DNA of 64,000 bases from positions 1 to 64,000 of the forward strand of contig JAHPZH010000006.1 of the NCBI GenBank assembly GCA_019058315.1, written 5' to 3'. Under the pieces are notes generated by a model, which saw nothing but the letters and a program-made list of their open reading frames with translations, did not search any database and had not been told where the DNA came from. Both the position numbers and the translations under genes were made by a program. This stretch comes from Candidatus Helarchaeota archaeon (lineage in GTDB: Archaea; Asgardarchaeota; Lokiarchaeia; Helarchaeales; RDOG01). This document shows positions 1-64,000 of this stretch, in pieces (the stretch's first letter is position 1; each line of letters starts with the position of its first letter).

Positions 1-94
1 ATGTAATTGCTGCAAGAATAACCAAAACTAGTGTCATTAACCAAGTAACGAAATACTGAAATTTAAAACTGAGATCTCCTATAAAATCTGTCAT
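1..94 (-). CDS. 5' part of a membrane protein running off the window edge (MTDFIGDLSFKFQYFVTWLMTLVLVILAAIT...)
   Basis: Read by hand: ATG at 94-92, SD-like AGGTTGA just upstream, open to position 1, hydrophobic segment. Not in ORF track. Confidence 0.6.
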   Translation of the reverse strand, partial: MTDFIGDLSFKFQYFVTWLMTLVLVILAAIT

Positions 95-416
95 TTAATC
101 AACCTTTTAAATAATTTCTTCAATTTCGATTTCTTTTGATTTTTTTTATTGTGAAAAAAACCAGGCATTTGGTACTCTTTAAAAAGATTTTTTGACAGAT
201 TTGTGTTAAAAAAAATAATAAATTAAGAAGGATTGAATTAGAAAAATTTAATGTATAATACGAAGAATTTGGAGAGCTTGAAAAGTTAGTAAATTTTACT
301 TTAGAAAATTGATTAACTTGAGGATGTATTTAAAATAAATTCAAACAAAAATATGTCAAAATTAAATTCGCGCCAACCCGTCCAAAGAGTTTTGGTAATA
401 TAAATAAAATTCATAC

Positions 417-890
417 TTATTTTAAATTTTTTAAAATTTCATAAAGAACAATTGCTGCATATCCTATTGACCCGATATCACTAGGTAAGTCAAGAAAAAC
501 GGCAGTACCCATATCTAACTCTTTTTTAGAAAGTCCAGGTTTACTTCCTGCAAAAACTAACATAATTTTTAAATTCTTTTTAATAGAATCAATTATTTCA
601 GCTACATTAAATGCAATTTTTGCATATGGTTTATGAATGAATGTATAAATTTTATCCGGTTTTAATAATTCAATTGCATCAGGTAAATCTTTTACAAAAA
701 CTAAATTTTTTCCCTTTTTGAAAATCATCTTTTGGCTTTCCGGCACTCCCACGGTTGCAGCAGAGCCCACAGCTTTTGATATAACGAATGTATCAACATT
801 AAACCCTAGAATTAGTTCAGTCATTTCCCTAATTTTTTGAGAGCCATAAACATTGTGTAATATGACATATAGATTTTTCATTGTTTTCAC
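417..890 (-). CDS. SPOUT-fold DUF2122-type protein (often annotated RecB-family nuclease)
   Basis: LHNVxGSQK, KAVGSAATVGVPE, DLPDAIELLKPD and GLSKKELDMG motifs; lies next to TFE. Confidence 0.7.
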   Translation of the reverse strand: MKTMKNLYVILHNVYGSQKIREMTELILGFNVDTFVISKAVGSAATVGVPESQKMIFKKGKNLVFVKDLPDAIELLKPDKIYTFIHKPYAKIAFNVAEIIDSIKKNLKIMLVFAGSKPGLSKKELDMGTAVFLDLPSDIGSIGYAAIVLYEILKNLK

Positions 891-1053
891 TTTTTCTTAA
901 AAAATAATTGTTAGTAAATAAAATTTCATAAATTAAATAAATTTATAAATTTAAATCAAAAAAGGTTAATACTTTAGATTTTTCTATAGATCATTAAAAG
1001 TAAAGGAGATTAAAATTTAAAAATGAAATTTATTGCTTGAATACTACCAGATA

Positions 1054-1560
1054 TTATTGTAAATCTTCCTCAAGAATTTCTACATTGGTTTCCAGAATTT
1101 CTATTATATTTTCATTTGATATATTTTCAAGAGCAGTTGAACATTTAGGACAATTGAACGAAACTTCCATTGCGTCCTCGAATGTGAATCTAGGACATCC
1201 ATTAAGACATTGGTAAAAAACATGCTCCTTCTCATAGTTAAGTCGTTCTTTTAATTTATGTAAAACCGCTCTTTTTTTATTATTTACTAAATCTCCGATT
1301 CTTTCAGGGTTTAATTTCCAATAGTATACAAACCATCCAGTCTTTTTATCTCTAATTCTTCTAAATACAGCCAGATGGTAATCATATAATTTATATAATA
1401 TTTTTCGGACGATATTAAGTTTAATTTCTAATTTTGTCGCTAATTCTTCATCAGTGGCTTCGGGTTTACTACCAAGCATGGAGACAATCGTAACTGCCTC
1501 ATCACCCACTAATATTTTAACAATATTTAGAAATAATTCGTCATCGACCCTTGGAGACAC
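1054..1560 (-). CDS. tfe: Transcription factor E (TFE, TFIIE-alpha homologue)
   Basis: wHTH TDEELA...VRKILYKL, RDKKTGWFVYYW, Zn ribbon CxxxC...CPKC. Confidence 0.95.
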   Translation of the reverse strand: MSPRVDDELFLNIVKILVGDEAVTIVSMLGSKPEATDEELATKLEIKLNIVRKILYKLYDYHLAVFRRIRDKKTGWFVYYWKLNPERIGDLVNNKKRAVLHKLKERLNYEKEHVFYQCLNGCPRFTFEDAMEVSFNCPKCSTALENISNENIIEILETNVEILEEDLQ

Positions 1561-1818
1561 TTAAATTGAACTTCCGATTTATTTTATTATAATTTTAAAC
1601 AAATATATTTATTTCAATTAAATAAATAACTAATCAATACTTAAATTTTCTTACAAATAACTAAATTTTATTCAATTTCTAAAAATAAATTTGTAAATAT
1701 TCGAAAGTTTAATTTTGGCTCATTAGAAAATCCCAAAATAAATAAAAAATATTTTTTAGATTTTAAAATTTCAAATATCTAAATAATTATAAAATTTTGG
1801 GCTTAAATGGTGTAAAAA

Positions 1819-2355
1819 TTGCAGCAAATTATTATATTAAGAATGGGGCACCGACAATTCAGGGATAATCGTATAACTACACATGTGGGTTTAGTAGGTA
1901 GAGCATTTGGTGCCAAAGGAATGATTTTAGCGGATATTAGTGATGCATCTGTAAAAGATTCCATTAATGAAATTAATCAAAATTGGGGTGGTAATTTTTT
2001 TATAGAAATGAATGTTCAACATCTTAAATTTTTAAAAGATTGGATAAATAAGGGGAATTTGGTTGTTCATTTAACTATGTATGGAGAAAATTTGTCAAAA
2101 AATCTTATTAACGAAATCAAAAAAAAAGAAGGGGATGTATTAGTAGTAGTGGGGTCTCAAAAAGTTCCTAAAACCTTATATGATCTAGCACATTATAATA
2201 TCTCTATTTCTAATCAACCGCATTCAGAAATTTCAGCATTAACAATTTTTTTAGACCGTTATTTTGAAGGAAAACAATTATTAAAAAAATTCAAAGGAGC
2301 AAAATTTGAGATCATTCCATCAAAGAAGAAGAAAATTGTTCGTAGTCTAAAATAA
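1819..2355 (+). CDS. trm56: tRNA (cytidine(56)-2'-O)-methyltransferase
   Basis: LRMGHRxxRDxRITTHVGL, VHLTMYG, VVGSQKVP, NQPHSEISAL motifs. Confidence 0.95.
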   Translation: MQQIIILRMGHRQFRDNRITTHVGLVGRAFGAKGMILADISDASVKDSINEINQNWGGNFFIEMNVQHLKFLKDWINKGNLVVHLTMYGENLSKNLINEIKKKEGDVLVVVGSQKVPKTLYDLAHYNISISNQPHSEISALTIFLDRYFEGKQLLKKFKGAKFEIIPSKKKKIVRSLK

Positions 2356-2358
2356 ATC

Positions 2359-2859
2359 TTATTCCTTCTTTTTTTTAATTTGAACAACATCACCTATTGT
2401 GGTTTCATCTTTTGGTTTTTTACTGGGTTTTGGATAGAATTCCTCGACATCTTTTTCTGTCAGACTAATATTTAATAAATTTTCAATTTTTTTTATTACT
2501 TTTACTGAAGGATTTATTTTATTTTGTTCTATTCGTCTAATAAGTGAAAGCGGTTCTTTTAAATTACGAGCAAAATCATTTTGTGTCATTTTTCTTTTTT
2601 CTCTTGCTTCTTTTATAATTTTCCCAAAGTTTTCAATTAAGAAAAAATCACCTTTATATTTCTCTCGTCTATATGGGGGTTTTTTTCGTTTAACATATCT
2701 GGGTTTTGTCGAACTAATCGTTTTAGGTGATTTTGTTGATTTTCCAAACCTTGAACAACTCTGACATACTTTTAATTTTGCCCCTTCTACGTATTTGTAA
2801 ATAGGTTTCCCAAAAATAGGTCTCCCACAAATATCACATGTGGATTCACTTTCTGACAT
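2359..2859 (-). CDS. mbf1: Archaeal multiprotein bridging factor aMBF1 (Zn ribbon + Cro-type HTH)
   Basis: CDICG...VEGAKLKVCQSC, HTH IKEAREKRKMTQ, C-terminal TIGDVV. Confidence 0.9.
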   Translation of the reverse strand: MSESESTCDICGRPIFGKPIYKYVEGAKLKVCQSCSRFGKSTKSPKTISSTKPRYVKRKKPPYRREKYKGDFFLIENFGKIIKEAREKRKMTQNDFARNLKEPLSLIRRIEQNKINPSVKVIKKIENLLNISLTEKDVEEFYPKPSKKPKDETTIGDVVQIKKKKE

Positions 2860-2928
2860 AATAGGAACTCCTTTAAAAAAAGGTTCCTTTGAATATAAAA
2901 AGAGGAATTTATTAACTGTAAATCAGTG

Positions 2929-3402
2929 TTACATTTTATCTAATTCGCCTAAGGCTGATTTTAAATCCTCATCTTCAGCCTCGCCAGTCCCTAATTCTTC
3001 CATCATTGGAGGAGCTTCACCTAGAAACTCCGATAGAACTTTTTCTAATTCGGATGAGGCATTTTTCATTACTAATCTTATCATACCGATATTTACGTCT
3101 TTGTCAGTAATAATACATAATACTCCTTGTCCACAAGATGCTGCAAAAATTTTACCATCATTAAACTCAGATGTGACAATATTGAGGTTTCCAATATCCA
3201 GACTCTTACCTTGTTCTTCACTAGCACAAAATACTGCACTTGCAATTGCACCGATACCATCAACATCTACTGGGTAATAACTAAACTTTGAGACATGCGC
3301 AATAGTGAGACCTGTTCGATCTGCTAGAATAACCTTTTTAATACCTGGTTCACTCTTTATTATTCTTGCCAAAATTTTGTCAAATGCCTTTACATCCATC
3401 AT
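2929..3402 (-). CDS. Roadblock/LC7 domain protein with acidic C-terminal tail
   Basis: VILADRTGLTIA, GAIASAVF, VNIGMIRL pattern typical of roadblock proteins. Confidence 0.85.
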   Translation of the reverse strand: MMDVKAFDKILARIIKSEPGIKKVILADRTGLTIAHVSKFSYYPVDVDGIGAIASAVFCASEEQGKSLDIGNLNIVTSEFNDGKIFAASCGQGVLCIITDKDVNIGMIRLVMKNASSELEKVLSEFLGEAPPMMEELGTGEAEDEDLKSALGELDKM

Positions 3403-3735
3403 ACGAGTTTACTCCCGTTCAAATATATTAAAAGGATATGATTTTTTTTTATTTCTTAATAAGTATTTGATTGATATTATAAAAATATGTATGACGTTTT
3501 TTAATTTTTTTCTTATAAATACTATTATTATACACTAAAGAAATCAACTATCTTTAACTTTTAATATATTTTCAATTTGATAAAACAATTCATAATATGC
3601 AATTATGTCTCTAATAACTATCCATATTTTTGTCATTGAATATAAAAATTGAAAAATTCTTCAATAGTTAATAATGAAATCTAAAAAAATAATTTAGCAA
3701 ATAATGAGGATTTTTATTTACCAGAATATAACATT

Positions 3736-5796
3736 TTAAGCTTTTTTCCAATGGTCACTGTAGGGTTTAAATATTACTCCTTTTCTTTGAAGATCCTCTA
3801 GTCCGCTTTCAACAAAATCTTTCTCAATTCCACGTGCTAAAGCAAGTTCTATTATACTTTCTGTGGATACAGGACCACCTTTTTCTTCAGATAATTCTTC
3901 AATGATTTTTTCTATTTCCAACATCTTATTTCTTTGACTTGTAAATTGCCCCGTAGTTACAGCTGAAATGTCAAAGCTGCCAGTTTCTCGATCTACACCG
4001 ACTTGTCTAAGAGAGAGTGTCATAATACCAATAGCTCTCTCAGCATCTTCTAAAATCACATCATTTCGTAATGCCATACGAGCATGTGCTTCGGCTAGGC
4101 GAATTAATCCTTCAAGTTGTCTGGATGAAATAGCAATAGGAGAATTTTCTGATTCCCCAGAACCACGCATTTCTAAGTAGAAATCGTTGATTCTTTTTTG
4201 AGCATTGGTTTGTAATACCGGTTTTACATTTCTACGAGCATATCTAATATATTTACTTAATAAATCTGGAGGAATTTCAGGAGCGGATTTAGGGTTTATT
4301 TCTTTATGCAGTTCTAAAATATGTTCAGCTAATTTTGCATCTTTTTCTGCATCAGGAATATCTCTTAGAATGAAAATAAGATCAAATCGAGATAAAATTG
4401 AAACAGGTAGTTTCTTAATATTTTCAGCTACATTTTTATAATCATCATATCTACCATAAGTAGGATTTGCCGCGGCTAATATGGAAGTCCTCGCGTTTAA
4501 ATTTGCCAATATTCCAGCCTTTGCTATGCTTACAGTCTGTTGTTCCATTGCTTCATGTATAGCAACTCTATCTTGTGGATTCATTTTATCGAATTCATCA
4601 ATACATGCAATTCCCATATCAGAAATTACTAAAGCACCCGCTTCAAGAGTCATTTCACCTGTATCTCTGTCTCTCATAACTGCAGCTGTTAATCCTGCAG
4701 CTGTAGAACCTTTTCCACTTGTATAAAGTCCTCTCGGAGCGATTTCTTTAACACTTTGTAAAAGTTGACTTTTTCCTGTTCCAGGATCCCCCACTAGAAG
4801 TATATGAGTATCACCTCTAATTTTCATACCATCTGGTAATTCCTTAGGTCTTCCACCAAAAAGAAGATAGCAAATGGCTTCTTTTATATCATGATTTCCA
4901 TAAATTGATGGTGCAATTGAATTAATTATTTTTTCATGAATTAAAGGATCATTTGATAATTCTTTTATTCTTTTTTCGTCCTCATCTGTTATATCTTCCT
5001 CTAATTCTTTTTCTAATACAGTAATGTTGTTTGCTTCTAAATAGGTATGAAAAGTTGTTAATTTTCCTCTTCCAGAGGAATCTTGTGAAGACCTTAAAAC
5101 ACCAGTAATTGCCACGTTAGCTCCTGGTCTTGCAAGATCTACTATATCTTTTAATAATATTACGTCGATTGTTCTTGGTAATTGACCAGCAGGTAATGCT
5201 TCTGGACTTTCTTGAATACTAATTTTTTGCCAATCAATAAATTTAGAGTTTTCGGGTAAAAATTTGAAAGGCCCTTTTCTTCTACATGAGTCAATATCGC
5301 ATTGTAAAGGTTTTTTAAATCGGTAACCCTCTTGTTTTATAAAAAATGTTCCTCTACATTGTTCACAATAAAATGCAGCATCTATAATTTGGGGTTTAAC
5401 TATGCTTGCTCGATTAAGAATACCGTGAACTTGCATAAGTTTTCCAATATGTTCAGCGCGTAAACTTCTCAATAATATTGTATGGTCTTCATCTAGATTA
5501 GTGAAACGGGCAATAACATCAGGTTTTTGGTCATAATAATCTATATCAACTTCTTTAAGTATATTATTTATGGCTATTGAAGAGTCCTTGATTAATTCAT
5601 CAGGTTTGTCAATGAGATTACGGGCTAATTGTGAATCAAATTTAAATAAATCATTAAAATTAATTTTTAATGATTTTTTATTTTGTAGGGATAGCCCTCG
5701 TATGAGATCCCGATATTTTTTTTCATTTTTTTCATCAATGAATTCTAAAAAAAAACTCTCAAATCTTTTTGAGGGGTCTGTAATTGTTTCCATCAA
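3736..5796 (-). CDS. mcm: MCM replicative helicase
   Basis: Zn finger, GDPGTGKSQ Walker A, IDEFDKM, SRFDLIF Arg finger, C-terminal wHTH; no intein. Confidence 0.98.
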   Translation of the reverse strand: MMETITDPSKRFESFFLEFIDEKNEKKYRDLIRGLSLQNKKSLKINFNDLFKFDSQLARNLIDKPDELIKDSSIAINNILKEVDIDYYDQKPDVIARFTNLDEDHTILLRSLRAEHIGKLMQVHGILNRASIVKPQIIDAAFYCEQCRGTFFIKQEGYRFKKPLQCDIDSCRRKGPFKFLPENSKFIDWQKISIQESPEALPAGQLPRTIDVILLKDIVDLARPGANVAITGVLRSSQDSSGRGKLTTFHTYLEANNITVLEKELEEDITDEDEKRIKELSNDPLIHEKIINSIAPSIYGNHDIKEAICYLLFGGRPKELPDGMKIRGDTHILLVGDPGTGKSQLLQSVKEIAPRGLYTSGKGSTAAGLTAAVMRDRDTGEMTLEAGALVISDMGIACIDEFDKMNPQDRVAIHEAMEQQTVSIAKAGILANLNARTSILAAANPTYGRYDDYKNVAENIKKLPVSILSRFDLIFILRDIPDAEKDAKLAEHILELHKEINPKSAPEIPPDLLSKYIRYARRNVKPVLQTNAQKRINDFYLEMRGSGESENSPIAISSRQLEGLIRLAEAHARMALRNDVILEDAERAIGIMTLSLRQVGVDRETGSFDISAVTTGQFTSQRNKMLEIEKIIEELSEEKGGPVSTESIIELALARGIEKDFVESGLEDLQRKGVIFKPYSDHWKKA

Positions 5797-6039
5797 ACTC
5801 CCAATTTAACTTGTGTAGAATTAAATTTTTTATACAATTCATTTAATTAATAGTATTTATAAATAAACCGTATTAAGGATAAATGAAAAAAGTAAATTTT
5901 AAAATATTTAAGCGCGATTATTAATTAAAAAAAACTTTTAATTAATACTAAATATTTTTATTATATTCCTAGTTTACCCTAGACTAATTAATTCACTATA
6001 ATTCTTTTATATTTAAAAAAAAATCTTAAAACAACATTT

Positions 6040-6564
6040 TCAATCATTTTTGGGCAAAATTTCGGATTTCCATTTTTCAAAATTTGATAAAATATTATCA
6101 TATAAAATTTTTTCTTCGTTGGTCAAAGATTTAATCAATAATCTTCGATTTTTTGCTTCAACAATGCGTAAAATTTTATATAATCTAAAAGTAAGCAAAT
6201 CATCTAAAAAGGCCTTTGTTTGTTGTTTATTTTCAATTAATTGAGTAGTTGGATATTCCTTAATTTTTTTAGATAAATTTTCTAAATATTCCTTGATTCT
6301 TATATATAAATCATCTTCTAGGGCTTGTAAATTCGAACTATTTTTTTCTCGCCATAAAAACTTATCCAATTTGGCTAAATCTATATTTTTTTCATCCAAT
6401 ATTTCAATCATTTCGTTTTCTTTGAGAATTCTTGCCATCCATATTGGAATTTCCGTTACAATATCTTTTTTTAAATATTCGATTTTTTTTTCAACAAATT
6501 GTGGAATCGGCTTTAAGGCTCTTACTTTAATCTTTTTATTTTTCCACTCAAATAATAAGTTCAT
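6040..6564 (-). CDS. GINS complex subunit (Gins23-like)
   Basis: EIPIWMARIL B-domain followed by helical A-domain ending LTNEEK; immediately upstream of mcm in conserved order. Confidence 0.85.
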   Translation of the reverse strand: MNLLFEWKNKKIKVRALKPIPQFVEKKIEYLKKDIVTEIPIWMARILKENEMIEILDEKNIDLAKLDKFLWREKNSSNLQALEDDLYIRIKEYLENLSKKIKEYPTTQLIENKQQTKAFLDDLLTFRLYKILRIVEAKNRRLLIKSLTNEEKILYDNILSNFEKWKSEILPKND

Positions 6565-6626
6565 TTAAAACGCCTAATATAGATTAAATTAATAAGAATT
6601 GTACTTAGGTTAATAATCAAGATTAA

Positions 6627-7685
6627 TTATACTTCATTTTTTACTTTTTTAATTGCTTTAACCATTTCTGATTCTAATTTCGATTTTGGTTTTTCAATTT
6701 TCTTTCCAATTGTTACTGGTTTTTTAATTTTCCTAATTTCTTTCATCATAGCATCTTTTAAATCTAGTCGTGAATCCTTTTTTTGAATTTGGTTTACTTT
6801 TTCAGCCTTAATAGATGGTTTATTTAAAATTGAAATAATTTTATTTTGTAAGGATTCTAGATTTTCATTAGTAAAATTAAAATTTATCCTATTTTTATAT
6901 AAATAATTTTTTATTTCAGCTTCTGTTTCTTCAATGTTCGCAAAAATGATTTTTTTTATATTTTCATTAAACAAAATCGTGAGAGTTGCGCTAGCTGGTT
7001 TACCTCTGTTGGGAATTTCAAATAAATAAATTAAACCTATTTGTTTTCTATTCAAAAAATGAATTAAGGAATAACATTCCTTTATTTTATCAGTAGCACC
7101 TAATATTAGAACTAAACCTTTAGTAGCAATTCTTATTATCTCTTTTTCATTTATTGAATTAGGAATCCAAGCAACTGGTTCTGGTACGAAATCATTATTT
7201 TTTGATATAATTATAGCTGTTATTGGTTGATTTATTCTAAATTCATCATTAATTTGAGGGGACACAGTCGTTTTTTGGGGGGGTAGTTTACTTATTTCTT
7301 GTATAGGAACACTAGTTTTTTGAGAAACAATATCTGATTCTTGGGATTTGAAATATTTATAAAGTAAATAACCAAATTTTTGTGCTATTCTCACAAATAA
7401 ATCAAGAATTATCATTTTATCCGAAGAAGAAGTGCAAATAAGAAATCCGTTAAAAGCAATTTTATAAATATAGAGATTTTGGTCACTATTCCCCAATTTT
7501 CGTTTAATATAGCTATTTACGGGAATATCTTTATTCTCAAGGATCATTTTCAATAAAATTTTTTTTGCAGATAAGCTGAGATTATTTTCAAAATAACGCC
7601 CCTCTTTATTAATTAATCCATATCTTTTTATTCCCGTATCTCGTAATTCATTTATTATTGTATCGATAAAAGTCAATCTTTCCAT
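6627..7685 (-). CDS. Hypothetical protein with putative roadblock/longin-like domains and a C-terminal repeated basic helix
   Basis: 352-aa ORF; alternating beta/alpha pattern; central PEPVAWIP...GLIYLFEIP...ATLTILF segment resembles Asgard longin/uDENN-like domains (by eye only). Confidence 0.45.
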   Translation of the reverse strand: MERLTFIDTIINELRDTGIKRYGLINKEGRYFENNLSLSAKKILLKMILENKDIPVNSYIKRKLGNSDQNLYIYKIAFNGFLICTSSSDKMIILDLFVRIAQKFGYLLYKYFKSQESDIVSQKTSVPIQEISKLPPQKTTVSPQINDEFRINQPITAIIISKNNDFVPEPVAWIPNSINEKEIIRIATKGLVLILGATDKIKECYSLIHFLNRKQIGLIYLFEIPNRGKPASATLTILFNENIKKIIFANIEETEAEIKNYLYKNRINFNFTNENLESLQNKIISILNKPSIKAEKVNQIQKKDSRLDLKDAMMKEIRKIKKPVTIGKKIEKPKSKLESEMVKAIKKVKNEV

Positions 7686-7788
7686 ACTCTTTATGGATTA
7701 GTTAAATATCAAATAATAATCTCTATATTATTTAGTTATTTTTTGGATAAAACCTTTTAGATTCGTGAAAAAAAATAAATACTCTTAA

Positions 7789-8766
7789 ATGCTGGAATTT
7801 ATGATGTCGGATATAATCTGGGTTGAAAAATATCGACCACGATCTCTGAGTGATGTTGTTGGACAAGAACAAATTGTTTCAAGATTAAAGATTTTTGTGG
7901 AAAATAAAAATTTACCGCATTTAATTTTTTCAGGGCCTGCTGGTGTCGGAAAAACTACTTGTGCGCATGCAATGGTAAGAGATTTGTTTGGAACTAATTA
8001 TTCTAGAGATTTGGTCAGGGAATTAAATGCATCGGATGAACGAGGTATTGAAATAATAAGAACTACAATCAAAGAATTTGCTAGACAAAAGACGATATCT
8101 GGAATACCATTTAAAATAATGATTCTGGACGAATCGGATAATATGACTTCAGCGGCACAACAAGCATTAAGACGAACAATGGAATCATATAGTAAAAATA
8201 CCCGTTTTATTTTGTTATGTAATTATAGCTCTAAAATCATTGAACCAATTCAATCTCGTTGTGCAGTATTTAGATTTTCACCTTTAAAAGATGAAGAAAT
8301 CAAACAGCGATTAGAATATATATCAAATCTAGAAAAAATTAAACTAAATTCAGAAGCATTAAAAGCAATTTTATATGTTTCGGGAGGAGATATGAGAAAG
8401 GCAGTAAATGTTCTACAAGCTGCCTCTGCATCTACTAAAACCGTCGATCAAGACGCTATTTTTAAAGTAACTGGGAAGGCAAGACCAGAAGAAATACAAA
8501 AAATGTTACAATTATCATTAGAAGGTAATTTTTTACAAGCAAGAAAAATGTTACAGGATTTATTGTTAAAATATGGTCTCTCAGGTATAGATATTGTAAA
8601 ACAAATTCATAGAGAAATTTATAATTTAGATATTGAGGAAATACAAAAAGTAAAGTTGGCTGATAAAACAGGTGAAATAAATTTTCGTCTTATTGAAGGT
8701 GCAGATGAGAATATTCAATTATCAAGTTTGTTAGCGCAATTTTCAAATCTAAAAAATATTGCTTAA
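7789..8766 (+). CDS. rfcS: Replication factor C small subunit
   Basis: WVEKYRP, GPAGVGKT, ELNASDERG, DESD, SRC motif. Confidence 0.97.
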   Translation: MLEFMMSDIIWVEKYRPRSLSDVVGQEQIVSRLKIFVENKNLPHLIFSGPAGVGKTTCAHAMVRDLFGTNYSRDLVRELNASDERGIEIIRTTIKEFARQKTISGIPFKIMILDESDNMTSAAQQALRRTMESYSKNTRFILLCNYSSKIIEPIQSRCAVFRFSPLKDEEIKQRLEYISNLEKIKLNSEALKAILYVSGGDMRKAVNVLQAASASTKTVDQDAIFKVTGKARPEEIQKMLQLSLEGNFLQARKMLQDLLLKYGLSGIDIVKQIHREIYNLDIEEIQKVKLADKTGEINFRLIEGADENIQLSSLLAQFSNLKNIA

Positions 8767-8775
8767 TTTATCTAA

Positions 8776-10281
8776 TTAAAAAGTCAATAATTTAACTTTT
8801 AATGTCTGTAAATTAATGATAGGCACCATCCCTGGAGTTGGTCTAATACCTTTTTCTTTCTGAAATGAAGTTAAACTTTGAAAACAACCACTATTAATTA
8901 ATTTTACACCTTTATAATCTTTATAACCATTAATATGGACATGACCACAATGAATTACGTTGGGTATTTCGTCTATAACTAACCAATCCTCAATTTCTGG
9001 AGATAATCCCGTTTTTTGGCCATAAATTGGTGCTAAATGTCGAGCAATTAATAATTCTTGCATCGCCTTTTCTGGGTGTTCATAATTCAATCCTGGAATT
9101 GAACTAATGATATCATCAAAACTATCACCATGATAGACTAGAAATTGAATTCCATGGATTTCTAATAATGTTGGATTCCCTAACATAATAACATTTTGAA
9201 GATCATATAAATCCATCGCATACTTTTTAGGTATTGCAGGATGAGGTAATGCCTTTCTAATGGCATCATGAGCGCCTCCAGGAATGATTATTATTTTTAT
9301 ATATTCCGGAATTTGTTTTAAAAAATTAGCTGCGATCTCATACTGACTTTTAATATCAGTTAATTCTAAATCATCTCTTTGTGAAGGATAGACCCCTATT
9401 CCATCAACAATATCTCCTGCAATTATGATATACTTTAAATGTGATGCCATTTCTTTTTGCTCTTCATTACCACTTCTTCCATTTGTCCAATCTATAAAAT
9501 TTCGAAATTTTTCCTCTAAAAATTGTTTACTTCCAAAATGAGTATCTGAAATAAGTGCAACATTAATAGGAAATTCTGCCAATTTATTATGATTTCTTCG
9601 AGGTATATCAGGAAATATTATTTCATTTGCCATAAAAATATCATTTTTCCACATATTTCCTTTAACACAAATAACCTCATCAGGAAGTACTTTCAAAGCT
9701 TTAGATATTAATTCCTTTTCTTTATTTGGAACAAGTACAGAAATGTTATCCGAAAAATCTTCTATTTCTAAATAAATATTTTTTGAATTTGTTTCCCTTT
9801 TTTCTTGAATTATTCCTATAATAGTAATTTCTTTGTCTTTTAGTTTTTTTGCCTCTAAGATAGATGTACTTCCTTTTATATCCGTTCTTTCCATTAATAA
9901 TAAATAAATTTTTTTGTATCTACTTCTAAATAAATCTCTAAAATCTTCAACTTGCCCCTTTCCATATAATCTTCCAGTAGGATCCCTTAAAATTCCAATA
10001 TCAGCTTTAATATTTTTTACTTCACTTTCAAAATGTGTTTTTTTGGGAACTTCTGTTTCTTTATCTTCATACTTAATATCTATCTCATTTTTTTCTGAAA
10101 TTATCTGTTTAATTAAATCAAGTGTTATAAAAACTTGATTTTTATCCATTTTATTCAATTTTTCAATAAAATCTGTTAAAAAATTAATTGGATCTTTTTG
10201 ATAAGATAAATATTCTAGTGCATTGGGAGTAATTTCTAATCCAGAATTAAGCAATATTTCAATAATCTCTTTTTTATACAT
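8776..10281 (-). CDS. polB: DNA polymerase D small subunit DP1 (3'-5' proofreading exonuclease)
   Basis: OB fold plus calcineurin-like motifs DTHFGS, GDIVDGIGVYPSQ, YHG, GHVH, RHLAPIYG, NSGCFQ. Confidence 0.95.
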   Translation of the reverse strand: MYKKEIIEILLNSGLEITPNALEYLSYQKDPINFLTDFIEKLNKMDKNQVFITLDLIKQIISEKNEIDIKYEDKETEVPKKTHFESEVKNIKADIGILRDPTGRLYGKGQVEDFRDLFRSRYKKIYLLLMERTDIKGSTSILEAKKLKDKEITIIGIIQEKRETNSKNIYLEIEDFSDNISVLVPNKEKELISKALKVLPDEVICVKGNMWKNDIFMANEIIFPDIPRRNHNKLAEFPINVALISDTHFGSKQFLEEKFRNFIDWTNGRSGNEEQKEMASHLKYIIIAGDIVDGIGVYPSQRDDLELTDIKSQYEIAANFLKQIPEYIKIIIIPGGAHDAIRKALPHPAIPKKYAMDLYDLQNVIMLGNPTLLEIHGIQFLVYHGDSFDDIISSIPGLNYEHPEKAMQELLIARHLAPIYGQKTGLSPEIEDWLVIDEIPNVIHCGHVHINGYKDYKGVKLINSGCFQSLTSFQKEKGIRPTPGMVPIINLQTLKVKLLTF

Positions 10282-10430
10282 TTTAATTCAAAAATAAAAG
10301 ATGGTTTAACTAAATGTAATTCGAAATTGAGTAATATATAGTTATATTTAATAAAATTATTAAAACAATAAAAAATAATTTAAAAAAATAATTGATATGT
10401 AATTAATAATAATTTTAAAGGTTTATTCAA

Positions 10431-11615
10431 TTGGAAAACGTAAAAGTAGATGATACAACCCTTAGAGATGGAGTCCAAATGCCTGGTATTAGAGCTCCAT
10501 CCCCTAAAGAGAGATTGGAAATTGCTCATTATCTAGATGATATAGGGATAGATCGTATTGAGTTATTTGGAACTTGGTATGATGTAGATAGAAAATCAGC
10601 TCAAATGATACTAAATGCCGGGTTTAAAGCTATGATCGGTATTTGGGTAAGGGCTAATAAGAATGATCTTGACGAAGCTCTTAGACTAGATGGAATTAAA
10701 GGAGTTGGAATTTCTCATCCAATTTCAGATATACATCTAACATATAAACTAAATATTTCTCGAGAAGAAGCCTTCAAACGAATTCATGATGCTATTCAAT
10801 ATGCGAAAGATCATGGTTTAATTGTATTTTATCATGGTGAAGATTCCACACGAGCAGATTGGGAATATGAAAAATCAATCATTAAAATGCTAACAGAATT
10901 GAAAGTAGATGTTTATCGTGTATGTGATACAGTTGGAGTTGGTATTGGGGCTCACACGTCTTCGGTCATTCCTATAAATAAAAGTATTCCTGATAAGATA
11001 TCTGAGATAAAAAAGAATTTTAAAATTGATATTGAATTCCATGGCCATGATGATTTAGGGGGTGCTGTAACTAATACTATGATTGCTTTACAAAATGGTG
11101 CAACTTATGCAAGTACCACTATGTTAGGTATGGGAGAAAGAGCAGGAAATGCTGAAACAGAAAAAGTAATAATGAACCTTAATTATCATTACAACATTAG
11201 TAAATACAATATTTCTTTACTGACTAAAGCATGCCATGTCATTCATGATGCGATGGATATTAGAATTCCTTCAAATAAGGCAATTGTAGGTGAAAATGTT
11301 TTCACACATCAATCTGGGATCCACTCTGCCGGAGTTATTAAAAACCCCGAAACATATGAACCATTTTCTCCTGAAAGTGTTGGGAATGTAAGAAGGCTTC
11401 TAGTTGGTCCTTTAGGAGGAAAAAATGTAATTCTTTTCAAGTTACAACAAATTTTAGAAAAAGAGGGTATAACGGAAAAGATAGATCCAAATGATGGCAG
11501 AGTTAAAGCTATAATAGATTATATCCAACAAAACTTATTTGGTTCTGGTATTCGTCGTTCTCCTTTAACGGATGACGAATTTGAACAATTAGTACGAATG
11601 TTTGCATTAAAATAA
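10431..11615 (+). CDS. DRE-TIM (LeuA/homocitrate synthase) family acetyl-CoA condensing enzyme, possibly Re-citrate synthase-like
   Basis: DTTLRDGVQ, HGHDDLG, GMGERAGN, HQSGIH; no LeuA regulatory domain. Confidence 0.85.
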   Translation: MENVKVDDTTLRDGVQMPGIRAPSPKERLEIAHYLDDIGIDRIELFGTWYDVDRKSAQMILNAGFKAMIGIWVRANKNDLDEALRLDGIKGVGISHPISDIHLTYKLNISREEAFKRIHDAIQYAKDHGLIVFYHGEDSTRADWEYEKSIIKMLTELKVDVYRVCDTVGVGIGAHTSSVIPINKSIPDKISEIKKNFKIDIEFHGHDDLGGAVTNTMIALQNGATYASTTMLGMGERAGNAETEKVIMNLNYHYNISKYNISLLTKACHVIHDAMDIRIPSNKAIVGENVFTHQSGIHSAGVIKNPETYEPFSPESVGNVRRLLVGPLGGKNVILFKLQQILEKEGITEKIDPNDGRVKAIIDYIQQNLFGSGIRRSPLTDDEFEQLVRMFALK

Positions 11616-11691
11616 TTGTTTTATTGATTTTATTTTATATTTATTTTTAAATTCAATTTACATCTAACTTAAGAATAAGGACTGAATTGTT

Positions 11692-13650
11692 TTGACTTTA
11701 AAAGACCTTTATATAATCGATGCTAATTTCTTCATTTCAATTTTTAAATTGAATAGGGATGAAGCAATAAATAATCTGATGAAAGGAATTATAGAACTAA
11801 AATTAGACAATTTATATTCAAGTACTTTAATTTTAAATGAGTTAAAAATTCCAAGCTCCTCGGTGGCTATTATAAAAAAGTTCTTAAATTTTGTTCCTGT
11901 TCCTAGACAAAAGATTAATACCTTAACTCAAAATGTAAATCCCAGTGCAACACCTCAAATTGCAGATCTCTCTCTTGTAGCACTAGCAAAAATACTTAAA
12001 CAAAAATTTGGTAAAATTGCGATTACAGTGGTTACTAATGATTTTAAATTAAGTAAATTTATTCGTAGTTATTCTTCCCAAATTAATGTTTTACCTCCAA
12101 GTAGCTTTCTAATGATGTTAACAAATAGTCTGGATAATCGAATATTACGAAACTATTTTAAGAAATTAAGAAAAAAAATGAGTAATTATGAAATGTCGTA
12201 TGCATTAGAGAGAAAAGATATATACAATCCACAAGAAAAATTAAGTTGGCTTGTTGAGAAATCAATAGGTGTAGCATGTCAATGTAATCTTATATTACAG
12301 AAGGAAGATCTTGAAGTAGAAGAATTAGATTCTAAAAGAGAACTATTTCTTATAAATCGATATATTTTAGGAGAAAAATTATCTAAAAGCCAAAATAATT
12401 CGATAAAAAATTTAATCCCTTTTATAGATTCTATAAAAAAATCACAAAAAGAATTTAATAAAATTAAAAAATTATTGATTGACAACCGATTAAGTGATTC
12501 TTTGGTAAATGTTCAAAAAATTATTAGTGAGTTGATGAATACTTTTCAATTATCTATGGTTTCTCTAAAAAATGATGAAAAAGAAATTTTTGAAAAAGTC
12601 ATTTCAAAATTTTTAGCTCAATTTGAATTTTTTATTTCAATGCTTTATTTAGAATTAGATGAGTTAGAACAAGCCTTAGAACATTTCGATAAAACTATTG
12701 TGTTCAGTTTTTTTGCAGAACAATCAAAAAATATTATTATCGCTAATTATATTAAAGGGCTCTCTTTAATTTTCAACAATCGTTTTGAAGAAGCTGCTGA
12801 TCAATTCTCATTATCTCATAAACTTGCCGAAAAATTCAAATCTAATCAATATAGGATAATTAATTTAGGGGGAGAGGCAATTGCACGTTTTCTTGCAGGG
12901 GAAAATGAAACAGCACAAGAGATAATGAAAAACGTTAATAACCTTGTTAAAAAAGATCTGCAAATGAGTTTGATCTTGATGACTGAGTTTGCAGATAACT
13001 TTTATGTAATGAGTAGGCCAGAAATTGCGATACATCTTTATAATGAAGCTTTAGAAATCTCGATTGAACTAGGCAAATTAGAACAATCAGAGAAGATTAT
13101 CGAAAAATTAAAAAGGTGTTTCTACTCAATCGGTAGTTGTCTTCCGCCGATGGCAGCTCAATTACAAAAAGTTATAGATCTTGCTCATCAACAAAGCAGT
13201 AACGAAAGTATCGAAAAATATAATTTAGAAATCAGTAAAATAAGTGAAATTAATAAACTATTATTTGAAGATTTTCCATTTAAAACGGGAAAAAAATGGA
13301 TTAAAGGAATAAATTTGCCTGACTTTTTAAAAAAACCTATGAATTTAATTTCAGTAAATATTAAAGGAAATATTTCTATGGAAATGGGCGTTTCTACAAT
13401 AACCTCTCTTATTTGTTTAACACAAGAGCAGGGGGGAATTGCTATAAATGTTCCTGAACCTTTAATGATAGGTACTCCAGAATTATACAAAGTTGAGCTA
13501 AATGAAAAAGGGTCTTATAAAATAATAGAAGCTTCTCAAATTGAAAAGGAAAAATTTTTTATTAGAGCAAAAATTTATGTAAAATCAAAAGATGACTTAA
13601 TTTTAAAGAAGATCTTTCCAAAATTATATGGTAAATTTTTTGATAATTAA
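11692..13650 (+). CDS. PIN-domain ribonuclease fused to TPR-like helical repeats
   Basis: N-terminal IIDANFF...NEL...ADLSLV...VVTNDFKL acidic tetrad; TPR-like helices at about aa 310-480. Confidence 0.7.
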   Translation: MTLKDLYIIDANFFISIFKLNRDEAINNLMKGIIELKLDNLYSSTLILNELKIPSSSVAIIKKFLNFVPVPRQKINTLTQNVNPSATPQIADLSLVALAKILKQKFGKIAITVVTNDFKLSKFIRSYSSQINVLPPSSFLMMLTNSLDNRILRNYFKKLRKKMSNYEMSYALERKDIYNPQEKLSWLVEKSIGVACQCNLILQKEDLEVEELDSKRELFLINRYILGEKLSKSQNNSIKNLIPFIDSIKKSQKEFNKIKKLLIDNRLSDSLVNVQKIISELMNTFQLSMVSLKNDEKEIFEKVISKFLAQFEFFISMLYLELDELEQALEHFDKTIVFSFFAEQSKNIIIANYIKGLSLIFNNRFEEAADQFSLSHKLAEKFKSNQYRIINLGGEAIARFLAGENETAQEIMKNVNNLVKKDLQMSLILMTEFADNFYVMSRPEIAIHLYNEALEISIELGKLEQSEKIIEKLKRCFYSIGSCLPPMAAQLQKVIDLAHQQSSNESIEKYNLEISKISEINKLLFEDFPFKTGKKWIKGINLPDFLKKPMNLISVNIKGNISMEMGVSTITSLICLTQEQGGIAINVPEPLMIGTPELYKVELNEKGSYKIIEASQIEKEKFFIRAKIYVKSKDDLILKKIFPKLYGKFFDN

Positions 13651-13668
13651 TTTAATCACATTTCATCT

Positions 13669-14676
13669 ATGAAATTAGATTTTGTGAAATCTATGGTTAA
13701 GATTAATTGGTATCTAGTAATAGGGACTGTTTGTATAATGGGAATTTTCATTTTTTTAGCTTTATATTTATATTCCTTAATTGGTTGGTTAGGATTTTTT
13801 ATTATTTCAGTTCCAACATCAATAAGTGAAATATTTTTATTATATTATTTAGAAAAGAAAGAAAAATCTAGAAAAAAACAAAAAATTGCTCAATTGAAAT
13901 TAGCAATTAAAGAAGATATTAAAAGTGAGATTGGAGAAGAAAAACGCTTATTAATTGCTGCATTAAATAAAGAAACTAAAGTAACCACAAACGTATTAGA
14001 GAGTTTTAGAATTTATTTACGAATAAATATAGCAGAAATAAACGAACTTATATTAGATATAGACGAAGTTTATTTAAAATCTATCGAATTAGTAAAAAAT
14101 TCAAAAACAAAAAAAGCAAAAGAAGATTTTAATTCAAAAATCTCTAATATTTTCAATCGAATATATGAATTAGATACCGATTTTAATTTCAAACTAAATA
14201 ATCTAAAAACTTCAGATTTAAAATTTAGGAAGATAATTTCTAGTTTTAAAGATGAGTGGTTTGCTTCAATCGATAAAATTAAAAATATTATCAAACAAAC
14301 TCAAGAAAAATTTGAGATAAATACTAACTTTCTTTACTATATTGAAGATATTTTTAGATTTGAAATTGAAAATCAAAGAAAAATCGAAATAGAAGATTTT
14401 GAAAAATTAGAAATTCCTACAGATCAAATAAAAAAACTTTTAAAATATATCAACGAATCTATAAAGATTAAACTTAATGAAATCGATAAAGATAAGAAAA
14501 GAAAATTAGGAGAAATAGGTAAAAAAATCATATCTCATTATATGGTCGCTGGAAAAAAACCTAATTTGCCTGAAATGGTAATTGAATTAGGAATGGGAAT
14601 TAATGAAAGTAAAGAACTTCTAAGCTATTTAAAAGAAATTGGAATGATTGATGAGATTAAATATCATATTTTATAA
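13669..14676 (+). CDS. Membrane-anchored coiled-coil protein with probable C-terminal winged helix
   Basis: Two N-terminal TM helices, helical middle, C-terminal PNLPEMVIELGMGINESKELLSYLKEIGMI. Confidence 0.55.
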   Translation: MKLDFVKSMVKINWYLVIGTVCIMGIFIFLALYLYSLIGWLGFFIISVPTSISEIFLLYYLEKKEKSRKKQKIAQLKLAIKEDIKSEIGEEKRLLIAALNKETKVTTNVLESFRIYLRINIAEINELILDIDEVYLKSIELVKNSKTKKAKEDFNSKISNIFNRIYELDTDFNFKLNNLKTSDLKFRKIISSFKDEWFASIDKIKNIIKQTQEKFEINTNFLYYIEDIFRFEIENQRKIEIEDFEKLEIPTDQIKKLLKYINESIKIKLNEIDKDKKRKLGEIGKKIISHYMVAGKKPNLPEMVIELGMGINESKELLSYLKEIGMIDEIKYHIL

Positions 14677-14721
14677 AAACCTGAAATATATTTTATACAA
14701 TGGATATTTTTAATTATTTAA

Positions 14722-14822
14722 GCTGGGATAGCCAAGCGGTAAGGCGACAGGCTCGAGTTGGAAAAATGAGAAACCTGTTGACTAATTTAGTCGCGAGGGT
14801 TCAAATCCCTCTCCCAGCGCCA
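14722..14822 (+). tRNA. tRNA-Ser(CGA) with a 15-nt intron at canonical position 37/38 (14758-14772); CCA encoded
   Basis: Acceptor GCTGGGA/TCCCAGC, anticodon stem ACAGG/CCTGT, CGA at 14754-14756, long variable arm, T arm GAGGG-TTCAAAT-CCCTC; relaxed BHB with central helix CTCG/TGAG. Confidence 0.93.
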
Positions 14823-14837
14823 ATTTGAGGAAGTTAT

Positions 14838-15344
14838 ATGCCAGAATCTATAGATGAACTCATTTTTAAAGGAGAACAACTATTATTTGAAAAAAAATTT
14901 GAAAGTGCTATTAAAATTTTTAAAAAAATTTTGAAAACACATCCAAAGGAGGGGACTGTAAGAAAAAGTATTGGGACTGCATATTTTGAATTGGGAAAAT
15001 ATGAAGATGCACTTGAAAATCTTAAAATAGCTACGGAGATAGATCCATCAGAATCTGAAATTTGGGGCTATTTAGGAAAAATATATCTAATTAAAGCTGA
15101 AAAGGAAAAAGCTCTTTGGTGTTTTAATAAAGTTATTGAAATTGATCAAAAAAGTTACGGAGAAGAATTCCAAGATTTAATTGGTTATGGGATTGACGAG
15201 GAGAAAAAAAAACTAGAAGAAAAAGGAATTATTCCGGTTGATCCTGAGCTTAAACCCAAATATATTATATGTAGAGAATGTGGTGAACGAATTCTTATTG
15301 ACATAAATACAAAATTTTGTAGGAATTGTGGAGGGGAAATTTGA
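14838..15344 (+). CDS. TPR protein with C-terminal zinc ribbon
   Basis: Three TPR-like repeats; CRECG...FCRNCG. Confidence 0.8.
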   Translation: MPESIDELIFKGEQLLFEKKFESAIKIFKKILKTHPKEGTVRKSIGTAYFELGKYEDALENLKIATEIDPSESEIWGYLGKIYLIKAEKEKALWCFNKVIEIDQKSYGEEFQDLIGYGIDEEKKKLEEKGIIPVDPELKPKYIICRECGERILIDINTKFCRNCGGEI

Positions 15345-15440
15345 GTTTTTAAAATTGATATTTCAATAACATTAAACAATACTTTCTTTTTAATGCAAAT
15401 AAATTAAAATATTAAGGAATCATTTCAATATAATGAGGAA

Positions 15441-15467
15441 AGTTTTGTCATGCATTTTGACAAAACT
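15441..15467. promoter_or_regulatory. Perfect 10-bp inverted repeat AGTTTTGTCA-N7-TGACAAAACT, candidate operator or hairpin
   Basis: Seen directly, in the intergenic region upstream of the 15622/16522 gene pair. Confidence 0.4.
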
Positions 15468-15621
15468 AACAAACTTAGCATATATTTATGGTTTTTTAAG
15501 ATTCTTTATTTTATTTAATTTAATTTAAGGAAACTTAATCCACATACAAGCAAGATTTAAAATCCTAATAAAACTATAGTATTTAATGTTGATGATTTTT
15601 ATTTGAAGATACAGATGTGAT

Positions 15622-16497
15622 TTGTTGTCAAAGAAATATTCAAAGGAATTTAACGAATATTTGGAAAAATTCAATGAACTGGGAAGTATAGATTATGTAT
15701 CGCGAGAATTTTTAGGTTTAATGCGACAAAAATGCTATAATTGTAACAAATCTCGAGTTGAATGTGCTTTTCAACCACATTGTGAAAATCGTAAGTATAT
15801 GAATGTAATGATTGAAATGAAAGTTAATTTGAATGATATCCCAGCGTTTTGTTATTCACAACAATTACGAAATATTAAGGATTTTTTAGATGGCAAAGCA
15901 CATTTAATTGAACCTATTGATTATAAATTATTTTTATCAGATTTTATTGAACTCTTAAGTATTAAATTGAAAATTGAATCCAAAAATTATGAGAAATTGC
16001 TTAATGAAATAACTACAAAAATAAAAAATATGAAAGGAAAAATATATAAAATTCATAGAAAGGGAGAGAAATTCAATTATTTTATGCTAATTGCTGGGGG
16101 TATAATTTATTATATTGATTTAATGAAAGAAGTTGTCACAGTAAATTTACAGAATAAAGCTATAGAAACAGAAAATGAATTAAAAGATATAATTAAATTA
16201 TATTGTCAATACTTCAATATTGATGTTGAGATAATTGAGGAGATGGCAGGTTGGTGGTACCTAAAAACAACATTTCCGTCTAAAAAATTAAAAAGTGACA
16301 AAATTTTTTACGATTATAAAGAAAAGATTCAGGAATTCTCAAATTTTATAAATTTTTTCCAAGAAGATGCTATAGTCTATTTCTTAATTGATATTAAAAC
16401 CCCGTTAAGCCAAAATTGGAAACATAGTAGATTAACTGTTATAAAATTAGGCGAGATTTTCAAATCATTAAATGAATTGTCAAAAAAAATTGCATGA
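15622..16497 (+). CDS. Hypothetical protein with N-terminal Cys cluster
   Basis: 291-aa ORF; CYNC-x5-C-x5-C...FCY. Confidence 0.6.
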   Translation: MLSKKYSKEFNEYLEKFNELGSIDYVSREFLGLMRQKCYNCNKSRVECAFQPHCENRKYMNVMIEMKVNLNDIPAFCYSQQLRNIKDFLDGKAHLIEPIDYKLFLSDFIELLSIKLKIESKNYEKLLNEITTKIKNMKGKIYKIHRKGEKFNYFMLIAGGIIYYIDLMKEVVTVNLQNKAIETENELKDIIKLYCQYFNIDVEIIEEMAGWWYLKTTFPSKKLKSDKIFYDYKEKIQEFSNFINFFQEDAIVYFLIDIKTPLSQNWKHSRLTVIKLGEIFKSLNELSKKIA

Positions 16498-16521
16498 AAA
16501 AAATAGTTGGAGTAGTATAAT

Positions 16522-19500
16522 TTGGAAAAATCGGATCTGACTCAAATATTGATGAATGCCTTTTATTTGAATGATTCACAAGCAGAAATTTATGGTTTAT
16601 TACTTATAAAAGGAATTTTGACTTTAGGAGAAATAAGTTTATCGATAAATAAAAGCCAAGAAGAATGCAATAAAATAATCCAAGCCCTAATTAATCTTAA
16701 ACTTATTAAAAAGATCCCAGGAGCTGTTATTCGTTATAAAGCTTTACCTCCTTTTGAAGGTTTTTTTGCTCAGATAAAAAGATATCAGAAAATATTTGAG
16801 AATTTAAATGAAGAAATTTCAATAAATTCTAAAAAATTGATAAATGATTTCAAAAAAGATATGAAAACACATATGGAAGAGATTCAAGAATTATTTAAAA
16901 AACAGAGAGAAGACACAACAATATTAGAATTACAGAAAGAACATTATAATCGCGAAATTGCGGCTTATATTACAGAAATCAAAGATAACTCAGACAATCT
17001 TACTAATGAATTGAATAATTTTTTTACCACTTATTTAAATTCCTTTGAAGAGCGAATTAATATTATTAAAATTGAAGTAGATAAGAATTTTGCAGAGGTT
17101 TTAATTGAACTTAAAGATATTAAAGGAAAGAATAATGATTTCTTAGAAGAAAATTTAAGCACTTTAATCTCTCCACAAAAAGATTATATGAAAAAATTAA
17201 TTGAAATTCTTTTTTCAAACCTTGATACCTCATTTGATAGTATTAGTGGACAAGTCGAGAATTTAAAAAGGGAATTAACTAATATTACTTCAAAAAACGG
17301 AGACATTCTAATAGATTTTTCTTCAGATTTACAAAATAAAATAATGGGTTTTCTCACTGAACAGCATGATAATTTAAATATCTCTATTTTAGAACTTAAA
17401 GATAAAGTCTTAAATAGTGAAAATCAAATACAAGAAATGTTCTCAAATAAAAGCTCAGATCTAGAAAATAATTTGATAAAGGCATTAATTGCACTTCAAG
17501 ATGAAATAGATCGAGCCTTACAAATCTTAAAAGAAAAAGATACCGAGTTGATGAATTCATTTTTCCAAAAGCTAGAAGAGAGATTATTGGAACAAGTTAG
17601 AGAGTTATCTGAAATGTTTGACTTGAATAAATCTCTTATTGTAGAAAATACTGAATTTTTAAACAAAAATTTAAAAGATTTATTAAATTCCTATTTAACT
17701 GATTACGCAAGCTTCTCTAATGAGCTTAAGACAAAATTTGAAACAAATATTGATCAAGTTAAAGATATTTTAAATGAAGTAATAAAAAAATTAAACGATA
17801 AAATGATGAGCACTATCTCAAGTCATCGTAAAGCAACTGAAAAAAACTCTAATGACCTAGAACTTGAATTAACTGATAAATTAAAACAAAGTTATGATCT
17901 ACTTCAAAATGAAATATCCAATCTATTGCAGAAAAATTCAACAGAATTCCAAAATTCATTAACAAGTTTCAAAGAAAATACTATGATTTTGAAAGAGGAT
18001 TTATTACAAAATTTAAATTCTACTCAATCTACAATCCAAAAAAATTCAACAGAAACCCAAAATGAAATTTTTAAAATTATTGATTCTCAATTAAAAACAA
18101 TTGAAAAGGAAGATACTGCAATAGAAGCCCAATTAAAAGAAAAAATAATTGAGGAATTTGAAAAATTAAATTCTGAAATAAACTCAACAAAAACTGATAT
18201 CCTATCTTTTTTTTCAGCTAATATTAAAGATTTAGAAAAAGATCCAACAGTATTTAAAGATAAAATAACAAAATTGATAACTAATCAACTTAATTCTTTA
18301 GAAAAGGATGGATTATTATTAAATGAATCTATTAAAACTACAAATTCCAACTTTATTATTCAATTTAAAAATATCATGAGTCAATTACAAAATAGATTTA
18401 CCGAAACTTCAAATAAATATTATAATGGTTTAAAAGATTATCTATTGACTTTAGATAAAGATATTATTAGTATTACGGATGATAGATTAAACCACTTAAA
18501 AGATAAAATTTCATTTTTTCAGGAAAATTTAAATAACATATTAGGAAAATGTTCAAATTATTTAAAAAATGTGCAAGACTTTGAAAATAGAATAATAAGC
18601 GATTTAAAAAGACATATTGAGATGATGAAAAAATCAGCGACAATAATCACTGATAATATTTCAAATTTAATGGATAAACAAATAAGCGATCATAATTTAG
18701 CTACTGAGTCTTTTAAAAGTTCTTATTCTAAATCTATTAATAAAGAAATAAGTTCCGCAGAAGAAAACCTTACTAATCTTTTAAATCTAATTAATACTTC
18801 ATTTCAAGCGAATTCAAAAACTGTAAGAAATAATTTCGATGAGGTAGAGCAGAAAATTCCTGATATTATAGATAGATCTTTTCTTGAACATAAGACTTCA
18901 AATGAAGATTTAAGTGCCAATTTGAAAAAATTACTAACCAATCACTTAATAGATTATTCAGCATTATCCAAAACACAAAAGGAAAAAATTAAACCAAGTA
19001 TTGATCAGATTGGGGATATTTTAAAGAGTTTGAACAAGAAATTAAATACAAAAATAACAAATACGATTAAAAAAAATGTAAATAATAATGAAAAATTGGC
19101 AGTGGATCTTGAATCTAATTTAATAAATGGATTAAAACAGAATTATGACATATTCCAATCTGAGATCTCTAACTTAATTAATAACATAACTTCAGGTTTT
19201 CAATCAACAATAATTCAATTTAAGCAGAATATAAACACATTAAATGATGATTTATTTCAGAATTTAATCACATTTCAATCTTCTATACAAAAAAACGTAA
19301 AAGGCACTAAAGATGAAATTTTTAAAATAATAAATTCTCAATTAGCAACAATAGAAAAAGAATGTAACACATTAGAAACTCAATTAAAAGAAAAAATCAT
19401 TAAAGATTATGAAGAATTAAATTCTGAAATAAATTTGGTAAAAAATGAATCATCTAATTTTCTTTCAAATTATCTTGCAGAATTAGAAAAAGATTCTGGA

Positions 19501-21720
19501 TTAATTAAAGATAAAATATCAAAATTAATAAGTTCACAGATTAACAATTTGGAAAAAGATTTGCTTTTATTAAATGAATCAATAAAAACTACAATTTCTA
19601 GTTTTACTAGTCAATTTGTACTAGTAATAGAGCAACTACAAAATAGAGCTATTGAAACATCTAACAATTATTATACAGGATCAAAAGATCATTTTGCTAC
19701 TTTAACAAAAGAATTTTTTGAAATCGTTAACGAACGAACAAATACTTCAAAAAATAAGATGATTTCTTACCAAGAACAATTTTCAAATATTATAGAAAAA
19801 AGAATAAAATATTTCGACAATATTAAAACATTCGAGAGACGTTTTTCCCAAGATTTTAAGAGACATATCGATATGATAAAAAAATCAACGGCCATTATTA
19901 TTGATAATGTTTCTAATTTAATGAATAAACAGATAAGTGAATTTAATTTAGCTTCTGAGTCCTTTAAGAGTCATTATTCAAAAATTATTAACAAAGAAAT
20001 AAGTTCGTCTGAAGAATCTCTAACTAATCTATTTAATCTTATTGATAATACTCTTCAAGATAATTTAAAAAAGACAAAAGATATTTTTAATGAATTGGAT
20101 TCGGAAATACCTAAAATATTCGACAGTTCAATGTTAGAACATAATAAAATTAATGAAGCTTTAGGAAAAGATGTAACAGAGCTCGTAAATACATATTTTT
20201 TAGATTGGCGTGTTAATATTGATAAAATACGTAATGATTTAGAATTTGTTACAAAGCATATAGAAAATGCAGAAAAAAACTCTCGCAAATTTCGTTCTAA
20301 TATTCGAGAAAATTTTCTAGGTCAAATTGATAAGTTTAACTTGTCAATTAATGATCTTCAAGATCAAATAAATTATACAACTGAGAATAATATAAAAAGT
20401 CTTAAAACATTCTTAAATTCGTTAAAAATGGGTAAAGACAAAGCAATTTATAATCTTCTTACACAAATAAAAAATTCTGTAAATTCTAATAAGTCATCTT
20501 TCTCAAATTCATTTGACCTAATCCTAGAAGACATAAAAAGAAATCTAATATCAAATCAAGATTCTATTTCTACATCAATTACAGATAATTCAAGGATGTT
20601 AAAAAAACAAATAGATATTCAACAAGAAAAACTAACCCAATCTTTAAATGAATTAAAGGTTTTATTAACAACAAATTTTTTGGAAAAGAGTAAAGAAAAA
20701 TTGGAAACTTTGTCTCATACGCTTATTCCTGATTTAAGGTCGAAAATTGGACCAATTAAGGATAATATTTCAAATATTTTTAATCAAAACAAGGAAAACT
20801 TTGAATCTTTTCAATTAAATCTTAAGAAAAATTTTCAAAAAATTTCTGATCAAATCCTTAAAGATTATGAATTCAAAATTCAAACAATAACAGAATCAAT
20901 AAATAATAGCATTATGTCTCAGTTTGAAGATAGAAGAGAAATAGTTTTAAAAATTGTTGAAAATACGAATAATTTACTAAAAAAGGAAGCCGAGAAAACA
21001 CAACTCCTTATGGAGAATCTTAATGAGAGTTTTGAAAATAATACTGACAATCAACTATCAAATATCCTAAGACTTTTGAATATATTAGATTCAAAATTAA
21101 TTGAAATTCTTGAACAATTTCCAGCTAAAAAAATCGAACCTTTAAGTAAAATTGTTGATAAAATACAAGTAAATCTTGAAAATGTTAATAATGAAAATCA
21201 AACTACTCTTGAAATACTAAGAACCACGTTGAATGAGATAGATAAAGGTACATATGTAGACATGGAGAAAACTTGGAATATAACTTCTAGTGAATCGATA
21301 TTAGATCACATATTTGATATGATTTCCCGAATTAAAAGATCAATTACAATCATTTTACCTAATTTATCTTTAGTAGATCTTGAACTTTTAAATGATTTTG
21401 ACCAAAAATTAATGATGCATATTTTTACAACTGTTAATACCAAGGAAGATAATCAAATTATTACTGAGTTACTTTCTCGGAGTAATATTAGAATATGGAA
21501 TATTAATGGAAATTTTCCCTTATTTTGTGCTGTAAAGGATGCAGAAGAGATGATACTTGCGCCATATACAGAAAATGAAAAAGAAATTGTTGGAATAGTA
21601 ACTGAACAAACAGAATATATAAATTTATTCAAAAATATTTTAGGACCATTTTTCCAAACAGTGTCTAATGAAGTAAAAATAGTAGATAAGGGACCTAAGG
21701 CAACAATATCACCTAATTAA
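16522..21720 (+). CDS. Giant TrmB-like protein: N-terminal wHTH, ~1450-aa helical/coiled-coil rod with internal duplication, C-terminal TrmB effector (PLD-like) domain
   Basis: AEIYGLLLIKGILTLGEIS...RYKALPP (TrmB HTH); C-terminal HIFDMISRIKRSITIILP...VKDAEEMILAP. Confidence 0.75.
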   Translation: MEKSDLTQILMNAFYLNDSQAEIYGLLLIKGILTLGEISLSINKSQEECNKIIQALINLKLIKKIPGAVIRYKALPPFEGFFAQIKRYQKIFENLNEEISINSKKLINDFKKDMKTHMEEIQELFKKQREDTTILELQKEHYNREIAAYITEIKDNSDNLTNELNNFFTTYLNSFEERINIIKIEVDKNFAEVLIELKDIKGKNNDFLEENLSTLISPQKDYMKKLIEILFSNLDTSFDSISGQVENLKRELTNITSKNGDILIDFSSDLQNKIMGFLTEQHDNLNISILELKDKVLNSENQIQEMFSNKSSDLENNLIKALIALQDEIDRALQILKEKDTELMNSFFQKLEERLLEQVRELSEMFDLNKSLIVENTEFLNKNLKDLLNSYLTDYASFSNELKTKFETNIDQVKDILNEVIKKLNDKMMSTISSHRKATEKNSNDLELELTDKLKQSYDLLQNEISNLLQKNSTEFQNSLTSFKENTMILKEDLLQNLNSTQSTIQKNSTETQNEIFKIIDSQLKTIEKEDTAIEAQLKEKIIEEFEKLNSEINSTKTDILSFFSANIKDLEKDPTVFKDKITKLITNQLNSLEKDGLLLNESIKTTNSNFIIQFKNIMSQLQNRFTETSNKYYNGLKDYLLTLDKDIISITDDRLNHLKDKISFFQENLNNILGKCSNYLKNVQDFENRIISDLKRHIEMMKKSATIITDNISNLMDKQISDHNLATESFKSSYSKSINKEISSAEENLTNLLNLINTSFQANSKTVRNNFDEVEQKIPDIIDRSFLEHKTSNEDLSANLKKLLTNHLIDYSALSKTQKEKIKPSIDQIGDILKSLNKKLNTKITNTIKKNVNNNEKLAVDLESNLINGLKQNYDIFQSEISNLINNITSGFQSTIIQFKQNINTLNDDLFQNLITFQSSIQKNVKGTKDEIFKIINSQLATIEKECNTLETQLKEKIIKDYEELNSEINLVKNESSNFLSNYLAELEKDSGLIKDKISKLISSQINNLEKDLLLLNESIKTTISSFTSQFVLVIEQLQNRAIETSNNYYTGSKDHFATLTKEFFEIVNERTNTSKNKMISYQEQFSNIIEKRIKYFDNIKTFERRFSQDFKRHIDMIKKSTAIIIDNVSNLMNKQISEFNLASESFKSHYSKIINKEISSSEESLTNLFNLIDNTLQDNLKKTKDIFNELDSEIPKIFDSSMLEHNKINEALGKDVTELVNTYFLDWRVNIDKIRNDLEFVTKHIENAEKNSRKFRSNIRENFLGQIDKFNLSINDLQDQINYTTENNIKSLKTFLNSLKMGKDKAIYNLLTQIKNSVNSNKSSFSNSFDLILEDIKRNLISNQDSISTSITDNSRMLKKQIDIQQEKLTQSLNELKVLLTTNFLEKSKEKLETLSHTLIPDLRSKIGPIKDNISNIFNQNKENFESFQLNLKKNFQKISDQILKDYEFKIQTITESINNSIMSQFEDRREIVLKIVENTNNLLKKEAEKTQLLMENLNESFENNTDNQLSNILRLLNILDSKLIEILEQFPAKKIEPLSKIVDKIQVNLENVNNENQTTLEILRTTLNEIDKGTYVDMEKTWNITSSESILDHIFDMISRIKRSITIILPNLSLVDLELLNDFDQKLMMHIFTTVNTKEDNQIITELLSRSNIRIWNINGNFPLFCAVKDAEEMILAPYTENEKEIVGIVTEQTEYINLFKNILGPFFQTVSNEVKIVDKGPKATISPN
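17659..20160 (+). repeat. Intragenic tandem duplication of 1251 bp (417 aa): copy 1 17659-18909, copy 2 18910-20160
   Basis: Matching anchors EIFKII (18064/19315) and NESIKTT (18322/19573) are both 1251 nt apart; also KRHI.M.KKS and INKEISS.EE.LTNL in both copies. Confidence 0.9.
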
Positions 21721-21771
21721 AATTCAAATTTGAATTAAATTGTTAAAAATGAAAATATATAATGAGATTAT

Positions 21772-24612
21772 TTACTTATAAATTCTTTTAACAACTTTTT
21801 CTGTTGCTTTTCTATCTCTCCAATTCCAAAATATCTTTTGAATTTCTATAGTGGGGATTATAGATGCACTTAGAAGCAGGATTATTACCCAATCTATAAA
21901 TCCAAGAGGAACCGTTTTGAAGGCAATTTGTACTCCTGGTGTATAAATTACAAAACACTGCATCATAATTGATATAATTATCGAAATATAGAGAAATTTA
22001 TTATGTGTCTTGAGCTTGAAGAGCGATTTTGTCAGAGATCTGGTTTCAAATGCACGGAACATTTCAAACATTACAAGTGTTGTAAATGCTATTGTATATG
22101 CTCGATGCAAATTATCTTGGGGGATTATAGAGAAGGAATTAAGGAATGGTAAGAGATAAAAGAGAAAGCCAAATAAAGTACCAGCGGCTATGACCACACC
22201 AATTATTAACATATTAATTATAAATTGACCTGGAATTACCCCCTCTTTTGGGTCTCTTGGTTTTTGATCCATTATATTAGGATCTCCTGGTTCCCAACTA
22301 AAACTTGTTGCTGGAAGCCCATCGGTAGTTAAATTTACCCATAGTATTGTGATTGCATTGAGTGGTAAAACAAATTCTACCATATTTATACCTGTCATAA
22401 CTTGAATTCCAATCATAGAAGCAACAAACATAGTTATAATTTCTCCAGTATTACAAGATAACAAGAAAAAGATAAATTTTCGGATGTTATCATATATTAT
22501 CCGCCCTTGTTCCACCGCACTTACAATTGTGGCGAAATTATCGTCGGCTAATACCATATCAGACGCTTCTTTTGATACTTCAGTACCGGTTATTCCCATT
22601 GCAACACCTATATCTGCCTTTTTCAAAGCAGGGGCATCATTTACTCCATCGCCAGTCATTGCAACAACTTGTCCAGTTTCTTGTAAAGCACTACAAATTC
22701 TGACCTTGTGTTCTGGACTAGTGCGTGCATATATGTTATGTTCTTTAATAACTTCTTTTAATTCTTCATCACTTAATTTATCTAACTCTGCACCAGTATA
22801 TGCTTTGGCATCTTTATGATGTATTAATCCCAAGTTATAACCAATAGCAGTTGCTGTATCTGGATTATCTCCTGTTATCATGATGGTGTGAATCCCTGCA
22901 TTATATGTTAAATTAATTGAATCTTTAATTTCAGGTCTTGGAGGATCAATAGCGTAGGTCATACCTACAAATATCAGCTCATTTTCAATATCAAGAGATA
23001 TATCGTCTACTTTATTTTCATCAAACGATTCCAGCTTTTTATATGCATAAGCTAGCCCCCTTAATGCTTCTTCTGCCATCCCTGTATTAACTTCAATGAG
23101 ATGTGTTTTAATATCTTGAGATAAATCTATTATCTGCCCTTTTAAATTAATCTTGATAGATTTTTCTATAATTTGTTCTGGTGCACCTTTTACAAATGCA
23201 AAGTATTCATTATTTTCACTTTTATGAATTGTCGTCATAGCTTTCCGTGTACTATCAAAAGGTATTTCCCCAACACGTGGGTATTGCTTTTTAAGTTCAT
23301 CATGATGAATTCCTGCTTTTTCTGCTAATACTACTAAGCATCCTTCTGTTGGATCACCATAAATTTCAAAAGTATTATTTTCTTGAATTAAAGCAGAATC
23401 ATTACAAAGTGCAGCAATTTTTATTAGCTGAACAAATTCAGGAATAGATTTTGGTAAAATCTCTTCATTCATAATATAAAATTTGCCTATAGGTTCGTAT
23501 CCAATACCCGTAACCATAACAATTTTATCATTTATGAAAACACGTTGAATCGTCATTTCATTTTTTGTTAACGTACCAGTTTTATCGCTGCATATTGTTG
23601 TTGTACAGCCCAGAGTTTCTACCGCAGGTAATTTCCGGATTATTGCATGCCTTGCTGACATCCTTGTAACACCCAGAGCTAATGAAATTGTTACAACTGC
23701 TGGTAAACCCTCTGGAACTGCAGCAACTGCTAAGCCAACTGCTGCAGAAAATAAATAAGTTATATCATGGATATTTAGTCTACCTAAAGTAAAGATTAAT
23801 CTAATGATTCCAGTAATAAAAACAACAAAACATATTATGATGATAAAAATTCCTAAGCTTTTGCTAAGCTTATTCATTTTTCTTTGGAGTGGCGTTACCT
23901 TATCTTCAAATTTTTGTATCATTCCAGCAATTTTTCCTACTTCACTATTCATCCCTGTGCCAATCACAATCCCCTCACCTCGTCCATATGTTACTATAGT
24001 TGTTGAATATGCCATATTTATACGTTCGGTTAAACTAGCTTCTTCTGGTAAAGTTTTACTAATTTTTTTAGTAGGGACTGATTCACCAGTTAAAACAGCT
24101 TGTTTAATTTTTAAATTTATTGCCTCATATAGACGTACATCTGCTGCTATTTTATCACCTGTATTCAATATTAGTATATCTCCAGGAACCACCTCTCTGG
24201 CAGGTATTTTTACTTGCTTTTGATCTCGTCTTACCAAAGCTTGGGGTGCAGCCATTTTCTTTAAAGCTTCTAAACTTCTTTCAGATTTATTTTCTTGATA
24301 TACTCCAATTATAGCATTTGCAATAAGAATTGCAAAAATAACAATTGCATCCATCCATGAAGTTTCCTCGAGTCCAAATATCCACAACATTAAGGATATT
24401 ATTGCCGCTCCGATTAATAACCAAATTAAAAAATCCTTAAATTGATCCATAAACATTTGAATTATTGTTTTCTTTTTCTTTACAATCAATTCATTCGGTC
24501 CATATTTTTCCATTCTTTCTTCAATTTCGCTACTGCTTAGACCGTTTTTGGTTGTTTCGAATTCTTGAAATACATCTTCTATTTCAACAGCATGAATTTT
24601 TTTTGTATTCAT
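21772..24612 (-). CDS. P-type IIA cation (Ca2+)-transporting ATPase
   Basis: TGES, PEGLP, DKTGTLT, KGAPE, TGDN, TGDGVNDAPAL, WVNLTTDGLPA; 10 TM segments. Confidence 0.95.
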   Translation of the reverse strand: MNTKKIHAVEIEDVFQEFETTKNGLSSSEIEERMEKYGPNELIVKKKKTIIQMFMDQFKDFLIWLLIGAAIISLMLWIFGLEETSWMDAIVIFAILIANAIIGVYQENKSERSLEALKKMAAPQALVRRDQKQVKIPAREVVPGDILILNTGDKIAADVRLYEAINLKIKQAVLTGESVPTKKISKTLPEEASLTERINMAYSTTIVTYGRGEGIVIGTGMNSEVGKIAGMIQKFEDKVTPLQRKMNKLSKSLGIFIIIICFVVFITGIIRLIFTLGRLNIHDITYLFSAAVGLAVAAVPEGLPAVVTISLALGVTRMSARHAIIRKLPAVETLGCTTTICSDKTGTLTKNEMTIQRVFINDKIVMVTGIGYEPIGKFYIMNEEILPKSIPEFVQLIKIAALCNDSALIQENNTFEIYGDPTEGCLVVLAEKAGIHHDELKKQYPRVGEIPFDSTRKAMTTIHKSENNEYFAFVKGAPEQIIEKSIKINLKGQIIDLSQDIKTHLIEVNTGMAEEALRGLAYAYKKLESFDENKVDDISLDIENELIFVGMTYAIDPPRPEIKDSINLTYNAGIHTIMITGDNPDTATAIGYNLGLIHHKDAKAYTGAELDKLSDEELKEVIKEHNIYARTSPEHKVRICSALQETGQVVAMTGDGVNDAPALKKADIGVAMGITGTEVSKEASDMVLADDNFATIVSAVEQGRIIYDNIRKFIFFLLSCNTGEIITMFVASMIGIQVMTGINMVEFVLPLNAITILWVNLTTDGLPATSFSWEPGDPNIMDQKPRDPKEGVIPGQFIINMLIIGVVIAAGTLFGFLFYLLPFLNSFSIIPQDNLHRAYTIAFTTLVMFEMFRAFETRSLTKSLFKLKTHNKFLYISIIISIMMQCFVIYTPGVQIAFKTVPLGFIDWVIILLLSASIIPTIEIQKIFWNWRDRKATEKVVKRIYK

Positions 24613-25011
24613 TTCATTTCCCTAATTTATTAATGTTTAAATTATCAATTTCTTAATAAAATCGCTGCTCATAATTTCTTAATTTATAAAATTTTTCTTA
24701 ATTATTTCAATATCCTTTGACCAGATAAGTTCAAAAAATAAAACCAAATCTCTTTAAAAAAGGTTTTATTTTCATTCTCTATTTTGTCTTTACTAAAATA
24801 TATTTTTTACAAATGTTTTTTATGTTTAATTAATTCAAATTTATATTTAATTATTCAATTAGAATTTAATATAAAAATAACTACTTCTTTATTAAATCAC
24901 CATATTCTTAAATTTATTGTGAATATTTAATATAATCTATTTTTCTTTTTCTCAATTCAATCAATTCAAATAAAAAAGCTTTTAAATTATTCCAATAAAA
25001 GAGATCTTAAA

Positions 25012-25056
25012 TTCCAAAGGAAATATAATCTACTATAACCTTTATTTCCAATGGAT
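25012..25056. promoter_or_regulatory. Two ORB-like boxes in the orc1/cdc6 upstream region
   Basis: TTCCAAAGGAAAT (+, from 25012) and ATCCATTGGAAATAAAGGTTA (-, 25036-25056); resemble the ORBs at 40.1-40.8 kb. Confidence 0.6.
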
Positions 25057-25112
25057 TAGAAAATTATAGATAAAACATAACATATGATAGCGATTGGTGG
25101 AGTCAGAAAAAA

Positions 25113-26375
25113 TTGAAAAACGATAAACCTAATCCATTAGATGAAGTATTTGACAAATTTTTATCTGAAAAAAGCAAAATTTTTAAAAATAGAGACGTTT
25201 TGAGGCATTCTTTTGTTCCGGATGAACTACCTCATAGAGAAAAGCAATCTCGGCTAATTGCAGAGATTTTAGCACCTGCATTACAAGGATCTATACCTTC
25301 AAATATATTCTGTTATGGAAAAACTGGGACAGGCAAAACCATTGTTGCAAAATATGTTTTGAATTATTTAATAGATAAATGCAATGAAATGAATTTAACA
25401 ATTCCAATAACAGAACTCATCAATTGCCGGTTAGTGGATACCCCATATCGAGTACTTTCTAATCTATGTAAATCCGTTGGTGTTACAGTGCCTTTTACTG
25501 GTTTACCTACAGATGAAGTATATAAACGGTTTCAGCTTGCCTTAGATTCTAAAGAACAACTAATGATTATAGTATTAGATGAAGTTGATGAATTAGTAAA
25601 AAAAGATCATAAAAAGGGAAATGATATTCTCTATGATTTGACTCGAATGAATTATAATTTAGAGTATGCTCGTGTAAGCCTTATTGGAATCTCAAACGAT
25701 TTAAAATTCAAACAATACCTTGATCCCAGAGTTTTAAGTAGTCTTAGTGAAGAAGAATGCGTATTTGATGCTTATACAGCTAATGAACTGCAAGATATAT
25801 TAAATCAACGCGCTGGTATGGGATTTCATGAAAAAGTTCTAGAAGCAGGAGTAATTCCTTTTGTAAGTGCACTAGCGGCTCAAGAACATGGAGATGCGAG
25901 GAGAGCTTTAGATCTCCTACATAAAGCAGGCGATATTGCAGAAAGAAAGGGGCAAGAAATAGTTACAGAAGCAGATGTAAAAAAAGGTCAGAAAGCAATA
26001 GAAAGTGATATAGTATCTAATACAGTAAATAAAATGCCATTACAAAGTAAATTAATATTGTATAGTATCTATAAACTTGAAAATTTAGCTCTAGCAGATG
26101 AGATTAAAACAGGAGATGTTTATTATGCCTATTCTCAACTGTGTAAATCAATAAATATCGAATTCTTGACCCAAAGACGAGTAAGCGAATTAATTACAGA
26201 TTTGGATATGTTAGGAATTATCTCAGCAAGCGTTATTTCTAAGGGTAGATATGGCAGAACCAAAAAAATTCATTTACAAATTCCTAAAAAAGTAATTACT
26301 AATGTTGTAGAAAAAGATTATATGATAGAACGGTTAAAACCGGTCGATATAACATTAAATAAAGATAAAGAATAA
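25113..26375 (+). CDS. cdc6: Orc1/Cdc6 replication initiator
   Basis: LPHRE, GKTGTGKT, LDEVD, GDARRALDLL, wHTH with RRVSELITDLDMLG and GRYGRTK. Confidence 0.97.
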   Translation: MKNDKPNPLDEVFDKFLSEKSKIFKNRDVLRHSFVPDELPHREKQSRLIAEILAPALQGSIPSNIFCYGKTGTGKTIVAKYVLNYLIDKCNEMNLTIPITELINCRLVDTPYRVLSNLCKSVGVTVPFTGLPTDEVYKRFQLALDSKEQLMIIVLDEVDELVKKDHKKGNDILYDLTRMNYNLEYARVSLIGISNDLKFKQYLDPRVLSSLSEEECVFDAYTANELQDILNQRAGMGFHEKVLEAGVIPFVSALAAQEHGDARRALDLLHKAGDIAERKGQEIVTEADVKKGQKAIESDIVSNTVNKMPLQSKLILYSIYKLENLALADEIKTGDVYYAYSQLCKSINIEFLTQRRVSELITDLDMLGIISASVISKGRYGRTKKIHLQIPKKVITNVVEKDYMIERLKPVDITLNKDKE

Positions 26376-26386
26376 TTTTTTTTTTC

Positions 26387-26839
26387 TTATTCTTCTAATA
26401 AGGGAATTTGTTCCACTTTTTCTGTTATCAATCTATATTCTCTTCTTCTTCTTGATCCACGCCTATCAAGAATTTTTTCCTCAAACATACGAGATAAATA
26501 AGTTGAGATTGTAGATAATTTAACTTCCTCTCTATACTCTGCTTGATAAAATTCTTGAATGTCTCTTGATGTAAACCAACCATATTTCATTTGTCTTTTT
26601 ATTATAATTAATAGCTTATCCATTATGCTTAAATTGTCTAACTCTAAATTTTCATCTTTTTGAATATTTTGTATGTAACTTTCATCAATGGTTTTTTTTA
26701 AATTAACATCTTGCGGGTTACGAATACTATTTACAATTTCCATAATTTTAGATGTTGAAATATCCTCCCCAAAGCTAAGTTTTTTGACTTTTCCTTTCTC
26801 ATCAAAGTCGATTTCAATTTTTCCCTTTTTATTAGTCAT
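26387..26839 (-). CDS. Small C-terminal winged-helix DNA-binding protein, convergent with cdc6
   Basis: GWFTSRDIQEFY...KLSTISTYLSRM...RRGSRRRREYRL; start probably ATG 26839 (track uses 26872). Confidence 0.7.
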   Translation of the reverse strand: MTNKKGKIEIDFDEKGKVKKLSFGEDISTSKIMEIVNSIRNPQDVNLKKTIDESYIQNIQKDENLELDNLSIMDKLLIIIKRQMKYGWFTSRDIQEFYQAEYREEVKLSTISTYLSRMFEEKILDRRGSRRRREYRLITEKVEQIPLLEE

Positions 26840-27144
26840 TAAATTGCTTCCAATTTTAATTTCACTTAACATAGCTATGCTTCTTGTGGAATATAAATAT
26901 GATTAATATCCAGATAATACGTTTTGATATATCACAATAGCAATCACGAGGTTATTTTTTTTGATAAATACATTTATCTGATAGTTACCCTTCTATCATT
27001 ACTCCATTAATATCTAGAGTTACTTTTTTTGTATATCTTTGTGATTTAGGTCCCACAGCTCTTGAGACAATGTTAACATATTCATTAGGAAATGTCGCTT
27101 CAGCACATGAAACTCCTTGGCTAGCTGTGAATAATTTCTATTGG

Positions 27145-27402
27145 ATGGGAATTTTTCAAGAAGATATTGAAAAAATTTCAAAGGGCTTTACATTTCGCTC
27201 TTCTGGAGAAGAGCTTGAAAAAGCTAGAGAACTCTTATCTCGCCATAATGTTAAAAATAGACCGAAATTAAAGGTCCAACTGGAGAATTTTCTTGAGAAT
27301 AAAAAAAAGATAGATATTGGAGCTTTAGCATATCGACATTTTGAATATCTCAGTGATTACATAATTAATAAAATTCAAGGTGGAGATTCAATAAAAATAT
27401 AA
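27145..27402 (+). CDS. Short hypothetical protein or 3' gene remnant
   Basis: Only the part from MGIFQEDIEK looks like real coding sequence; the upstream part of the track ORF reads as an antisense shadow. Confidence 0.35.
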   Translation: MGIFQEDIEKISKGFTFRSSGEELEKARELLSRHNVKNRPKLKVQLENFLENKKKIDIGALAYRHFEYLSDYIINKIQGGDSIKI

Positions 27403-27446
27403 TTTAAATATAAAGAATTAATTAAATTATTTTCTTCTTTTTAACT

Positions 27447-28901
27447 TTACCATCTAATTTCTCGTTTCAGATCTAATAAAGCATTCCTTGCATGATAATT
27501 TCGGGGATCTAATTCAACTGATTTTTCCAAACATTCTATTGCTTTTTTAAAATCTCCAATATTTCCATATGTTGCTCCTAAATTATACCATATAACACTA
27601 TCTTTTGGATCAATTTGAAGAGCTTTTTTGTAACATTCAATAGCTTTTTGATGGTTTCCAGAGAATTCATAAGTAACACCCATATCAGACCAAGCATCAG
27701 TATAGTTTGAATTAATTTCTACGGTTTTTCTAAAATATTCTATCGCCTTATACAAATTTCCTAAACTTTTATGAGCATTAGCTAACATATACCAAGCTTT
27801 AAAATTCTGGGGGGAAATTTTAATTACATTTTCACAACATTCAGCAACTTTCTGAAAATTATATAATTTTCCATAAAGAATTCCTAAATTATTCCAAGCT
27901 TCTACATATTTCGGGTCTATTTCTATTGCCTTTCTATAAGATTCGATTGCTTTCTCGAATTTTCCTAAATTTCTATATGCAACTGCCATATTATTCCAAG
28001 CATGACTAAAATTAGGTTCGTGTTTAACTGCATTTTCATAACATTCAATTGCCTTATTATAATTCTCTAAGCTTCCATAAATAGCTCCCATAGTATTCCA
28101 AGCAACACTAGATTGAGGGCTAATTTCAAGTGCTGTTTCTAGACTTTTTAAAGCTTTTTGGTGTTCACCTGTTGTATAGTAGACATTCCCAATATTGATC
28201 CAAGCATCTATATTCTTAGGGTCAATTTTAATAACTTTTTCTAAGTTTAAAATTGCTTTATCGTGATTTCCTAATTTACCATATTCAATTCCTTTATCCA
28301 TCCAATATAATACAGATTCCTTTTTAATTTCTTGTTCACTCATGGATTTTTGATCTTTATCAACTTCTATAACTTTATAGCTCTTATCTGGATAAAGCAT
28401 AATGAAATCTTTTTTATTATTAGGAGGTCTTTTTTTAAATTCTGAATGATCTTTAGGGATATCAATTTCTTTATATAAACTTTTTTTCCATTCAAATATA
28501 TCATCTAAATTTTCGTAGAAGAGTCCTTTAAGAGCAGGTCCTGCATCTGCATAAAATAAATTAGGATCGATATCAACTGTTTTCTGAAGGCACTCAGCAG
28601 CTTTTTCATTATTACCTAAATATCCATATGCAAAGCCCATATTACTCCAAGCATAAACATCTTTTGGATCTATTTCAACTGCCTTTTTAAAATATTCAAT
28701 TGCCCTGGAGTTATTTCCTAATCGATAAAAGGCAACTCCTAAATTATTCAAAAATTTATTATTATTAGGAATAACTGATCCAATCTTAAGTGCTTTCTCA
28801 TAGCATTCAATTGATTTTTGATATTTTCCTGTCTTAAAAAAAGCAATACCTTTTTTAAACAAATCAATAAATTCTTCGAAATTTGAATCTTTATCTTTCA
28901 A
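27447..28901 (-). CDS. Multi-TPR repeat protein
   Basis: About 11 canonical 34-aa TPRs (AW.N.G..Y..LG....AIE.Y.KA..IDP). Confidence 0.92.
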   Translation of the reverse strand: MKDKDSNFEEFIDLFKKGIAFFKTGKYQKSIECYEKALKIGSVIPNNNKFLNNLGVAFYRLGNNSRAIEYFKKAVEIDPKDVYAWSNMGFAYGYLGNNEKAAECLQKTVDIDPNLFYADAGPALKGLFYENLDDIFEWKKSLYKEIDIPKDHSEFKKRPPNNKKDFIMLYPDKSYKVIEVDKDQKSMSEQEIKKESVLYWMDKGIEYGKLGNHDKAILNLEKVIKIDPKNIDAWINIGNVYYTTGEHQKALKSLETALEISPQSSVAWNTMGAIYGSLENYNKAIECYENAVKHEPNFSHAWNNMAVAYRNLGKFEKAIESYRKAIEIDPKYVEAWNNLGILYGKLYNFQKVAECCENVIKISPQNFKAWYMLANAHKSLGNLYKAIEYFRKTVEINSNYTDAWSDMGVTYEFSGNHQKAIECYKKALQIDPKDSVIWYNLGATYGNIGDFKKAIECLEKSVELDPRNYHARNALLDLKREIRW

Positions 28902-29361
28902 TTTTTTAACTCCCTATGTTTATTTATAACTACATTTGATTTGGTTTTTTATAGTGACCTTCAAATGGACACTAAGAATTACTCTATTATTTACCTTTAA
29001 TAACTCTTATGGTATTTAAAGTCGAATTATTTTAGAAAAGAAAACACATTCTTAACTTATTTCAACATTGAAATAAATTTCTCACAATTAGCACAATAAA
29101 TTAGAAAATTTGATGAGTTAAATGCAGATAGGACAGAGATATGACAGATTAGTGGAAAGAGAACAAATGACTTGAAATACGCAAAATTCCGTGCTTTATA
29201 TATTAAAAATATTTATCAGCGCATTCCCAATGCTTAATTTTTCATTTTTTTAGAATTGAATACAAATTTTTATTTTATAATTATAAAATTAAGTAATTTT
29301 CAAATTGATTAGAAGTATTTTTTTAAATTAATTAATCTTTTAATAATTTGATTTCAACCAT

Positions 29362-31560
29362 TTGGAGACTTCGTTTGAGATGTGTGCTTTAAACGTTCTA
29401 TCATTGAGAGTAGAAGAAAGCGAATTGATAGATGTAGGAAAAATAAGAGTTCGATTAGACCTTGAGGCAATGAATGCGCTAGATGTAAAAAGTGGAGATA
29501 TAATACAAATTATTGGAAAAAAAACTACAGGTGCAATAGCTTTAAGAAGCAAATTAGAAGATAAAGGAAAAAGTTTAATTAGAATGGACGGCATTATTAG
29601 AAGTAATTGCGGAGTAGGCTTAGGAGATATTGTTAAAATAAAGAAAACTCGTATTAAGTCTGCTATGGGTGTATCAATTGCAATGTTAGGAAGGGATCCA
29701 AATATCCCCTTAGACTCAGAAATTAAAGAATCTATAAGAAACAGTTTAATAGGCAGACCTGTTAAAAAAGATGATATTATTAAAAGTGCAATCCCATTTA
29801 GTAAATCTGAACGAAAATTCGTAGTGTGCCGAACTGAACCTAATGGAATTGTAAAATTCTACGAAAAAACGGATTTGACATTATTACCAAAGGTTCCAGA
29901 TAATATCCAAACTGATCGAGTTCCAGATGTTACTTATGAAGATATTGGAGGATTAGAAGGAGAAATATTACGTATTAGAGAAATGATTGAACTACCCTTA
30001 CGTTATCCAGAATTATTTGAACGTTTGGGAATAGAATCTCCAAGTGGGGTTTTACTACAAGGTCCACCGGGTTGCGGAAAAACTTTATTGGCTAAAGCAG
30101 TTGCAAATGAATCCAACGTATACTTTTTATCCATCAATGGTCCAGAAATTATGTCTAAATTTTATGGGGAATCTGAAAAAAGAATTAGACAAATATTTGA
30201 TGATGCAGAAAGAAATGCTCCAGCAATTATTTTTATTGATGAAATTGATAGTATTGCACCTAAGAGAGAAAATGTTACAGGAGAAGTAGAAAGAAGAGTT
30301 GTAGCACAACTTTTAGCTTTAATGGATGGTCTAAAATATAGGAATAATGTAATAGTTATTGGAGCAAGCAATCGTCCCAATGCAATTGATCCTGCATTGA
30401 GAAGACCGGGTCGTTTCGATAGGGAAATAGAAATTGGAGTTCCTGATAAAAATGGAAGAGAGGAAATCTTACTTATCCATTCAAGAGGAATGCCTTTAGA
30501 GGGTATTGATTTAACAGAATTTGCCACAAGAACTCATGGATTTGTAGGAGCGGATCTTGCGGCTCTATGTAGAGAAGCTGCAATGTTTGCACTGAGGCGA
30601 ATAAAACCAAAAATCAATTTTGCAGAATCAAGAATACCATTTGAATTAATACAACAATTGGGTGTTCAAAAAGAAGATTTTGAACAGGCATTAAAAATTA
30701 TTGATCCTTCTGCCTTAAGAGAAATTTTTATAGATATACCTTCAGTACCGTGGGAAAGTGTTGGTGGATTAGAAGAAGTTAAACGGGAATTAGTTGAATC
30801 AGTAGAACTACCAATAAAAAATCCAGAGTTATTTAAGAAATTTGGAATCAAACCCACAAATGGAGTATTGTTATTTGGTTGTCCAGGTACTGGTAAAACA
30901 TTAATTGCAAAGGCCGTTGCTACTGAAAGTGAAACAAATTTTATTGCAGTTCGTGGTCCAGAAATTTTTTCAAAATGGGTGGGCGAATCAGAAAAAGCAA
31001 TAAGAGAAATTTTTAGAAAAGCCCGCCAAACTGCTCCATCGATAATCTTCTTCGATGAAATTGATGCTCTTGCTCCAGAACGAGGATTAAACCCAGGACA
31101 CAAAGTAGTAGATACAGTTGTAAACCAACTTCTTTCAGAAATTAGTGGGTTACAGAATTTAGAACAAGTCATCTGTATTGCAGCAACTAATAGACCAGAA
31201 ATTTTGGATAAAGCTTTACTACGCCCTGGTAGGTTTGATAAACTTATTTATGTCCCCATGCCTGATGAAAAAGCAAGACTCACAATTTTTAAAATACATA
31301 CAAAAGATATGCCGATTACCCCAGATGTTAATTTAGAAAAATTAGCTAGTTTAACAGATGGATATTCAGGAGCAGATATTGAAAATATTTGCAGAGAAGC
31401 AGTTTTATTATTAATTCGAGAAAATCCTGATGCTGAAATTGTACCTATGAAGCATTTCGAAGCAGCTTTATCTAAAATTAAGACAAGCGTTAGTAAAAGA
31501 GCTTTAAAAAGTATGAAGGGCTTTGCTGAAGAATTAACTTGTAAAGAAATTCCAGAATAA
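29362..31560 (+). CDS. cdc48: CDC48/VCP/p97-family AAA ATPase
   Basis: N domain plus two AAA modules (GPPGCGKT, GCPGTGKT; RRPGRFDRE, LRPGRFDK). Confidence 0.96.
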   Translation: METSFEMCALNVLSLRVEESELIDVGKIRVRLDLEAMNALDVKSGDIIQIIGKKTTGAIALRSKLEDKGKSLIRMDGIIRSNCGVGLGDIVKIKKTRIKSAMGVSIAMLGRDPNIPLDSEIKESIRNSLIGRPVKKDDIIKSAIPFSKSERKFVVCRTEPNGIVKFYEKTDLTLLPKVPDNIQTDRVPDVTYEDIGGLEGEILRIREMIELPLRYPELFERLGIESPSGVLLQGPPGCGKTLLAKAVANESNVYFLSINGPEIMSKFYGESEKRIRQIFDDAERNAPAIIFIDEIDSIAPKRENVTGEVERRVVAQLLALMDGLKYRNNVIVIGASNRPNAIDPALRRPGRFDREIEIGVPDKNGREEILLIHSRGMPLEGIDLTEFATRTHGFVGADLAALCREAAMFALRRIKPKINFAESRIPFELIQQLGVQKEDFEQALKIIDPSALREIFIDIPSVPWESVGGLEEVKRELVESVELPIKNPELFKKFGIKPTNGVLLFGCPGTGKTLIAKAVATESETNFIAVRGPEIFSKWVGESEKAIREIFRKARQTAPSIIFFDEIDALAPERGLNPGHKVVDTVVNQLLSEISGLQNLEQVICIAATNRPEILDKALLRPGRFDKLIYVPMPDEKARLTIFKIHTKDMPITPDVNLEKLASLTDGYSGADIENICREAVLLLIRENPDAEIVPMKHFEAALSKIKTSVSKRALKSMKGFAEELTCKEIPE

Positions 31561-31585
31561 TCTAAAAAATCTAATTTTTTTATCC

Positions 31586-32304
31586 TTAACCTATTATTTT
31601 TTTAATTTCCAACAGATTCTCGATAATATAATCTGGTTTTTTATCCTTAGAAAATTCAATACTGCGATTATGTTTTCTTTTTATTAAAACTGTATTTATT
31701 TTTGCATTTTTCCCTGCTTGAATATCCAAATCTGTATCCCCAACAATATACATATTCTTATTTGAGAGATTATACTTTTTCATAAATTCAAAAATGGTAT
31801 CAGGTTGGGGTTTTGCTTTGTATTGTTGTTCAGTTCCAAGGAGATAAATTTCATGAAATATTTTATTATAAGGTAAATCAATTAAATCTAGTTCGAGATT
31901 TGCAATTGAAGCCGGAGTATTACTAATAATACCTAATTTTATGTCGTTTATAAATTTTAGTTCGTTAATTATGCCTCTAGCATCATTAAATAAATAAATT
32001 TCTCCATTTTTAATCATTTTTTTTCTTTCAATTAAATCCTCTTCGTCGAAACGTTTCCAAAAATCATCTATATCAAAGATTCCCCAGTTTCTAAGATATT
32101 CATCAAATTTCCTTCCAGAACGCCAAAAGGTGTGAATTTCTTGTTTGGTAAGCTCTTTTTTAGTTAGAATAAAAACAATCTTTGTAATTATTACGTCTAG
32201 AATTTCAAAGAAATTCTTGGGAACGTGGATGAATACACTTTAGAAAAATATTTTCATAAATTTGTGCCATCCAAATCAAAAAGAAGTCCGATGTTATTTT
32301 TCAT
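31586..32304 (-). CDS. HAD-superfamily (phosphoglycolate phosphatase-like) hydrolase, 229 aa, split by a 29-nt BHB intron; exons 32304-32262 and 32232-31586
   Basis: Exon 1 encodes MKNNIGLLFDLDGT (HAD motif I); exon 2 continues ...IHVPKNFFEILD and carries motifs II-IV (IISN, KPQP, VGDTDLD). The ATG overlaps the end of the upstream gene. The ORF track shows only the C-terminal 143 aa. Confidence 0.85.
32233..32261 (-). other. Putative BHB-type pre-mRNA intron (29 nt) in the HAD hydrolase gene
   Basis: Minus strand TGGATG-GCAC-AA^A-TTTATGAAAA-TAT-TTTTCTAAA-GTGT-AT^T-CATCCA: 6-bp outer helix, 4-bp central helix, two 3-nt bulges, inner hairpin; splicing gives GAT GGC ACA ATC ATC CAC. Confidence 0.85.
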
Positions 32305-32764
32305 GATTTACACTTTTAGATATTTCTAATAAAATTTCAACTGCTTTTCTTACAAATTTAACACATTTTTCTTGTAAAATATTTAATTTAATAAGTTTTT
32401 CTCGATCTTCTGGATCTCTTAAGTCACATTGAATTAATTCATAACACATTTCGCTTTTAAATTCGTTTTTAAATCTTTTAATGAATTCATTAGCTAAATC
32501 ATATGCATATTCTTTATCTTCATTACTATTTGACCTACCATATTTTAAATTTATTGCCAAGATCGCACCATTTACGGAACCACAAACAGAACCACTTCTA
32601 CCTATTCCTCCACCAAATGCCGTGGCAATTTTAGGTGTTATTGGTCCAATATTCCATGCTTCTTGCATTGTCATTAAAACGCTCTCAGCACAATTATATC
32701 CTTGTGTAAAATATGCTGTTGCTTTCTTCGGAAATTCTTGATTCTTTTCTCTCATTTTTATCAC
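32294..32764 (-). CDS. C_GCAxxG_C_C family putative redox protein
   Basis: GYNCAESV, FGGGIG..GSVCGSVNG, MCYELI, KCVKFV. Confidence 0.88.
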   Translation of the reverse strand: MIKMREKNQEFPKKATAYFTQGYNCAESVLMTMQEAWNIGPITPKIATAFGGGIGRSGSVCGSVNGAILAINLKYGRSNSNEDKEYAYDLANEFIKRFKNEFKSEMCYELIQCDLRDPEDREKLIKLNILQEKCVKFVRKAVEILLEISKSVNHEK

Positions 32765-32847
32765 TAATTATTGAACATAAAGTAATAATACAAAAGATAT
32801 TATTTCAATTAATTTCATTAGTTAATAAAAAATAAGGGCTGATTTGT

Positions 32848-33627
32848 ATCGAAATAATTGATACCCATATTCATTCTATATTTAGAAGTAATGACGATTT
32901 TATTAATTTAGTTAAAAAAGGGGTCACAAAAGTTATTAGTGTATCCTTTTATCCAATTGTTCCTTATTATTCTAATACTTTAATTGATTTATTTAATTGG
33001 ATTATTGAAGATGAACCCCGTAGAACTGAATCTACAGGAATTACTATTCATCCTGCTATTGGTATCCATCCCCGATCGATACCTCAAGATCTAAATAAGG
33101 AAAATCTACAGAAACTTAAATTAAAAATCGAGAATGCTATTGAAAATAATAGGATTGTGGCATTAGGTGAAATAGGTTTGGAGTCTGCTACACTAATAGA
33201 AAAGGATATTTTTGAATTTCATCTTAAAATCGCAAAAGAATTCGATTTTCCTGTTATTATACATACTCCTAGAAGGAATAAAAAAGATATTACAAAAAAA
33301 TCTATAGATCTAATATTAAGAAATAAAATAGAAACGGGTGTTTTAGACCACATAGACGAACAAAATCTTTCATTAGCTAAAAATACTAGCTTAAATTTGG
33401 GTTTAACAGTTCAAATGGGAAAGTTAACTCCAGAAAATTTCTATAAAATAGTAAACGAAAATGAACATGAAAAAGATCGTTTTGTACTGAATACTGATAT
33501 TGGAAGAGACGAAGCAGATTTGTATGCGGCATATAAAGCTGTTAATATATTAAAAAATAACGGAATTAATGAACATTTAATAGATTTAATCGCATCTAAA
33601 AATGCAAAAAAGTTATTTAAATTATAG
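32848..33627 (+). CDS. TatD-family metal-dependent hydrolase; true start is upstream of the track ORF and apparently non-canonical (ATC)
   Basis: Frame open from 32836: ...IEIIDTHIH...AIGIHPRSIP...ALGEIGL...IHTPR...LDH...LNTD; no in-frame ATG/GTG/TTG before the DxHxH motif. Confidence 0.8.
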   Translation: MEIIDTHIHSIFRSNDDFINLVKKGVTKVISVSFYPIVPYYSNTLIDLFNWIIEDEPRRTESTGITIHPAIGIHPRSIPQDLNKENLQKLKLKIENAIENNRIVALGEIGLESATLIEKDIFEFHLKIAKEFDFPVIIHTPRRNKKDITKKSIDLILRNKIETGVLDHIDEQNLSLAKNTSLNLGLTVQMGKLTPENFYKIVNENEHEKDRFVLNTDIGRDEADLYAAYKAVNILKNNGINEHLIDLIASKNAKKLFKL

Positions 33628-33665
33628 AATATAAAAAAACAACAATTCAATTATAGTGATTTTTA

Positions 33666-34433
33666 ATGGAATTAACTAAAACTGATAAGATTTTTACTAT
33701 AATTTTAATTATTTTAGGAGTCCTTTCTGTATATTTTTATTTTAATCCTCAAGCAGGTGCTTTTTTAAGTTTTTCGTCTTGGAAAATTGATAGATTTTCA
33801 TTAAATGGAACATTATTAATTGTTTTTATTGTTTGTCTAATTGGTAATCTATTACCGATTCCTACTCCCTATACTTTTATTATAATTCCTGCAGCACTTT
33901 CGTTTCCAGATTTTTTCTGGTTAATTGGATTAATGGCCTCATTTGGAGCTTTATTTGGTGAAATTGTTGGTTTTTGGGTTGGTCGAGGAACAAAAGAAGT
34001 TTTAGAACATACTGACACAGATCTTGAAAAAATTGAGAAATGGAAAAAGCTCGCAAATGAAAGACCTAAATTTGTTATGTTTTTAATTTACATTTTCGGT
34101 TTAACTCCTTTAAATGATGATAATGTTATGGTACCTTTAGGTTTAGCAGAATTTGATTTTAAAAAGACTGTTTTTTCATGCTTTCTTGGAAAACTATCAA
34201 TGATGATGTTATTTGCAGCCGGTACAGTAATTGGAATAGATTTAATTTATAGTGTAATGGGATATTCCAGATTTGAACTATTAAACTATTTACCAGGTGC
34301 TTCAGGACAAGGTAATTGGTTGGAAGGTATGATATTATTTATTATTGTTATCCTAATAGTTTGGGGAATGTTAAAAATAGATATTGGTAGATTTTTAAAA
34401 GAAAAATATGGTGTAGAACAGATAAATGAATAA
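33666..34433 (+). CDS. DedA/VTT-domain membrane protein
   Basis: GALFGEIVGFWVGRG, FGLTPLNDD..MVPLG, FLGK; multiple TM segments. Confidence 0.8.
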   Translation: MELTKTDKIFTIILIILGVLSVYFYFNPQAGAFLSFSSWKIDRFSLNGTLLIVFIVCLIGNLLPIPTPYTFIIIPAALSFPDFFWLIGLMASFGALFGEIVGFWVGRGTKEVLEHTDTDLEKIEKWKKLANERPKFVMFLIYIFGLTPLNDDNVMVPLGLAEFDFKKTVFSCFLGKLSMMMLFAAGTVIGIDLIYSVMGYSRFELLNYLPGASGQGNWLEGMILFIIVILIVWGMLKIDIGRFLKEKYGVEQINE

Positions 34434-34439
34434 ATAACG

Positions 34440-35147
34440 GTGTGTATTTTGAAAGGTTTTATAATTATAGCTCATCGAGGAGCTAGTGGATATGAATTTG
34501 AAAATTCTATTTCAGCTTTTAAAAAAGCCATCGAATTAAAAGCGGATATGATAGAAACCGATGCTCAAATTACTCAAGATGGAACAATTATTTTAAATCA
34601 CGATAATGGTATTAAAAAGACCACTAATGAAAAAGGATTCATATCGAGATTAACATTAAATGAAATTAAAAAAATTCCGTTAAAAAATGGGGAAATAATG
34701 CCTACTTATCAAGATCTTTTAGATCTTTGTAAAGGTAAAATAGAAATAAATTTAGAAATAAAAGCACGAAGAGTTGAAAAACTAGTAACAGATATTACTC
34801 TAAAGAATGATATGCTAAAAGAAGTCGTATTTTCATCTTTTTCACTGAAAACTCTTAAAAAAATTAGAGAATATAATGATGATGCCAGATTGGCATATTT
34901 AATCATTATACAAGGTTCCTTTATTGCTAGGCTTAATTATTGGATGAAAAAATTAAGTGAATTAAAAGTTGAAAGTATTAATCCCTTTCATATGTTTATA
35001 TCTTCAAAACTTGTGAAAGAAGCTCATAAAAAAGATATTTCTATATATCCTTGGACAATTAATGATTCAACTAAAATTCGAAATTTAATAGAAGAAAAAA
35101 ATATAGATGGAGTATTTACAGATTACCCTGATATATTAAATAAGTAA
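34440..35147 (+). CDS. Glycerophosphodiester phosphodiesterase
   Basis: IAHRGAS..EN, ETD, HD, NLEIK, WTIND, TDYPD. Confidence 0.93.
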   Translation: MCILKGFIIIAHRGASGYEFENSISAFKKAIELKADMIETDAQITQDGTIILNHDNGIKKTTNEKGFISRLTLNEIKKIPLKNGEIMPTYQDLLDLCKGKIEINLEIKARRVEKLVTDITLKNDMLKEVVFSSFSLKTLKKIREYNDDARLAYLIIIQGSFIARLNYWMKKLSELKVESINPFHMFISSKLVKEAHKKDISIYPWTINDSTKIRNLIEEKNIDGVFTDYPDILNK

Positions 35148-36113
35148 TTAAGCACGTTTTTTCTTTTCTATTATTAATTTTCCTATATGCAAAAATAACT
35201 CATCTATATTTTGTCCTGTTTTAGCTGATGTTTCAAAGAAAAGATAATTTAATTCTTTTGCCAATTTTTTACCTTGTTTGTTAGATACCCTTCTTTGGTT
35301 TTCTAAGTCGATTTTATTACTAACTAACACGCAAACAACATCTTCTTTAGCAAATCGTTTGATTTCACTTACCCATTCACTAACGTTCCTAAAAGACTCA
35401 GGGTTTGTAATATCATAAAGAATTAAAATTGCTTCTGCACCTGGATAATAAGTCTTTCTAAATTTTTGAAATAGTCCCTCTCCTGAAACATCCCATGCAA
35501 CCAAATCAAGTGTGTCATCTTCGACAGGATAAGAATATTTGAAAATATCTACGCCCAAAGTAGGTTTATAATCCGCGATAAATCTTTTTTTAGCAAATTG
35601 AACCAAAAGAGACGTTTTTCCAACTCCTGAATCACCTGAAACAACTATTTTATAGGTATATCTTTTTTTTGGTTGTTTGCTTATTGGAGTTTCAACAATT
35701 TTTTTTGGTTTTTGATATTCTAATGAAATATCAGTTTTCCCTTTAATTACTTTAGCTACTTTCTCCACTGCCATTTCTGCGTAAGGAATGACAGAATCAA
35801 TGCTAGAATTCTGTTTTAATATTGTAGTTAAAATTTTTTGATCCTCAACTTCTGTAAACATCAGAATTTGGGTTTTAATTTGTAAGGTAGCATTTTTGAA
35901 AAAGCCAGTATCAAAATCTTTATGAATTTTTTCACCTAATGAGTGAAGAAGCGCTGTTAAAGCTCCAATTGTAAAATCTTCCAAAGAATCACTAAAAGTA
36001 GATGCAATAATTAGTCCATCAGAGTCTACTATTGCACATCCTAAAATATCGTCCGAAATTTTTACATATTCTCCTAAAACTTTATCTAACATTTCGGTTC
36101 CTATGATTGACAC
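35148..36113 (-). CDS. Roadblock/LC7 - Rab-like small GTPase fusion
   Basis: N-terminal AIVDSDGLIIAS roadblock; GDSGVGKT, PTLGVD, WDVSGE, NKID, ETSAK. Confidence 0.9.
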   Translation of the reverse strand: MSIIGTEMLDKVLGEYVKISDDILGCAIVDSDGLIIASTFSDSLEDFTIGALTALLHSLGEKIHKDFDTGFFKNATLQIKTQILMFTEVEDQKILTTILKQNSSIDSVIPYAEMAVEKVAKVIKGKTDISLEYQKPKKIVETPISKQPKKRYTYKIVVSGDSGVGKTSLLVQFAKKRFIADYKPTLGVDIFKYSYPVEDDTLDLVAWDVSGEGLFQKFRKTYYPGAEAILILYDITNPESFRNVSEWVSEIKRFAKEDVVCVLVSNKIDLENQRRVSNKQGKKLAKELNYLFFETSAKTGQNIDELFLHIGKLIIEKKKRA

Positions 36114-36256
36114 TGTTATTATTCCTCATTTTTTGTTTTTTTCTCATTGTTTTTTTTGAAATAAAAACTCAATAACAAATAAAACTCCATTATATAAATA
36201 TTTATAATGTGAATCGAATTTATTTAAAGAAATATTATAATTTGAGATGATTTTTC

Positions 36257-37753
36257 ATGAAAAAGAATAGTTATGATGCAATAATTATTGGTTCTGGTAT
36301 TGGTGGTTCAGCTTGTGCTGCACTTCTTTCGCATGCTGGTTTCAAAACCTTAGTTTTGGAAAAAAATGAAAGAATTGGTGGTTTTACATCTTGTTATCAA
36401 AAACAAGGGTTCACTATTGATATATCTATTCACGTCTTTTCAAATGGGATAAATGGGCGTTTTGGTAAGATTTTACATAGAATTGGCCTTGCAACTAAAG
36501 AAAAGGGAAAAATTCAAAGTCAATATCTTAAATTCGTTCCAAATTTAGATAGAAGAACTGCAATTAGGATGCCTAATCAAAAAAATTATTTTTCTATGGG
36601 ATCTATGCTTACACCACAAAGTAAAATTACACCTAAACCCGATTCTGGTAATATTCAAAAAACTGTGTCTAATTTAGGAATGAATAAAGAAGATATGAAT
36701 AATTTGATGAACATTTTTATGACAATATTGGGTCTTACAAAACGAAAAATCAGAAAATTAGAAGAAAACCAATTAACTTTAAAAAATTATATTGAATCAT
36801 TTACAAAAAGTCCATTTATCCACAGTTTTCTTGCGTTTACAGTTGGAGGAATGTTTGCGATTTCTCCACGAAGAGCAAGCGCGGCAGAATTTGTTAGAGG
36901 TATTCAAGAATGGTTTGGCTCCAATGATATGTCATATCCCCTAGGAGGAAGTATCGCTGTTCCACAAGCATTCCTTGAAGGTGTTAAAAAATATGGTGGG
37001 GATATTAGGACCAAAGCACGAGTTTCAGAAATCGTTATCGAGAATAATAGAGCTAAAGGGGTAATTGTTAATGATGAATTTATAGAATCCAGTTTTATTA
37101 TTAGTAATGCCGGAATAAAAAAAACTGTTCTCTCTCTAACAGGGGAAAAATTTTATGAGAATAATTACATTAACAAAGTTAAATCGTTAGTTCCATCAAA
37201 TTCTTCAATAACTTTTAAATTTGCTTTAAATAAACAAATAATACCCAAAGAATTTGGAATGGTAAATATATTCCATAAAAATTTATTAAATCCTAGTAAA
37301 AAATCGGAAGAAGGGGACACAAGATCTACAGGTTTTATGACTATGATACCGTCAAATCTCGATCCAAATCTAGCTCCTCCAGGAAAACAATTAATAATTT
37401 TTGGAACTTTAGCTCCAACAAAAGGCGTTGAAGATTGGAAAAAGTGGACGGATATGCATTATGAAGAAATTTTACGAAATTACCCAGAAATTGAAGACCA
37501 AATTATTTTTGTGGATGTTTCGACTCCTTTAGATTTGGCTCAACTTTCAGGAAAAAAGTATGGACCAATAGAATCTACGGCCTTAATTCCTTCGCAATCA
37601 GGACCTAATAGAATATCCTCAGAATTGCCGATTGATGGTCTTTATGTCGTAGGGGATAGTGCTGGAACTAATACTCATGGTATTGGAACACAACTTGCAG
37701 CAGATAGCGCTATCAAGTGTGCCGATTTGATAATTTCGAAATATAAGCAGTAA
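36257..37753 (+). CDS. Phytoene desaturase-family FAD-dependent oxidoreductase
   Basis: IIGSGIGG dinucleotide fold, LEKNERIGG, YPLGG, DPNLAPPGKQ, GLYVVGD. Confidence 0.85.
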   Translation: MKKNSYDAIIIGSGIGGSACAALLSHAGFKTLVLEKNERIGGFTSCYQKQGFTIDISIHVFSNGINGRFGKILHRIGLATKEKGKIQSQYLKFVPNLDRRTAIRMPNQKNYFSMGSMLTPQSKITPKPDSGNIQKTVSNLGMNKEDMNNLMNIFMTILGLTKRKIRKLEENQLTLKNYIESFTKSPFIHSFLAFTVGGMFAISPRRASAAEFVRGIQEWFGSNDMSYPLGGSIAVPQAFLEGVKKYGGDIRTKARVSEIVIENNRAKGVIVNDEFIESSFIISNAGIKKTVLSLTGEKFYENNYINKVKSLVPSNSSITFKFALNKQIIPKEFGMVNIFHKNLLNPSKKSEEGDTRSTGFMTMIPSNLDPNLAPPGKQLIIFGTLAPTKGVEDWKKWTDMHYEEILRNYPEIEDQIIFVDVSTPLDLAQLSGKKYGPIESTALIPSQSGPNRISSELPIDGLYVVGDSAGTNTHGIGTQLAADSAIKCADLIISKYKQ

Positions 37754-37871
37754 ATCTTCTTTTTTCTAAATTTCAGATCACTATTTGTGGAGTTTAAATA
37801 GGGATCTGAGAGTAAGAGTGCAATATGAAAAAAGAGTGAGAGCATTCCGAAAGTATTAGGATTTGATAAAA

Positions 37872-38102
37872 ATGATGCTACCATGTTTTAAATGTAAAAA
37901 TTGTAATACAAATTGGATTATAGATATCTATTCAGATTCTAAAGAAGGTATTATTCAAGAATTCATAAGCCAAATGTGTTGCCCAATCTGTGGGAAAAGG
38001 AATTTGAGAGTATGTTTTATTCGAAAAGTAGATGATGAAACTCCTGATATTATACAAGAGTCATTTAATAATTGTGATGAAATTACTCAATCTTTAATGT
38101 AA
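37872..38102 (+). CDS. Small zinc-ribbon protein
   Basis: CKNC...CCPICG; ATG at 37872/37875 inside the track ORF. Confidence 0.6.
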   Translation: MMLPCFKCKNCNTNWIIDIYSDSKEGIIQEFISQMCCPICGKRNLRVCFIRKVDDETPDIIQESFNNCDEITQSLM

Positions 38103-38127
38103 TTTGTATTCGAAAATTCTTCTTAAA

Positions 38128-38434
38128 TTAAGTTCCTCGTCTTCTATATTTACACCCTTTTATGGGACAAAATCTATATTGAGGAGCAGAAGATCCGGCA
38201 ACTGGTCTTTTAATAATCCATCCAGAAACCCAACCATGATGTGGACAGTAATATTTTTCTCTATCTTTTAAATTTTCATCTTGTTCGTCTTGTGTAACTT
38301 TAAAATTACATACATCATGTGTTTGTTTATATTTTTCATTTACTGGACATACATTCCCTTTACGTTTAATTAAATTTACGCGGGCTATCCTCAGAATTTA
38401 TACATCCAGTACAATCTACTGGAATTTCTTTCAC
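38128..38434 (-). CDS. Small double zinc-finger protein (~96 aa) split by a 16-nt BHB intron; exons 38434-38376 and 38359-38128
   Basis: Spliced product (M)KEIPVDCTGCINSEDSPRKGNVCPVNEKYKQTHDVCNFKVTQDEQDENLKDREKYYCPHHGWVSGWIIKRPVAGSSAPQYRFCPIKGCKYRRRGT; start GTG 38434, or ATT 38425 after SD GAGGTGA; absent from ORF track. Confidence 0.7.
38360..38375 (-). other. Putative BHB-type pre-mRNA intron (16 nt) in the zinc-finger gene
   Basis: Minus strand CCC-GCGT-AA^A-TTTAATTAA-ACGT-AA^A-GGG; contains the in-frame TAA; splicing gives CGT AAA GGG AAT GTA TGT in frame. Confidence 0.68.
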
Positions 38435-38596
38435 CTCATGTTCATATTTAATTATTGAAAGATTGTCTTTATACATTATAATAAATTAGTTTAATTTTTA
38501 AAAAATAAACTTCATATAATCCTTAATAAGAAAAGAAATTTATTTTATCAACTACTACTTAAAAAGCAATTATTTAATTAGGAGGAACTACTACCT

Positions 38597-40117
38597 ATGA
38601 TAGCTGCTATTTGGAATCAACGTTTAATAACAGCAGTGGAACGTGCTAGATTAGCTCATAATGTATTTTGTGCATATAATGCTAATATCGATGCAAAAGA
38701 ATATATTAATGCTCAAAAAATTCATGTGGCATTTTTAAAAGACCCTTATCTTGTAGATAGAGTAAAAGCTGCAGTTAAAAATCCTCCCGATGAAATTCGC
38801 TCACCTGCAGATTTTTTAGCAGGTCTATATTTAGCTATGAAAGAAGGAAAATCTTTACAATGGGAAATCCGGGAAAAAAATAGAGAAATGTTAGAATGGT
38901 TTGATGAATACTTTGAAAATCCTGATGAAACTCGTATGGGTGGACAAACTGGCATTATTGCTAATTTATTGTCTATTTTAGGAGTAGAAGCTATTGTTTA
39001 CCTACCATTATTATCAAAAAAACAAGCTGAAATTTTTAGAAAAGAGCGTATATTTGTTCCTGTTAATAAAAATGATGTTGCAGAATTTCTTCCAATCCAA
39101 GAAGCTTATCGTGAAAAAGATGATACAAAAATAAATTGGGTATTTGAATTTAGAGAAGGTGGTAAGTTTCCTGTTCCTATTGAAGATAATGAAATAATTA
39201 TTGCCCCTCGTACAAATAGGTTTATTGTGGCAAGTAGACCTCCAGGTTTGATTCCTGTATGTGACTCAAAGACTGAAATAATTCTACCACAAATTGGAGA
39301 ACGTGTCGATAGAGTTATTCTTGGTGGTTATCAATACCTACGTCAAAGATATCCTGATGGTAAGACTTGTTCTGATTATTTGGATATAATTACAAAGCAT
39401 CTATTAATGTTAAAATCTAAAAACCTTTTGTTAAGGCTTCATATGGAATTTGCAGGTATTCCAAACGAACATATTAGGAAAGACATTTTGCTTAAAATCT
39501 CTCCTCAAATAAATAGCCTGGGTCTAAATGAGGTAGAAATTTTAATGGCCCTTGAGATTCTAGAATGTGAAGATGAAATTGAAATGATTAAAGCGAATGA
39601 AAATGCTTATACATTATATTTGGGTATGCTAAAAATGGCAGAATTATTAGGTTTAGAAAGAATTCATCTTCATAATCTAGGTTATCATGTTTTATACCTT
39701 AATAAATGTTATCCAACTTCTGCTTATGCTGCTAGAAATGCATTACTTTATGCTTCTAATATTGGGGCCACAAGAGCTCTAATGGGAGACTTTTACTCTC
39801 GAAGACCTGTAAGTTATGAAATTGAAATTGGAAAAACAGTGAGTATATCTTATACAGGATTAAAACAGTTAGAATTTTTTGCTGATAAAATGCTCAAAGA
39901 AGGAGTTAAATTTGATAAAGATAAATTTATGGATGAAGGAATACTAGAATTTGATAAATATTATGTCATTATTGCTCCTGCTCAAATTGCACCTTATCCT
40001 CAGAGTACCGTCGGGATTGGGGATTCTGTTAGTGCAGCTGCATTTGTTGCAGATGAGGCCAGGGATCCTCATGGTGAGAAAGAACACTGTGTAAGTCCTG
40101 AAACTGAACATATTTAA
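38597..40117 (+). CDS. ADP-dependent phosphofructokinase/glucokinase
   Basis: AYNANIDA, RMGGQTGIIANLL, NRFIVASRP, HMEFA, SLGLNEVE, STVGIGDSVS. Confidence 0.93.
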   Translation: MIAAIWNQRLITAVERARLAHNVFCAYNANIDAKEYINAQKIHVAFLKDPYLVDRVKAAVKNPPDEIRSPADFLAGLYLAMKEGKSLQWEIREKNREMLEWFDEYFENPDETRMGGQTGIIANLLSILGVEAIVYLPLLSKKQAEIFRKERIFVPVNKNDVAEFLPIQEAYREKDDTKINWVFEFREGGKFPVPIEDNEIIIAPRTNRFIVASRPPGLIPVCDSKTEIILPQIGERVDRVILGGYQYLRQRYPDGKTCSDYLDIITKHLLMLKSKNLLLRLHMEFAGIPNEHIRKDILLKISPQINSLGLNEVEILMALEILECEDEIEMIKANENAYTLYLGMLKMAELLGLERIHLHNLGYHVLYLNKCYPTSAYAARNALLYASNIGATRALMGDFYSRRPVSYEIEIGKTVSISYTGLKQLEFFADKMLKEGVKFDKDKFMDEGILEFDKYYVIIAPAQIAPYPQSTVGIGDSVSAAAFVADEARDPHGEKEHCVSPETEHI

Positions 40118-40143
40118 CGTTATTTCTTGTTTTTATTTTATTT

Positions 40144-40788
40144 TTCCAATAGAAATTAAGGGGTCATTTATTTTTTATGTCAAATCTATTTGAGCTAATT
40201 TATTTTTTCCTAAAATTCTTATCAATTAACTCAATTTGATTTGAGTTAAATAATTTCTTTGGCCTGGAATTGACTTTACATTGTTTGTAAATACTTTAAA
40301 TTAATCATTCTAAAACTATTTACAAACATTTAATTTTTTGCTTAATTTGAAAAATTTTCAAAAGACTCCTTCATTTCCATTGGAATTTCACAATATCTAT
40401 TTACTTCTAATATTTAATCAATAAAAATTTATAAATTTATAAAGAAATTTTTACAGAGACTTTAAATATCCTTCTTATCCATAACTAACGACTCATATTA
40501 TTATCATAAATAAAAAGATAATAATTATATAGCTTAGCATATTATTATCAGTTCCAATGGAAAATAAGGGGTGTTAAAATCAATTTTTTTTTCTGGAAAT
40601 CTAATAAAAATGTTAGGACTAAAAGGAAAAAATAGAGAATTAAAATATAAATCAAATTTAAAATAGGTAAAATTTTGAGTTAATATTATTTTTAATAAAT
40701 GAAAGAGGATATAAAATCAGGTCTTATAACTTATAAAGTTCTTTATTTTTCTTACATAGATTTCATAACCCCTTCATTTCAACTGGAA
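40144..40788. other. Probable chromosomal replication origin (oriC): four ORBs in two inverted pairs flanking AT-rich spacers
   Basis: TTCCAATAGAAATTAAGGGGT (+40144-40164), TTCCAATGGAAATGAAGGAGT (-40365-40385), TTCCAATGGAAAATAAGGGGT (+40552-40572), TTCCAGTTGAAATGAAGGGGT (-40768-40788); match the archaeal ORB + G-string consensus; largest intergenic region in the window. Confidence 0.88.
40282..40328. promoter_or_regulatory. Dyad TGTTTGTAAATA-N23-TATTTACAAACA, copy 1 (inside the origin)
   Basis: Perfect 12-bp inverted repeat; same arms and spacing as the copy at 41006-41052. Confidence 0.75.
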
Positions 40789-41005
40789 CTTAAATATTAG
40801 TACCATTTAGATGATATCTAGGGACTATTAAATGGTCAGATCAAATCAAAAGAAATACGAAAAATTATATTATAGAACATTACAAAAAATTAATATAAAA
40901 TTTTTAATTTTTTTAAACAAATTTACAATTTATCAATTCATAAAAGGTCAATTTCAGGGTTAATAACTATAGAAAAAATTATTATCTATTAGAAATCAAA
41001 ATAAA

Positions 41006-41052
41006 TGTTTGTAAATAGAAGATCATAAATTATAAATTACTATTTACAAACA
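41006..41052. promoter_or_regulatory. Dyad TGTTTGTAAATA-N23-TATTTACAAACA, copy 2 (over the promoter of the 41063 gene)
   Basis: Perfect inverted repeat ending 10 nt before ATG 41063; brackets a TATA-like TTATAAA. Confidence 0.75.
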
Positions 41053-41062
41053 CATAATAAAT

Positions 41063-41458
41063 ATGGTTAAAGTTGAAAAATTAGGTATCATAATTAAAAA
41101 TGGAAAAAAAGTAATTGATGAAAACAATAGAAAGTTCAAAAATGAAATGAAAATACATAATGAAACATTAAAGGAGAATCAAAATTTATTTTTACGTGAT
41201 ACTTATGTGAAGAGGGGAAAAAAAATCTATAAATATTGGTATAGATATGAGTGGGATCCTATAAAAAAAAGAACAGTCCATAAATATATTGGAAAAGCGA
41301 AACCTAATGAAGAAGTTCCGGATCCTCCAATAAATCCATTATACGACCTTAATTTTAAAGAAATAAAAGGGACAAATGATATCATTTTATTATTAAAAGA
41401 TTACGAGCAGTATAAAGAATATTTTAAAGAATGTAAAATACAATACATAATAAAATAA
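41063..41458 (+). CDS. Small basic origin-adjacent protein, putative beta-sheet DNA-binding protein
   Basis: RGKKIYKYWYRYEWD...KRTVHKYIGKAKP...PDPPINPL; aromatic/basic three-stranded sheet motif. Confidence 0.65.
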   Translation: MVKVEKLGIIIKNGKKVIDENNRKFKNEMKIHNETLKENQNLFLRDTYVKRGKKIYKYWYRYEWDPIKKRTVHKYIGKAKPNEEVPDPPINPLYDLNFKEIKGTNDIILLLKDYEQYKEYFKECKIQYIIK

Positions 41459-41500
41459 ACATATTAAAGGTATTATTTAGAATAGAAAACTATATAGAGA

Positions 41501-42274
41501 CTAATTTAATTCAGATAATATACTATCAACTATCTCTAAGGCGTCTTCTTTTTTCAAATTCTTTATAAAATGTAAAGTTATTGCAATACCTATTGGAATA
41601 GCTATAAGACTTGCTATTAGAACATAATCTGATAAATTGTCTTTATTTATAAGTAGAGGTAGTAAAGATTGTAAAATTTGTATAGGCCCATTATCCGGTT
41701 TTTGGAAAGTACAGGGCTCAACTGTATAGCTATATTCAATTGAACATTGGTATTCTTCAACCCAAATAAAATCCAATAAAATATCTGACCATTCTAAAAT
41801 TTCTGTTATTAACAAACACTCCCATTTAATAAGAGTTCCGGCGTTTTGATTAGGAATAGTTCCATTATAGATATAATCGTACTCAGGAGTAGTATTGTTA
41901 ATCTTAAGATCCATTGCAATCTCATTTCTTATCGTCCAATTATCATTGGTCCATCTTAGATTTACCCCAACAACTCTCCGGCTAGCCTCTAGAGGCGGAG
42001 GGTCTTCTGGGAACCATAAAATATGATCTACTTTGATATATGTAGTAATATTTACGGAATCATTAAAAAATACGGTGGTTTTATTTGGATTTTGAGTAAT
42101 ATTTGTAAAATAAATATCATTGAGAGAGTTTAATTGTGGAACTTTTAATAAATTAGGATTAAGCAAAAGTGATAAATTAGGGGTATTTTTTGGAGGAAAA
42201 CAACTTAAAGGTAATATGATTATTGATATGAGGCAGATAAAAAAGAACTTTTTTATTACCTTTTGTTTCCCCAA
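41501..42274 (-). CDS. Secreted/surface protein with N-terminal signal and C-terminal TM anchor
   Basis: Hydrophobic termini; Ig-like beta-rich middle with many N-x-S/T sequons. Confidence 0.65.
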   Translation of the reverse strand: MGKQKVIKKFFFICLISIIILPLSCFPPKNTPNLSLLLNPNLLKVPQLNSLNDIYFTNITQNPNKTTVFFNDSVNITTYIKVDHILWFPEDPPPLEASRRVVGVNLRWTNDNWTIRNEIAMDLKINNTTPEYDYIYNGTIPNQNAGTLIKWECLLITEILEWSDILLDFIWVEEYQCSIEYSYTVEPCTFQKPDNGPIQILQSLLPLLINKDNLSDYVLIASLIAIPIGIAITLHFIKNLKKEDALEIVDSILSELN

Positions 42275-42449
42275 CAGGTTACATCATCTCCTTTAGCTAG
42301 CAATATTCTCTTACCTCAAAAAATAGTTTGAATTAATATAAGAATATTACATAGAATCCTATATATTTATGATTCTCTAAAAACTTAAAATTACTCATAT
42401 TTAACTGTCAATGTTAAAACATAAAAATTAATTAGACCACTTTTAATTT

Positions 42450-43865
42450 ATGGAAAAGAAAAATCTTTCTGACAAAAATATATTTATTTTTGATCTAGAC
42501 GGGGTAATATATTTAGGGAATCAAATAGTTCCTGGAGCACTTGAAGTAATTAATAAATTAGAGAAATTCGGGAAAAAGATTTATTATCTTACAAACAATT
42601 CAACAAAGACTAGGGAGGATTATGTTAAAAAATTAGAAAAGATGGGGATAAAATCAAAAATTGAGAACATAATAACAAGTGCTTATGCAGCAGCTTTATA
42701 TTTAAAGAATAAAGAAATAAGGAAGAAAAGTAAAGCAAGTGTTTTTGTTATTGGGGAAAATGGTATTGTATCAGAATTAGAAAAAATGGAGTTTAAAGTC
42801 TATACAGAATTTAAAGAAGATTTAAAAATTGATTATGTTGTAGTTGGGTTAGATAGCAATTTTCATTATAATAAATTATCCGGTGGATTGTATTATATTT
42901 CAAAAGGTGCTGAATTCATAGCAACTAACGCGGATCCTACACTTCCAACCGAAAAATATGCTTTACCAGGAGCAGGAACTATGGTCTCTGCATTAGAAAC
43001 ATGCACAAATAAAAAACCTTCAATTATTATTGGAAAACCAAATCCTTACACAATAGAATCTATTTTAAAGAAAGAGAAAGCCAAAGCCAAAGACGCAGTA
43101 ATGGTTGGAGATAGAATTTCAACGGATATTTTAGCAGGTAAAAATGCCAATACAACTACAATCTTCGTAAAAACTGGAGCAGGAGAAAATGAAGCTAGTA
43201 AAATTCATTCTGAAAATATTTTTCCCGATTTAACATTAAAATCAGTAAAAGGTCTCCTCCCATTATTGGAAAAAGAAAAAATCGAAACAACAATGAGAAT
43301 CGCAAAACCAACAAAATTTTATTTTTTTCTAGAAAATTTTGCAAAATATACAGCTTTTCAAAGGATGGAAATGATCAATTTATTCAGACGAATATTAAAA
43401 GAGCAAGAATTTATATTAAAGAATTATAAGCAAGATTTTTTGCAAGTGTGGAAAAATTGGGTTGAAGAATATGGTGGAGCAGAAGTCGCAGATTTTTTTG
43501 TAAATAATTGTGATGAACTCATTTTAAAATGGTTAACTGTGATATTTCCATTTAGGAAAGAGGATTTTAAGATACTTATCAAGAAGGGAGGAACTAATGT
43601 AGATGTTGTTTTAGACATTTCGTATTTTTTTATGGAAAAAGAAATAAGTTTTATAGACTTTTTAATTAAAGAATTTGATATTGAAGAGGTTACAGCTCAA
43701 GTAGCATTAATTAGAACGTTAGCAGAAACAATTTTAATTTTTTGTCAAATATGGAATGAAATAAGTGGATATGATTTTACTATAATGCCTGAAGAGGAAA
43801 AAACAGATAAAAAGGGTAAAGGAATTGTGTTTAATATGCTTTTTACTCTAAGACCCTCTTTTTAA
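42450..43865 (+). CDS. HAD-IIA (NagD-like) phosphatase with ~190-aa C-terminal extension
   Basis: FDLDGVIY, LTNNS, ATNAD, IGKPN, VGDRISTD. Confidence 0.88.
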   Translation: MEKKNLSDKNIFIFDLDGVIYLGNQIVPGALEVINKLEKFGKKIYYLTNNSTKTREDYVKKLEKMGIKSKIENIITSAYAAALYLKNKEIRKKSKASVFVIGENGIVSELEKMEFKVYTEFKEDLKIDYVVVGLDSNFHYNKLSGGLYYISKGAEFIATNADPTLPTEKYALPGAGTMVSALETCTNKKPSIIIGKPNPYTIESILKKEKAKAKDAVMVGDRISTDILAGKNANTTTIFVKTGAGENEASKIHSENIFPDLTLKSVKGLLPLLEKEKIETTMRIAKPTKFYFFLENFAKYTAFQRMEMINLFRRILKEQEFILKNYKQDFLQVWKNWVEEYGGAEVADFFVNNCDELILKWLTVIFPFRKEDFKILIKKGGTNVDVVLDISYFFMEKEISFIDFLIKEFDIEEVTAQVALIRTLAETILIFCQIWNEISGYDFTIMPEEEKTDKKGKGIVFNMLFTLRPSF

Positions 43866-43955
43866 TCTACGTTAAATTATTTTGGTTTATAATTAAATTT
43901 TCGTGTAGTTTAATTATAAAAGTCTAAAAGTGTAGGGCGGAAAGGTGTAAAATCG

Positions 43956-44555
43956 ATGATAATTGATTTTGGATCTAAGACAATTCAAAGTAAAATTGTA
44001 TTTTATGGCCCTGCAATGAGTGGTAAGACGACAGCACTTAAATATCTTTTTAATAAATTTAATGGAGAATTAATCTCGATAACTACTAGCCATTTAGAGA
44101 AGCCTAGAACCTTATTTTATGATTATGGTTGTATAGATCTTAAATTCGGAGTTTGGAAATTAAAACTCAATTTATGGACCGCTACTGGTCAAGATTTTTA
44201 TTGTGCTACTCGAAGTACGGTATTACAAGGAGTTGATGGAATAATATTCGTCGCTGATTCTCGAAGAGAAATATTAGATGAAAACAAAAGAAGTTGGAGT
44301 GAATTAGTTGAATATTTTGGTGATAAGCTCGTAAATATAATACCTATAATTGTATGTTTAAATAAACAGGATCTTGAAAATTTAACACCTGAGGACTTAT
44401 TTAAAGAGTATTTAGATTTGAAAGAAAATGTAGAAATAATTAAAATGATAGCAATTAGGGGAGAAAAGGTATATGATGCATTTACAAGGATATTCAAAAA
44501 TATATTTTCAGTTCATAGTAACATAAAAGATACTATAAGTCATCAATTAAAATGA
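43956..44555 (+). CDS. MglA-like small GTPase
   Basis: KIVFYGPAMSGKTT, RTLFYDY, TATGQ, GVDGIIFVADS, NKQDL. Confidence 0.88.
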   Translation: MIIDFGSKTIQSKIVFYGPAMSGKTTALKYLFNKFNGELISITTSHLEKPRTLFYDYGCIDLKFGVWKLKLNLWTATGQDFYCATRSTVLQGVDGIIFVADSRREILDENKRSWSELVEYFGDKLVNIIPIIVCLNKQDLENLTPEDLFKEYLDLKENVEIIKMIAIRGEKVYDAFTRIFKNIFSVHSNIKDTISHQLK

Positions 44556-44595
44556 AAATAATATAAAAAATAAAAAAAAGATTAGAAGAACATAA

Positions 44596-44862
44596 TTATT
44601 GAATTATTTTATAATAGATTAGAGGTCGACCTCGCTTTTTAGTTGAAACTGGAAATTTTTCGATTTTGTTATCACGAACAAATTCGATAATATAATCATA
44701 TAACGTCGTTCGTGGTATGTTTGTTAATTTACTTAATTCTCCTCTTGTAATAGGCCCCTTATCTCTAATTAGTTGATATAGAAAATTTTCTAATTTTACG
44801 TCAGAATCTAATATCCATCGTCCCCTAACCTTTTTGGGTATAGTTTCATCGAATGAACTCAT
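44596..44862 (-). CDS. Small winged-helix DNA-binding protein
   Basis: GPITRGELSKLTNIPRTTLYD...KRGRPLIYY; SD AGGAG upstream. Confidence 0.85.
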   Translation of the reverse strand: MSSFDETIPKKVRGRWILDSDVKLENFLYQLIRDKGPITRGELSKLTNIPRTTLYDYIIEFVRDNKIEKFPVSTKKRGRPLIYYKIIQ

Positions 44863-45176
44863 TTTGGTATCTCCTTTGTATTTAATTATAAATTTTTTTT
44901 GATAAAATTATCAATTTTTCTATATATAAATTTTTTGGGTTTAGAGCGAAAAATAAGGAAATTCTCATGATGATCAAATCATAAAAAATAGAATTTTTGG
45001 TTTGGATAAAATAGAGATTTGTATAAATAATTATTTGAAGAAATATTCATGAAATCGAAAATATAATACATATTAACAATTTCACAAATTTACAAATTCA
45101 CTTTTTTGTGAATCACAAAAAATAAAGCCGACAAAAATCTTCTTTTTTAAAAAGAGACGAGTTTTCTTAATTTCTT

Positions 45177-45374
45177 ATTCATTCACATGTTCACAAATTG
45201 TAAAGCTTGATCTAATAATTTTTAAAATTACAAGAAAATTTTCCACAAGAAATAAGGGGGTCCAATTTTACATATGTGAAATTATATTTTTTTAGATTTT
45301 AATTAAAAAACTCTTAATGTAGGCAAACATAAAAAATCTTATTCATTGTGAATAAGTTGAATATGTGAATGAAT
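45177..45374. repeat. 17-bp inverted repeat (one mismatch) bracketing the isolated ORB, with further TTCACA/TGTGAA motifs nearby
   Basis: ATTCATTCACATGTTCA (45177-45193) versus TGAATATGTGAATGAAT (45358-45374). Confidence 0.6.
45241..45261 (+). promoter_or_regulatory. Isolated ORB with G-string
   Basis: TTCCACAAGAAATAAGGGGGT, same pattern as the four origin ORBs. Confidence 0.65.
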
Positions 45375-45381
45375 GAAAATG

Positions 45382-47148
45382 TTAAGTTCTTCGCTTGAAC
45401 TTTTTTTCTAGAAAAGATTTACTGAATGAAATTATCGTAGGTCTGCCATGAGGACAAGAAAATGGATCATCACAATTCTTTAAATTATTAATTAATTGTT
45501 CTATCCTTTTTTGTGATAAATCCTGTCCCGCGCGTATAGAAGAATGGCATGCCATAGTCTTAAACATTAAATCTTGAATATGACTATGAAATTCTTCTTT
45601 ACCAATATTTAATTCATCTAAAAATTCGGTTATTACTTTTTGATTTAAAATTTTTCCAAAAACTACAGGAACACTTCGAATTATAAAGGTATTTCCCCCA
45701 AAATGCTTAATATCAAAACCGAAATTTGCTAATTTTTCTAAATTTTGAGAATTTTGTAAAAAAATAGTTTCTTTTTGAGGGATATCAAATGTTATAGGAT
45801 TTAGTAAAAGTTGTGATTTAGTAAATTTACCAGCATTTTTTACTATTTTTTCATATTGTATTCGTTCAGCAGCTGCGTGTTGATCTATAAGATATAAATT
45901 TTCATCATCTTGAGTCGCAATATAAGTATTATGAAATTGTCCTATTAAGTACATTGAAGGAAAATGAGTTTTTTTAGAAGGAATAAATGTTCGTGGTTTC
46001 GTTTTATCGATAATTTGATTACTTTGAACCAATGAGTCTAAAGTTTTAGCCTTTGGAAAGTATGACTTAGATTCAGCTAATTTTTTCTTTCGTACCTTTG
46101 GTGTTTTTAGAACAGGAATAATTTTAGATTTTTGTAATTTTTGAGATATTACATCATAGACCGATTGATAAATTAGATCCTCATTTAAAAATCGAATTTC
46201 TTTTTTTGTAGGATGAATATTAACATCTATTTTTTCAGGATTAATAAGAATCGAGAGAATTACAATTGGGTGGCGTTTTTTTGGAATTAAATTACCATAT
46301 GCATCTTCTAATGCTCTGCTAATTAAATTAGATCTTATATTTCGATTATTTACAAATATTGCTTGATAATCTCGATTAACTTTTGAAATTGTGGGTTTAC
46401 TAATAAAGCCGTAAATTTGAATTTCATTTTCAAATTTAATAGGAATCATTTCTTTAGCTATTTCTTTACCATAAATATAAGCGATATTTTCCAGATAAGA
46501 CAAATTAGTTATTTTTTCTGAACTTTTTGGTGAAAATAAAATATTTTTATTATTATGAAACAGATTAAATGAAATAGAAGGGAAAATCAAAGCATATTTA
46601 CTGATAACATCTGTAATACGGTTTAATTCAGTTTCAGTTGATTTTAAATATTTTCTCCTTGCGGGTAAATTAAAAAATAAATCTCTAACAGAAATACTTG
46701 TTCCTTTATTACATCCAATTTCACTTTTCTCTTCAATGGTTCCCGCTTTTATAATAATTTTTATTCCAACATCTTTATCTTTAGTTTTTGTAATAATTTC
46801 AAGTAAAGATACTGCAGCTATACTCGAAAGGGCTTCACCTCTAAAACCAAAAGTTTTTAATGATTTCAAATCAGAAATGGCTTCAATTTTACTAGTAGCG
46901 TATCTTTCAACTGATAAAACAGCATCATCTCTAGACATTCCTTCCCCATCATCAGTAACCTCAATTAATTTTTTTCCTCCTTCATTTATTTTAACTATAA
47001 TGGATAAAGCACCTGCATCAATTGAGTTTTCAATTAATTCTTTAACTACAGATGCAGGGCGTTCAATAACTTCTCCTGCAGCAATTTTATTTCTTAAATT
47101 TTCATCTAAGACGTGAATTTTCGTTCCCATAATAGTACCTAACTCCAA
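45382..47148 (-). CDS. mutL: DNA mismatch repair endonuclease MutL
   Basis: IAAGEVIERPASVVKELIENSIDAG, GFRGEAL, DVNIHPTK, DQHAAAERIQYE, ACH, CPHGRP. Confidence 0.97.
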   Translation of the reverse strand: MELGTIMGTKIHVLDENLRNKIAAGEVIERPASVVKELIENSIDAGALSIIVKINEGGKKLIEVTDDGEGMSRDDAVLSVERYATSKIEAISDLKSLKTFGFRGEALSSIAAVSLLEIITKTKDKDVGIKIIIKAGTIEEKSEIGCNKGTSISVRDLFFNLPARRKYLKSTETELNRITDVISKYALIFPSISFNLFHNNKNILFSPKSSEKITNLSYLENIAYIYGKEIAKEMIPIKFENEIQIYGFISKPTISKVNRDYQAIFVNNRNIRSNLISRALEDAYGNLIPKKRHPIVILSILINPEKIDVNIHPTKKEIRFLNEDLIYQSVYDVISQKLQKSKIIPVLKTPKVRKKKLAESKSYFPKAKTLDSLVQSNQIIDKTKPRTFIPSKKTHFPSMYLIGQFHNTYIATQDDENLYLIDQHAAAERIQYEKIVKNAGKFTKSQLLLNPITFDIPQKETIFLQNSQNLEKLANFGFDIKHFGGNTFIIRSVPVVFGKILNQKVITEFLDELNIGKEEFHSHIQDLMFKTMACHSSIRAGQDLSQKRIEQLINNLKNCDDPFSCPHGRPTIISFSKSFLEKKFKRRT

Positions 47149-47160
47149 TTACAATCCATT

Positions 47161-49671
47161 TTATTCAAATAATTTTTTTTGAATTTGCTTTTTTTTGGAA
47201 ATTTTGTTTTTATTGGATATTTGAGAAACTTTAGGCATAGATTTTAAATGAACTGGATCTTCATCTTCTAATTTATTCAAAATTTTTTTGGCTCGAATAA
47301 TAATTTCATCTGGGAGTCCCGCTAATCTCGCAACCTGAATTCCAAAACTTCTATCTGAACCGCCTCTAACGATTTTTCTTAAAAATATTATGTGATCTCC
47401 ATGTTCTTTTATTGATATATGATAATTTACTACACGGGACATATAATTCTCTAATTCACATAGTTGGTGATAATGGGTAGCAAATAATGTTTTACATTTT
47501 AAATTATCATGAATGTATTCTACAACAGCCCAAGCAATACTTAAACCATCAAAAGTTGCAGTGCCTCTTCCGAGTTCATCTAAAATTACAAGACTTTTAT
47601 TAGTAGCGTTGTTTAAAATGTTCGCTGTTTCATTCATTTCAACCATAAAAGTACTTCTCATCTTAGTAATTTCATCAAATGCTCCAATTCTAGAAAAAAT
47701 GCGATCCACTACGCAAATTTTTCCAGATGATGCAGGAATAAAACATCCAATTTGTGCCATTATTAGGGTTAAAGCTACTTGTCGAATATAAGTACTTTTA
47801 CCAGCCATGTTTGGACCAGTTAAAATAATAATACAATTTTCATTATCTAAATAAATATCATTAGGAATGAATTGTTCATGTTCTAATAATTGTTCCACGA
47901 CTGGATGTCTTCCGTTTTTGATATCAATTACTGAATCATCAGAAATTATAGGTTTAATATAATTAAATTTTTTACTTATTTCAGCGAAAGTGCTAATTAA
48001 ATCCAAAAATGCAATATTTTTAGCTAATTCTTGAATCTTTTGGGTTTTTCCCATAATCTCATTTCGAATTTCTTGAAAAAGTTCATATTCAATATTTTTT
48101 ATCTTATCATCAGCTGATAGAATTTCAAGCTCCAATTCTTTTAATTCTGGGATTATGAATCGTTCAACATTTTTTAAAGTCTGTTTTCTAACATATCGTT
48201 TCGGGACCGAACTAAGGTTTGATTTTGTTATTTCAACATAGTAACCAATAATTTTGTTATATTTGATTCTTAAATTCTTTATTCCCGTATTATTTTTTTC
48301 CTTATTTTCAAATTCTAAAATTAAATTTTTACTATTTTTAGCCGTTGTCCTTAATTTATCCAACTCAGCATTATAACCTGATTTAATAAAACCTCCCTCT
48401 TTAATAGATGCAGGAGGATCATCCTTAATTGAGATTTCTATTAAATGGATAATTTCTGGAAATGATTGAAGATTAATTATGATATCTCCAATAAGAGGAG
48501 TGTCTTTTATATTTAATTCTTTTAATAGAGGGATAAGTTCTAAAGAATTTTTTAAAATAATTAAATCTCGTGCATTAGCACTGCCATAATTTATTTTAGT
48601 TATTAATCTCTCGATATCTTGAAATTTCTGTAATAATTCCCTTAAGTCATTGCGTATAAATAAAGATTTATATAACTCATCAACGTAATTTAAACGTTTA
48701 TTAATTTCTGGGATTTTTAAAAGTGGTTGTTGAAGCCAACGACGTAATAATCTTCCGCCGATACTTGTGACAGTCTGATCTAAAATTTCTATTAAAGTAC
48801 CTTTACGAGAACCATCATTGATATTTTGAAATATTTCCAAATTTTTCAAAGTGGATAAATCAAGAATCATATGATCAGAAGATTTATGTAATGATAATTT
48901 TCGTATATTAGAAATTTGAGCTTTTTGAGTTTCTTTTAAATATTCAAGGGCAGAACCAGCAGCAATAATAGCTTCTTTTAAATTTTCAATCCCAAAACTT
49001 TCTAAAGATAAAATTTTAAAGTGTTTCGTTAACCCGTCATAAGCATTTTGGTAATAATAATGATAATTTTCAAAAGGACTAATATGTAAATCACGAAATT
49101 CCGATTTAATCTTTTTTAAAAACTCATTATTTTCAAATAAAGTGAAAGGAAGGATACATTCAGAGGGATTAAATTGTGAAATTAAATTTAAAATGGTAGC
49201 CTCAGTCTCCTCTACTTTTTTTTCAACAATTTCACTAACAATAAATTCACCTGTAGAAATGTCAACAAAAGCAAGTCCAAATTTAGGACCTTCTTTAACT
49301 AGGCTCATCAAATAATTATTCACTTTATGGTTTAATAGAAAATCCTCAGTGATTGTTCCGGGCGTAACAATCCGTATCACATCTCTTTTTACTAATTTTC
49401 CTGGAACTGGATCTTCTAATTGTTCACAAATTGCTACTTTATAGCCATTTTTAACTAATGTCGGTAAATATTTATTTAATGTATGATAAGGGATTCCTGC
49501 TAATGGATTTCCTCCTCTCCGAGTTAAAACAATCCCTAATTCTTTTGAAAGAACTTCTGCATCTTGATCAAAGCTTTCATAAAAATCTCCTAATCGAAAT
49601 AATAATATACAGTTTTTATATTTCTTCTTTAATTGATAATATTGCTCCATCATGGGTGTTTTTTTTACCAT
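47161..49671 (-). CDS. mutS: DNA mismatch repair protein MutS (MutS1)
   Basis: TPMMEQY, FRLGDFYE, GPNMAGKST, STFMVEM, DELGRGT, FATHYH, SFGIQVA. Confidence 0.98.
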   Translation of the reverse strand: MVKKTPMMEQYYQLKKKYKNCILLFRLGDFYESFDQDAEVLSKELGIVLTRRGGNPLAGIPYHTLNKYLPTLVKNGYKVAICEQLEDPVPGKLVKRDVIRIVTPGTITEDFLLNHKVNNYLMSLVKEGPKFGLAFVDISTGEFIVSEIVEKKVEETEATILNLISQFNPSECILPFTLFENNEFLKKIKSEFRDLHISPFENYHYYYQNAYDGLTKHFKILSLESFGIENLKEAIIAAGSALEYLKETQKAQISNIRKLSLHKSSDHMILDLSTLKNLEIFQNINDGSRKGTLIEILDQTVTSIGGRLLRRWLQQPLLKIPEINKRLNYVDELYKSLFIRNDLRELLQKFQDIERLITKINYGSANARDLIILKNSLELIPLLKELNIKDTPLIGDIIINLQSFPEIIHLIEISIKDDPPASIKEGGFIKSGYNAELDKLRTTAKNSKNLILEFENKEKNNTGIKNLRIKYNKIIGYYVEITKSNLSSVPKRYVRKQTLKNVERFIIPELKELELEILSADDKIKNIEYELFQEIRNEIMGKTQKIQELAKNIAFLDLISTFAEISKKFNYIKPIISDDSVIDIKNGRHPVVEQLLEHEQFIPNDIYLDNENCIIILTGPNMAGKSTYIRQVALTLIMAQIGCFIPASSGKICVVDRIFSRIGAFDEITKMRSTFMVEMNETANILNNATNKSLVILDELGRGTATFDGLSIAWAVVEYIHDNLKCKTLFATHYHQLCELENYMSRVVNYHISIKEHGDHIIFLRKIVRGGSDRSFGIQVARLAGLPDEIIIRAKKILNKLEDEDPVHLKSMPKVSQISNKNKISKKKQIQKKLFE

Positions 49672-49756
49672 TTGATAGTAGCCTTCTCTCCAATTGACTA
49701 TTATAATTTATATTCTTTTTTACACTTTTTAACCCCTATCATAAAAAAGTCTTAGA

Positions 49757-49868
49757 TGGTGCGGGAGCTGGGAATTTCAGGAATATTAATATATCCCATT
49801 TGAACCCAGGAAGGCCTTCGCACATAGGGACCTGAACCCTACTCCTTTGACCACTTGGATACTCCCGC
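49757..49868 (-). tRNA. tRNA-Leu(CAG) with a 25-nt intron at non-canonical position 59/60 (49774-49798); CCA encoded
   Basis: Acceptor GCGGGAG/CTCCCGC, anticodon stem TAGGG/CCCTA, loop TT-CAG-GT; T arm interrupted by strict BHB CTGGG-TTCA-AA^T-GGGATAT-ATTA-ATATTCC-TGAA-AT^T-CCCAG. Confidence 0.93.
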
Positions 49869-49874
49869 TGATTT

Positions 49875-51344
49875 TTAATTATTCTCAATGGTCTTTTTCA
49901 AATCAAATAATTTTTCAAATGCGAGATCTTTTAATTTCTTGCTTATATATTTTTCTTCATATACTCTATCAAGTTTTTCTTCATCTAAAATTTGTATTTC
50001 ACCATCTATTCTTTTTACTAAATCAATTTCTAAATCTACATATTGTATTCTGAAGGGATTAATATATAATTCAATAGGTGTATTAATATTCCAATAATTT
50101 CCTTTGCTTTTATGGTCTTTAGAAAAATATTCAGTTCTTATGAACCAATCACCAAAATTACAATCAAGTATGGCATAATCACCTTCTTCTTTAATTGCTC
50201 CAATTCCATTATAATAAGATCTTATTCTTCCTCTTAATTCACGTCTTAATTTAATTTTTCCATTATTTTTATTAAAAGAAATTACAGAACCCGGAGAAAG
50301 AAAAAAAATCCTACCATCTATCTTTACATGGTAAATGTTTACAATATCATTTTCATTAGGAAAAAATTGTTTGAAATAATTTTGAGTTTCTTGGATTATT
50401 TCATTCTTATTTTGAGGAATTTTATGAATTAATTCTTCAGCAAAATTTATAAGAAATGAAAAATTTTCTCCGAATATCTTATAATAATGATGATTTGGTA
50501 TTGTAGAAATATTTTCTATCTCACTTCTAATATTATCCAATTCAGATTTTGCAATTGAGGGAAATTCGGCATTAAAAGTTGGAATTCCTTCATAAATTAC
50601 ACCAGGTGCTTCTAATTCTCTGAATTTCTTTATAATTTGGTTTGAAGTATCTGTTAATCTATCTATTTCTTCTATTAAAATATTATCGTCTTCTTGAATC
50701 GTTTCAGCTGCGTTAGTTCTCCATAAAATACCCCAAGTTCGAGGTTTCAAAGAACCGGCTAATTTCATTAAATTTTGTCTTATTTCTTGATCATATATTT
50801 TTTTACTAATTTTATTTGGACTATTTCGAATTAATATTGCGTTAATCCCAGGGATAGTAATATTAGTTGTTAAAATTGCCTTCCTTTTTCCTATACTTGG
50901 TTGTTGAACTTTGGTCATTATAAATTTTCCAATAGGAATTATTTTATTTTCTATAATACCTTTAAATTTTCCAAAATCTAATATTGATGATTGATTATAT
51001 TTATTTATACCAATTACTTTTCCCTTTAATATAGTATCTTTACCTGAAATTGACTTTCGTATTATAACATCCAAAAAATGCTCTTGTAATATTTCAATAA
51101 ATTCATCAATAGCTTCTTTTTTTCCCCAACATAAGATTCCTTGTCTATTCCAAGTATTTTGAATGCTTAAATCGGGCTCTTCAGGAATTATGTTTAAAGA
51201 TAATCTTTCTCTTATTAAATCCGAACTTTGAGTCACTTTAAAATTTTTATCTAGTAAAAATTTAGTTAATGCCGTTGAGTATATACCTCTACAACGAATT
51301 GAAAATTTAGGCTCAGAATCAGTTTCTGGTTCAGAATCAGACAA
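49875..51344 (-). CDS. fau-1: FAU-1 ribonuclease / AU-rich RNA-binding protein (RNase E/G-like + DUF402)
   Basis: RCRGIYSTALTK, WGILWRT, HHYYK, YWNINTPIE, YVDLEIDLV. Confidence 0.9.
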   Translation of the reverse strand: MSDSEPETDSEPKFSIRCRGIYSTALTKFLLDKNFKVTQSSDLIRERLSLNIIPEEPDLSIQNTWNRQGILCWGKKEAIDEFIEILQEHFLDVIIRKSISGKDTILKGKVIGINKYNQSSILDFGKFKGIIENKIIPIGKFIMTKVQQPSIGKRKAILTTNITIPGINAILIRNSPNKISKKIYDQEIRQNLMKLAGSLKPRTWGILWRTNAAETIQEDDNILIEEIDRLTDTSNQIIKKFRELEAPGVIYEGIPTFNAEFPSIAKSELDNIRSEIENISTIPNHHYYKIFGENFSFLINFAEELIHKIPQNKNEIIQETQNYFKQFFPNENDIVNIYHVKIDGRIFFLSPGSVISFNKNNGKIKLRRELRGRIRSYYNGIGAIKEEGDYAILDCNFGDWFIRTEYFSKDHKSKGNYWNINTPIELYINPFRIQYVDLEIDLVKRIDGEIQILDEEKLDRVYEEKYISKKLKDLAFEKLFDLKKTIENN

Positions 51345-51395
51345 TTTGATACCTCAAATTTATATTATAATAATTAAAGAATGAAATTAATTTCT

Positions 51396-52235
51396 TTATA
51401 ATTCAAAGGTCTTTTTTGCAAGTTCTGTAAATGCACTATTTACATTTTCTCCCGTTTTTGCAGACGTTTTATAAAATAAAGCATGAACCTTGGAAAATAA
51501 TTTTTTAATATCATTTTGGGAGACTTCATGTTTTTCGAGATCTATTTTATTACCAAAAATCGCCAAAGGGATTTTACCAGTCCATTTTATAATATCTTCC
51601 TTCCATTTTTTTATAGATTTAAATGTAACTTTTCTAGTAATATCAAATACTATTATAGCACAATTTGCACCTTGATAATAAAAATTTCTGATATCATGGA
51701 ATTGCTCATGACCTCCAATATCCCAGACAGTCATAGCTACATGCATTCCTGGGAGTTTTACAATCTTAAGGTTGAAGTCAGCTCCTAATGTGGGGGAATA
51801 CGAGTCATCAAATTTATTTTCTGCGAATCTTCTAATTAAAGAGCTTTTACCAACTGCAGGATCACCAACAACAACAACTTTTAAGGAATATTTTCCCTCA
51901 GTTACTTCTTCTTTTTCTTCGACTTTTTTTTCACGTTCAGGTATCGATAGATGACGCATCTTTTTAGGAATTTTTAATTCATCATATAATTTTTTAGCAA
52001 TCTCAAAATGTTTGTTTGCTTCATCTTGCCTGCCAATAGGCCAATAAGTATTTCCAATTTCAATTTCTACATTGGCTCTTTCTTTAGTCATTCCGAGTTT
52101 TGTATAAATTTCAACTACACTTTCCCAACACTTTACTGCCTCAGAAAAAAAACCATCATCTCGTGCTTTTAATCCTTTTTGAATTAAATTTTCTGCTTTT
52201 TCTTTATCTATCGAATTATCTTTCAATTTAAACAC
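51396..52235 (-). CDS. Rab-like small GTPase with N-terminal TPR/SNAP-like helices
   Basis: GDPAVGKS, PTLGADF, WDIGGH, GNKID, KTSAK; N-terminal A..C.E.....Y...G helices. Confidence 0.88.
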   Translation of the reverse strand: MFKLKDNSIDKEKAENLIQKGLKARDDGFFSEAVKCWESVVEIYTKLGMTKERANVEIEIGNTYWPIGRQDEANKHFEIAKKLYDELKIPKKMRHLSIPEREKKVEEKEEVTEGKYSLKVVVVGDPAVGKSSLIRRFAENKFDDSYSPTLGADFNLKIVKLPGMHVAMTVWDIGGHEQFHDIRNFYYQGANCAIIVFDITRKVTFKSIKKWKEDIIKWTGKIPLAIFGNKIDLEKHEVSQNDIKKLFSKVHALFYKTSAKTGENVNSAFTELAKKTFEL

Positions 52236-52441
52236 TCATAAAGATATTAATATTTTAATTCTATGTAACTTAATTTTTTAATATAAAATAATTAAGTTTT
52301 TCACTTAAAATTTAGGAAAAATCAAAAAATAACTTAAAGGCGAGAGAAAAAATTAGTTAAAATTAATTAATGATTGGATATAGTTTTTTTTTTAATTTTG
52401 AGGTTAATATAATGATGATAAGGAATAATAAAAAGAGTGAA

Positions 52442-52747
52442 ATGGTAGAAACTGATTTATATGAATTAAATTTACCAGGACAATTCATATTAAAAGAAGT
52501 AGTGGATAAAGATTCAAAACGCATAGGGGTTGTAAGAAATATTCGGTTAAAATTTCCTCAAAAAGTGGAATTAATTGTTAAAGGCATTGATATCGAGGTT
52601 CCAATAGATTTTAAAAATATTCAAAAAGTTGGTACAATTATTCAATTAAAAACAAAGATTAAAATTGCCGAAGAATGCGATGTTTCTGAAGTAGTTAGAT
52701 TAAGAAAAGAAATTGAACAAGAAATAAGTGAAATTTATACTGGTTAA
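52442..52747 (+). CDS. PRC-barrel domain protein
   Basis: KEVVDKDSKRIGVVRNI...VPIDFKNIQKVGTIIQLK; start probably ATG 52442. Confidence 0.75.
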   Translation: MVETDLYELNLPGQFILKEVVDKDSKRIGVVRNIRLKFPQKVELIVKGIDIEVPIDFKNIQKVGTIIQLKTKIKIAEECDVSEVVRLRKEIEQEISEIYTG

Positions 52748-52780
52748 AAATAAATAAATTAGTAAAATTCTTTTAATATT

Positions 52781-53155
52781 CTAACCATTATAACCAGTAG
52801 ATTTGGAAATCCTTTTAATTCGTTCAATAGACTCTAAATAAGCTATTAATAATCGAAGATAAGAATTTAGGTTATCAATATCTTTTTCTTTCTCAATTAT
52901 TTTGGTTAATTCTTCAATTTTGCTATTAATCACTTCATTTAATTTGGCTAGCATAGATTCTTGTATGATAGATATAGCTTCTTTGTCATCTGTGATTTTA
53001 ATAACTTGTTTATTACAAGATGGGCAGAATAATAAATCATTTTTTAAAAATAATGGCGAATTACATGATGGACAAATGTCAGAGGTCATGGTATAACCTT
53101 GTTTCAACATTTCTGCCATCTTTTTAATTTTGTCATCTTCTTTTTTATCTTCCAA
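52781..53155 (-). CDS. Sjogren syndrome/scleroderma autoantigen 1 (autoantigen p27) family zinc-ribbon protein
   Basis: KMAEMLKQGYTMTSDICPSCNSPLF...FCPSC. Confidence 0.88.
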   Translation of the reverse strand: MEDKKEDDKIKKMAEMLKQGYTMTSDICPSCNSPLFLKNDLLFCPSCNKQVIKITDDKEAISIIQESMLAKLNEVINSKIEELTKIIEKEKDIDNLNSYLRLLIAYLESIERIKRISKSTGYNG

Positions 53156-53274
53156 AACAAATTCTCCAATTAATTTATGTAAATTTGATTTTTTCTAATA
53201 TTTAATAAACAAATAATTCATTATCAAATTAATATGTAATTTACAGAATTTTATTATATCTGATTAGAAAGTAT

Positions 53275-54564
53275 GTGATAATCATGTCCGACGATTGGGG
53301 ATTCATGAAAGATGCAATATATGGGTATATTATTATATCTAAAAACCAAAAAGAAATAATTGATACATATCCTATGCAAAGATTGAGAAGAATTAGACAA
53401 TTAGCTGGGTCAGAATATGTCTATATGGGAGCGACGCATTGCCGTTTTTCTCACTCATTAGGAGTTTCTCATTTAGCCGAACAATTAATAACAAATCTTT
53501 CTAGAGAAGTTGAGATCTCACCAACTCAAATCGAAAAGGTTAAAATTGCCGCTATGCTTCATGATGTAGGTCATGGTCCTTTTTCTCATATATCAGAATC
53601 ATTATTGATTAATTACTTAGGAAAAACTCATGAAGATATGACTAGCTGGCTAATTCAAAAATCAGTATTACAGGACAAATTAGAAAAAATCGGACATAAT
53701 TCTGATGAAATTTCAAAATTAGCAGTTGGTAAATTGAGAAAAAATGGGGAATTTTTCATGGATCAAATTATTTCTAGTTCCGTAGATGTCGATGCCCTCG
53801 ATTATATAGTTCGAGATAGTCGATTTTCCGGTGCAGAATATGGATTCGTAGATATTTTTAGATTAATTTATTCTATGAATATTATTTCTCCAAATGGAGA
53901 TTTAGCAATTGATTTAACAGCATTATCCGCCTTGGAAGCATTTTTATTAGCCAGATTTGAATCTTTTAAGAGTATTTATTTCCATAAAACTTCTCGCGCA
54001 GTTCAAATTATGATATGTGATGCACTCGATAAAGCAAAGGAAGAATTAAATTTTCTTGATATAAAAAATCCAGAAGACTATTTGAAATGGGACGATTATA
54101 CTACTTGGACCATGTTAAAAAACTCGAAGGGGGCAAATGCTATTATAAATGATTTATGTCATAGGAGATTATTAAAAGTTGCATATGAACAGACTTCACA
54201 TGTAAAAGAAGAAATTTTTCCCACAATTGTTACAAAGGATAAAGTTCGTTTACAAATTGAAGAAGAAATAGCAGAAATAGCAGGTATTGATCCTGATAAA
54301 GTGTGGATTGACGTCCCGAATTTACCTTCAGTCCCTTATCGTCATTCAATTCACTTTGAACCTATGGAAATTCCAGTATTTCAAAAAACACGTGACGGAA
54401 AGAAGATTAAAAAACGAATTACGGAAATTTCTAACGTGATAAGAGTATTAAAAGGATTTTTAAATATTGTTAGAGTTTACACCTTTGATGATAAAAGAGA
54501 TGTAGTCTCAAAAGCAGCAGAAAAGGTTTTTGGAATTCCTTCAAGTGCAAAAATTTCTATGTGA
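53275..54564 (+). CDS. HD-domain phosphohydrolase (dNTPase/SAMHD1-like)
   Basis: QRLRRIRQL, HCRFSHSLG, LHDVGHGPFSH, DVDALDYIVRD, YFHKT. Confidence 0.92.
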   Translation: MIIMSDDWGFMKDAIYGYIIISKNQKEIIDTYPMQRLRRIRQLAGSEYVYMGATHCRFSHSLGVSHLAEQLITNLSREVEISPTQIEKVKIAAMLHDVGHGPFSHISESLLINYLGKTHEDMTSWLIQKSVLQDKLEKIGHNSDEISKLAVGKLRKNGEFFMDQIISSSVDVDALDYIVRDSRFSGAEYGFVDIFRLIYSMNIISPNGDLAIDLTALSALEAFLLARFESFKSIYFHKTSRAVQIMICDALDKAKEELNFLDIKNPEDYLKWDDYTTWTMLKNSKGANAIINDLCHRRLLKVAYEQTSHVKEEIFPTIVTKDKVRLQIEEEIAEIAGIDPDKVWIDVPNLPSVPYRHSIHFEPMEIPVFQKTRDGKKIKKRITEISNVIRVLKGFLNIVRVYTFDDKRDVVSKAAEKVFGIPSSAKISM

Positions 54565-55039
54565 TCAACAAATCCTTTTCAAGAGTGATTTTATTATAAA
54601 TTTCTTTCATAATCATATTAGCTTTAGCATGAAGTATATCGTCAAATGAATAATTCTTAATAAAAATGTTTATACACATATTTGAATAAATTTCTAGTAA
54701 TTTAGCTAGTTTTAAACTTTTCTGGTAACTTTGTATTAACAGAAATTTGTCATTTTCAAAAGGTTTCATACTAGAAGAGGATTTTATTTTTTTAATAATT
54801 TGTTGTTTGTTAATACCTTTTTTTAAAAGCGTTTTATTATGAAATGTTGAAAAATTTGCATTATTAAAATATTTTTCATTTAATTGATTAATTTCAATTT
54901 GAAAAAAATTAGTTATTTCATTCATCTTATTATTTAACAATTCAGAAAAATTCTCCATATTATCTAAAAATATTTTAATAATTTGAATAATGTTATATGG
55001 TGTATTTATATTATCTGCCTCTTTTTTCAATTTAATCAT
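54557..55039 (-). CDS. Hypothetical protein
   Basis: 160-aa ORF filling the gap; no recognised motif. Confidence 0.45.
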   Translation of the reverse strand: MIKLKKEADNINTPYNIIQIIKIFLDNMENFSELLNNKMNEITNFFQIEINQLNEKYFNNANFSTFHNKTLLKKGINKQQIIKKIKSSSSMKPFENDKFLLIQSYQKSLKLAKLLEIYSNMCINIFIKNYSFDDILHAKANMIMKEIYNKITLEKDLLIT

Positions 55040-55232
55040 TTTATAATTTTATTATTGTTAATTTGCGCATTAAATATAATAAAATCTATTGCTAAAACTA
55101 ATTAAACTGTTATATTTTAATATTTAAACCACATCTCTTATTATTGCGCAACTGATATGATCAATAAATGGATTTATAGAATTTTTAAGGAGGAAGTTTA
55201 TTATTAATTAACGAAATATTTTTGGATGAAAA

Positions 55233-55841
55233 ATGATTAATTTTAAATGTTTAAGGTGTGGTAATTGCTGCAAACAAAGATATGTTTGCATTTACTATTC
55301 AGAATTAAACAAATTAGAAAAATTAAAGAATAAAACTAATAAAGACATTAATTTAATTCCCTTTCGTTATTACGTTGATAAAATAAATGAGATAATAATC
55401 GATGTAATCTATAGAATCGATTCAAAACCATGTCCTTTTCTGAAAAATAATTTATGTGGAATCCAGAATGAAAAATTTATATCTTGTAAAAAATTTCCTA
55501 TAGCAACCTGGATAGATCTAGGTTTTTTTTCCAAATTAGGTTTTAATAGGTTATATTTTGAATTAGATAATCATTGTTCTTTTCTTATAAAGAATAAGAA
55601 TTATTTAAATTCAATCAAGAAATTAAAATTAGAAGATATCTTTAAAGAAGAAGTGTATGCAAACCTTGAGGATCATAAAATTTGGACCTTAATAAACTCA
55701 AAAATAAAGAAAATTGTAAAAGAAAAGAAGTTGGACATAATAATCGATTATAAATTAAGAAAAAAAGATTCAAATTATGTTAATAAAATTTTGAAAAAAT
55801 GGTCTCATAAACCTGTGCATGTTTATTTTGAGGAACTATAA
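55233..55841 (+). CDS. YkgJ-family cysteine-cluster protein
   Basis: FKCLRCGNCC...PCPFL...CGI..K..SCKKFP. Confidence 0.85.
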   Translation: MINFKCLRCGNCCKQRYVCIYYSELNKLEKLKNKTNKDINLIPFRYYVDKINEIIIDVIYRIDSKPCPFLKNNLCGIQNEKFISCKKFPIATWIDLGFFSKLGFNRLYFELDNHCSFLIKNKNYLNSIKKLKLEDIFKEEVYANLEDHKIWTLINSKIKKIVKEKKLDIIIDYKLRKKDSNYVNKILKKWSHKPVHVYFEEL

Positions 55842-55865
55842 TTACTATTTTTTATGATTAAATTG

Positions 55866-56054
55866 TTACCCAAAACCTAATTGTCCAAAAAGTGCAAAAA
55901 TCGAACTTGATAACCACTGAAAAATTCCAAAAATTAAGCCGATTATGATTATTATCATTGCAATTGATAGTCCTAATAACAAAGCTTCTTCAGTTATTGG
56001 TCCAACTAATGTAATTAAAGAAAAAGATTTTGAATTTTTAAATTTCCAATTCAT
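55866..56054 (-). CDS. Small single-TM protein, pilin-like N-terminus
   Basis: Basic N-terminus, VGPITEEALLLG, then a long hydrophobic helix. Confidence 0.55.
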   Translation of the reverse strand: MNWKFKNSKSFSLITLVGPITEEALLLGLSIAMIIIIIGLIFGIFQWLSSSIFALFGQLGFG

Positions 56055-56142
56055 TTTAATTCTAAAATAATCCTTATCAAACTATTTAAACTCAAATTTT
56101 TATATCGAAGTCCTAAAAGTATTGAATATATGATAAATTCAG

Positions 56143-57015
56143 TCAAATTTTCAATAAATTGAATACAGAAATTATATCATTTATTGAAAAATCATCAGAA
56201 AGTAAATTTAAAATTGATTGTCGATTATAAATTTTATTACTATTTATGGTTAGAATCTTTTTTCCAATATTTATTCCATTAACATTTAATTTTGATTCAT
56301 ATTTTGACAGAAATTCTTGTTCTCTTTCCCATAATAATATAGTTTTAATCCATAACTTGCTTAGCCCCTGTAAAATAATTGGAGAGACATATGTTGTCCA
56401 ATTACCACCATGAGCACAATGACCAATCCATAGTTTCTGTTCTTTATTCCAAGTAAAGACATTTGTGATTAATGGATATTTTGAGCAAGTTGGTGGTTTA
56501 TATTTATGAATTAAACAACATTTTTTGTCGAAATCGAATGCAATACAAAATTTTTCATCATTTATTTCTTTTAATTTTAATTTGTATTTACCATTCTTTT
56601 TATAAAAATTTTCAAAAGGAAAAATTCTTTCAGATATTATTCTATTATAGTCAATTAATTCAACAGAATAATTACCATGACAACAACCATGAAAATCTCG
56701 ACATTCTGTTAAACAATCAGGAGATTTTTTTGCAATTCTATTTAAAAACGCACCTCGAATTAAATCATAAAGCTTTATCGAATCGTGAATAAAAGATTTA
56801 GAAAATAAATCTTTTAAATAATTTTGAAATTTTAAAATTTTATTTAAATTTAATTCTTGGTTTGTAAATTCATTAAATTTTTCTAGATTTGCTTTTTGGA
56901 ACTCAAAATCTAAATCTGGTATAACTAATTGATTCAAAATTAGTTCAAAAATTTCAAATATTTTAATAAAGTAATGATTTTTTATGAAATACTTAAGATT
57001 TATGACTTTCTGCAT
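56143..57015 (-). CDS. YkgJ-family cysteine-cluster protein
   Basis: C..EC....GCC...CIAFD....CLIHKYKPPTCSKYP. Confidence 0.8.
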   Translation of the reverse strand: MQKVINLKYFIKNHYFIKIFEIFELILNQLVIPDLDFEFQKANLEKFNEFTNQELNLNKILKFQNYLKDLFSKSFIHDSIKLYDLIRGAFLNRIAKKSPDCLTECRDFHGCCHGNYSVELIDYNRIISERIFPFENFYKKNGKYKLKLKEINDEKFCIAFDFDKKCCLIHKYKPPTCSKYPLITNVFTWNKEQKLWIGHCAHGGNWTTYVSPIILQGLSKLWIKTILLWEREQEFLSKYESKLNVNGINIGKKILTINSNKIYNRQSILNLLSDDFSINDIISVFNLLKI

Positions 57016-57068
57016 TATCTGATTCCTTAAAGAATTATTTAATGAGAATTAGAATAGATTCAATAGGA

Positions 57069-57449
57069 TTAATGGCTAATTCTGTTTAATAACTTATTAA
57101 CAACTTCAAACAATGAATTATAATGATCTTTAATATCTGAGGCAAAGTTTGTAATAGCGATTGATAATGTGTTTTTAGTTTTGGCAATTTTTTCAGCTAT
57201 AGCTCTCGTTATTAATTCATTTCTTACTCCAAACATAAGTGGAATTGTAGATGAATTAATTTGATTTAAATTGTCTAATTTGATTGGAACAGAAATTGCA
57301 ATGGAACCAATTTTATAATCATTATCTGTTATAAAAATCATAACCCCATTATTAAATTCGGTCAAAAACCCAGTAATTTTTATATTATTTGAAATAAATT
57401 TTTCTTCTTTTAGCCAATTTAAACCTTTATGTGCATTATTTATATTCAT
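57069..57449 (-). CDS. Proteasome assembly chaperone PAC4-like protein
   Basis: IFIT...KIGSIAISVP...SSTI.LMFG...ELITRAIAEKIA pattern; directly downstream of the proteasome beta gene. Confidence 0.6.
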   Translation of the reverse strand: MNINNAHKGLNWLKEEKFISNNIKITGFLTEFNNGVMIFITDNDYKIGSIAISVPIKLDNLNQINSSTIPLMFGVRNELITRAIAEKIAKTKNTLSIAITNFASDIKDHYNSLFEVVNKLLNRISH

Positions 57450-57581
57450 ATTAGGTCCCTAAAGAGAAAAATTTAGAAATAATTTTCCAAAATACTTAAC
57501 AAATAAATAAAAAGATTAGTTTTAAAATTAAAAGGCTATTTGTTATGTAAAATTTAGAGTTTTTTAATTCTAATTTTTAAA

Positions 57582-58187
57582 TTATAAATTAATTTCCGAA
57601 AATTCGGCTCCTTTTTGACTTATCAATAGGACATCTATTCCATTTCCAGATAAAGGATCTCTTTCGGAAGCAGATTTTATTGCTTTTATTAAAAGTTGTT
57701 TACCTTCTTCAAGTGACATATTTTCTTTATATTCTTCTTCCAATACTCCAATTGCCACTTGAGCTCCTGTTCCAATCGCAGCATAGACGTCATCTATAAG
57801 TGATCCAATCAAATCAAGTGCAAATAATTGACCGCCCTTATCGTCAATTCCGCCTACTAAAGTATCAGTAAAATAAGGAAACCAGCGCCTGGAATATAAA
57901 ACCCCGGACATAAATTTTGCAGTACTTTTTACTGAAATTTTTCTTCCTCTTTCAAAACTGAATAATAAAGTATATGCTCTAATTGTACTAGTAAGTATTT
58001 GAAAATCTGAGATTAAACCAGCACAAGCGATGCCTATCCAGTCGGTTACTTTAAAAACTTTCTTGCCAGTTTTGCTAAGTACCCTACCCGCAAAATGAAC
58101 TCTTTTTTCAGAAGCTAAAGCTACCCCATCTTTGCATACACAGCCAACTGTTGTGGCTCCTGGTGCCCAATCTATGCCAAAAGACAT
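57582..58187 (-). CDS. psmB: Proteasome beta subunit (Ala at the Thr1 position)
   Basis: PG-ATTVG, LASEKR, KKVF, AGLISDFQ, GTG..VAIGVLE, ERDPLSGNG; SD GGTGA before ATG 58187. Confidence 0.93.
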   Translation of the reverse strand: MSFGIDWAPGATTVGCVCKDGVALASEKRVHFAGRVLSKTGKKVFKVTDWIGIACAGLISDFQILTSTIRAYTLLFSFERGRKISVKSTAKFMSGVLYSRRWFPYFTDTLVGGIDDKGGQLFALDLIGSLIDDVYAAIGTGAQVAIGVLEEEYKENMSLEEGKQLLIKAIKSASERDPLSGNGIDVLLISQKGAEFSEINL

Positions 58188-58288
58188 TTTATTCACCAAT
58201 TATATAATTTTATTACAATTAATTTATTCGAAGATTTACTCTAAAATATTTTCTTTATTTATTTTTATTATTATCTTAGGGTTAAAAA

Positions 58289-58543
58289 TTGCCTAGTAAA
58301 ATAAGATCCTTATTGAATAAAATAAAATGGGATCCTCAATTAAAAAGGAAAGATTTTCTCTTGACATTTATTCATAGAGGAATTCCGAGAAACAGAAAAA
58401 CTATTGAATCCAAACAATTAATAGATATTACTCAGAACTTTTTTTCATATAAAGATAATGGAACTATAACGCATATTCCATTTCATAGAATAATTGAGAT
58501 AAAGAATAAAAAAACAAATGAAATAATATATTTAAAAAAATGA
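58289..58543 (+). CDS. DUF504 / MJ1316-type RNA-repair domain protein
   Basis: IRSLLNKIKWDP...FIHRG...HIPFHRIIEI. Confidence 0.88.
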   Translation: MPSKIRSLLNKIKWDPQLKRKDFLLTFIHRGIPRNRKTIESKQLIDITQNFFSYKDNGTITHIPFHRIIEIKNKKTNEIIYLKK

Positions 58544-58552
58544 GATAAAATC

Positions 58553-59551
58553 ATGAATCCTTTTAAAATAGCTTATATCCCACATTCACAAGAATTATTA
58601 GATATTTCATTTCATAAAACTTCTAAATTAAATTTAAAAGTTAACCCAAAATTTTCAGCAAAAAAAAAGGCAAGACTAAAGGAACTAAAAAGAATTAATC
58701 ATGTAGCACAACATATTAAGAATAAGATTATAAAAATTGTTAAATCTTTTCCAACTTTTGAAAAACTTCACCCGTTTTATTATGAATTAACAAATATTTT
58801 AGTAAATGTTAAAAATGTTAAAAAATTACTAGGTTCTCTTTCTGGAACTAATAATGTAATTGAAACAATCTTAAATAAAACGGTGAGTAGAATTCGTTCA
58901 TATGAAAATCCTAAGGATATTGCACAAGAAAGGATAAAATTTTATGGTAGAATTTCTTCAATAATTTACAAAATGAAAAACAATTTAGAAGAATTAAGAA
59001 ATATTAGAAAGATATTAATTAAATTACCTTCAGTTTCATTTGATATTCCGACAATAGTTGTTGCAGGATATCCGAATGTTGGAAAAAGTTCCCTTGTAAA
59101 AATTATTTCTTCAGCAACTCCAAAAATAGACTATTATCCATTTACAACAAAATCTATCAATATTGGTTATACTAAATTCAATAATATACGATTTCAAATA
59201 TTAGATACCCCCGGTTTATTAGATAGAGAATTATTAAAACGTAATAAAATAGAATTACAAGCAATTATAGCGTTAAAATATCTTGCAAAAAAAATTGCTT
59301 TTATTATTGATCCTTCTGAGTCATGCGGCTATCCTATTACTAATCAAATAAATTTATATCGTGAAATTTGTAAGCTCTTTCCAGAAATACCTATTTTTTT
59401 AATATTTAATAAAATGGATCTAATTTCAAAGGAGAGACTTGAAATTATCAAAAAAAATGAAATATTTAATGAAAACATATTTTTTATAATAGCCGTTCAA
59501 GGAGAAGGAATTCCAAAATTATTAGAAGAATTATTCGATAATAATAATTGA
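58553..59551 (+). CDS. NOG1-family GTPase (ribosome biogenesis)
   Basis: LHPFY.EL, GYPNVGKSS, YPFTTK, DTPGLLDR, DPSESCGY, NKMD. Confidence 0.93.
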   Translation: MNPFKIAYIPHSQELLDISFHKTSKLNLKVNPKFSAKKKARLKELKRINHVAQHIKNKIIKIVKSFPTFEKLHPFYYELTNILVNVKNVKKLLGSLSGTNNVIETILNKTVSRIRSYENPKDIAQERIKFYGRISSIIYKMKNNLEELRNIRKILIKLPSVSFDIPTIVVAGYPNVGKSSLVKIISSATPKIDYYPFTTKSINIGYTKFNNIRFQILDTPGLLDRELLKRNKIELQAIIALKYLAKKIAFIIDPSESCGYPITNQINLYREICKLFPEIPIFLIFNKMDLISKERLEIIKKNEIFNENIFFIIAVQGEGIPKLLEELFDNNN

Positions 59552-59667
59552 ACTCATAATTGATTGAACCTAATTTTTAACCTACCCCGTTTTTTACAAG
59601 AAGTAGTTAAAAATATGTTTTTATATAAAATATTAATAATAAAATTTCAACTAAGGGTGAATGTACA

Positions 59668-60429
59668 ATGAAAATCCAAGATATTTTATCTTTTTGGCTA
59701 GGAATCGGATTATTAATAATTTGTGGGATAAATATCAGTTTTATCTTTTATTTAAAACTTCATTTTAATTATCCAATCAGTATTTTTATAATTCACAGTT
59801 TTCCAATGTTTTTCTTAATCCCATCAGCAATTTTATTTTTATATTACAGTTTAAATAAGGTATCCAATTACGCTAAGTTAGGTTTTATTTTAGGCATTCC
59901 ATTTTGGACGTTTTTTCTATGGATAACTGTAAGTTTCATATCTCTTTATTTTAGTATTAGCGTAATTTCCATTTCTTCAATTATACTTGCCTTAATATTT
60001 ACTTCAATAATATTTAGCCGCCGAAAAAAAATAGATACTGCAATTCCATTAAAAAATTCATTCAAATTTACCCCTTCAAGATTAAGCTACATCCTTTTGT
60101 ATATATTAGGAATATTTTTAATTATTATTCAGCTTACACTTTTTTTAAATATATTCTATAATTATCGTATAAGTTCTAAATTATTAACACAATATAGTGA
60201 TTTATTTAATTTTATTCCACTTTTTTTTGATGATTTGGAAAGTGCTAAAGGTTTTTTTTATTTGGGTTTAATAATTAGTGCAAATCATCAAAACATAAAT
60301 TCTCAATTAAGCCAATTTTTTGATATAGCTAAATATTTGATTATATTAGGAAGTATTTTGATTTTAATTGGTGTTTTTTTACATATCATTAGAAAACAAA
60401 GATTGAAAGATTCCCCTGAACCCCAATAA
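59668..60429 (+). CDS. Polytopic membrane protein of unknown function
   Basis: About 6 hydrophobic segments. Confidence 0.65.
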   Translation: MKIQDILSFWLGIGLLIICGINISFIFYLKLHFNYPISIFIIHSFPMFFLIPSAILFLYYSLNKVSNYAKLGFILGIPFWTFFLWITVSFISLYFSISVISISSIILALIFTSIIFSRRKKIDTAIPLKNSFKFTPSRLSYILLYILGIFLIIIQLTLFLNIFYNYRISSKLLTQYSDLFNFIPLFFDDLESAKGFFYLGLIISANHQNINSQLSQFFDIAKYLIILGSILILIGVFLHIIRKQRLKDSPEPQ

Positions 60430-60537
60430 TCATGAACCTGATAATAACTCATCGTGTAGATTATGGTATAATCTGAAAAAGTATTAGATGAATTATATGA
60501 AAATTTATAATATAAAATTAATTAATCGATTTTAATT

Positions 60538-60678
60538 TTAACCTACACTATTAATTGCAACTTTAATCATTTCAAGAATATTAATAATTAATGGGAATCC
60601 TATCAATAAAGCAAAAACTAATCCTATGCTAATTAAAAGTACTTTTTCAACTGTTAATTCTACCACTATTATTCTCAT
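60538..60678 (-). CDS. Small single-TM protein (46 aa), pilin-like
   Basis: Read by hand: MRIIVVELTVEKVLLISIGLVFALLIGFPLIINILEMIKVAINSVG; below the ORF-track cutoff. Confidence 0.5.
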   Translation of the reverse strand: MRIIVVELTVEKVLLISIGLVFALLIGFPLIINILEMIKVAINSVG

Positions 60679-60804
60679 TCTTTTTTCTATATTTTTGAAA
60701 AAGATTATTAAAACACCACGAATTTATTTAAAAATTAGTTTTAGTATTTAAATAAGGATAAAAAATGGAATATTTCAAGACTTTAAGATTAAATAGTATT
60801 TTAA

Positions 60805-61881
60805 TTAAAAAAAAGAGAATTCACGTCTTCCCGTTTTAATATTCCCTTCAATATTTATTTTAGTACCGCAATTAGAGCAAGTATTTTTTTGGGTTAAGTT
60901 ATTGAGATTAAGGGAGTAACCTACACGTTTAATAATAATTTTTTTACACTTTGGACAATATGTATTTTCATATTCATCAGTAGAAACATTACCTGCATAA
61001 ACATAATGCAATCCAATTTCTTCATAAGCAATTTTACACGCATTTATAATCGTTTCATATGGCGTATGTGGTGCGTTTAATTTATACATTGGTCTATAAG
61101 CTGAAAAATGAAGAGGAACATCAAAGTCCATAGAATTTCTAATCCATTTAGCGAGATTTTTTATTTCATCCAGATTATCATTATATCCTGGTATAATTAG
61201 ATTCGTACATTCCACAAATACACCTTTTTTATGCATGTATTCTGTTGCGTCTAATACACGAGTTAATCCTCCTTTTGGAGTTAAACAAACTTTTTGATAA
61301 AATTCATCTGTAAAAGCTTTGATATCAACATTTGCGGCATCAACACCCGCATTTATTAGTTCTTCGAGCGGATCAAGATTAATATATCCATTAGTAACAA
61401 GTATATTTTTTATTTTTGCTTTTTTCGCTAGTTTTATAGTATCCAAGATAAACTCAAACCAAATAAGTGGTTCATTATAAGTATAAGCAATGCTGGTACA
61501 ATTATTAGAAGCTGCCATCTCAACAACATTATCTGGAGTTTTTTCTTTAAGGAATCTTTTAGTATTTTCCACATTTGTTTGCGAAATTGAAAAGTTTTGA
61601 CAATGTTTACAATGTAGTGAACATCCAACTGATGATATTGAAAAGGCATTTGAACCCGGATAGAAATTATAAAGAGGTTTTTTTTCTATTGGGTCAATAG
61701 CAATAGAAGATAATGAACCATAAATTAAAGAATATAATTTTCCTCCCTCATTTTTTCTGGTTCCACAATTTCCAATTTTATTTGGGTATATTTTACACAT
61801 TCTTGGACATATTTTACATTGAACTACCTCATTCTCTAATTTCTCATAGTATAAAGCTAGTTTCTTCAAAAGAATCGCCAA
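60805..61881 (-). CDS. AmmeMemoRadiSam system radical SAM enzyme
   Basis: CKICPRMC, DPIEKKPLYNFYPG, CSLHCKHCQN, AYTYNEP, YAGNV, CPKC. Confidence 0.93.
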   Translation of the reverse strand: MAILLKKLALYYEKLENEVVQCKICPRMCKIYPNKIGNCGTRKNEGGKLYSLIYGSLSSIAIDPIEKKPLYNFYPGSNAFSISSVGCSLHCKHCQNFSISQTNVENTKRFLKEKTPDNVVEMAASNNCTSIAYTYNEPLIWFEFILDTIKLAKKAKIKNILVTNGYINLDPLEELINAGVDAANVDIKAFTDEFYQKVCLTPKGGLTRVLDATEYMHKKGVFVECTNLIIPGYNDNLDEIKNLAKWIRNSMDFDVPLHFSAYRPMYKLNAPHTPYETIINACKIAYEEIGLHYVYAGNVSTDEYENTYCPKCKKIIIKRVGYSLNLNNLTQKNTCSNCGTKINIEGNIKTGRREFSFF

Positions 61882-62031
61882 AAAAAATATAAAATTGAAT
61901 TAAATTTAAAATTAATTCCAATTTATATTATAAAAAAGAAAAGATTTTAATATTATTTTTTAATTAGAAAACAAATATTAAAGAATCGATAACAATATTG
62001 AATTATTTATAATATTAAGGAGAATTTCAAA

Positions 62032-62925
62032 ATGATAATTATACCTGGACCAGCATCCCAAATCCTTGGAATAAAAGTTGCAAATTTAATAAATATTAAT
62101 AAAATTCAAGTAAAATTCAAAGATTTTCCAGATGGTGAACATTATATTAAAATAGAAAATGGAGAAAAAATCAAAAATCAAGATGTAATTATTATTCAAT
62201 CTACATATTCACCACAAAATGATAATTTAATGGAATTATTAATGATTTTAGATGGAACAAAGAACTTAAAACCAAAATCAATAACTTTAATAGTTCCTTA
62301 TTTATGTTATAGTCGTCAAGACAAACGTTTTTTAGAAGGCGAACCGTTAACTGCTGAAATAGTATGTAAAATTATAGAAAAAATTGGGGACCCCTTATTA
62401 GAAAAATTTATAACTATTGATATTCATTCAGAAAAAATTTTAGATTATTTTTCTAAAAGCATTGAAGTAAAAAATCTCTCAGCTATGCCACTTTTTGGCA
62501 AATATTTTAAAAATCTTAACTTAAAAAATCCATGTGTGATTGCACCTGATGAAGGAGCTTTAAAAAGATCAAAGATAGTAGCGGACTTAATAAATGCTGA
62601 TTGCAATTTTCTAACCAAAAAACGTGATTTAAATACAGGAGAAATTTCAACTCAAATAAAAGATTTATCTATTGAGAATCGTGATGTCATATTTACTGAT
62701 GATATTATTTCTACAGGTGGTACTATGGCAAGAGCGATAGAAATGGCTAAGAATCAAGGTGCAAATAATATATATGCAGTTTGTACCCATCCATTACTAA
62801 TTCAGAATGCAAAATATAGAATTTTTCAAGCAGGAGCAAAAGAAATTGTTGGGACTGACTGTATTCCTTCAGAATGTAGTAAAATTAGTGTTGCCCCTTT
62901 ATTAGCAGATTTTTTAACAAAATAA
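62032..62925 (+). CDS. prs: Ribose-phosphate pyrophosphokinase
   Basis: FPDGE, PYLCYSRQDKRF..GE, DIHS, APDEGA, DDIISTGGT. Confidence 0.96.
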   Translation: MIIIPGPASQILGIKVANLININKIQVKFKDFPDGEHYIKIENGEKIKNQDVIIIQSTYSPQNDNLMELLMILDGTKNLKPKSITLIVPYLCYSRQDKRFLEGEPLTAEIVCKIIEKIGDPLLEKFITIDIHSEKILDYFSKSIEVKNLSAMPLFGKYFKNLNLKNPCVIAPDEGALKRSKIVADLINADCNFLTKKRDLNTGEISTQIKDLSIENRDVIFTDDIISTGGTMARAIEMAKNQGANNIYAVCTHPLLIQNAKYRIFQAGAKEIVGTDCIPSECSKISVAPLLADFLTK

Positions 62926-62935
62926 TTGTTTAACA

Positions 62936-63982
62936 ATGGAATCTAATAAAACATTTTTTTTAACACTCAGTGGTGAAAACATAAATTTATCTAAATTTGA
63001 AATATTATCCCTTTTTAAATCTAAAAATACTAAATTTTTTAATGTAAAACTAATTGATCGTCTTTTAATTCTCTCCTCTAAAAAGAATATTTCAAATTAC
63101 ATTGCTTCTAGAGCAGCCCTTACACATGACATTTCCGAATTATCGATGGTAAGTTCTATTGAGGAGAAGGATATTATAGAATCTTTAAAAAGGATAGATT
63201 TAAATAAGATAGTTGAAAATAGAAAATCTTTTGCGGTAAGAATTCAAAAAATTGGACTTAAAGAAATTAATTCTGAATATTTCGAAAGATTAATTGGAAA
63301 AATTATTCTTAATAAAATTGAAAAAAAGATAAAGGTTGATTTATTAAACCCGGATGTTTTATTCTACGGAATTTTTGTTAAAGACAAATTTGTTTTTGGT
63401 ATTAACAATTCACAAAAAATAAGAAGCAATCTTAAGTTAAATTCACTTAAATCTAGACCGTTTTTTCATCCAAGTGCATTAAATCCAATATTAGCTAGGG
63501 TTATGGTTAATTTATCTCAAATCAAAGAAACTGATATTTTTCTTGATCCCTTTTGTGGAACTGGAAGTATTTTGATTGAGGCTTTTTTAGTTGGATGCAA
63601 TAGACTAATTGGAATAGATATCAATCATAAAATGATAAATGGTGCAAAAAGAAATCTTATAAAATTTGGAGTAAAAAATATGGAATTATTATTAAGTGAT
63701 TCTAATCATATTCCGCTAAGATCAATATCTGGTGTAGCAACCGATCCACCATATGGTAGAAGTAGTTCTACATATAAAAAACCATTAATTCACTTAATAG
63801 AAAATTTCTTTTTAGAAATTAGTGATTTAATTTTAAAAAATCGGTTAATTACTTTAGCGTTGCCATCCCAAATCAGGATAGACGAGTTGATAGATAATTT
63901 TTATTTTGAAATTATAAATGAATTTAATCAATATATTCATTCTTCGTTAACTAGAAGAATATATGTAATTCGAAAAAAATAA
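62936..63982 (+). CDS. THUMP-domain tRNA (guanine(10)-N2)-methyltransferase (Trm11/TrmG10)
   Basis: LSGEN..L..E, RPFFHPSAL.P.LARVMVNL, DPFCGTGS, TDPPYGRSS, IHSSLTRRI. Confidence 0.92.
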   Translation: MESNKTFFLTLSGENINLSKFEILSLFKSKNTKFFNVKLIDRLLILSSKKNISNYIASRAALTHDISELSMVSSIEEKDIIESLKRIDLNKIVENRKSFAVRIQKIGLKEINSEYFERLIGKIILNKIEKKIKVDLLNPDVLFYGIFVKDKFVFGINNSQKIRSNLKLNSLKSRPFFHPSALNPILARVMVNLSQIKETDIFLDPFCGTGSILIEAFLVGCNRLIGIDINHKMINGAKRNLIKFGVKNMELLLSDSNHIPLRSISGVATDPPYGRSSSTYKKPLIHLIENFFLEISDLILKNRLITLALPSQIRIDELIDNFYFEIINEFNQYIHSSLTRRIYVIRKK

Positions 63983-64000
63983 GAAATGAAATAAATATGG

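What the first reader, a model, noticed from the sequence alone, without database searches (positions are those of the whole stretch)
31586..32304. Protein-coding gene with a strict bulge-helix-bulge mRNA intron beside its catalytic motif (HAD phosphatase)
Seen: the ORF track gives a HAD protein lacking motif I. The missing N-terminus (MKNNIGLLFDLDGT, ATG 32304, overlapping the upstream gene's end) lies upstream in another frame and hits TGA two codons later. The intervening minus-strand sequence folds as outer helix TGGATG/CATCCA, central 4-bp helix GCAC/GTGT, 3-nt bulges AAA and ATT, and inner hairpin TTTA(T)GAAAA-TAT-TTTTCTAAA. Established: archaeal splicing endonuclease (EndA) cuts after the second nucleotide of each bulge. 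Applying that rule removes 32261-32233 (29 nt) and gives FDLDGT-IIHVPKNFFEILD, an intact 229-aa protein with normal motif I spacing. To my knowledge archaeal BHB mRNA introns are well documented essentially only for crenarchaeal cbf5. Inference: this is a functional mRNA intron in an ordinary metabolic gene of a probable Asgard archaeon, and standard pipelines would call it a truncation or pseudogene.
Basis: partly seen in the sequence, partly recalled or inferred. Interest (0 to 1): 0.95.

Follow-up and report, generated by a model that had tools for sequence, protein, structure and literature searches.

The report
tRNA-type intron splitting a HAD hydrolase gene
A 29-base insert shaped like the introns archaea cut out of tRNAs interrupts a phosphatase-family gene of an Asgard archaeon just after its catalytic motif, and relatives show the gene is alive and readable only after that insert is removed, something in print only for one other archaeal protein gene (cbf5).

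Summary
On the minus strand, ATG 32304 opens MKNNIGLLFDLDGT and then hits TGA. The rest of a HAD-IA hydrolase continues in another frame to 31586.

The 29 nt at 32261-32233 sit in a strict bulge-helix-bulge (BHB): a 6-bp exon-exon helix, a 4-bp central helix, two 3-nt bulges and an inner hairpin. Cutting after the second bulge base gives a 229-aa protein that aligns without a gap to intronless orthologues (DLDGT-IIHVP). No other cut position does this in the window.

- **Relatives:** three diverged orthologue loci (47-87% identity) carry 29-30 nt BHB inserts at the same codon. Their hairpin sequences differ, and one central-helix pair changes in a compensating way.
- **Selection:** dN/dS among intron carriers is 0.12-0.16.
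- **Assembly:** independent DNA assemblies contain the insert.
- **Machinery:** the genome encodes two splicing-endonuclease (EndA) subunits and the RNA ligase RtcB.
- **Missing:** no RNA data were available, so splicing is inferred, not seen.

In the papers searched, coding-sequence BHB introns are confirmed only for crenarchaeal cbf5. This scan has already noted many similar cases on other DNA and in this same genome. I confirmed three neighbours: RNase Z, EF-2 and a Cys/His protein. Verdict: a real intron and a new member of a known kind.

The parts
32262..32304 (-). Exon 1: start codon, 14 codons (MKNNIGLLFDLDGT, HAD motif I) plus the first base of codon 15
   Evidence: Motif I is conserved in all four intron-bearing orthologues.
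32233..32261 (-). 29-nt BHB intron (phase 1), with an in-frame TGA at 32256-32254
   Evidence: It is present without gaps in independent DNA contigs.
31586..32232 (-). Exon 2: last two bases of codon 15 to the stop codon. It holds HAD motifs II (ISNTP), III (KAKPQPD) and IV (GDTDLD).
32268..32273 (-). Outer (exon-exon) helix, 5' strand, TGGATG
   Evidence: 6 bp, 100% of cells paired in four sequences
32264..32267 (-). Central 4-bp helix, 5' strand, GCAC (exonic)
   Evidence: C-G here against U-A in the three relatives, a compensatory change
32261..32263 (-). 5' bulge AAA; predicted cut between 32262 and 32261
   Evidence: Cut rule from PMC2738675 and from this window's own tRNA-Ser intron.
32239..32260 (-). 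Inner intron hairpin (4 + 5 bp, one bulged U, 3-nt loop)
32235..32238 (-). Central 4-bp helix, 3' strand, GTGT (intronic)
32232..32234 (-). 3' bulge ATT; predicted cut between 32233 and 32232
32226..32231 (-). Outer (exon-exon) helix, 3' strand, CATCCA
32294..32764 (-). Upstream C_GCAxxG_C_C gene. Its last 11 nt overlap the HAD start, so the two genes are probably co-transcribed. The same neighbour is found in orthologous loci.

Best explanation
The HAD-IA hydrolase gene at 31586-32304 (minus strand) carries a genuine 29-nt archaeal bulge-helix-bulge intron in phase 1 of codon 15, one residue after the catalytic DxDGT motif.

**Inferred mechanism.** In the pre-mRNA, exon bases TGGATG and CATCCA pair with each other. 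Exon bases GCAC pair with intron bases GUGU. This presents two 3-nt bulges on opposite strands. The cell's splicing endonuclease cuts after the second base of each bulge. The enzyme here has two subunits, one catalytic and one lacking the catalytic His. RtcB then joins the exons (...GGCACAA|UCAUCCA...), and the intron is released, probably as a circle. Only the spliced mRNA encodes the full 229-aa enzyme. Unspliced RNA ends after 16 codons.

**Shown:** the structure, its exact fit to the insert, its conservation with covariation in diverged orthologues, purifying selection on the spliced frame, and the presence of the enzymes.

**Inferred:** that cleavage and ligation actually occur, and any regulatory role.
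For: 1. **Anatomy.** It is a strict hBHBh' motif. The geometry matches the 37/38 intron of this window's own tRNA-Ser(CGA) at 14722-14822, where the mature tRNA fixes the cut after the second bulge base. The same rule is stated for cbf5 in PMC2738675.
2. **Junction.** The spliced product is 229 aa and aligns without a gap to intronless orthologues P0003-P0007 and P0010. Of 13 slid cut positions in the window, only the EndA-rule one gives the conserved T-I-I-H.
3. **Relatives.** L001 (30 nt), L003/L004 (30 nt) and L005 (29 nt, 47% protein identity) carry BHB inserts at the same codon and phase. Each has an in-frame stop. The two lengths need different 'repairs' unless the insert is removed.
4. 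**Covariation.** 98% of pair cells are paired, against 27-48% when the partner is slid. The central helix shows C-G against U-A, and the inner hairpins are rebuilt from different sequence.
5. **Selection.** dN/dS is 0.12-0.16 at dS 0.48-0.74 among the window, L001 and L003. All four HAD motifs are intact.
6. **Real DNA.** Contigs from a second study span the insert with no gap.
7. **Machinery.** There are two PF01974 EndA paralogues. The 184-aa one carries candidate catalytic Tyr, His and Lys positions, assigned by eye. The 201-aa one has Ser where that His lies. RtcB is also present.
8. **Same habit nearby.** Three more genes on this contig have BHB inserts whose removal restores canonical motifs: RNase Z FDCGE|GTQ, EF-2 DTPGH|VD, and a Cys/His protein.
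Against: - There is no RNA-level evidence. No RNA run is listed for this DNA, so neither the spliced junction nor a circular intron has been seen.
- The unconstrained minimum-energy fold differs slightly from the strict BHB and is not exceptional in stability (z = -1.65).
- Strict BHB motifs are common by chance in this AT-rich genome. My genome-wide test found no excess of ORF-joining motifs over shifted-cut controls, so the motif alone proves nothing.
- Only four distinct intron-bearing sequences exist, so the covariation statistics are thin (34 of 500 shuffles reach the observed score).
Confidence: 0.87

Rival explanations
1. Pseudogene: a 29-nt insertion killed the gene and the hairpin is incidental.
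For: The unspliced frame stops after 16 codons. Annotators call truncated products. BHB-like motifs are frequent by chance in this genome.
Against: The insert is kept at the same codon in four lineages, down to 47% protein identity. dN/dS is 0.12-0.16 across dS of about 0.5-0.7. Exon 1 still encodes a perfect motif I in all four. The BHB pairs are maintained by compensatory change.
Confidence: 0.04
2. Translational bypassing (hopping, as in phage T4 gene 60) or programmed frameshifting or readthrough carries the ribosome across the insert without RNA splicing.
For: In L001 and L003 the insert is flanked by a GTACAAT direct repeat. A hop from ACA to ACA would give the same protein there. A stop codon follows the would-be take-off site.
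Against: The window has GCACAAA on one side and GTGTATT on the other. There is no matching landing codon, and only the EndA-rule cut gives the conserved residue. The change that destroys the repeat is exactly the one that preserves base pairing. The 29-nt and 30-nt inserts would need different recoding events. The repeat in L001 and L003 follows from a palindromic central helix.
Confidence: 0.03
3. A small mobile insertion (MITE-like, or a remnant of a homing cassette) that is tolerated because it happens to be removable. The BHB is then the element's own feature rather than a host-maintained intron.
For: The protein tree needs at least two gains or several losses of the insert. Only G000 among 42 genomes of the class with a homologue is interrupted. 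Earlier notes of this scan link mini BHB introns to homing endonucleases in other archaea (untested here).
Against: This is not exclusive of the main explanation, since it would still be spliced by EndA. No endonuclease gene lies next to the HAD gene here: the neighbours are C_GCAxxG_C_C, TatD and CDC48. I did not search the genome for other copies of the intron sequence.
Confidence: 0.05
4. Assembly or sequencing artefact: the 29 nt are not in the real DNA.
For: None beyond the fact that the genome is a metagenome assembly.
Against: Contigs of three runs from another study cover 32233-32261 with no gap. They show no substitution between 32219 and 32280, while the flanks differ at several sites. 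Homologous inserts exist in independent assemblies.
Confidence: 0.01

Closest known systems
BHB intron in the cbf5 (pseudouridine synthase) pre-mRNA of Crenarchaeota (Watanabe 2002; Yoshinari 2006; Yokobori 2009, PMC2738675)
   Same: Both are short introns inside a coding sequence, with predicted cuts between the second and third bulge bases. Both are phase 1 and lie next to the catalytic residue. Both have a patchy distribution implying gain and loss. Both hosts have a two-subunit splicing endonuclease. Both genes are mis-annotated as broken or frameshifted.
   Different: The host gene differs (a HAD-IA hydrolase, not an RNA-modification enzyme) and so does the phylum (Asgard, Promethearchaeia/Helarchaeota-like going by the names on the nearest records). 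The motif here is a strict hBHBh', whereas most cbf5 introns are described as unconventional BHB. Splicing is not shown experimentally here.
BHB intron in the 5' UTR of Haloferax volcanii HVO_1309 mRNA (PMC7714728)
   Same: It is an mRNA substrate of the archaeal splicing endonuclease, confirmed in vivo and in vitro there.
   Different: That intron lies in the untranslated leader. The one here interrupts the reading frame, so the protein cannot be made without splicing.
Canonical archaeal tRNA introns at position 37/38, for example this window's tRNA-Ser(CGA), 14722-14822
   Same: The geometry is identical: outer helix, 4-bp helix, two 3-nt bulges and a cut after the second bulge base. The size class is similar (15-30 nt) and presumably the same enzymes act.
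   Different: The outer helix here is made of codons (Leu-Asp-Gly with Ile-Ile-His) rather than an anticodon stem. The product is an mRNA.
Unconventional cytoplasmic splicing of HAC1/XBP1 mRNA (Ire1 cleavage; joining by tRNA ligase in yeast or RtcB in animals). This comparison is from my own knowledge.
   Same: It works alike: a short intron is defined by RNA stem-loops, cut by a protein endonuclease and joined by tRNA-type ligation. Removal changes the reading frame.
   Different: The nuclease is a different family (Ire1, not EndA) and the recognition motif differs. That system is a regulated stress response. No homology is implied.
Translational bypassing in phage T4 gene 60. This comparison is from my own knowledge.
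   Same: An untranslated gap with a stop codon and a hairpin lies inside a coding sequence.
   Different: It needs matched take-off and landing codons, which the window lacks.

Membership tests
Archaeal BHB (splicing-endonuclease) intron in a protein-coding transcript | hBHBh' motif: two 3-nt bulges on opposite strands, separated by a 4-bp helix and flanked by helices | tested here: met
   outer helix 6 bp, central helix 4 bp (one G-U), bulges AAA and ATT, inner helix 4 + 5 bp
Archaeal BHB (splicing-endonuclease) intron in a protein-coding transcript | Cutting between the second and third base of each bulge yields a functional, colinear product | tested here: met
   229 aa, no gap against intronless orthologues, and the only cut position giving T-I-I-H
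Archaeal BHB (splicing-endonuclease) intron in a protein-coding transcript | Structure conserved with covariation in homologous introns | tested here: met
   four sequences, 98% of cells paired, compensatory C-G against U-A in the central helix. The sample is small.
Archaeal BHB (splicing-endonuclease) intron in a protein-coding transcript | Host encodes the splicing endonuclease and an RtcB-type ligase | tested here: met
   two PF01974 proteins (103 and 78 bits) and RtcB (582 bits)
Archaeal BHB (splicing-endonuclease) intron in a protein-coding transcript | Spliced mRNA and/or excised (circular) intron observed | not testable with these tools
   no RNA run is listed for this DNA
HAD superfamily, subfamily IA hydrolase | Motifs I (DxDGT), II (S/T), III (K) and IV (GDxxxD) with a cap domain between I and II | tested here: met
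   HAD_2 at 3.8e-18 and TIGR01549 above its cut-off. Motifs lie at residues 10, 117, 153 and 179 of the spliced protein. No equivalog model is reached, so the substrate is unknown.
Programmed translational bypass (gene 60 type) | Identical take-off and landing codons flanking the gap | tested here: not met
   the window has ACA at take-off and no ACA at the landing site. The pair is present only in L001, L003 and L005, as a by-product of the palindromic helix.
Pseudogene | Relaxed selection on the interrupted frame | tested here: not met
   dN/dS 0.12-0.16

The most novel reading that the evidence does not exclude
The HAD intron is one visible piece of routine mRNA splicing by the tRNA-splicing machinery in this Asgard lineage. 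At least four genes within 50 kb (HAD, a Cys/His protein, RNase Z and EF-2) need it. The introns sit right beside catalytic motifs. The HAD site was either hit twice independently or lost at least three times. That would mean an active gain-and-loss process for protein-gene introns in the closest prokaryotic relatives of eukaryotes.
Probability: 0.5. Interest if true: 0.9.

Novelty: new member of a known kind. Interest (0 to 1): 0.76.

Why it matters
- **Print record.** In the papers searched, only cbf5 of Crenarchaeota is a confirmed case of an archaeal coding sequence that must be spliced by the tRNA endonuclease (PMC2738675, PMC7714728). An ordinary metabolic enzyme gene in an Asgard archaeon with the same requirement widens that to a new gene class and a new phylum.
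- **Annotation.** Such genes are systematically mis-called. Products of 143, 203 and 204 aa lacking the nucleophile are on record for this family.
- **Expression.** Expression of these genes depends on an RNA-processing step that could be regulated.
- **Eukaryote origins.** Protein-enzyme mRNA splicing in the closest prokaryotic relatives of eukaryotes bears on that debate. The eukaryotic HAC1/XBP1 pathway works in a similar way.
- **Testability.** The exact junction and the 29-nt circle make the claim directly testable.

Tried and rejected
- **RNA evidence.** The look-up of sequencing runs listed no RNA holder, so expression and splicing could not be examined. Only DNA contigs were laid.
- **Genome-wide screen.** The screen looked for strict BHB motifs that join open frames. 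It gave 23,302 loose and 1,572 strict motifs. There was no excess over controls with the cut shifted by 1-2 nt. The screen therefore cannot count mRNA introns. It also missed real-looking ones with 3-4 bp outer helices (EF-2, RNase Z, Cys/His protein).
- **More intron-bearing orthologues.**
  - The metagenome and genome pattern scans added only intronless or distant loci.
  - All 41 other homologue-bearing genomes of the class are uninterrupted.
  - The exhaustive representative search showed the truncated-N-terminus signature only in P0002 and P0012, both already examined.
- **tRNA calling.** ARAGORN with introns allowed gave a noisy tRNA list. I calibrated the cut rule on one Rfam-confirmed tRNA instead.
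- **Outer-helix codon bias.** Comparing the outer helix between intron-bearing and intronless genes was not informative. The Leu-Asp-Gly and Ile-Ile-His codons are partly complementary even without an intron (by eye).
- **Considered and rejected:** pseudogene, hopping or frameshifting, and assembly artefact (see rivals).

Full report
**1. What is in the sequence**

On the minus strand an ATG at 32304 overlaps the last 11 nt of the upstream C_GCAxxG_C_C gene (32294-32764). It opens MKNNIGLLFDLDGT, followed by Asn-Leu and a TGA at 32256-32254. A second frame is open from 32230 to the stop at 31586. It encodes 214 residues that match Pfam HAD_2 (3.8e-18), but only from profile position 46 on, so motif I is missing. 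Gene callers record just a 143-aa fragment for this genome (P0008).

- outer helix TGGATG with CATCCA, 6 bp, both strands exonic
- central helix GCAC with GUGU, 4 bp
- bulges AAA and AUU
- inner hairpin of 4 + 5 bp

Removing 32261-32233 (29 nt) gives a 229-aa protein. Motifs I-IV lie at residues 10, 117, 153 and 179.

**2. Is it more than chance?**

The fold on its own is not remarkable. The unconstrained minimum-energy structure differs slightly from the strict BHB and has z = -1.65. In this 30% GC genome I found 1,572 equally strict motifs on 11.6 Mb of both strands. A control with shifted cut sites showed no genome-wide excess of frame-joining motifs.

What is not chance is the coincidence with independent evidence.
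- Intronless orthologues of 229-232 aa (P0003-P0007, P0010; 66-71% identity) read LFDLDGT[I/L]IHVPE[N/D]FF. The spliced window product aligns to them without a gap.
- Sliding the 29-nt deletion by -6 to +6 nt shows that only the EndA-rule position gives T-I-I-H. All the others give F, N or worse.
- A strict motif at one given position and length is expected about 3 times in a million.

**3. Related sequences**

Proteins called with a truncated N-terminus led to three further loci:
- L001, named Hodarchaeota, 83% identity
- L003/L004, metagenomic, 87% identity
- L005, named Helarchaeota, 47% identity

Each has an insert at the same codon and phase, of 30, 30 and 29 nt. Each has an in-frame stop, and each folds as a strict or nearly strict hBHBh'.

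The inner hairpins are built from different sequences. In the central helix the window has C-G where the others have U-A, and 98% of pair cells are paired against 27-48% for slid partners.

Because the lengths differ (29 against 30 nt), no single recoding trick explains all four. Excision does. Shift 0 is also the only cut position that gives Ile or Leu in all four.

Among the window, L001 and L003, dN/dS is 0.12-0.16 at dS 0.48-0.74. The interrupted gene has therefore stayed under purifying selection in the spliced frame. Synteny (TatD, C_GCAxxG_C_C, HAD, CDC48) shows that intron-bearing and intronless genes are orthologues.

**4. Not an artefact**

Contigs from three runs of a different study cover the insert without gaps. 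They have no substitutions between 32219 and 32280, although they differ from the window at flanking sites.

**5. Machinery and cut rule**

The genome has two PF01974 proteins. One of 184 aa carries candidate catalytic Tyr, His and Lys positions, which I assigned by eye. The other, of 201 aa, has Ser where that His lies. This suggests a two-subunit endonuclease, the type linked to cbf5 splicing in Crenarchaeota. RtcB is also present.

The cut rule was checked on this window's own tRNA-Ser(CGA) (14722-14822; Rfam 52.9 bits). Its 15-nt intron has the same layout, and the mature anticodon loop requires cuts after the second base of each bulge. PMC2738675 states the same rule for cbf5.

**6. Distribution**

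Among 161 genomes of the class, 42 have a homologue. The window's own genome is one of them and is the only one interrupted. In a search of 1.84 billion representatives, only P0002 and P0012 show the truncated-N-terminus signature.

On a protein tree the window, L001 and L003 form one clade and L005 is basal within the family-level clade. Intronless P0006, G001 and the P0003-P0010 group lie between them. Well-supported branches force at least two changes. That means either two gains at the same site or one gain and three losses.

The Leu-Asp-Gly and Ile-Ile-His codons are partly self-complementary even in intronless genes (by eye). This may make the site a ready-made outer helix. That is inference.

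**7. Rivals**

- **Pseudogene:** contradicted by selection and by conservation of exon 1.
- **Ribosome hopping:** would work in L001, L003 and L005, where a palindromic GUAC helix creates an ACA...ACA repeat. It cannot work in the window. There the very substitutions that keep the helix destroy the repeat.
- **Assembly error:** excluded.
- **Mobile origin:** possible, but not in conflict with splicing.

**8. Context**

Following a note of this scan, I checked three neighbouring genes. Each has a 4-bp central helix with two 3-nt bulges.
- A 16-nt insert at 38360-38375 (minus strand) in a small Cys/His protein gene.
- A 29-nt insert at C6:64108-64136 in RNase Z. Its removal restores LFDCGE|GTQ.
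- A 31-nt insert at C6:81229-81259 in EF-2. Its removal restores DTPGH|VD.

The HAD intron is therefore not isolated in this organism. The scan's notebook lists many comparable candidates in other archaea. I did not test those.

**9. Literature**

PMC7714728 (2020) says the only BHB intron reported in an mRNA besides its own 5' UTR case is cbf5. PMC2738675 says introns in other protein genes had been predicted but none confirmed. The 2025 EndA structure paper cites only the cbf5 work. A 2026 preprint on Asgard tRNA introns does not treat protein genes. Five full-text searches found no report of coding-sequence BHB introns in Asgard archaea.

**10. Verdict**

This is a real intron with high probability (0.87). 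It is a new member of a known kind, in a new gene family and phylum. Its comparative support is unusually clean, but there is no RNA proof. The enzyme's substrate is unknown. It is HAD-IA, nearest to phosphoglycolate phosphatase or PpaX-like models and well below their cut-offs.

Noticed in passing
window 38360-38375 (minus strand): A 16-nt BHB mini-intron candidate lies in a small Cys/His-rich protein gene. It has a central helix GCGU with ACGU, bulges AAA and AAA, and a 3-bp GC outer helix. Removal joins ...CTGCINSEDSPR to KGNVCPVNEKYK..., 36 + 77 open codons.
   Followed up: partly
G000 contig C6:64108-64136 (plus strand, just past the window end): A 29-nt BHB insert lies in the RNase Z gene. 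Removal restores the canonical LFDCGE|GTQ motif, with 51 + 262 open codons.
   Followed up: partly
G000 contig C6:81229-81259 (minus strand): A 31-nt BHB insert lies in the EF-2 gene. Removal restores DTPGH|VD (the G3 motif), with 125 + 609 open codons.
   Followed up: partly
window 14722-14822 (plus strand): tRNA-Ser(CGA) carries a 15-nt intron at 37/38 with a minimal BHB and no inner helix. find_trnas without the intron option reports no tRNA in the window, but Rfam finds it.
   Followed up: yes
G000 contig C3:627504-631783: ARAGORN calls about 19 tRNA genes on one strand within 4.3 kb, several with introns. Only 40 tRNAs were called genome-wide, so many interrupted tRNA genes are probably missed.
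   Followed up: no
window 32264-32267 with 32235-32238, and the three other mRNA introns on C6: In all four mRNA introns of this contig, the outermost pair of the central helix is G-U, and the bulges are A-rich (AAA, AUU, AUA, AAG). In the relatives' HAD introns that pair is G-C.
   Followed up: no
G000 C12:5422-5676 and C1:331438-331698: There are two splicing-endonuclease paralogues. By eye, only the 184-aa one has a candidate catalytic His. This suggests a two-subunit enzyme of the broad-specificity type.
   Followed up: partly

What the first reader, a model, noticed from the sequence alone, without database searches (positions are those of the whole stretch)
32233..49798. Candidate genome-wide system: EndA-spliced micro-introns in mRNAs of an Asgard-like archaeon
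Seen: two unrelated protein genes within 6 kb carry short AT-rich BHB inserts near their 5' ends (after codon 14 and near codon 20). Neither insert is a multiple of three, and each contains an in-frame stop. Their size and architecture match this window's tRNA introns (15 and 25 nt). Inference: two cases found by eye in 64 kb suggest many more genome-wide, so expression of a gene set may depend on the tRNA splicing machinery. That would be an intron-proliferation or regulatory layer conceptually like non-spliceosomal HAC1/XBP1 splicing in eukaryotes, which uses a tRNA ligase. In-frame (3n) introns would be invisible to my reading, so the count may be an underestimate. No endA or rtcB gene is present in this window.
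Basis: inference. Interest (0 to 1): 0.9.

Follow-up and report, generated by a model that had tools for sequence, protein, structure and literature searches.

The report
tRNA-type micro-introns inside Asgard protein genes
Two protein genes in this Helarchaeota (Asgard) window, and at least seven more elsewhere in the genome, are interrupted by 16-33-base inserts shaped like tRNA introns; cutting at the standard sites rebuilds the normal protein, so these mRNAs most likely need the tRNA-splicing enzymes, which was known before for only one archaeal coding sequence.

Summary
Observation confirmed. A HAD hydrolase gene carries a 29-nt insert (32233-32261, minus). A small zinc-ribbon gene carries a 16-nt insert (38360-38375, minus). 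Both fold as bulge-helix-bulge (BHB) motifs. Cutting after the second bulge base restores the frame, and the joined proteins align without a gap to uninterrupted orthologues in related genomes.

My genome scan found the frame-restoring excess only among stable BHBs: 7 hits at the canonical cut against 0-1 for cuts shifted by 1-2 nt. A naive descriptor showed no excess.

I checked nine interrupted genes in all: HAD, Zn-ribbon, RNase Z-like, EF-2 paralogue, aconitase-family, rrp41, HDAC, HTH-CBS and PAC2. The EF-2 paralogue intron sits at the same codon in another genus. Its inner stem there has an unrelated sequence but is still paired.

The genome encodes two EndA paralogues and RtcB. No RNA data exist, so splicing itself is inferred.

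"Many more genome-wide" is only partly right. The set is about 10-20 genes, and five of the nine lie on this 314-kb contig. A HAC1-like regulatory role has no support.

The scan had already noted this phenomenon on other pieces of the same genome (rrp41, HDAC, HTH-CBS, EF-2).

The parts
32262..32304 (-). HAD hydrolase exon 1: ATG, 14 codons and the first base of codon 15. It carries HAD motif I (DLDGT).
   Evidence: matches the N-termini of orthologues
32233..32261 (-). 29-nt BHB intron of the HAD gene, with an in-frame TGA
   Evidence: structure by hand; scanner and energy -6.4 kcal/mol
31586..32232 (-). HAD hydrolase exon 2, including the stop codon
   Evidence: Pfam HAD_2 profile positions 46-177, so the N-terminal part with motif I is missing from this frame; spliced protein of 229 aa
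38376..38476 (-). Zn-ribbon gene exon 1. Start is ATG 38476, or more likely GTG 38434, three codons before the conserved PVDC.
38360..38375 (-). 16-nt BHB intron of the Zn-ribbon gene, with an in-frame TAA
38128..38359 (-). Zn-ribbon gene exon 2, including the stop codon. It has no usable start codon of its own.
   Evidence: no Pfam family
49757..49868 (-). tRNA-Leu(CAG) gene with a non-canonical T-loop intron
   Evidence: ARAGORN calls it only after excision of the intron
49774..49798 (-). 25-nt strict BHB intron in the T-loop of tRNA-Leu. It serves as an internal reference for what this organism's EndA must cut.
14722..14822 (+). tRNA-Ser(CGA) with a 15-nt intron at 37/38. By the BHB rule the intron is 14758-14772.
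63997..64000 (+). First bases of an RNase Z-like gene. Its 29-nt BHB intron lies just outside the window, at contig positions 64108-64136.

Best explanation
The two inserts are archaeal bulge-helix-bulge (EndA-type) introns sitting in protein-coding transcripts of a Helarchaeota (Asgard) archaeon.

Inferred mechanism: the pre-mRNA folds locally so that exon and intron bases form the helix / 3-nt bulge / 4-bp helix / 3-nt bulge / helix motif. The two-paralogue splicing endonuclease cuts after the second base of each bulge. RtcB joins the exons. Only the spliced mRNA encodes the full protein; the unspliced mRNA stops within 2-4 codons.

The two introns belong to a small genome-wide set, nine checked and probably 10-20 in all. 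Most were gained recently. They lie mostly in the 5' third of genes and are concentrated on this contig.

Shown: the motif geometry, exact frame and sequence restoration, the frame-specific genome-wide excess, conservation of one intron's structure across genera, and presence of the enzymes. Inferred: that cleavage and ligation actually happen on these mRNAs in the cell.
For: 1. Both junctions fit the canonical BHB with canonical cut sites.

2. The spliced HAD protein aligns from residue 1 through the junction (FDLDGT^IIHVPKNF) to uninterrupted orthologues in G001, G002 and G004 without a gap. The spliced Zn-ribbon junction recreates the R-K-G-x-x-CPVN seen in G001, G003 and G005.

3. In the genome scan the control was the 3' cut shifted by -2..+2 nt. 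BHB energy <= -3 kcal/mol with both flanks coding gives [0,0,7,0,0]. Energy <= -2 gives [0,1,9,0,1]. Allowing 2-bp outer helices gives 7 against 0-1, and cuts shifted by 3 nt (same frame) give 5 and 8, as expected.

4. Seven further genes are interrupted in the same way.
- Pfam profiles continue across the junction in four: GTP_EFTU 2-79|82-151, RNase_PH 1-59|64-129, Aconitase 20-129|130-305, Hist_deacetyl 1-152|153-295.
- In PAC2 the downstream exon starts at profile position 14.
- In HTH-CBS the upstream exon ends mid-way through HTH_3, at profile position 28 of 55.
- The RNase Z-like and aconitase-family junctions align without a gap to orthologues.

5. The EF-2 paralogue of G001, a 'Candidatus Helarchaeota' MAG of another genus, has a 33-nt BHB intron at the same DTPGH^VD site. 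The exon-borne helices are the same. One central pair changes from G-U to G-C. The inner stem has an unrelated sequence but is still paired.

6. There are two EndA paralogues. One keeps the Tyr/His/Lys catalytic residues (my reading of the sequence); the other lacks the His. RtcB is also present.

7. A contig from an independent sediment sample, about 98% identical, spans the HAD intron with no gap (record 17).

8. rrp41 is interrupted, and the only other RNase_PH hit in the genome is 29% identical.
Against: - No RNA-level evidence exists.
- For the Zn-ribbon gene, a single 1-nt frame slip inside a 30-nt overlap of the two frames would also join them. Its local fold is no better than shuffled sequence (z = -1.2) and its BHB is weak (-1.9 kcal/mol).
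- The orthologues of the two in-window genes carry no intron, so these two introns have no covariation evidence of their own.
- A naive BHB descriptor gives 1.9 million hits and no frame-specific excess.
- Motifs weaker than about -2 kcal/mol show no excess.
- The genome is a MAG with 6.6% estimated contamination, and the cases are very unevenly spread over contigs.
- Some hits of my scan proved to be adjacent genes or an IS insertion.
Confidence: 0.8

Rival explanations
1. The interrupted genes are dead or dying pseudogenes. Short insertions, perhaps copies of tRNA-intron-like sequence, broke them, and the BHB shape has no consequence for mRNA.
For: No transcript data exist. HAD and the Zn-ribbon protein are not obviously essential. 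Their orthologues in relatives lack the insert, as expected for recent damage.
Against: - In nine unrelated genes the insert is delimited to the base by canonical BHB cut sites.
- Both flanks stay open and match orthologues.
- The excess is frame-specific.
- rrp41 has no close second copy.
- The EF-2-paralogue intron is kept at one site in two genera, with a changed inner stem that still pairs.
- By established biochemistry, archaeal EndA recognises the BHB itself whatever RNA it sits in (cbf5 mRNA, PMC2738675; HVO_1309 5' UTR, PMC7714728).
Confidence: 0.07
2. For the Zn-ribbon gene only: the break is a 1-nt frameshift, either an assembly error, a real mutation or programmed slippage. The 16-nt BHB is then coincidence.
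For: The two frames overlap openly for about 30 nt, so one slip joins them. The region's fold is not better than shuffles. The orthologue alignment has variable length just upstream of the junction.
Against: A BHB with all-GC outer helix and canonical cuts has the one length class (1 mod 3) that restores the frame, and it recreates the conserved R-K-G. Motifs this good occur about 3e-6 to 5e-6 per site and length. Eight other genes in the same genome show the same solution. A contig from another sample spans the site with 1 gap somewhere in 1353 nt; where that gap lies was not shown.
Confidence: 0.12
3. The introns form a regulatory layer. Splicing is conditional, analogous to HAC1/XBP1, so that expression of the gene set is gated by EndA/RtcB activity or by RNA folding.
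For: Only circumstantial. The introns place a stop within 2-4 codons, eight of nine lie in the 5' third of the gene, and several sit in catalytic motifs.
Against: No expression data exist. The host genes share no pathway: HAD, RNase Z-like, EF-2 paralogue, aconitase-family, rrp41, HDAC, PAC2, HTH-CBS and a Zn-ribbon protein. Eight of nine introns are missing in the nearest genus, which fits neutral recent gain better than a conserved control circuit.
Confidence: 0.1

Closest known systems
cbf5 pre-mRNA intron of Crenarchaeota (Watanabe 2002; Yokobori 2009, PMC2738675)
   Same: A BHB intron inside a protein-coding sequence, removed by the tRNA-splicing endonuclease and a ligase. It also shows lineage-specific gain and loss.
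   Different: That is one gene family in Desulfurococcales and Sulfolobales. Here there are nine unrelated genes in one Asgard genome, and none of them is cbf5. The introns are 16-33 nt, and splicing is not yet shown experimentally. As of 2020, PMC7714728 states that cbf5 was the only such mRNA example apart from its own 5' UTR case.
BHB intron in the 5' UTR of HVO_1309 mRNA, Haloferax volcanii (PMC7714728)
   Same: An EndA substrate within an mRNA. Its removal matters for expression.
   Different: It lies in the untranslated leader, not in the reading frame. It is a single case, found by EndA knock-down, and it is euryarchaeal.
Heavily interrupted tRNA genes of Asgard archaea (PMC11291895; bioRxiv 10.64898/2026.10.13.758758)
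   Same: The same motif, the same size class and the same inferred two-paralogue EndA. Those papers report many apparently independent recent gains. The tRNA-Leu and tRNA-Ser introns of this window are of that kind.
   Different: Those studies deal with tRNA genes. A text search of both found no mention of introns in protein-coding genes.
HAC1/XBP1 unconventional splicing in eukaryotes
   Same: Non-spliceosomal excision of a short intron from an mRNA by an endonuclease plus a tRNA-type ligase (RtcB in metazoa). The excision changes the reading frame.
   Different: HAC1/XBP1 is cut by IRE1 at twin stem-loops, not by EndA at a BHB. It is stress-regulated and cytoplasmic. None of these features is seen or testable here, so this is a functional analogy only.

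Membership tests
Archaeal BHB (EndA-type) intron | [quoted passage not shown] | tested here: met
   HAD: 6-bp outer, 4-bp central, 4-bp inner helix. Zn-ribbon: 3-bp, 4-bp, 2-bp. The same geometry holds in the window's tRNA-Leu intron.
Archaeal BHB (EndA-type) intron | Cutting after the second base of each bulge and joining the ends gives the functional product | tested here: met
   The frame is restored, and the junctions align without a gap to uninterrupted orthologues. The same holds for the RNase Z-like and aconitase-family genes, and Pfam profiles continue across four other junctions.
Archaeal BHB (EndA-type) intron | The genome encodes the splicing endonuclease and an RtcB-type ligase | tested here: met
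   Two EndA paralogues, each with the N- and C-terminal domains; one lacks the catalytic His by my reading. RtcB scores 582 bits. That they assemble as (alpha-beta)2 is inferred, not tested.
Archaeal BHB (EndA-type) intron | The structure is kept while the sequence drifts in orthologous introns | tested here: inconclusive
   Met for the EF-2-paralogue intron shared by G000 and G001, though that is only two sequences. It cannot be tested for the two in-window introns, whose orthologues have no intron.
Archaeal BHB (EndA-type) intron | Excision seen in RNA: a spliced transcript, or a free or circular intron | not testable with these tools
   No RNA run holds this DNA.
cbf5-type pre-mRNA intron | The host gene is cbf5 (pseudouridine synthase), with the intron at the conserved crenarchaeal site | tested here: not met
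   The host genes here are a HAD hydrolase and a Zn-ribbon protein. The cbf5 gene of this genome was not examined.
HAC1/XBP1-type unconventional splicing | Splice sites lie in the loops of twin stem-loops cut by IRE1, and splicing is induced by stress | tested here: not met
   The splice sites lie in 3-nt bulges of a BHB. An IRE1 homologue and regulation of splicing were not tested.

The most novel reading that the evidence does not exclude
This Helarchaeota lineage is caught while tRNA-type introns spread into protein-coding genes. The gains are recent and mostly lineage-specific. They are biased to the 5' third of genes and to GC-richer conserved motifs that can supply the exon half of the BHB. 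They are clustered in one chromosomal region. The cell therefore has to cope with splicing of mRNAs before or during translation. That would make it a prokaryotic, Asgard model for intron gain in coding sequence and for partial uncoupling of transcription and translation, possibly with condition-dependent splicing.
Probability: 0.25. Interest if true: 0.88.

Novelty: new member of a known kind. Interest (0 to 1): 0.72.

Why it matters
In the papers I searched, enzyme-spliced (BHB) introns in archaeal mRNAs are known from one coding sequence (cbf5) and one 5' UTR (PMC7714728).

Nine unrelated interrupted genes in a single Asgard genome, one shared between genera, would show that the tRNA-splicing machinery can routinely service mRNAs in the closest prokaryotic relatives of eukaryotes.

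It also matters practically. Gene callers truncate or miss these genes. Here the HAD protein loses its catalytic motif I and the Zn-ribbon gene is not called at all, so Asgard proteomes and pseudogene counts are biased.

The set offers concrete, cheap substrates for testing Asgard EndA specificity. It also lets one ask how an organism with coupled transcription and translation tolerates introns in reading frames.

Tried and rejected
- Naive BHB descriptor (outer helix >= 3 bp, 4-bp central helix, lengths 11-110). It gave 1.9 million hits. Frame-restoring counts were equal at canonical and shifted cut sites, even after adding codon-usage scores, a 'no start codon' filter or long inner stems. 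An excess appeared only after filtering by nearest-neighbour energy of the constrained BHB.
- Relaxed motif with one mismatch in the central helix. The background was too high to read.
- RNA evidence. No RNA holder is listed for this DNA.
- Reads laid from four DNA runs. No contig skips either intron among the joints listed. Most differences and 31 indels were not shown, so strain-level covariation could not be read.
- Rfam at gathering thresholds and default ARAGORN miss the tRNA-Leu gene.
- Scan hits rejected on inspection:
  - porA/porB-like neighbours (C11 112892);
  - an unnamed ORF next to an AIR-synthase-family gene (C11 67587);
  - an IS605 TnpB HTH next to a methyltransferase fragment (C5 955984);
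  - an esterase whose downstream frame runs through the putative intron (C1 264051).
- Hits left unresolved: C3 466132, C5 662151, C3 476650, C5 670743, C11 721828, C7 2187 and C6 107309.
- Fetching a whole relative genome for a motif-free census was considered. I dropped it because the region quota would not cover the genome.
Full report
**What is in the window**

The window is the first 64 kb of a 314-kb contig (C6) of a 5.8-Mb, 30% GC, 12-contig MAG. The nearest named relative found is a 'Candidatus Helarchaeota' MAG, so 'Asgard-like' holds.

On the minus strand a HAD-hydrolase gene starts at ATG 32304. It encodes 14 codons ending in motif I (DLDGT) and hits TGA two codons later. The rest of the gene (31586-32232) is in another frame that opens only after a TAA, so no single frameshift can join them.

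The junction folds as a canonical hBHBh'. The outer helix is UGGAUG/CAUCCA, the central helix GCAC/GUGU, the bulges AA|A and AU|U, and the inner helix UUUA/UAAA. Cutting after the second bulge base removes 29 nt (32233-32261) and yields ...FDLDGT-I-IHVPKNF....

The second gene is a small four-Cys protein with no Pfam family. It has a 16-nt insert (38360-38375) flanked by CCC/GGG, GCGU/ACGU and two AA|A bulges. Removal joins ...SPR-K-GNVCPVNEKY....

The window's two tRNA genes carry a 15-nt (tRNA-Ser, position 37/38) and a 25-nt (tRNA-Leu, T-loop, 49774-49798) BHB intron. The tRNA-Leu gene is recognised only after that excision.

**Do the predicted junctions make sense?**

Orthologues of the HAD gene in a sister genus (G001) and in two genomes of the same order (G002, G004) are uninterrupted. 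The spliced protein aligns to them from the first residues through the junction without a gap.

Orthologues of the Zn-ribbon gene (G001, G003, G005) are also uninterrupted. They read R-K-G/D-x-x-CPVN exactly where the splice recreates R-K-G.

For the HAD gene the motif is strong, at -6.4 kcal/mol. Only 418 motifs at or below -5 kcal/mol exist over 11.6 million positions times 58 lengths.

For the Zn-ribbon gene the motif is weak (-1.9 kcal/mol) and the local fold is not better than shuffles. One base slip could also join its frames. I therefore rate that intron lower, about 0.75 against about 0.95 for HAD.

**Genome-wide test**

I scanned both strands of the whole genome for strict BHBs. I asked whether excision fuses two open, coding-looking frames that are closed in the unspliced DNA. 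The control kept the same motifs but shifted the 3' cut by 1 or 2 nt.

- With a bare descriptor there are 1.9 million motifs and no excess at the canonical cut.
- After filtering by the nearest-neighbour energy of the constrained BHB, the signal is clean. Energy <= -3 kcal/mol with both flanks coding gives [0,0,7,0,0] for shifts -2..+2. Energy <= -2 gives [0,1,9,0,1].
- With introns of 40 nt or less the result is the same.
- Allowing 2-bp outer helices gives 7 against 0-1. Shifts of 3 nt, which keep the frame, behave like the canonical cut.
- Motifs weaker than about -2 kcal/mol show no excess.

So there is a real set, but a small one.

**The other cases**

| Gene | Contig and position | Intron | Evidence |
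|---|---|---|---|
| EF-2 paralogue | C6 81229-81259 | 31 nt | Junction DTPGH^VD; GTP_EFTU profile 2-79\|82-151 |
| RNase Z-like | C6 64108-64136 | 29 nt | Junction FDCGE^GTQ; just past the window end; gap-free alignment to orthologues |
| Aconitase-family | C6 232831-232857 | 27 nt, in-frame stop | Junction GGD^SHT; Aconitase profile 20-129\|130-305; gap-free alignment |
| rrp41 | C10 138945-138976 | 32 nt | RNase_PH profile 1-59\|64-129 |
| HDAC | C10 146806-146837 | 32 nt | Hist_deacetyl profile 1-152\|153-295; 2-bp outer helix |
| HTH-CBS regulator | C5 499169-499201 | 33 nt, in-frame stop | HTH_3 cut at profile position 28 of 55 |
| PAC2-family | C1 81769-81794 | 26 nt | Downstream exon starts at profile position 14 |

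Several other scan hits turned out to be neighbouring genes or an IS insertion. A handful remain unresolved.

With the two window genes that makes nine. Five of the nine lie on contig C6, which is 5% of the genome. Eight of nine lie in the first third of the gene.

**Comparative evidence**

The EF-2 paralogue of G001, a different genus of the same family, has a 33-nt BHB intron at the same codon boundary. The exon-borne helices are identical. One central pair is G-C instead of G-U. The inner stem is unrelated in sequence but still paired: 8 bp there against 10 bp here. The G001 intron begins with an in-frame TAG. Order- and class-level relatives have uninterrupted genes of about 730 codons.

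The HAD, Zn-ribbon, aconitase-family, RNase Z-like, rrp41 and HDAC orthologues of G001-G005 are uninterrupted. No clear orthologue of the HTH-CBS gene was found in G001-G004. The PAC2 orthologues were not checked.

This pattern fits mostly recent gains. It parallels what has been reported for Asgard tRNA introns (bioRxiv 10.64898/2026.10.13.758758).

**Machinery**

The genome has two EndA paralogues of 184 and 201 aa, each with both endonuclease domains. By my reading of the sequences, the first keeps the catalytic Tyr/His/Lys and the second lacks the His. That is what is expected of a catalytic plus a structural subunit. It also has one RtcB. The broad-specificity (alpha-beta)2 architecture is an inference from these features and from the literature (PMC5829648).

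**Independent DNA, no RNA**

No RNA run holds this DNA. Contigs from other sediment samples, about 97-98% identical, cover the region. One of them spans the HAD intron with no gap. Another spans the Zn-ribbon intron with one gap somewhere in 1353 nt, whose position was not shown. The inserts are therefore not an artefact of one assembly.

**Relation to what is known**

The mechanism is the known archaeal BHB splicing pathway. In mRNAs it has been documented for the cbf5 coding sequence in Crenarchaeota (PMC2738675) and for one 5' UTR in Haloferax. The Haloferax paper states that cbf5 was the only other example (PMC7714728).

The Asgard tRNA-intron papers do not mention introns in protein genes. 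My other literature searches found no report of such introns either.

The scan itself had already flagged rrp41, HDAC, HTH-CBS and the EF-2 paralogue on other pieces of this genome. I re-derived or tested each of them here.

**Verdict**

The EndA/RtcB reading is the best-supported mechanism, at 0.8; the remaining doubt is mostly the lack of RNA data.

The 'system' is real but modest, about 10-20 genes, and oddly clustered. The regulatory, HAC1-like idea is unsupported. I file these as new members of a known kind. Interest is high because of the number of genes, the Asgard host and the direct testability.

Noticed in passing
contig C6 (window = C6:1-64000); C6 64108-64136, 81229-81259, 232831-232857: Five of the nine checked mRNA introns lie on this 314-kb contig, which is 5% of the genome. 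Two more lie 8 kb apart on C10. Contig C6 is also slightly lower in GC (0.288 against 0.30-0.33). Either gains are local, or the MAG (6.6% contamination) mixes populations.
   Followed up: partly
all nine intron sites (window 32233-32261, 38360-38375, and other contigs): Eight of nine introns lie in the first third of the gene. Many sit inside conserved, GC-richer motifs: DLDGT, DTPGH, GGDSHT, FDCGEGT, DHDAHAGNG. Those motifs supply the exon half of the BHB. In most cases the 3' bulge reads A-A|N.
   Followed up: partly
window 32836-33627 (+): A TatD-family gene (Pfam match from residue 8, profile 1-253) has no in-frame ATG, GTG or TTG before GTG 33157 (residue 108), far inside the domain. The conserved IIDTHIH begins right after ATA/ATT codons. 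This points to a non-canonical start codon or a missed feature at the 5' end.
   Followed up: partly
window 40118-41063: About 0.9 kb with no ORF of 60 aa or more on either strand. DNA depth from the other samples drops here (bin 40138-40754).
   Followed up: no
window 35148-36113 (-): An ORF whose C-terminal half carries a Ras-like P-loop (GDSGVGKT), behind an N-terminal half of about 150 aa. It looks like the roadblock/LC7 plus small-GTPase type common in Asgard archaea. This is read from sequence only and was not scanned.
   Followed up: no
L089 (G005:C112:4662-5120, minus strand): The nearest HTH-CBS relative in G005 has one in-frame TGA inside the match. It could be selenocysteine, a break or another in-frame insert.
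   Followed up: no
L043 (G000:C5:955634-956315): An IS605-type TnpB N-terminal HTH lies directly upstream of the C-terminal half of a methyltransferase domain. This is probably an IS insertion into a methyltransferase gene. It was a false positive of the intron scan.
   Followed up: partly
L050 (G001:C23) against window C6: The Zn-ribbon and EF-2-paralogue orthologues lie about 50 kb apart on one contig of the Helarchaeota relative, against 43 kb here. The region is therefore syntenic, and contig C6 is genuine Helarchaeota DNA.
   Followed up: partly

What the first reader, a model, noticed from the sequence alone, without database searches (positions are those of the whole stretch)
38128..38434. 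Second BHB mRNA intron: hidden zinc-finger gene rescued by a 16-nt splice
Seen: a region with no track ORF has, on the minus strand, SD GAGGTGA, then IPVDCTGCINSEDSPRKFN-stop, then a start-less frame KGNVCP...C...CPHH...CPIKGC...RRRGT-stop. The junction reads CCC-GCGT-AAA-TTTAATTAA-ACGT-AAA-GGG: 3-bp outer helix, 4-bp central helix, two 3-nt bulges and a minimal inner stem. Standard BHB cleavage removes 38375-38360 including the stop. It joins CxxC to its partner Cys residues, giving a ~96-aa two-Zn-site protein. Caveats: the outer helix is only 3 bp, and CGTAAA occurs at both junctions, so a slippage or duplication lesion is an alternative.
Basis: partly seen in the sequence, partly recalled or inferred. 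Interest (0 to 1): 0.85.

Follow-up and report, generated by a model that had tools for sequence, protein, structure and literature searches.

The report
Probable 16-base tRNA-type intron in mRNA
A small cysteine-rich protein gene of an Asgard (Loki/Hel-type) archaeon is broken by a 16-base insert that has the shape cut by the tRNA-splicing enzyme. Removing it restores exactly the protein that relatives encode uninterrupted, so it is probably a very young mini-intron, but no RNA evidence exists and a fresh frameshift mutation is not excluded.

Summary
On the minus strand a GTG-started frame (38434-38376) runs into a stop. A start-less frame (38359-38128) continues the same protein. Sixteen bases (38375-38360) separate them.

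Ten homologous loci in relatives, up to 90% identical, carry one uninterrupted 92-96 aa gene in the same neighbourhood. One of them reads CCCGCGTAAAGGG where the window has the insert. Excision gives a 96-aa product with all 40 family-invariant residues; dN/dS is about 0.1.

The insert and its flanks fold as a 3-bp helix, a 3-nt bulge, a 4-bp helix and a loop. Cuts at the canonical bulge positions remove exactly the 16 nt.

The same genome supports the mechanism:
- It has two EndA-domain genes and RtcB.
- Its tRNAs carry loop-only introns of 10, 11, 15 and 19 nt.
- Strict BHB inserts split conserved motifs of an EF-2 paralogue, RNase Z, a HAD hydrolase and an HTH protein.
- The EF-2 intron recurs at the same codon in a sister genus, with an unrelated hairpin sequence.

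Weaknesses:
- No RNA data are available.
- No relative shares this insert.
- The fold is no more stable than shuffled sequence.
- A 6-nt junction repeat (CGTAAA) makes a duplication-type lesion a live rival.

I put BHB intron at about 0.7 and recent lesion at about 0.25. This scan has already noted such mRNA introns in other Asgard genomes.

The parts
38376..38434 (-). Exon 1 of the small Cys-rich protein gene. It starts at GTG 38434-38432, encodes residues 1-19 (through CxxC ... SPR) and supplies the first two bases of Lys20.
   Evidence: The GTG start is homologous to the called starts of P0003 and P0004.
38360..38375 (-). 16-nt intervening sequence, the candidate BHB/BHL micro-intron. It contains the in-frame stop TAA at 38368-38366.
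   Evidence: It is absent from all 10 homologous loci. L008 reads CCCGCGTAAAGGG at this place. Its removal restores the frame and the conserved RKG.
38128..38359 (-). Exon 2. It holds the last base of Lys20, residues 21-96 and the stop TAA at 38130-38128. It has no start codon of its own.
   Evidence: It is 77-90% identical to P0003-P0006.
38356..38384 (-). The splicing motif: outer helix CCC (38384-82) / GGG (38358-56); central 4-bp helix GCGU (38381-78) / ACGU (38365-62); 5' bulge AAA (38377-75); 3' bulge AAA (38361-59); 9-nt inner segment (38374-66).
   Evidence: Sequence. The MFE in three contexts forms both helices and the 3' bulge. The geometry is the same as in the tRNA-Met, tRNA-Trp and tRNA-Ser introns of this genome.
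38359..38380 (-). Junction direct repeats CGTAAA (38380-75 and 38364-59) flanking the perfect palindrome TTTAATTAAA (38374-65).
   Evidence: The sequence is unique in the genome. The HTH-CBS intron of the same genome has a similar 6-nt junction repeat, CTAGAA.
32233..32261 (-). A companion 29-nt BHB insert in a HAD-hydrolase gene of the same window. It splits motif I in phase 1 (DLDGT | I): GGATG GCAC AA|A ... GTGT AT|T CATCC.
   Evidence: Exon 2 matches HAD_2.
14722..14819 (+). tRNA-Ser(CGA) gene in the window with a 15-nt loop-only intron at position 37/38. It shows that the host enzyme must process introns of this size class.
   Evidence: Rfam tRNA match at 52.9 bits. Excision of the BHB gives a normal tRNA-Ser.

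Best explanation
The 16 nt at 38375-38360 (minus strand) are probably a bulge-helix-bulge type micro-intron in the pre-mRNA of a 96-aa cysteine-rich, probably zinc-binding, protein.

Proposed mechanism:
1. The transcript folds so that exon bases CCC GCGU pair with ACGU (the intron's 3' end) and GGG (exon 2).
2. This leaves AAA as a 3-nt bulge on the 3' strand. The other AAA sits at the mouth of a 12-nt loop. The result is a relaxed bulge-helix-loop form.
3. The heteromeric splicing endonuclease cuts after the second base of each AAA.
4. RtcB joins ...CGUAA to AGGG..., recreating the Lys20 codon and the conserved R-K-G.

What is shown: the insert, the fold geometry, exact restoration of a conserved collinear protein, the presence of the enzymes, and same-genome precedents. 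What is inferred: that cleavage and ligation really happen on this mRNA. All relatives found lack the insert, so the intron would be a recent, lineage-specific gain.
For: 1. Ten homologous loci are uninterrupted 92-96 aa genes. Where flanks were available, in the closest relatives, they lie in the same neighbourhood: a divergent ADP-PFK/GK gene and a convergent gene of about 75 aa.
2. In a DNA alignment the window equals the intron-less allele plus exactly 16 nt.
3. The spliced CDS is 291 nt, or 96 aa, like the four closest homologues. All 40 invariant residues are kept. dN/dS is about 0.10 at dS 0.8-1.0.
4. The motif has the same topology and cut positions as the canonical 19-nt tRNA-Met intron of this genome. 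The MFE adopts it in three contexts.
5. The same genome has loop-only tRNA introns of 10 nt (in its only detected tRNA-Trp), 11 nt and 15 nt, all with a 3' bulge AA|A as here.
6. Two EndA-domain genes and RtcB are present. Asgard EndA is reported to be the (alpha-beta)2 type with the loop that confers broad specificity (PMC5829648).
7. Other protein genes of this genome carry strict BHB inserts inside conserved motifs. These are the EF-2 paralogue (GTP_EFTU profile 2-79 | 82-151), RNase Z (LFDCGE|GTQ), HAD (DLDGT|I) and HTH-CBS.
8. The EF-2 intron sits at the same codon in sister genus G001, with a different length (33 vs 31 nt) and an unrelated hairpin sequence. Two further relatives are contiguous there.
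9. A strict BHB in the restoring register arises by chance in 0.3% (random insert) to 2.4% (6-nt duplication type) of simulated insertions.
10. Published cbf5 mRNA introns include 16-bp ones (PMC2738675, Table 1).
11. A 6-nt junction repeat also occurs in the well-formed HTH-CBS intron, so the repeat does not argue against an intron.
Against: - The insert is found in one strain only. No relative has an insert at this site, so there is no covariation and no sign of selection on the structure.
- The fold is weak (-5.1 kcal/mol) and no better than shuffled sequence, with z between 0 and -0.8.
- The outer helix has only 3 bp and no inner helix forms.
- Given a CGTAAA duplication at this particular site, half of all 10-nt fillers would give the same BHB. 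The motif is therefore much weaker evidence than it looks if the event was a duplication-type insertion.
- The other mRNA inserts I examined in this genome are 29-33 nt with strong inner hairpins. None is of the micro class.
- The gene belongs to a narrow, apparently dispensable family, the kind that decays easily.
- One conserved acidic residue next to the junction (E/D23) is Val here.
Confidence: 0.7

Rival explanations
1. A recent frameshifting insertion has inactivated a small dispensable gene, as a young pseudogene or a strain-level variant. The insertion is a 10-nt palindrome plus a 6-nt duplication of the target. The BHB-like fold is a by-product of the duplicated CGTAAA landing in an exon that already read CCC...GGG.
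For: - CGTAAA is duplicated exactly at both junctions and the filler is a perfect palindrome.
- With that duplication at this site, 50% of fillers give a strict BHB.
- No relative shares the insert.
- The fold is not more stable than shuffles.
- The family is narrow and of unknown function.
- Because dS to the nearest relative is about 0.8-1, an intact rest of the gene cannot date the insertion.
Against: - Averaged over sites, such an insertion gives a BHB in the restoring register only 2.4% of the time, and a random 16-mer 0.3%.
- The genome demonstrably uses this motif class in tRNAs down to 10 nt and carries BHB inserts in conserved protein genes, one of them conserved across genera.
- A bona fide-looking 33-nt BHB intron in the same genome has the same kind of 6-nt junction repeat.
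- There is no second lesion, and all 40 invariant residues and the GTG start are intact.
- The insert is not a tandem duplication and has no other copy in the genome.
Confidence: 0.25
2. Recoding at the ribosome rather than RNA splicing. One possibility is a translational hop of peptidyl-tRNA-Lys from the take-off codon AAA (38377-75) to the identical landing codon AAA (38361-59). Another is a +1 frameshift at the TAA. Either would yield the same or a 5-residue-longer protein.
For: Matched CGT-AAA codons stand 16 nt apart, with a stop codon between them. A hop would give exactly the homologous 96-aa product.
Against: - To my knowledge no such bypass is known in archaea; I did not search the literature for this.
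- The stop is three codons after the take-off codon rather than adjacent, and no stimulatory structure beyond the weak hairpin is seen.
- AAU-UAA-A is not a slippery +1 site.
- The same genome offers a far simpler mechanism with demonstrated substrates.
Confidence: 0.03
3. Assembly or sequencing artefact: the 16 nt are not in the organism's DNA.
For: None specific. The genome is a metagenome-type assembly of 12 contigs.
Against: An independent assembly (Logan contig of run SRR14802573, 44.7 kb) is 100% identical over 4,111 bp, including the insert. A 16-nt non-repetitive insertion is also not a typical read error.
Confidence: 0.02

Closest known systems
cbf5 pre-mRNA BHB introns of Crenarchaeota (Desulfurococcales, Sulfolobales; Watanabe 2002, Yoshinari 2006, Yokobori 2009 = PMC2738675)
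   Same: [quoted passage not shown] Both are removed by the hetero-oligomeric tRNA-splicing endonuclease. Sizes overlap exactly: the Desulfurococcus mobilis and D. mucosus cbf5 introns are 16 bp. Presence and absence are patchy among relatives.
   Different: The host is an Asgard (Loki/Hel-type) archaeon and the gene is an uncharacterised 96-aa Cys-rich protein, not cbf5. Splicing of cbf5 was shown experimentally; here it is only inferred. This insert is confined to one strain, whereas the cbf5 intron is shared by many species.
Canonical and micro tRNA introns of the same genome (tRNA-Trp 10 nt, Ser 11 and 15 nt, Met 19 nt)
   Same: The topology is identical: outer helix, 4-bp helix, 3-nt bulges, cut after the second bulge base. 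The inner segment is loop-only and the 3' bulge is AA|A.
   Different: The tRNA outer helix is the 5-9 bp anticodon stem inside a folded tRNA body. Here it is 3 G-C pairs in an mRNA.
Other BHB inserts in protein genes of this genome (EF-2 paralogue, RNase Z, HAD, Rrp41, HDAC-type, HTH-CBS)
   Same: They share the motif and the cut register. Each interrupts a conserved motif and carries an in-frame stop in the insert. G.U is the first central pair in four of six. HTH-CBS also has a 6-nt junction repeat.
   Different: Those inserts are 29-33 nt with 4-11 bp AT-rich inner hairpins. This one is half that size with no stable inner helix. Only the EF-2 intron has cross-genus support so far.
HAC1/XBP1 unconventional mRNA splicing (Ire1 plus tRNA ligase/RtcB) in eukaryotes
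   Same: In both, spliceosome-independent endonucleolytic removal of a short frame-shifting segment from an mRNA, followed by RtcB-type ligation, changes the reading frame (general knowledge; RtcB's role is cited in PMC5829648, ref. 5).
   Different: The nuclease is different (Ire1, not EndA). The recognition motif is different (twin stem-loops). The eukaryotic system is regulated by stress; no regulation is known here.

Membership tests
Archaeal BHB (EndA/RtcB-spliced) pre-mRNA intron | Two 3-nt bulges on opposite strands separated by a 4-bp helix, flanked by an outer helix (strict hBHBh' or a relaxed BHL form) | tested here: met
   The motif reads CCC GCGU AA|A (9 nt) ACGU AA|A GGG. The MFE forms the outer helix, the 3' bulge and the 4-bp helix. 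The 5' bulge lies in a 12-nt loop, which is the relaxed BHL form.
Archaeal BHB (EndA/RtcB-spliced) pre-mRNA intron | Cleavage at the canonical bulge positions yields an open frame collinear with intron-less homologues | tested here: met
   Removing 38375-38360 gives 96 aa with no gap against P0003-P0006 and keeps all 40 invariant residues.
Archaeal BHB (EndA/RtcB-spliced) pre-mRNA intron | The host encodes a splicing endonuclease of broad specificity and an RNA ligase | tested here: met
   Two tRNA_int_endo-domain ORFs (184 and 204 aa) and RtcB score over the Pfam cut-offs. The broad-specificity loop was not inspected here; it is reported for Asgard EndA in PMC5829648.
Archaeal BHB (EndA/RtcB-spliced) pre-mRNA intron | The host enzyme demonstrably has to process introns of this size and architecture | tested here: met
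   Loop-only introns of 10, 11, 15 and 19 nt occur at 37/38 of tRNA-Trp, Ser, Ser and Met. The 10-nt one is in the only tRNA-Trp gene detected.
Archaeal BHB (EndA/RtcB-spliced) pre-mRNA intron | A mature RNA lacking the intron, or the excised or circular intron, is observed | not testable with these tools
   No RNA run was listed for this DNA. No 96-aa protein identical to the spliced product is on record in the protein collection.
Archaeal BHB (EndA/RtcB-spliced) pre-mRNA intron | The intron is retained in relatives, with structure-preserving changes | tested here: not met
   All homologous loci found are intron-less. This fits either a very recent gain or a lesion.
Pseudogene (decaying gene) | Further lesions, loss of conserved residues or relaxed constraint | tested here: not met
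   The 16-nt insert is the only lesion. The GTG start, all Cys/His and the stop are intact, and dN/dS is about 0.10. This cannot exclude a very recent inactivation.
Zinc-ribbon / zinc-finger protein | Match to a zinc-binding family, or a confident model with Cys/His clusters | tested here: inconclusive
   There is no Pfam or NCBIfam match. Eight Cys and two His are invariant. The C-terminal module recurs seven times in a 1094-aa protein that has zinc-ribbon Pfam hits. The AF2 model has pLDDT 61 and the fold search found nothing.

The most novel reading that the evidence does not exclude
This is a newborn BHB intron caught with its birth scar. An intron-less relative carries the same 13 bases around the site, so the gain event can be read to the base. 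A 10-nt perfect palindrome was inserted together with a 6-nt duplication of the target (CGTAAA), at a place where the exon already supplied the outer helix and a CG-palindromic half of the central helix. A second intron of the same genome (HTH-CBS) has the same kind of scar: CTAGAA...CTAGAA around a palindromic CTAG helix. Together these would point to a staggered-cut or target-duplication route by which Asgard BHB introns are created in mRNAs, and perhaps in tRNAs. A recent tRNA-intron census left the question of intron arrival explicitly open.
Probability: 0.25. Interest if true: 0.85.

Novelty: new member of a known kind. Interest (0 to 1): 0.55.

Why it matters
In the papers I could search, endonuclease-type (BHB) splicing inside an archaeal coding sequence is documented only for cbf5 of Crenarchaeota. 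Asgard archaea are the closest prokaryotic relatives of eukaryotes. A genome in which several unrelated mRNAs need tRNA-type cut-and-rejoin splicing bears on how split genes, and RtcB-dependent mRNA splicing of the HAC1/XBP1 kind, arose.

This instance adds three things:
- It sits at the lower size limit for an mRNA, 16 nt with a loop only.
- The exon sequence flanking it is identical to that of an intron-less relative, so the gain event is delimited to the base.
- It is a practical warning for annotation. The gene is invisible to gene callers, which see only a 36-aa stub. Such micro-introns will be mis-scored as pseudogenes.

If it is instead a lesion, it is an ordinary young pseudogene. It would then be a useful negative control showing how easily a duplication can mimic a BHB.

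Tried and rejected
1. RNA evidence. The look-up of sequencing runs (kind rna) listed no RNA holder for window 32000-41000. With no run id, read laying could not be used. This is not evidence either way.

2. Genome-wide ORF-restoration scan. I enumerated 1.35 million strict BHB motifs (L 10-80). I then asked how many restore long open frames at the true cut register compared with shifted registers. Chance hits at same-strand gene junctions and multi-frame-open low-complexity regions swamp the signal, with hundreds to thousands per setting. No clean excess at the true register emerged. Small excesses for same-length excisions were confounded by length-modulo-3 effects. I therefore give no count of mRNA introns for this genome. 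Only individually checked cases are used.

3. A shared 'G.U as first central pair / A as first base of the 3' bulge' signature looked universal in four or five mRNA introns. It broke when HDAC (U.G; CA|T) and HTH-CBS (C-G) were added, so I do not use it as evidence.

4. Search for relatives carrying the insert. The genome search over 41 genomes, the 5.8-billion-protein index, metagenome contigs and genome contigs all returned only intron-less genes.

5. Search for other copies of the insert in the genome, to test for a mobile element or intron transposition. None was found at up to 3 mismatches over 24 nt.

6. Protein function. Pfam, NCBIfam, an AlphaFold2 model (pLDDT 61), Foldseek against the PDB, the ESM Atlas and an exhaustive profile search gave no family beyond weak zinc-ribbon leads.

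7. Thermodynamic test. The local fold is not more stable than shuffled sequence. This is uninformative for so short an AT-rich element.

8. Aragorn intron calls on the whole genome were too unreliable for multi-intron tRNAs. I replaced them with BHB excision followed by re-scoring.

Full report
**1. What is in the sequence**

On the minus strand, a frame that includes GTG 38434-38432 reads VKEIPVDCTGCINSEDSPRKFN and stops at TAA 38368-38366. One base further on, a second frame reads RKGNVCPVNEKY...CPHHGW...RPVAGSSAPQYRFCPIKGCKYRRRGT, with its stop at 38130-38128. This second frame has no ATG, GTG or TTG start of its own.

The junction is CCC GCGT AAA TTTAATTAA ACGT AAA GGG (38384-38356). CGTAAA occurs twice (38380-75 and 38364-59). 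The 10 nt between the two copies, TTTAATTAAA, are a perfect palindrome.

An independent Logan assembly of run SRR14802573 is 100% identical over 4.1 kb, insert included. The insert is therefore in the DNA.

**2. It is one gene, interrupted**

- A six-frame search of 41 related genomes found the second frame in three of them. Each time it was part of one uninterrupted ORF of 92-96 aa, starting M-P-V/I-D-C.
- The large protein index gave seven clusters. All are 92-96 aa and contiguous. Four are 77-90% identical to exon 2, and these begin three codons before the Pro, exactly where the window has GTG.
- Their contigs show the same neighbourhood as the window: a divergent ADP-dependent PFK/GK gene, a convergent small gene of about 75 aa, and an FAD oxidoreductase.
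- In a DNA alignment, L008 reads ...AACCCGCGTAAAGGGAAT... where the window reads ...AGCCCGCGTAAA[16 nt]... The window is the intron-less allele plus exactly 16 nt.
- Joining 38434-38376 to 38359-38128 gives 291 nt, or 96 aa. This is collinear with the closest homologues and keeps all 40 family-invariant residues (8 Cys and 2 His among them).
- dN/dS against four relatives is 0.10-0.16 at dS 0.8-1.0.

Metagenome and genome-contig scans added three more loci, all intron-less.

**3. Does it look like a substrate of the splicing endonuclease?**

I fixed the motif topology on the 19-nt canonical intron of this genome's tRNA-Met: TTGGG CTCA TA|A (12 nt) TGAG AT|A CCCAA. The candidate has the same layout, CCC GCGU AA|A (9 nt) ACGU AA|A GGG. 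Cutting after the second bulge base removes the 16 nt.

RNAfold gives this pairing as the minimum-energy structure in 34-, 41- and 61-nt contexts. However, the two A-U pairs of the 'inner stem' do not form, so the shape is a bulge-helix-loop. The energy of -5.1 kcal/mol is no better than shuffles.

**4. Can the host do it?**

- The genome has two ORFs with the tRNA_int_endo domain (184 and 204 aa), as expected for an alpha/beta heteromer, and one RtcB.
- Asgard EndA is reported as the (alpha-beta)2 type with the loop that gives broad specificity, including bulge-helix-loop substrates (PMC5829648).
- The host's own tRNAs need even smaller loop-only introns removed at position 37/38. These are 10 nt in the only tRNA-Trp gene detected (CCAGA CTCC AA|A TGT GGAG AA|A TCTGG; unspliced it gives an aberrant 86-nt fold, spliced a normal 76-nt cloverleaf), 11 nt in tRNA-Ser(TGA), 15 nt in tRNA-Ser(CGA), which lies in this window at 14722-14819, and 19 nt in tRNA-Met.
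- Published archaeal tRNA introns range from 11 to 175 nt. The cbf5 mRNA introns of Desulfurococcus mobilis and D. mucosus are 16 bp (PMC2738675).

**5. Is mRNA splicing plausible in this organism?**

Following leads from first-stage notes on the same genome, I checked other inserts myself.

- A 31-nt insert splits DTPGH|VD of an EF-2 paralogue. Exon 1 matches GTP_EFTU profile positions 2-79 and exon 2 matches positions 82-151. A second, 33%-identical EF-2 gene exists, so this one need not be essential.
- A 29-nt insert splits LFDCGE|GTQ of RNase Z.
- A 29-nt insert splits DLDGT|I of a HAD hydrolase in this window.
- A 33-nt insert splits the HTH motif ...SQSLIAR|IETG....

All of these are strict hBHBh' motifs with the same cut register.

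The strongest single piece of evidence is the EF-2 intron. In the sister genus G001 the orthologue is interrupted at the same codon by a 33-nt insert. Its hairpin sequence is unrelated (AGAATTC/GAATTCT instead of TATAAAAATA/TATTTTTATA). Its central helix differs on one side (GACC instead of GACT). Two further relatives are contiguous at this site. A structure kept while the sequence is replaced is what a functional intron predicts.

**6. How much does the motif prove for this insert?**

In simulation, a random 16-mer gives a strict BHB in the restoring register in 0.3% of insertions. An insertion of 10 random bases plus a 6-nt target duplication at random genomic sites does so in 2.4%. At this very site the figure is 50%. 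The exon already reads CCC...GGG, CG is self-complementary, and only the base before the second CGT is free.

If the event was a duplication-type mutation, the BHB comes almost for free once the site is given. Three points weigh against this:
- The site itself is unusual; that is what the 2.4% measures.
- The insert is not a tandem duplication and has no other copy in the genome.
- The well-formed 33-nt HTH-CBS intron of the same genome has the same kind of 6-nt junction repeat, CTAGAA...CTAGAA around a palindromic CTAG helix. Junction repeats are therefore a property of at least some BHB inserts here and not a mark of lesions.

**7. What remains open**

- No RNA run was listed.
- No relative has the insert, so there is neither covariation nor a date.
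- The nearest relatives are near synonymous saturation, so an intact gene cannot exclude a very recent inactivation.
- All other mRNA inserts I checked are 29-33 nt with inner hairpins. This would be the first of the micro class in an mRNA of this genome.
- My attempts to count frame-restoring BHB motifs genome-wide from ORFs alone were swamped by noise and are uninformative.

**8. The protein**

It is 96 aa, basic at the C-terminus, and has invariant C8, C11, C24, H34, C37, C58, H61, C84 and C89. The intron falls between the CxxC and its presumed partner ligands.

There is no Pfam or NCBIfam match. An exhaustive profile search over 1.8 billion representatives finds only its own cluster, a fragment, and a 1094-aa protein that repeats the C-terminal module seven times and has zinc-ribbon Pfam hits. 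The AlphaFold2 model is poor (pLDDT 61) and the fold searches found nothing.

'Small zinc-ribbon-like protein' is a reasonable label. 'Two Zn sites' is not shown.

**9. Literature**

In the searchable library, BHB introns inside coding sequences are reported for cbf5 of Crenarchaeota only. A 2026 preprint documents heavy, repeatedly gained tRNA introns in Asgard archaea and leaves their route of arrival open. It does not treat mRNAs.

Earlier follow-ups in this scan report similar mRNA introns in other Asgard genomes, two of them with RNA-derived contigs lacking the intron. I did not test those claims and use them only as background.

**10. Verdict**

- Probably (about 0.7) a lineage-specific 16-nt BHB/BHL micro-intron, spliced by EndA and RtcB.
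- About 0.25 a recent frameshifting insertion that mimics the motif.
- A few per cent for ribosomal bypass or artefact.

It is a new member of a known kind. Its special value is that the intron-less allele with the same flanking exon sequence is available, so the gain event (a 10-nt palindrome plus a 6-nt duplication) is visible to the base.

Noticed in passing
G000:C6:81229-81259 (minus) and L022:1780-1812 (G001): The EF-2 paralogue carries a BHB intron at the same codon (DTPGH|VD) in two genera. The lengths are 31 and 33 nt and the hairpin sequences are unrelated. The central helix is GGTC/GACU in one and GGTC/GACC in the other. Two other relatives (G005, G002) are contiguous at this site. 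This is the best comparative evidence for mRNA BHB splicing that I saw in this lineage.
   Followed up: partly
G000:C3:628662-628744 (minus); also C5:275498-275592 and window 14722-14819: The tRNAs have loop-only micro-introns at 37/38: 10 nt in tRNA-Trp, 11 nt in Ser(TGA) and 15 nt in Ser(CGA). The 10-nt one is below the 11-nt minimum quoted in PMC2738675. ARAGORN without intron mode misfolds the Trp gene or misses such genes; the window's own tRNA-Ser was not reported.
   Followed up: partly
G000:C5 around 499168 (plus strand), HTH-CBS gene: This 33-nt BHB intron has a palindromic central helix CTAG/CTAG. It therefore has a 6-nt direct repeat, CTAGAA, at both junctions. This is the same kind of scar as CGTAAA in the finding and is possibly a trace of how these introns are inserted.
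   Followed up: no
window 32233-32261 (minus): A 29-nt BHB insert in phase 1 splits motif I (DLDGT|I) of a HAD-family hydrolase only 13 codons after its ATG.
   Followed up: partly
G000:C10:146801 region (minus), HDAC-type gene: This 32-nt BHB insert has an 11-bp inner hairpin, a U.G-rich central helix (UAUA/UGUG) and a 3' bulge CA|U. It shows that bulge and helix sequence preferences are not strict in this genome.
   Followed up: no
window 37863-38102 (plus): A convergent 79-aa ORF with CxxC...CxxC lies directly downstream of the interrupted gene. It has weak matches to HypA-like and PG0870 N-terminal zinc-binding models. It is conserved as a gene of about 75 aa in all syntenic relatives, so the two small Cys-rich genes may form a pair.
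   Followed up: no
P0011 (1094 aa, from the representative library): This large protein has transglutaminase-core, fn3 and GH85_C hits. It repeats the C-terminal CPxHGW...FCPxxGC module of the small protein seven times.
   Followed up: no
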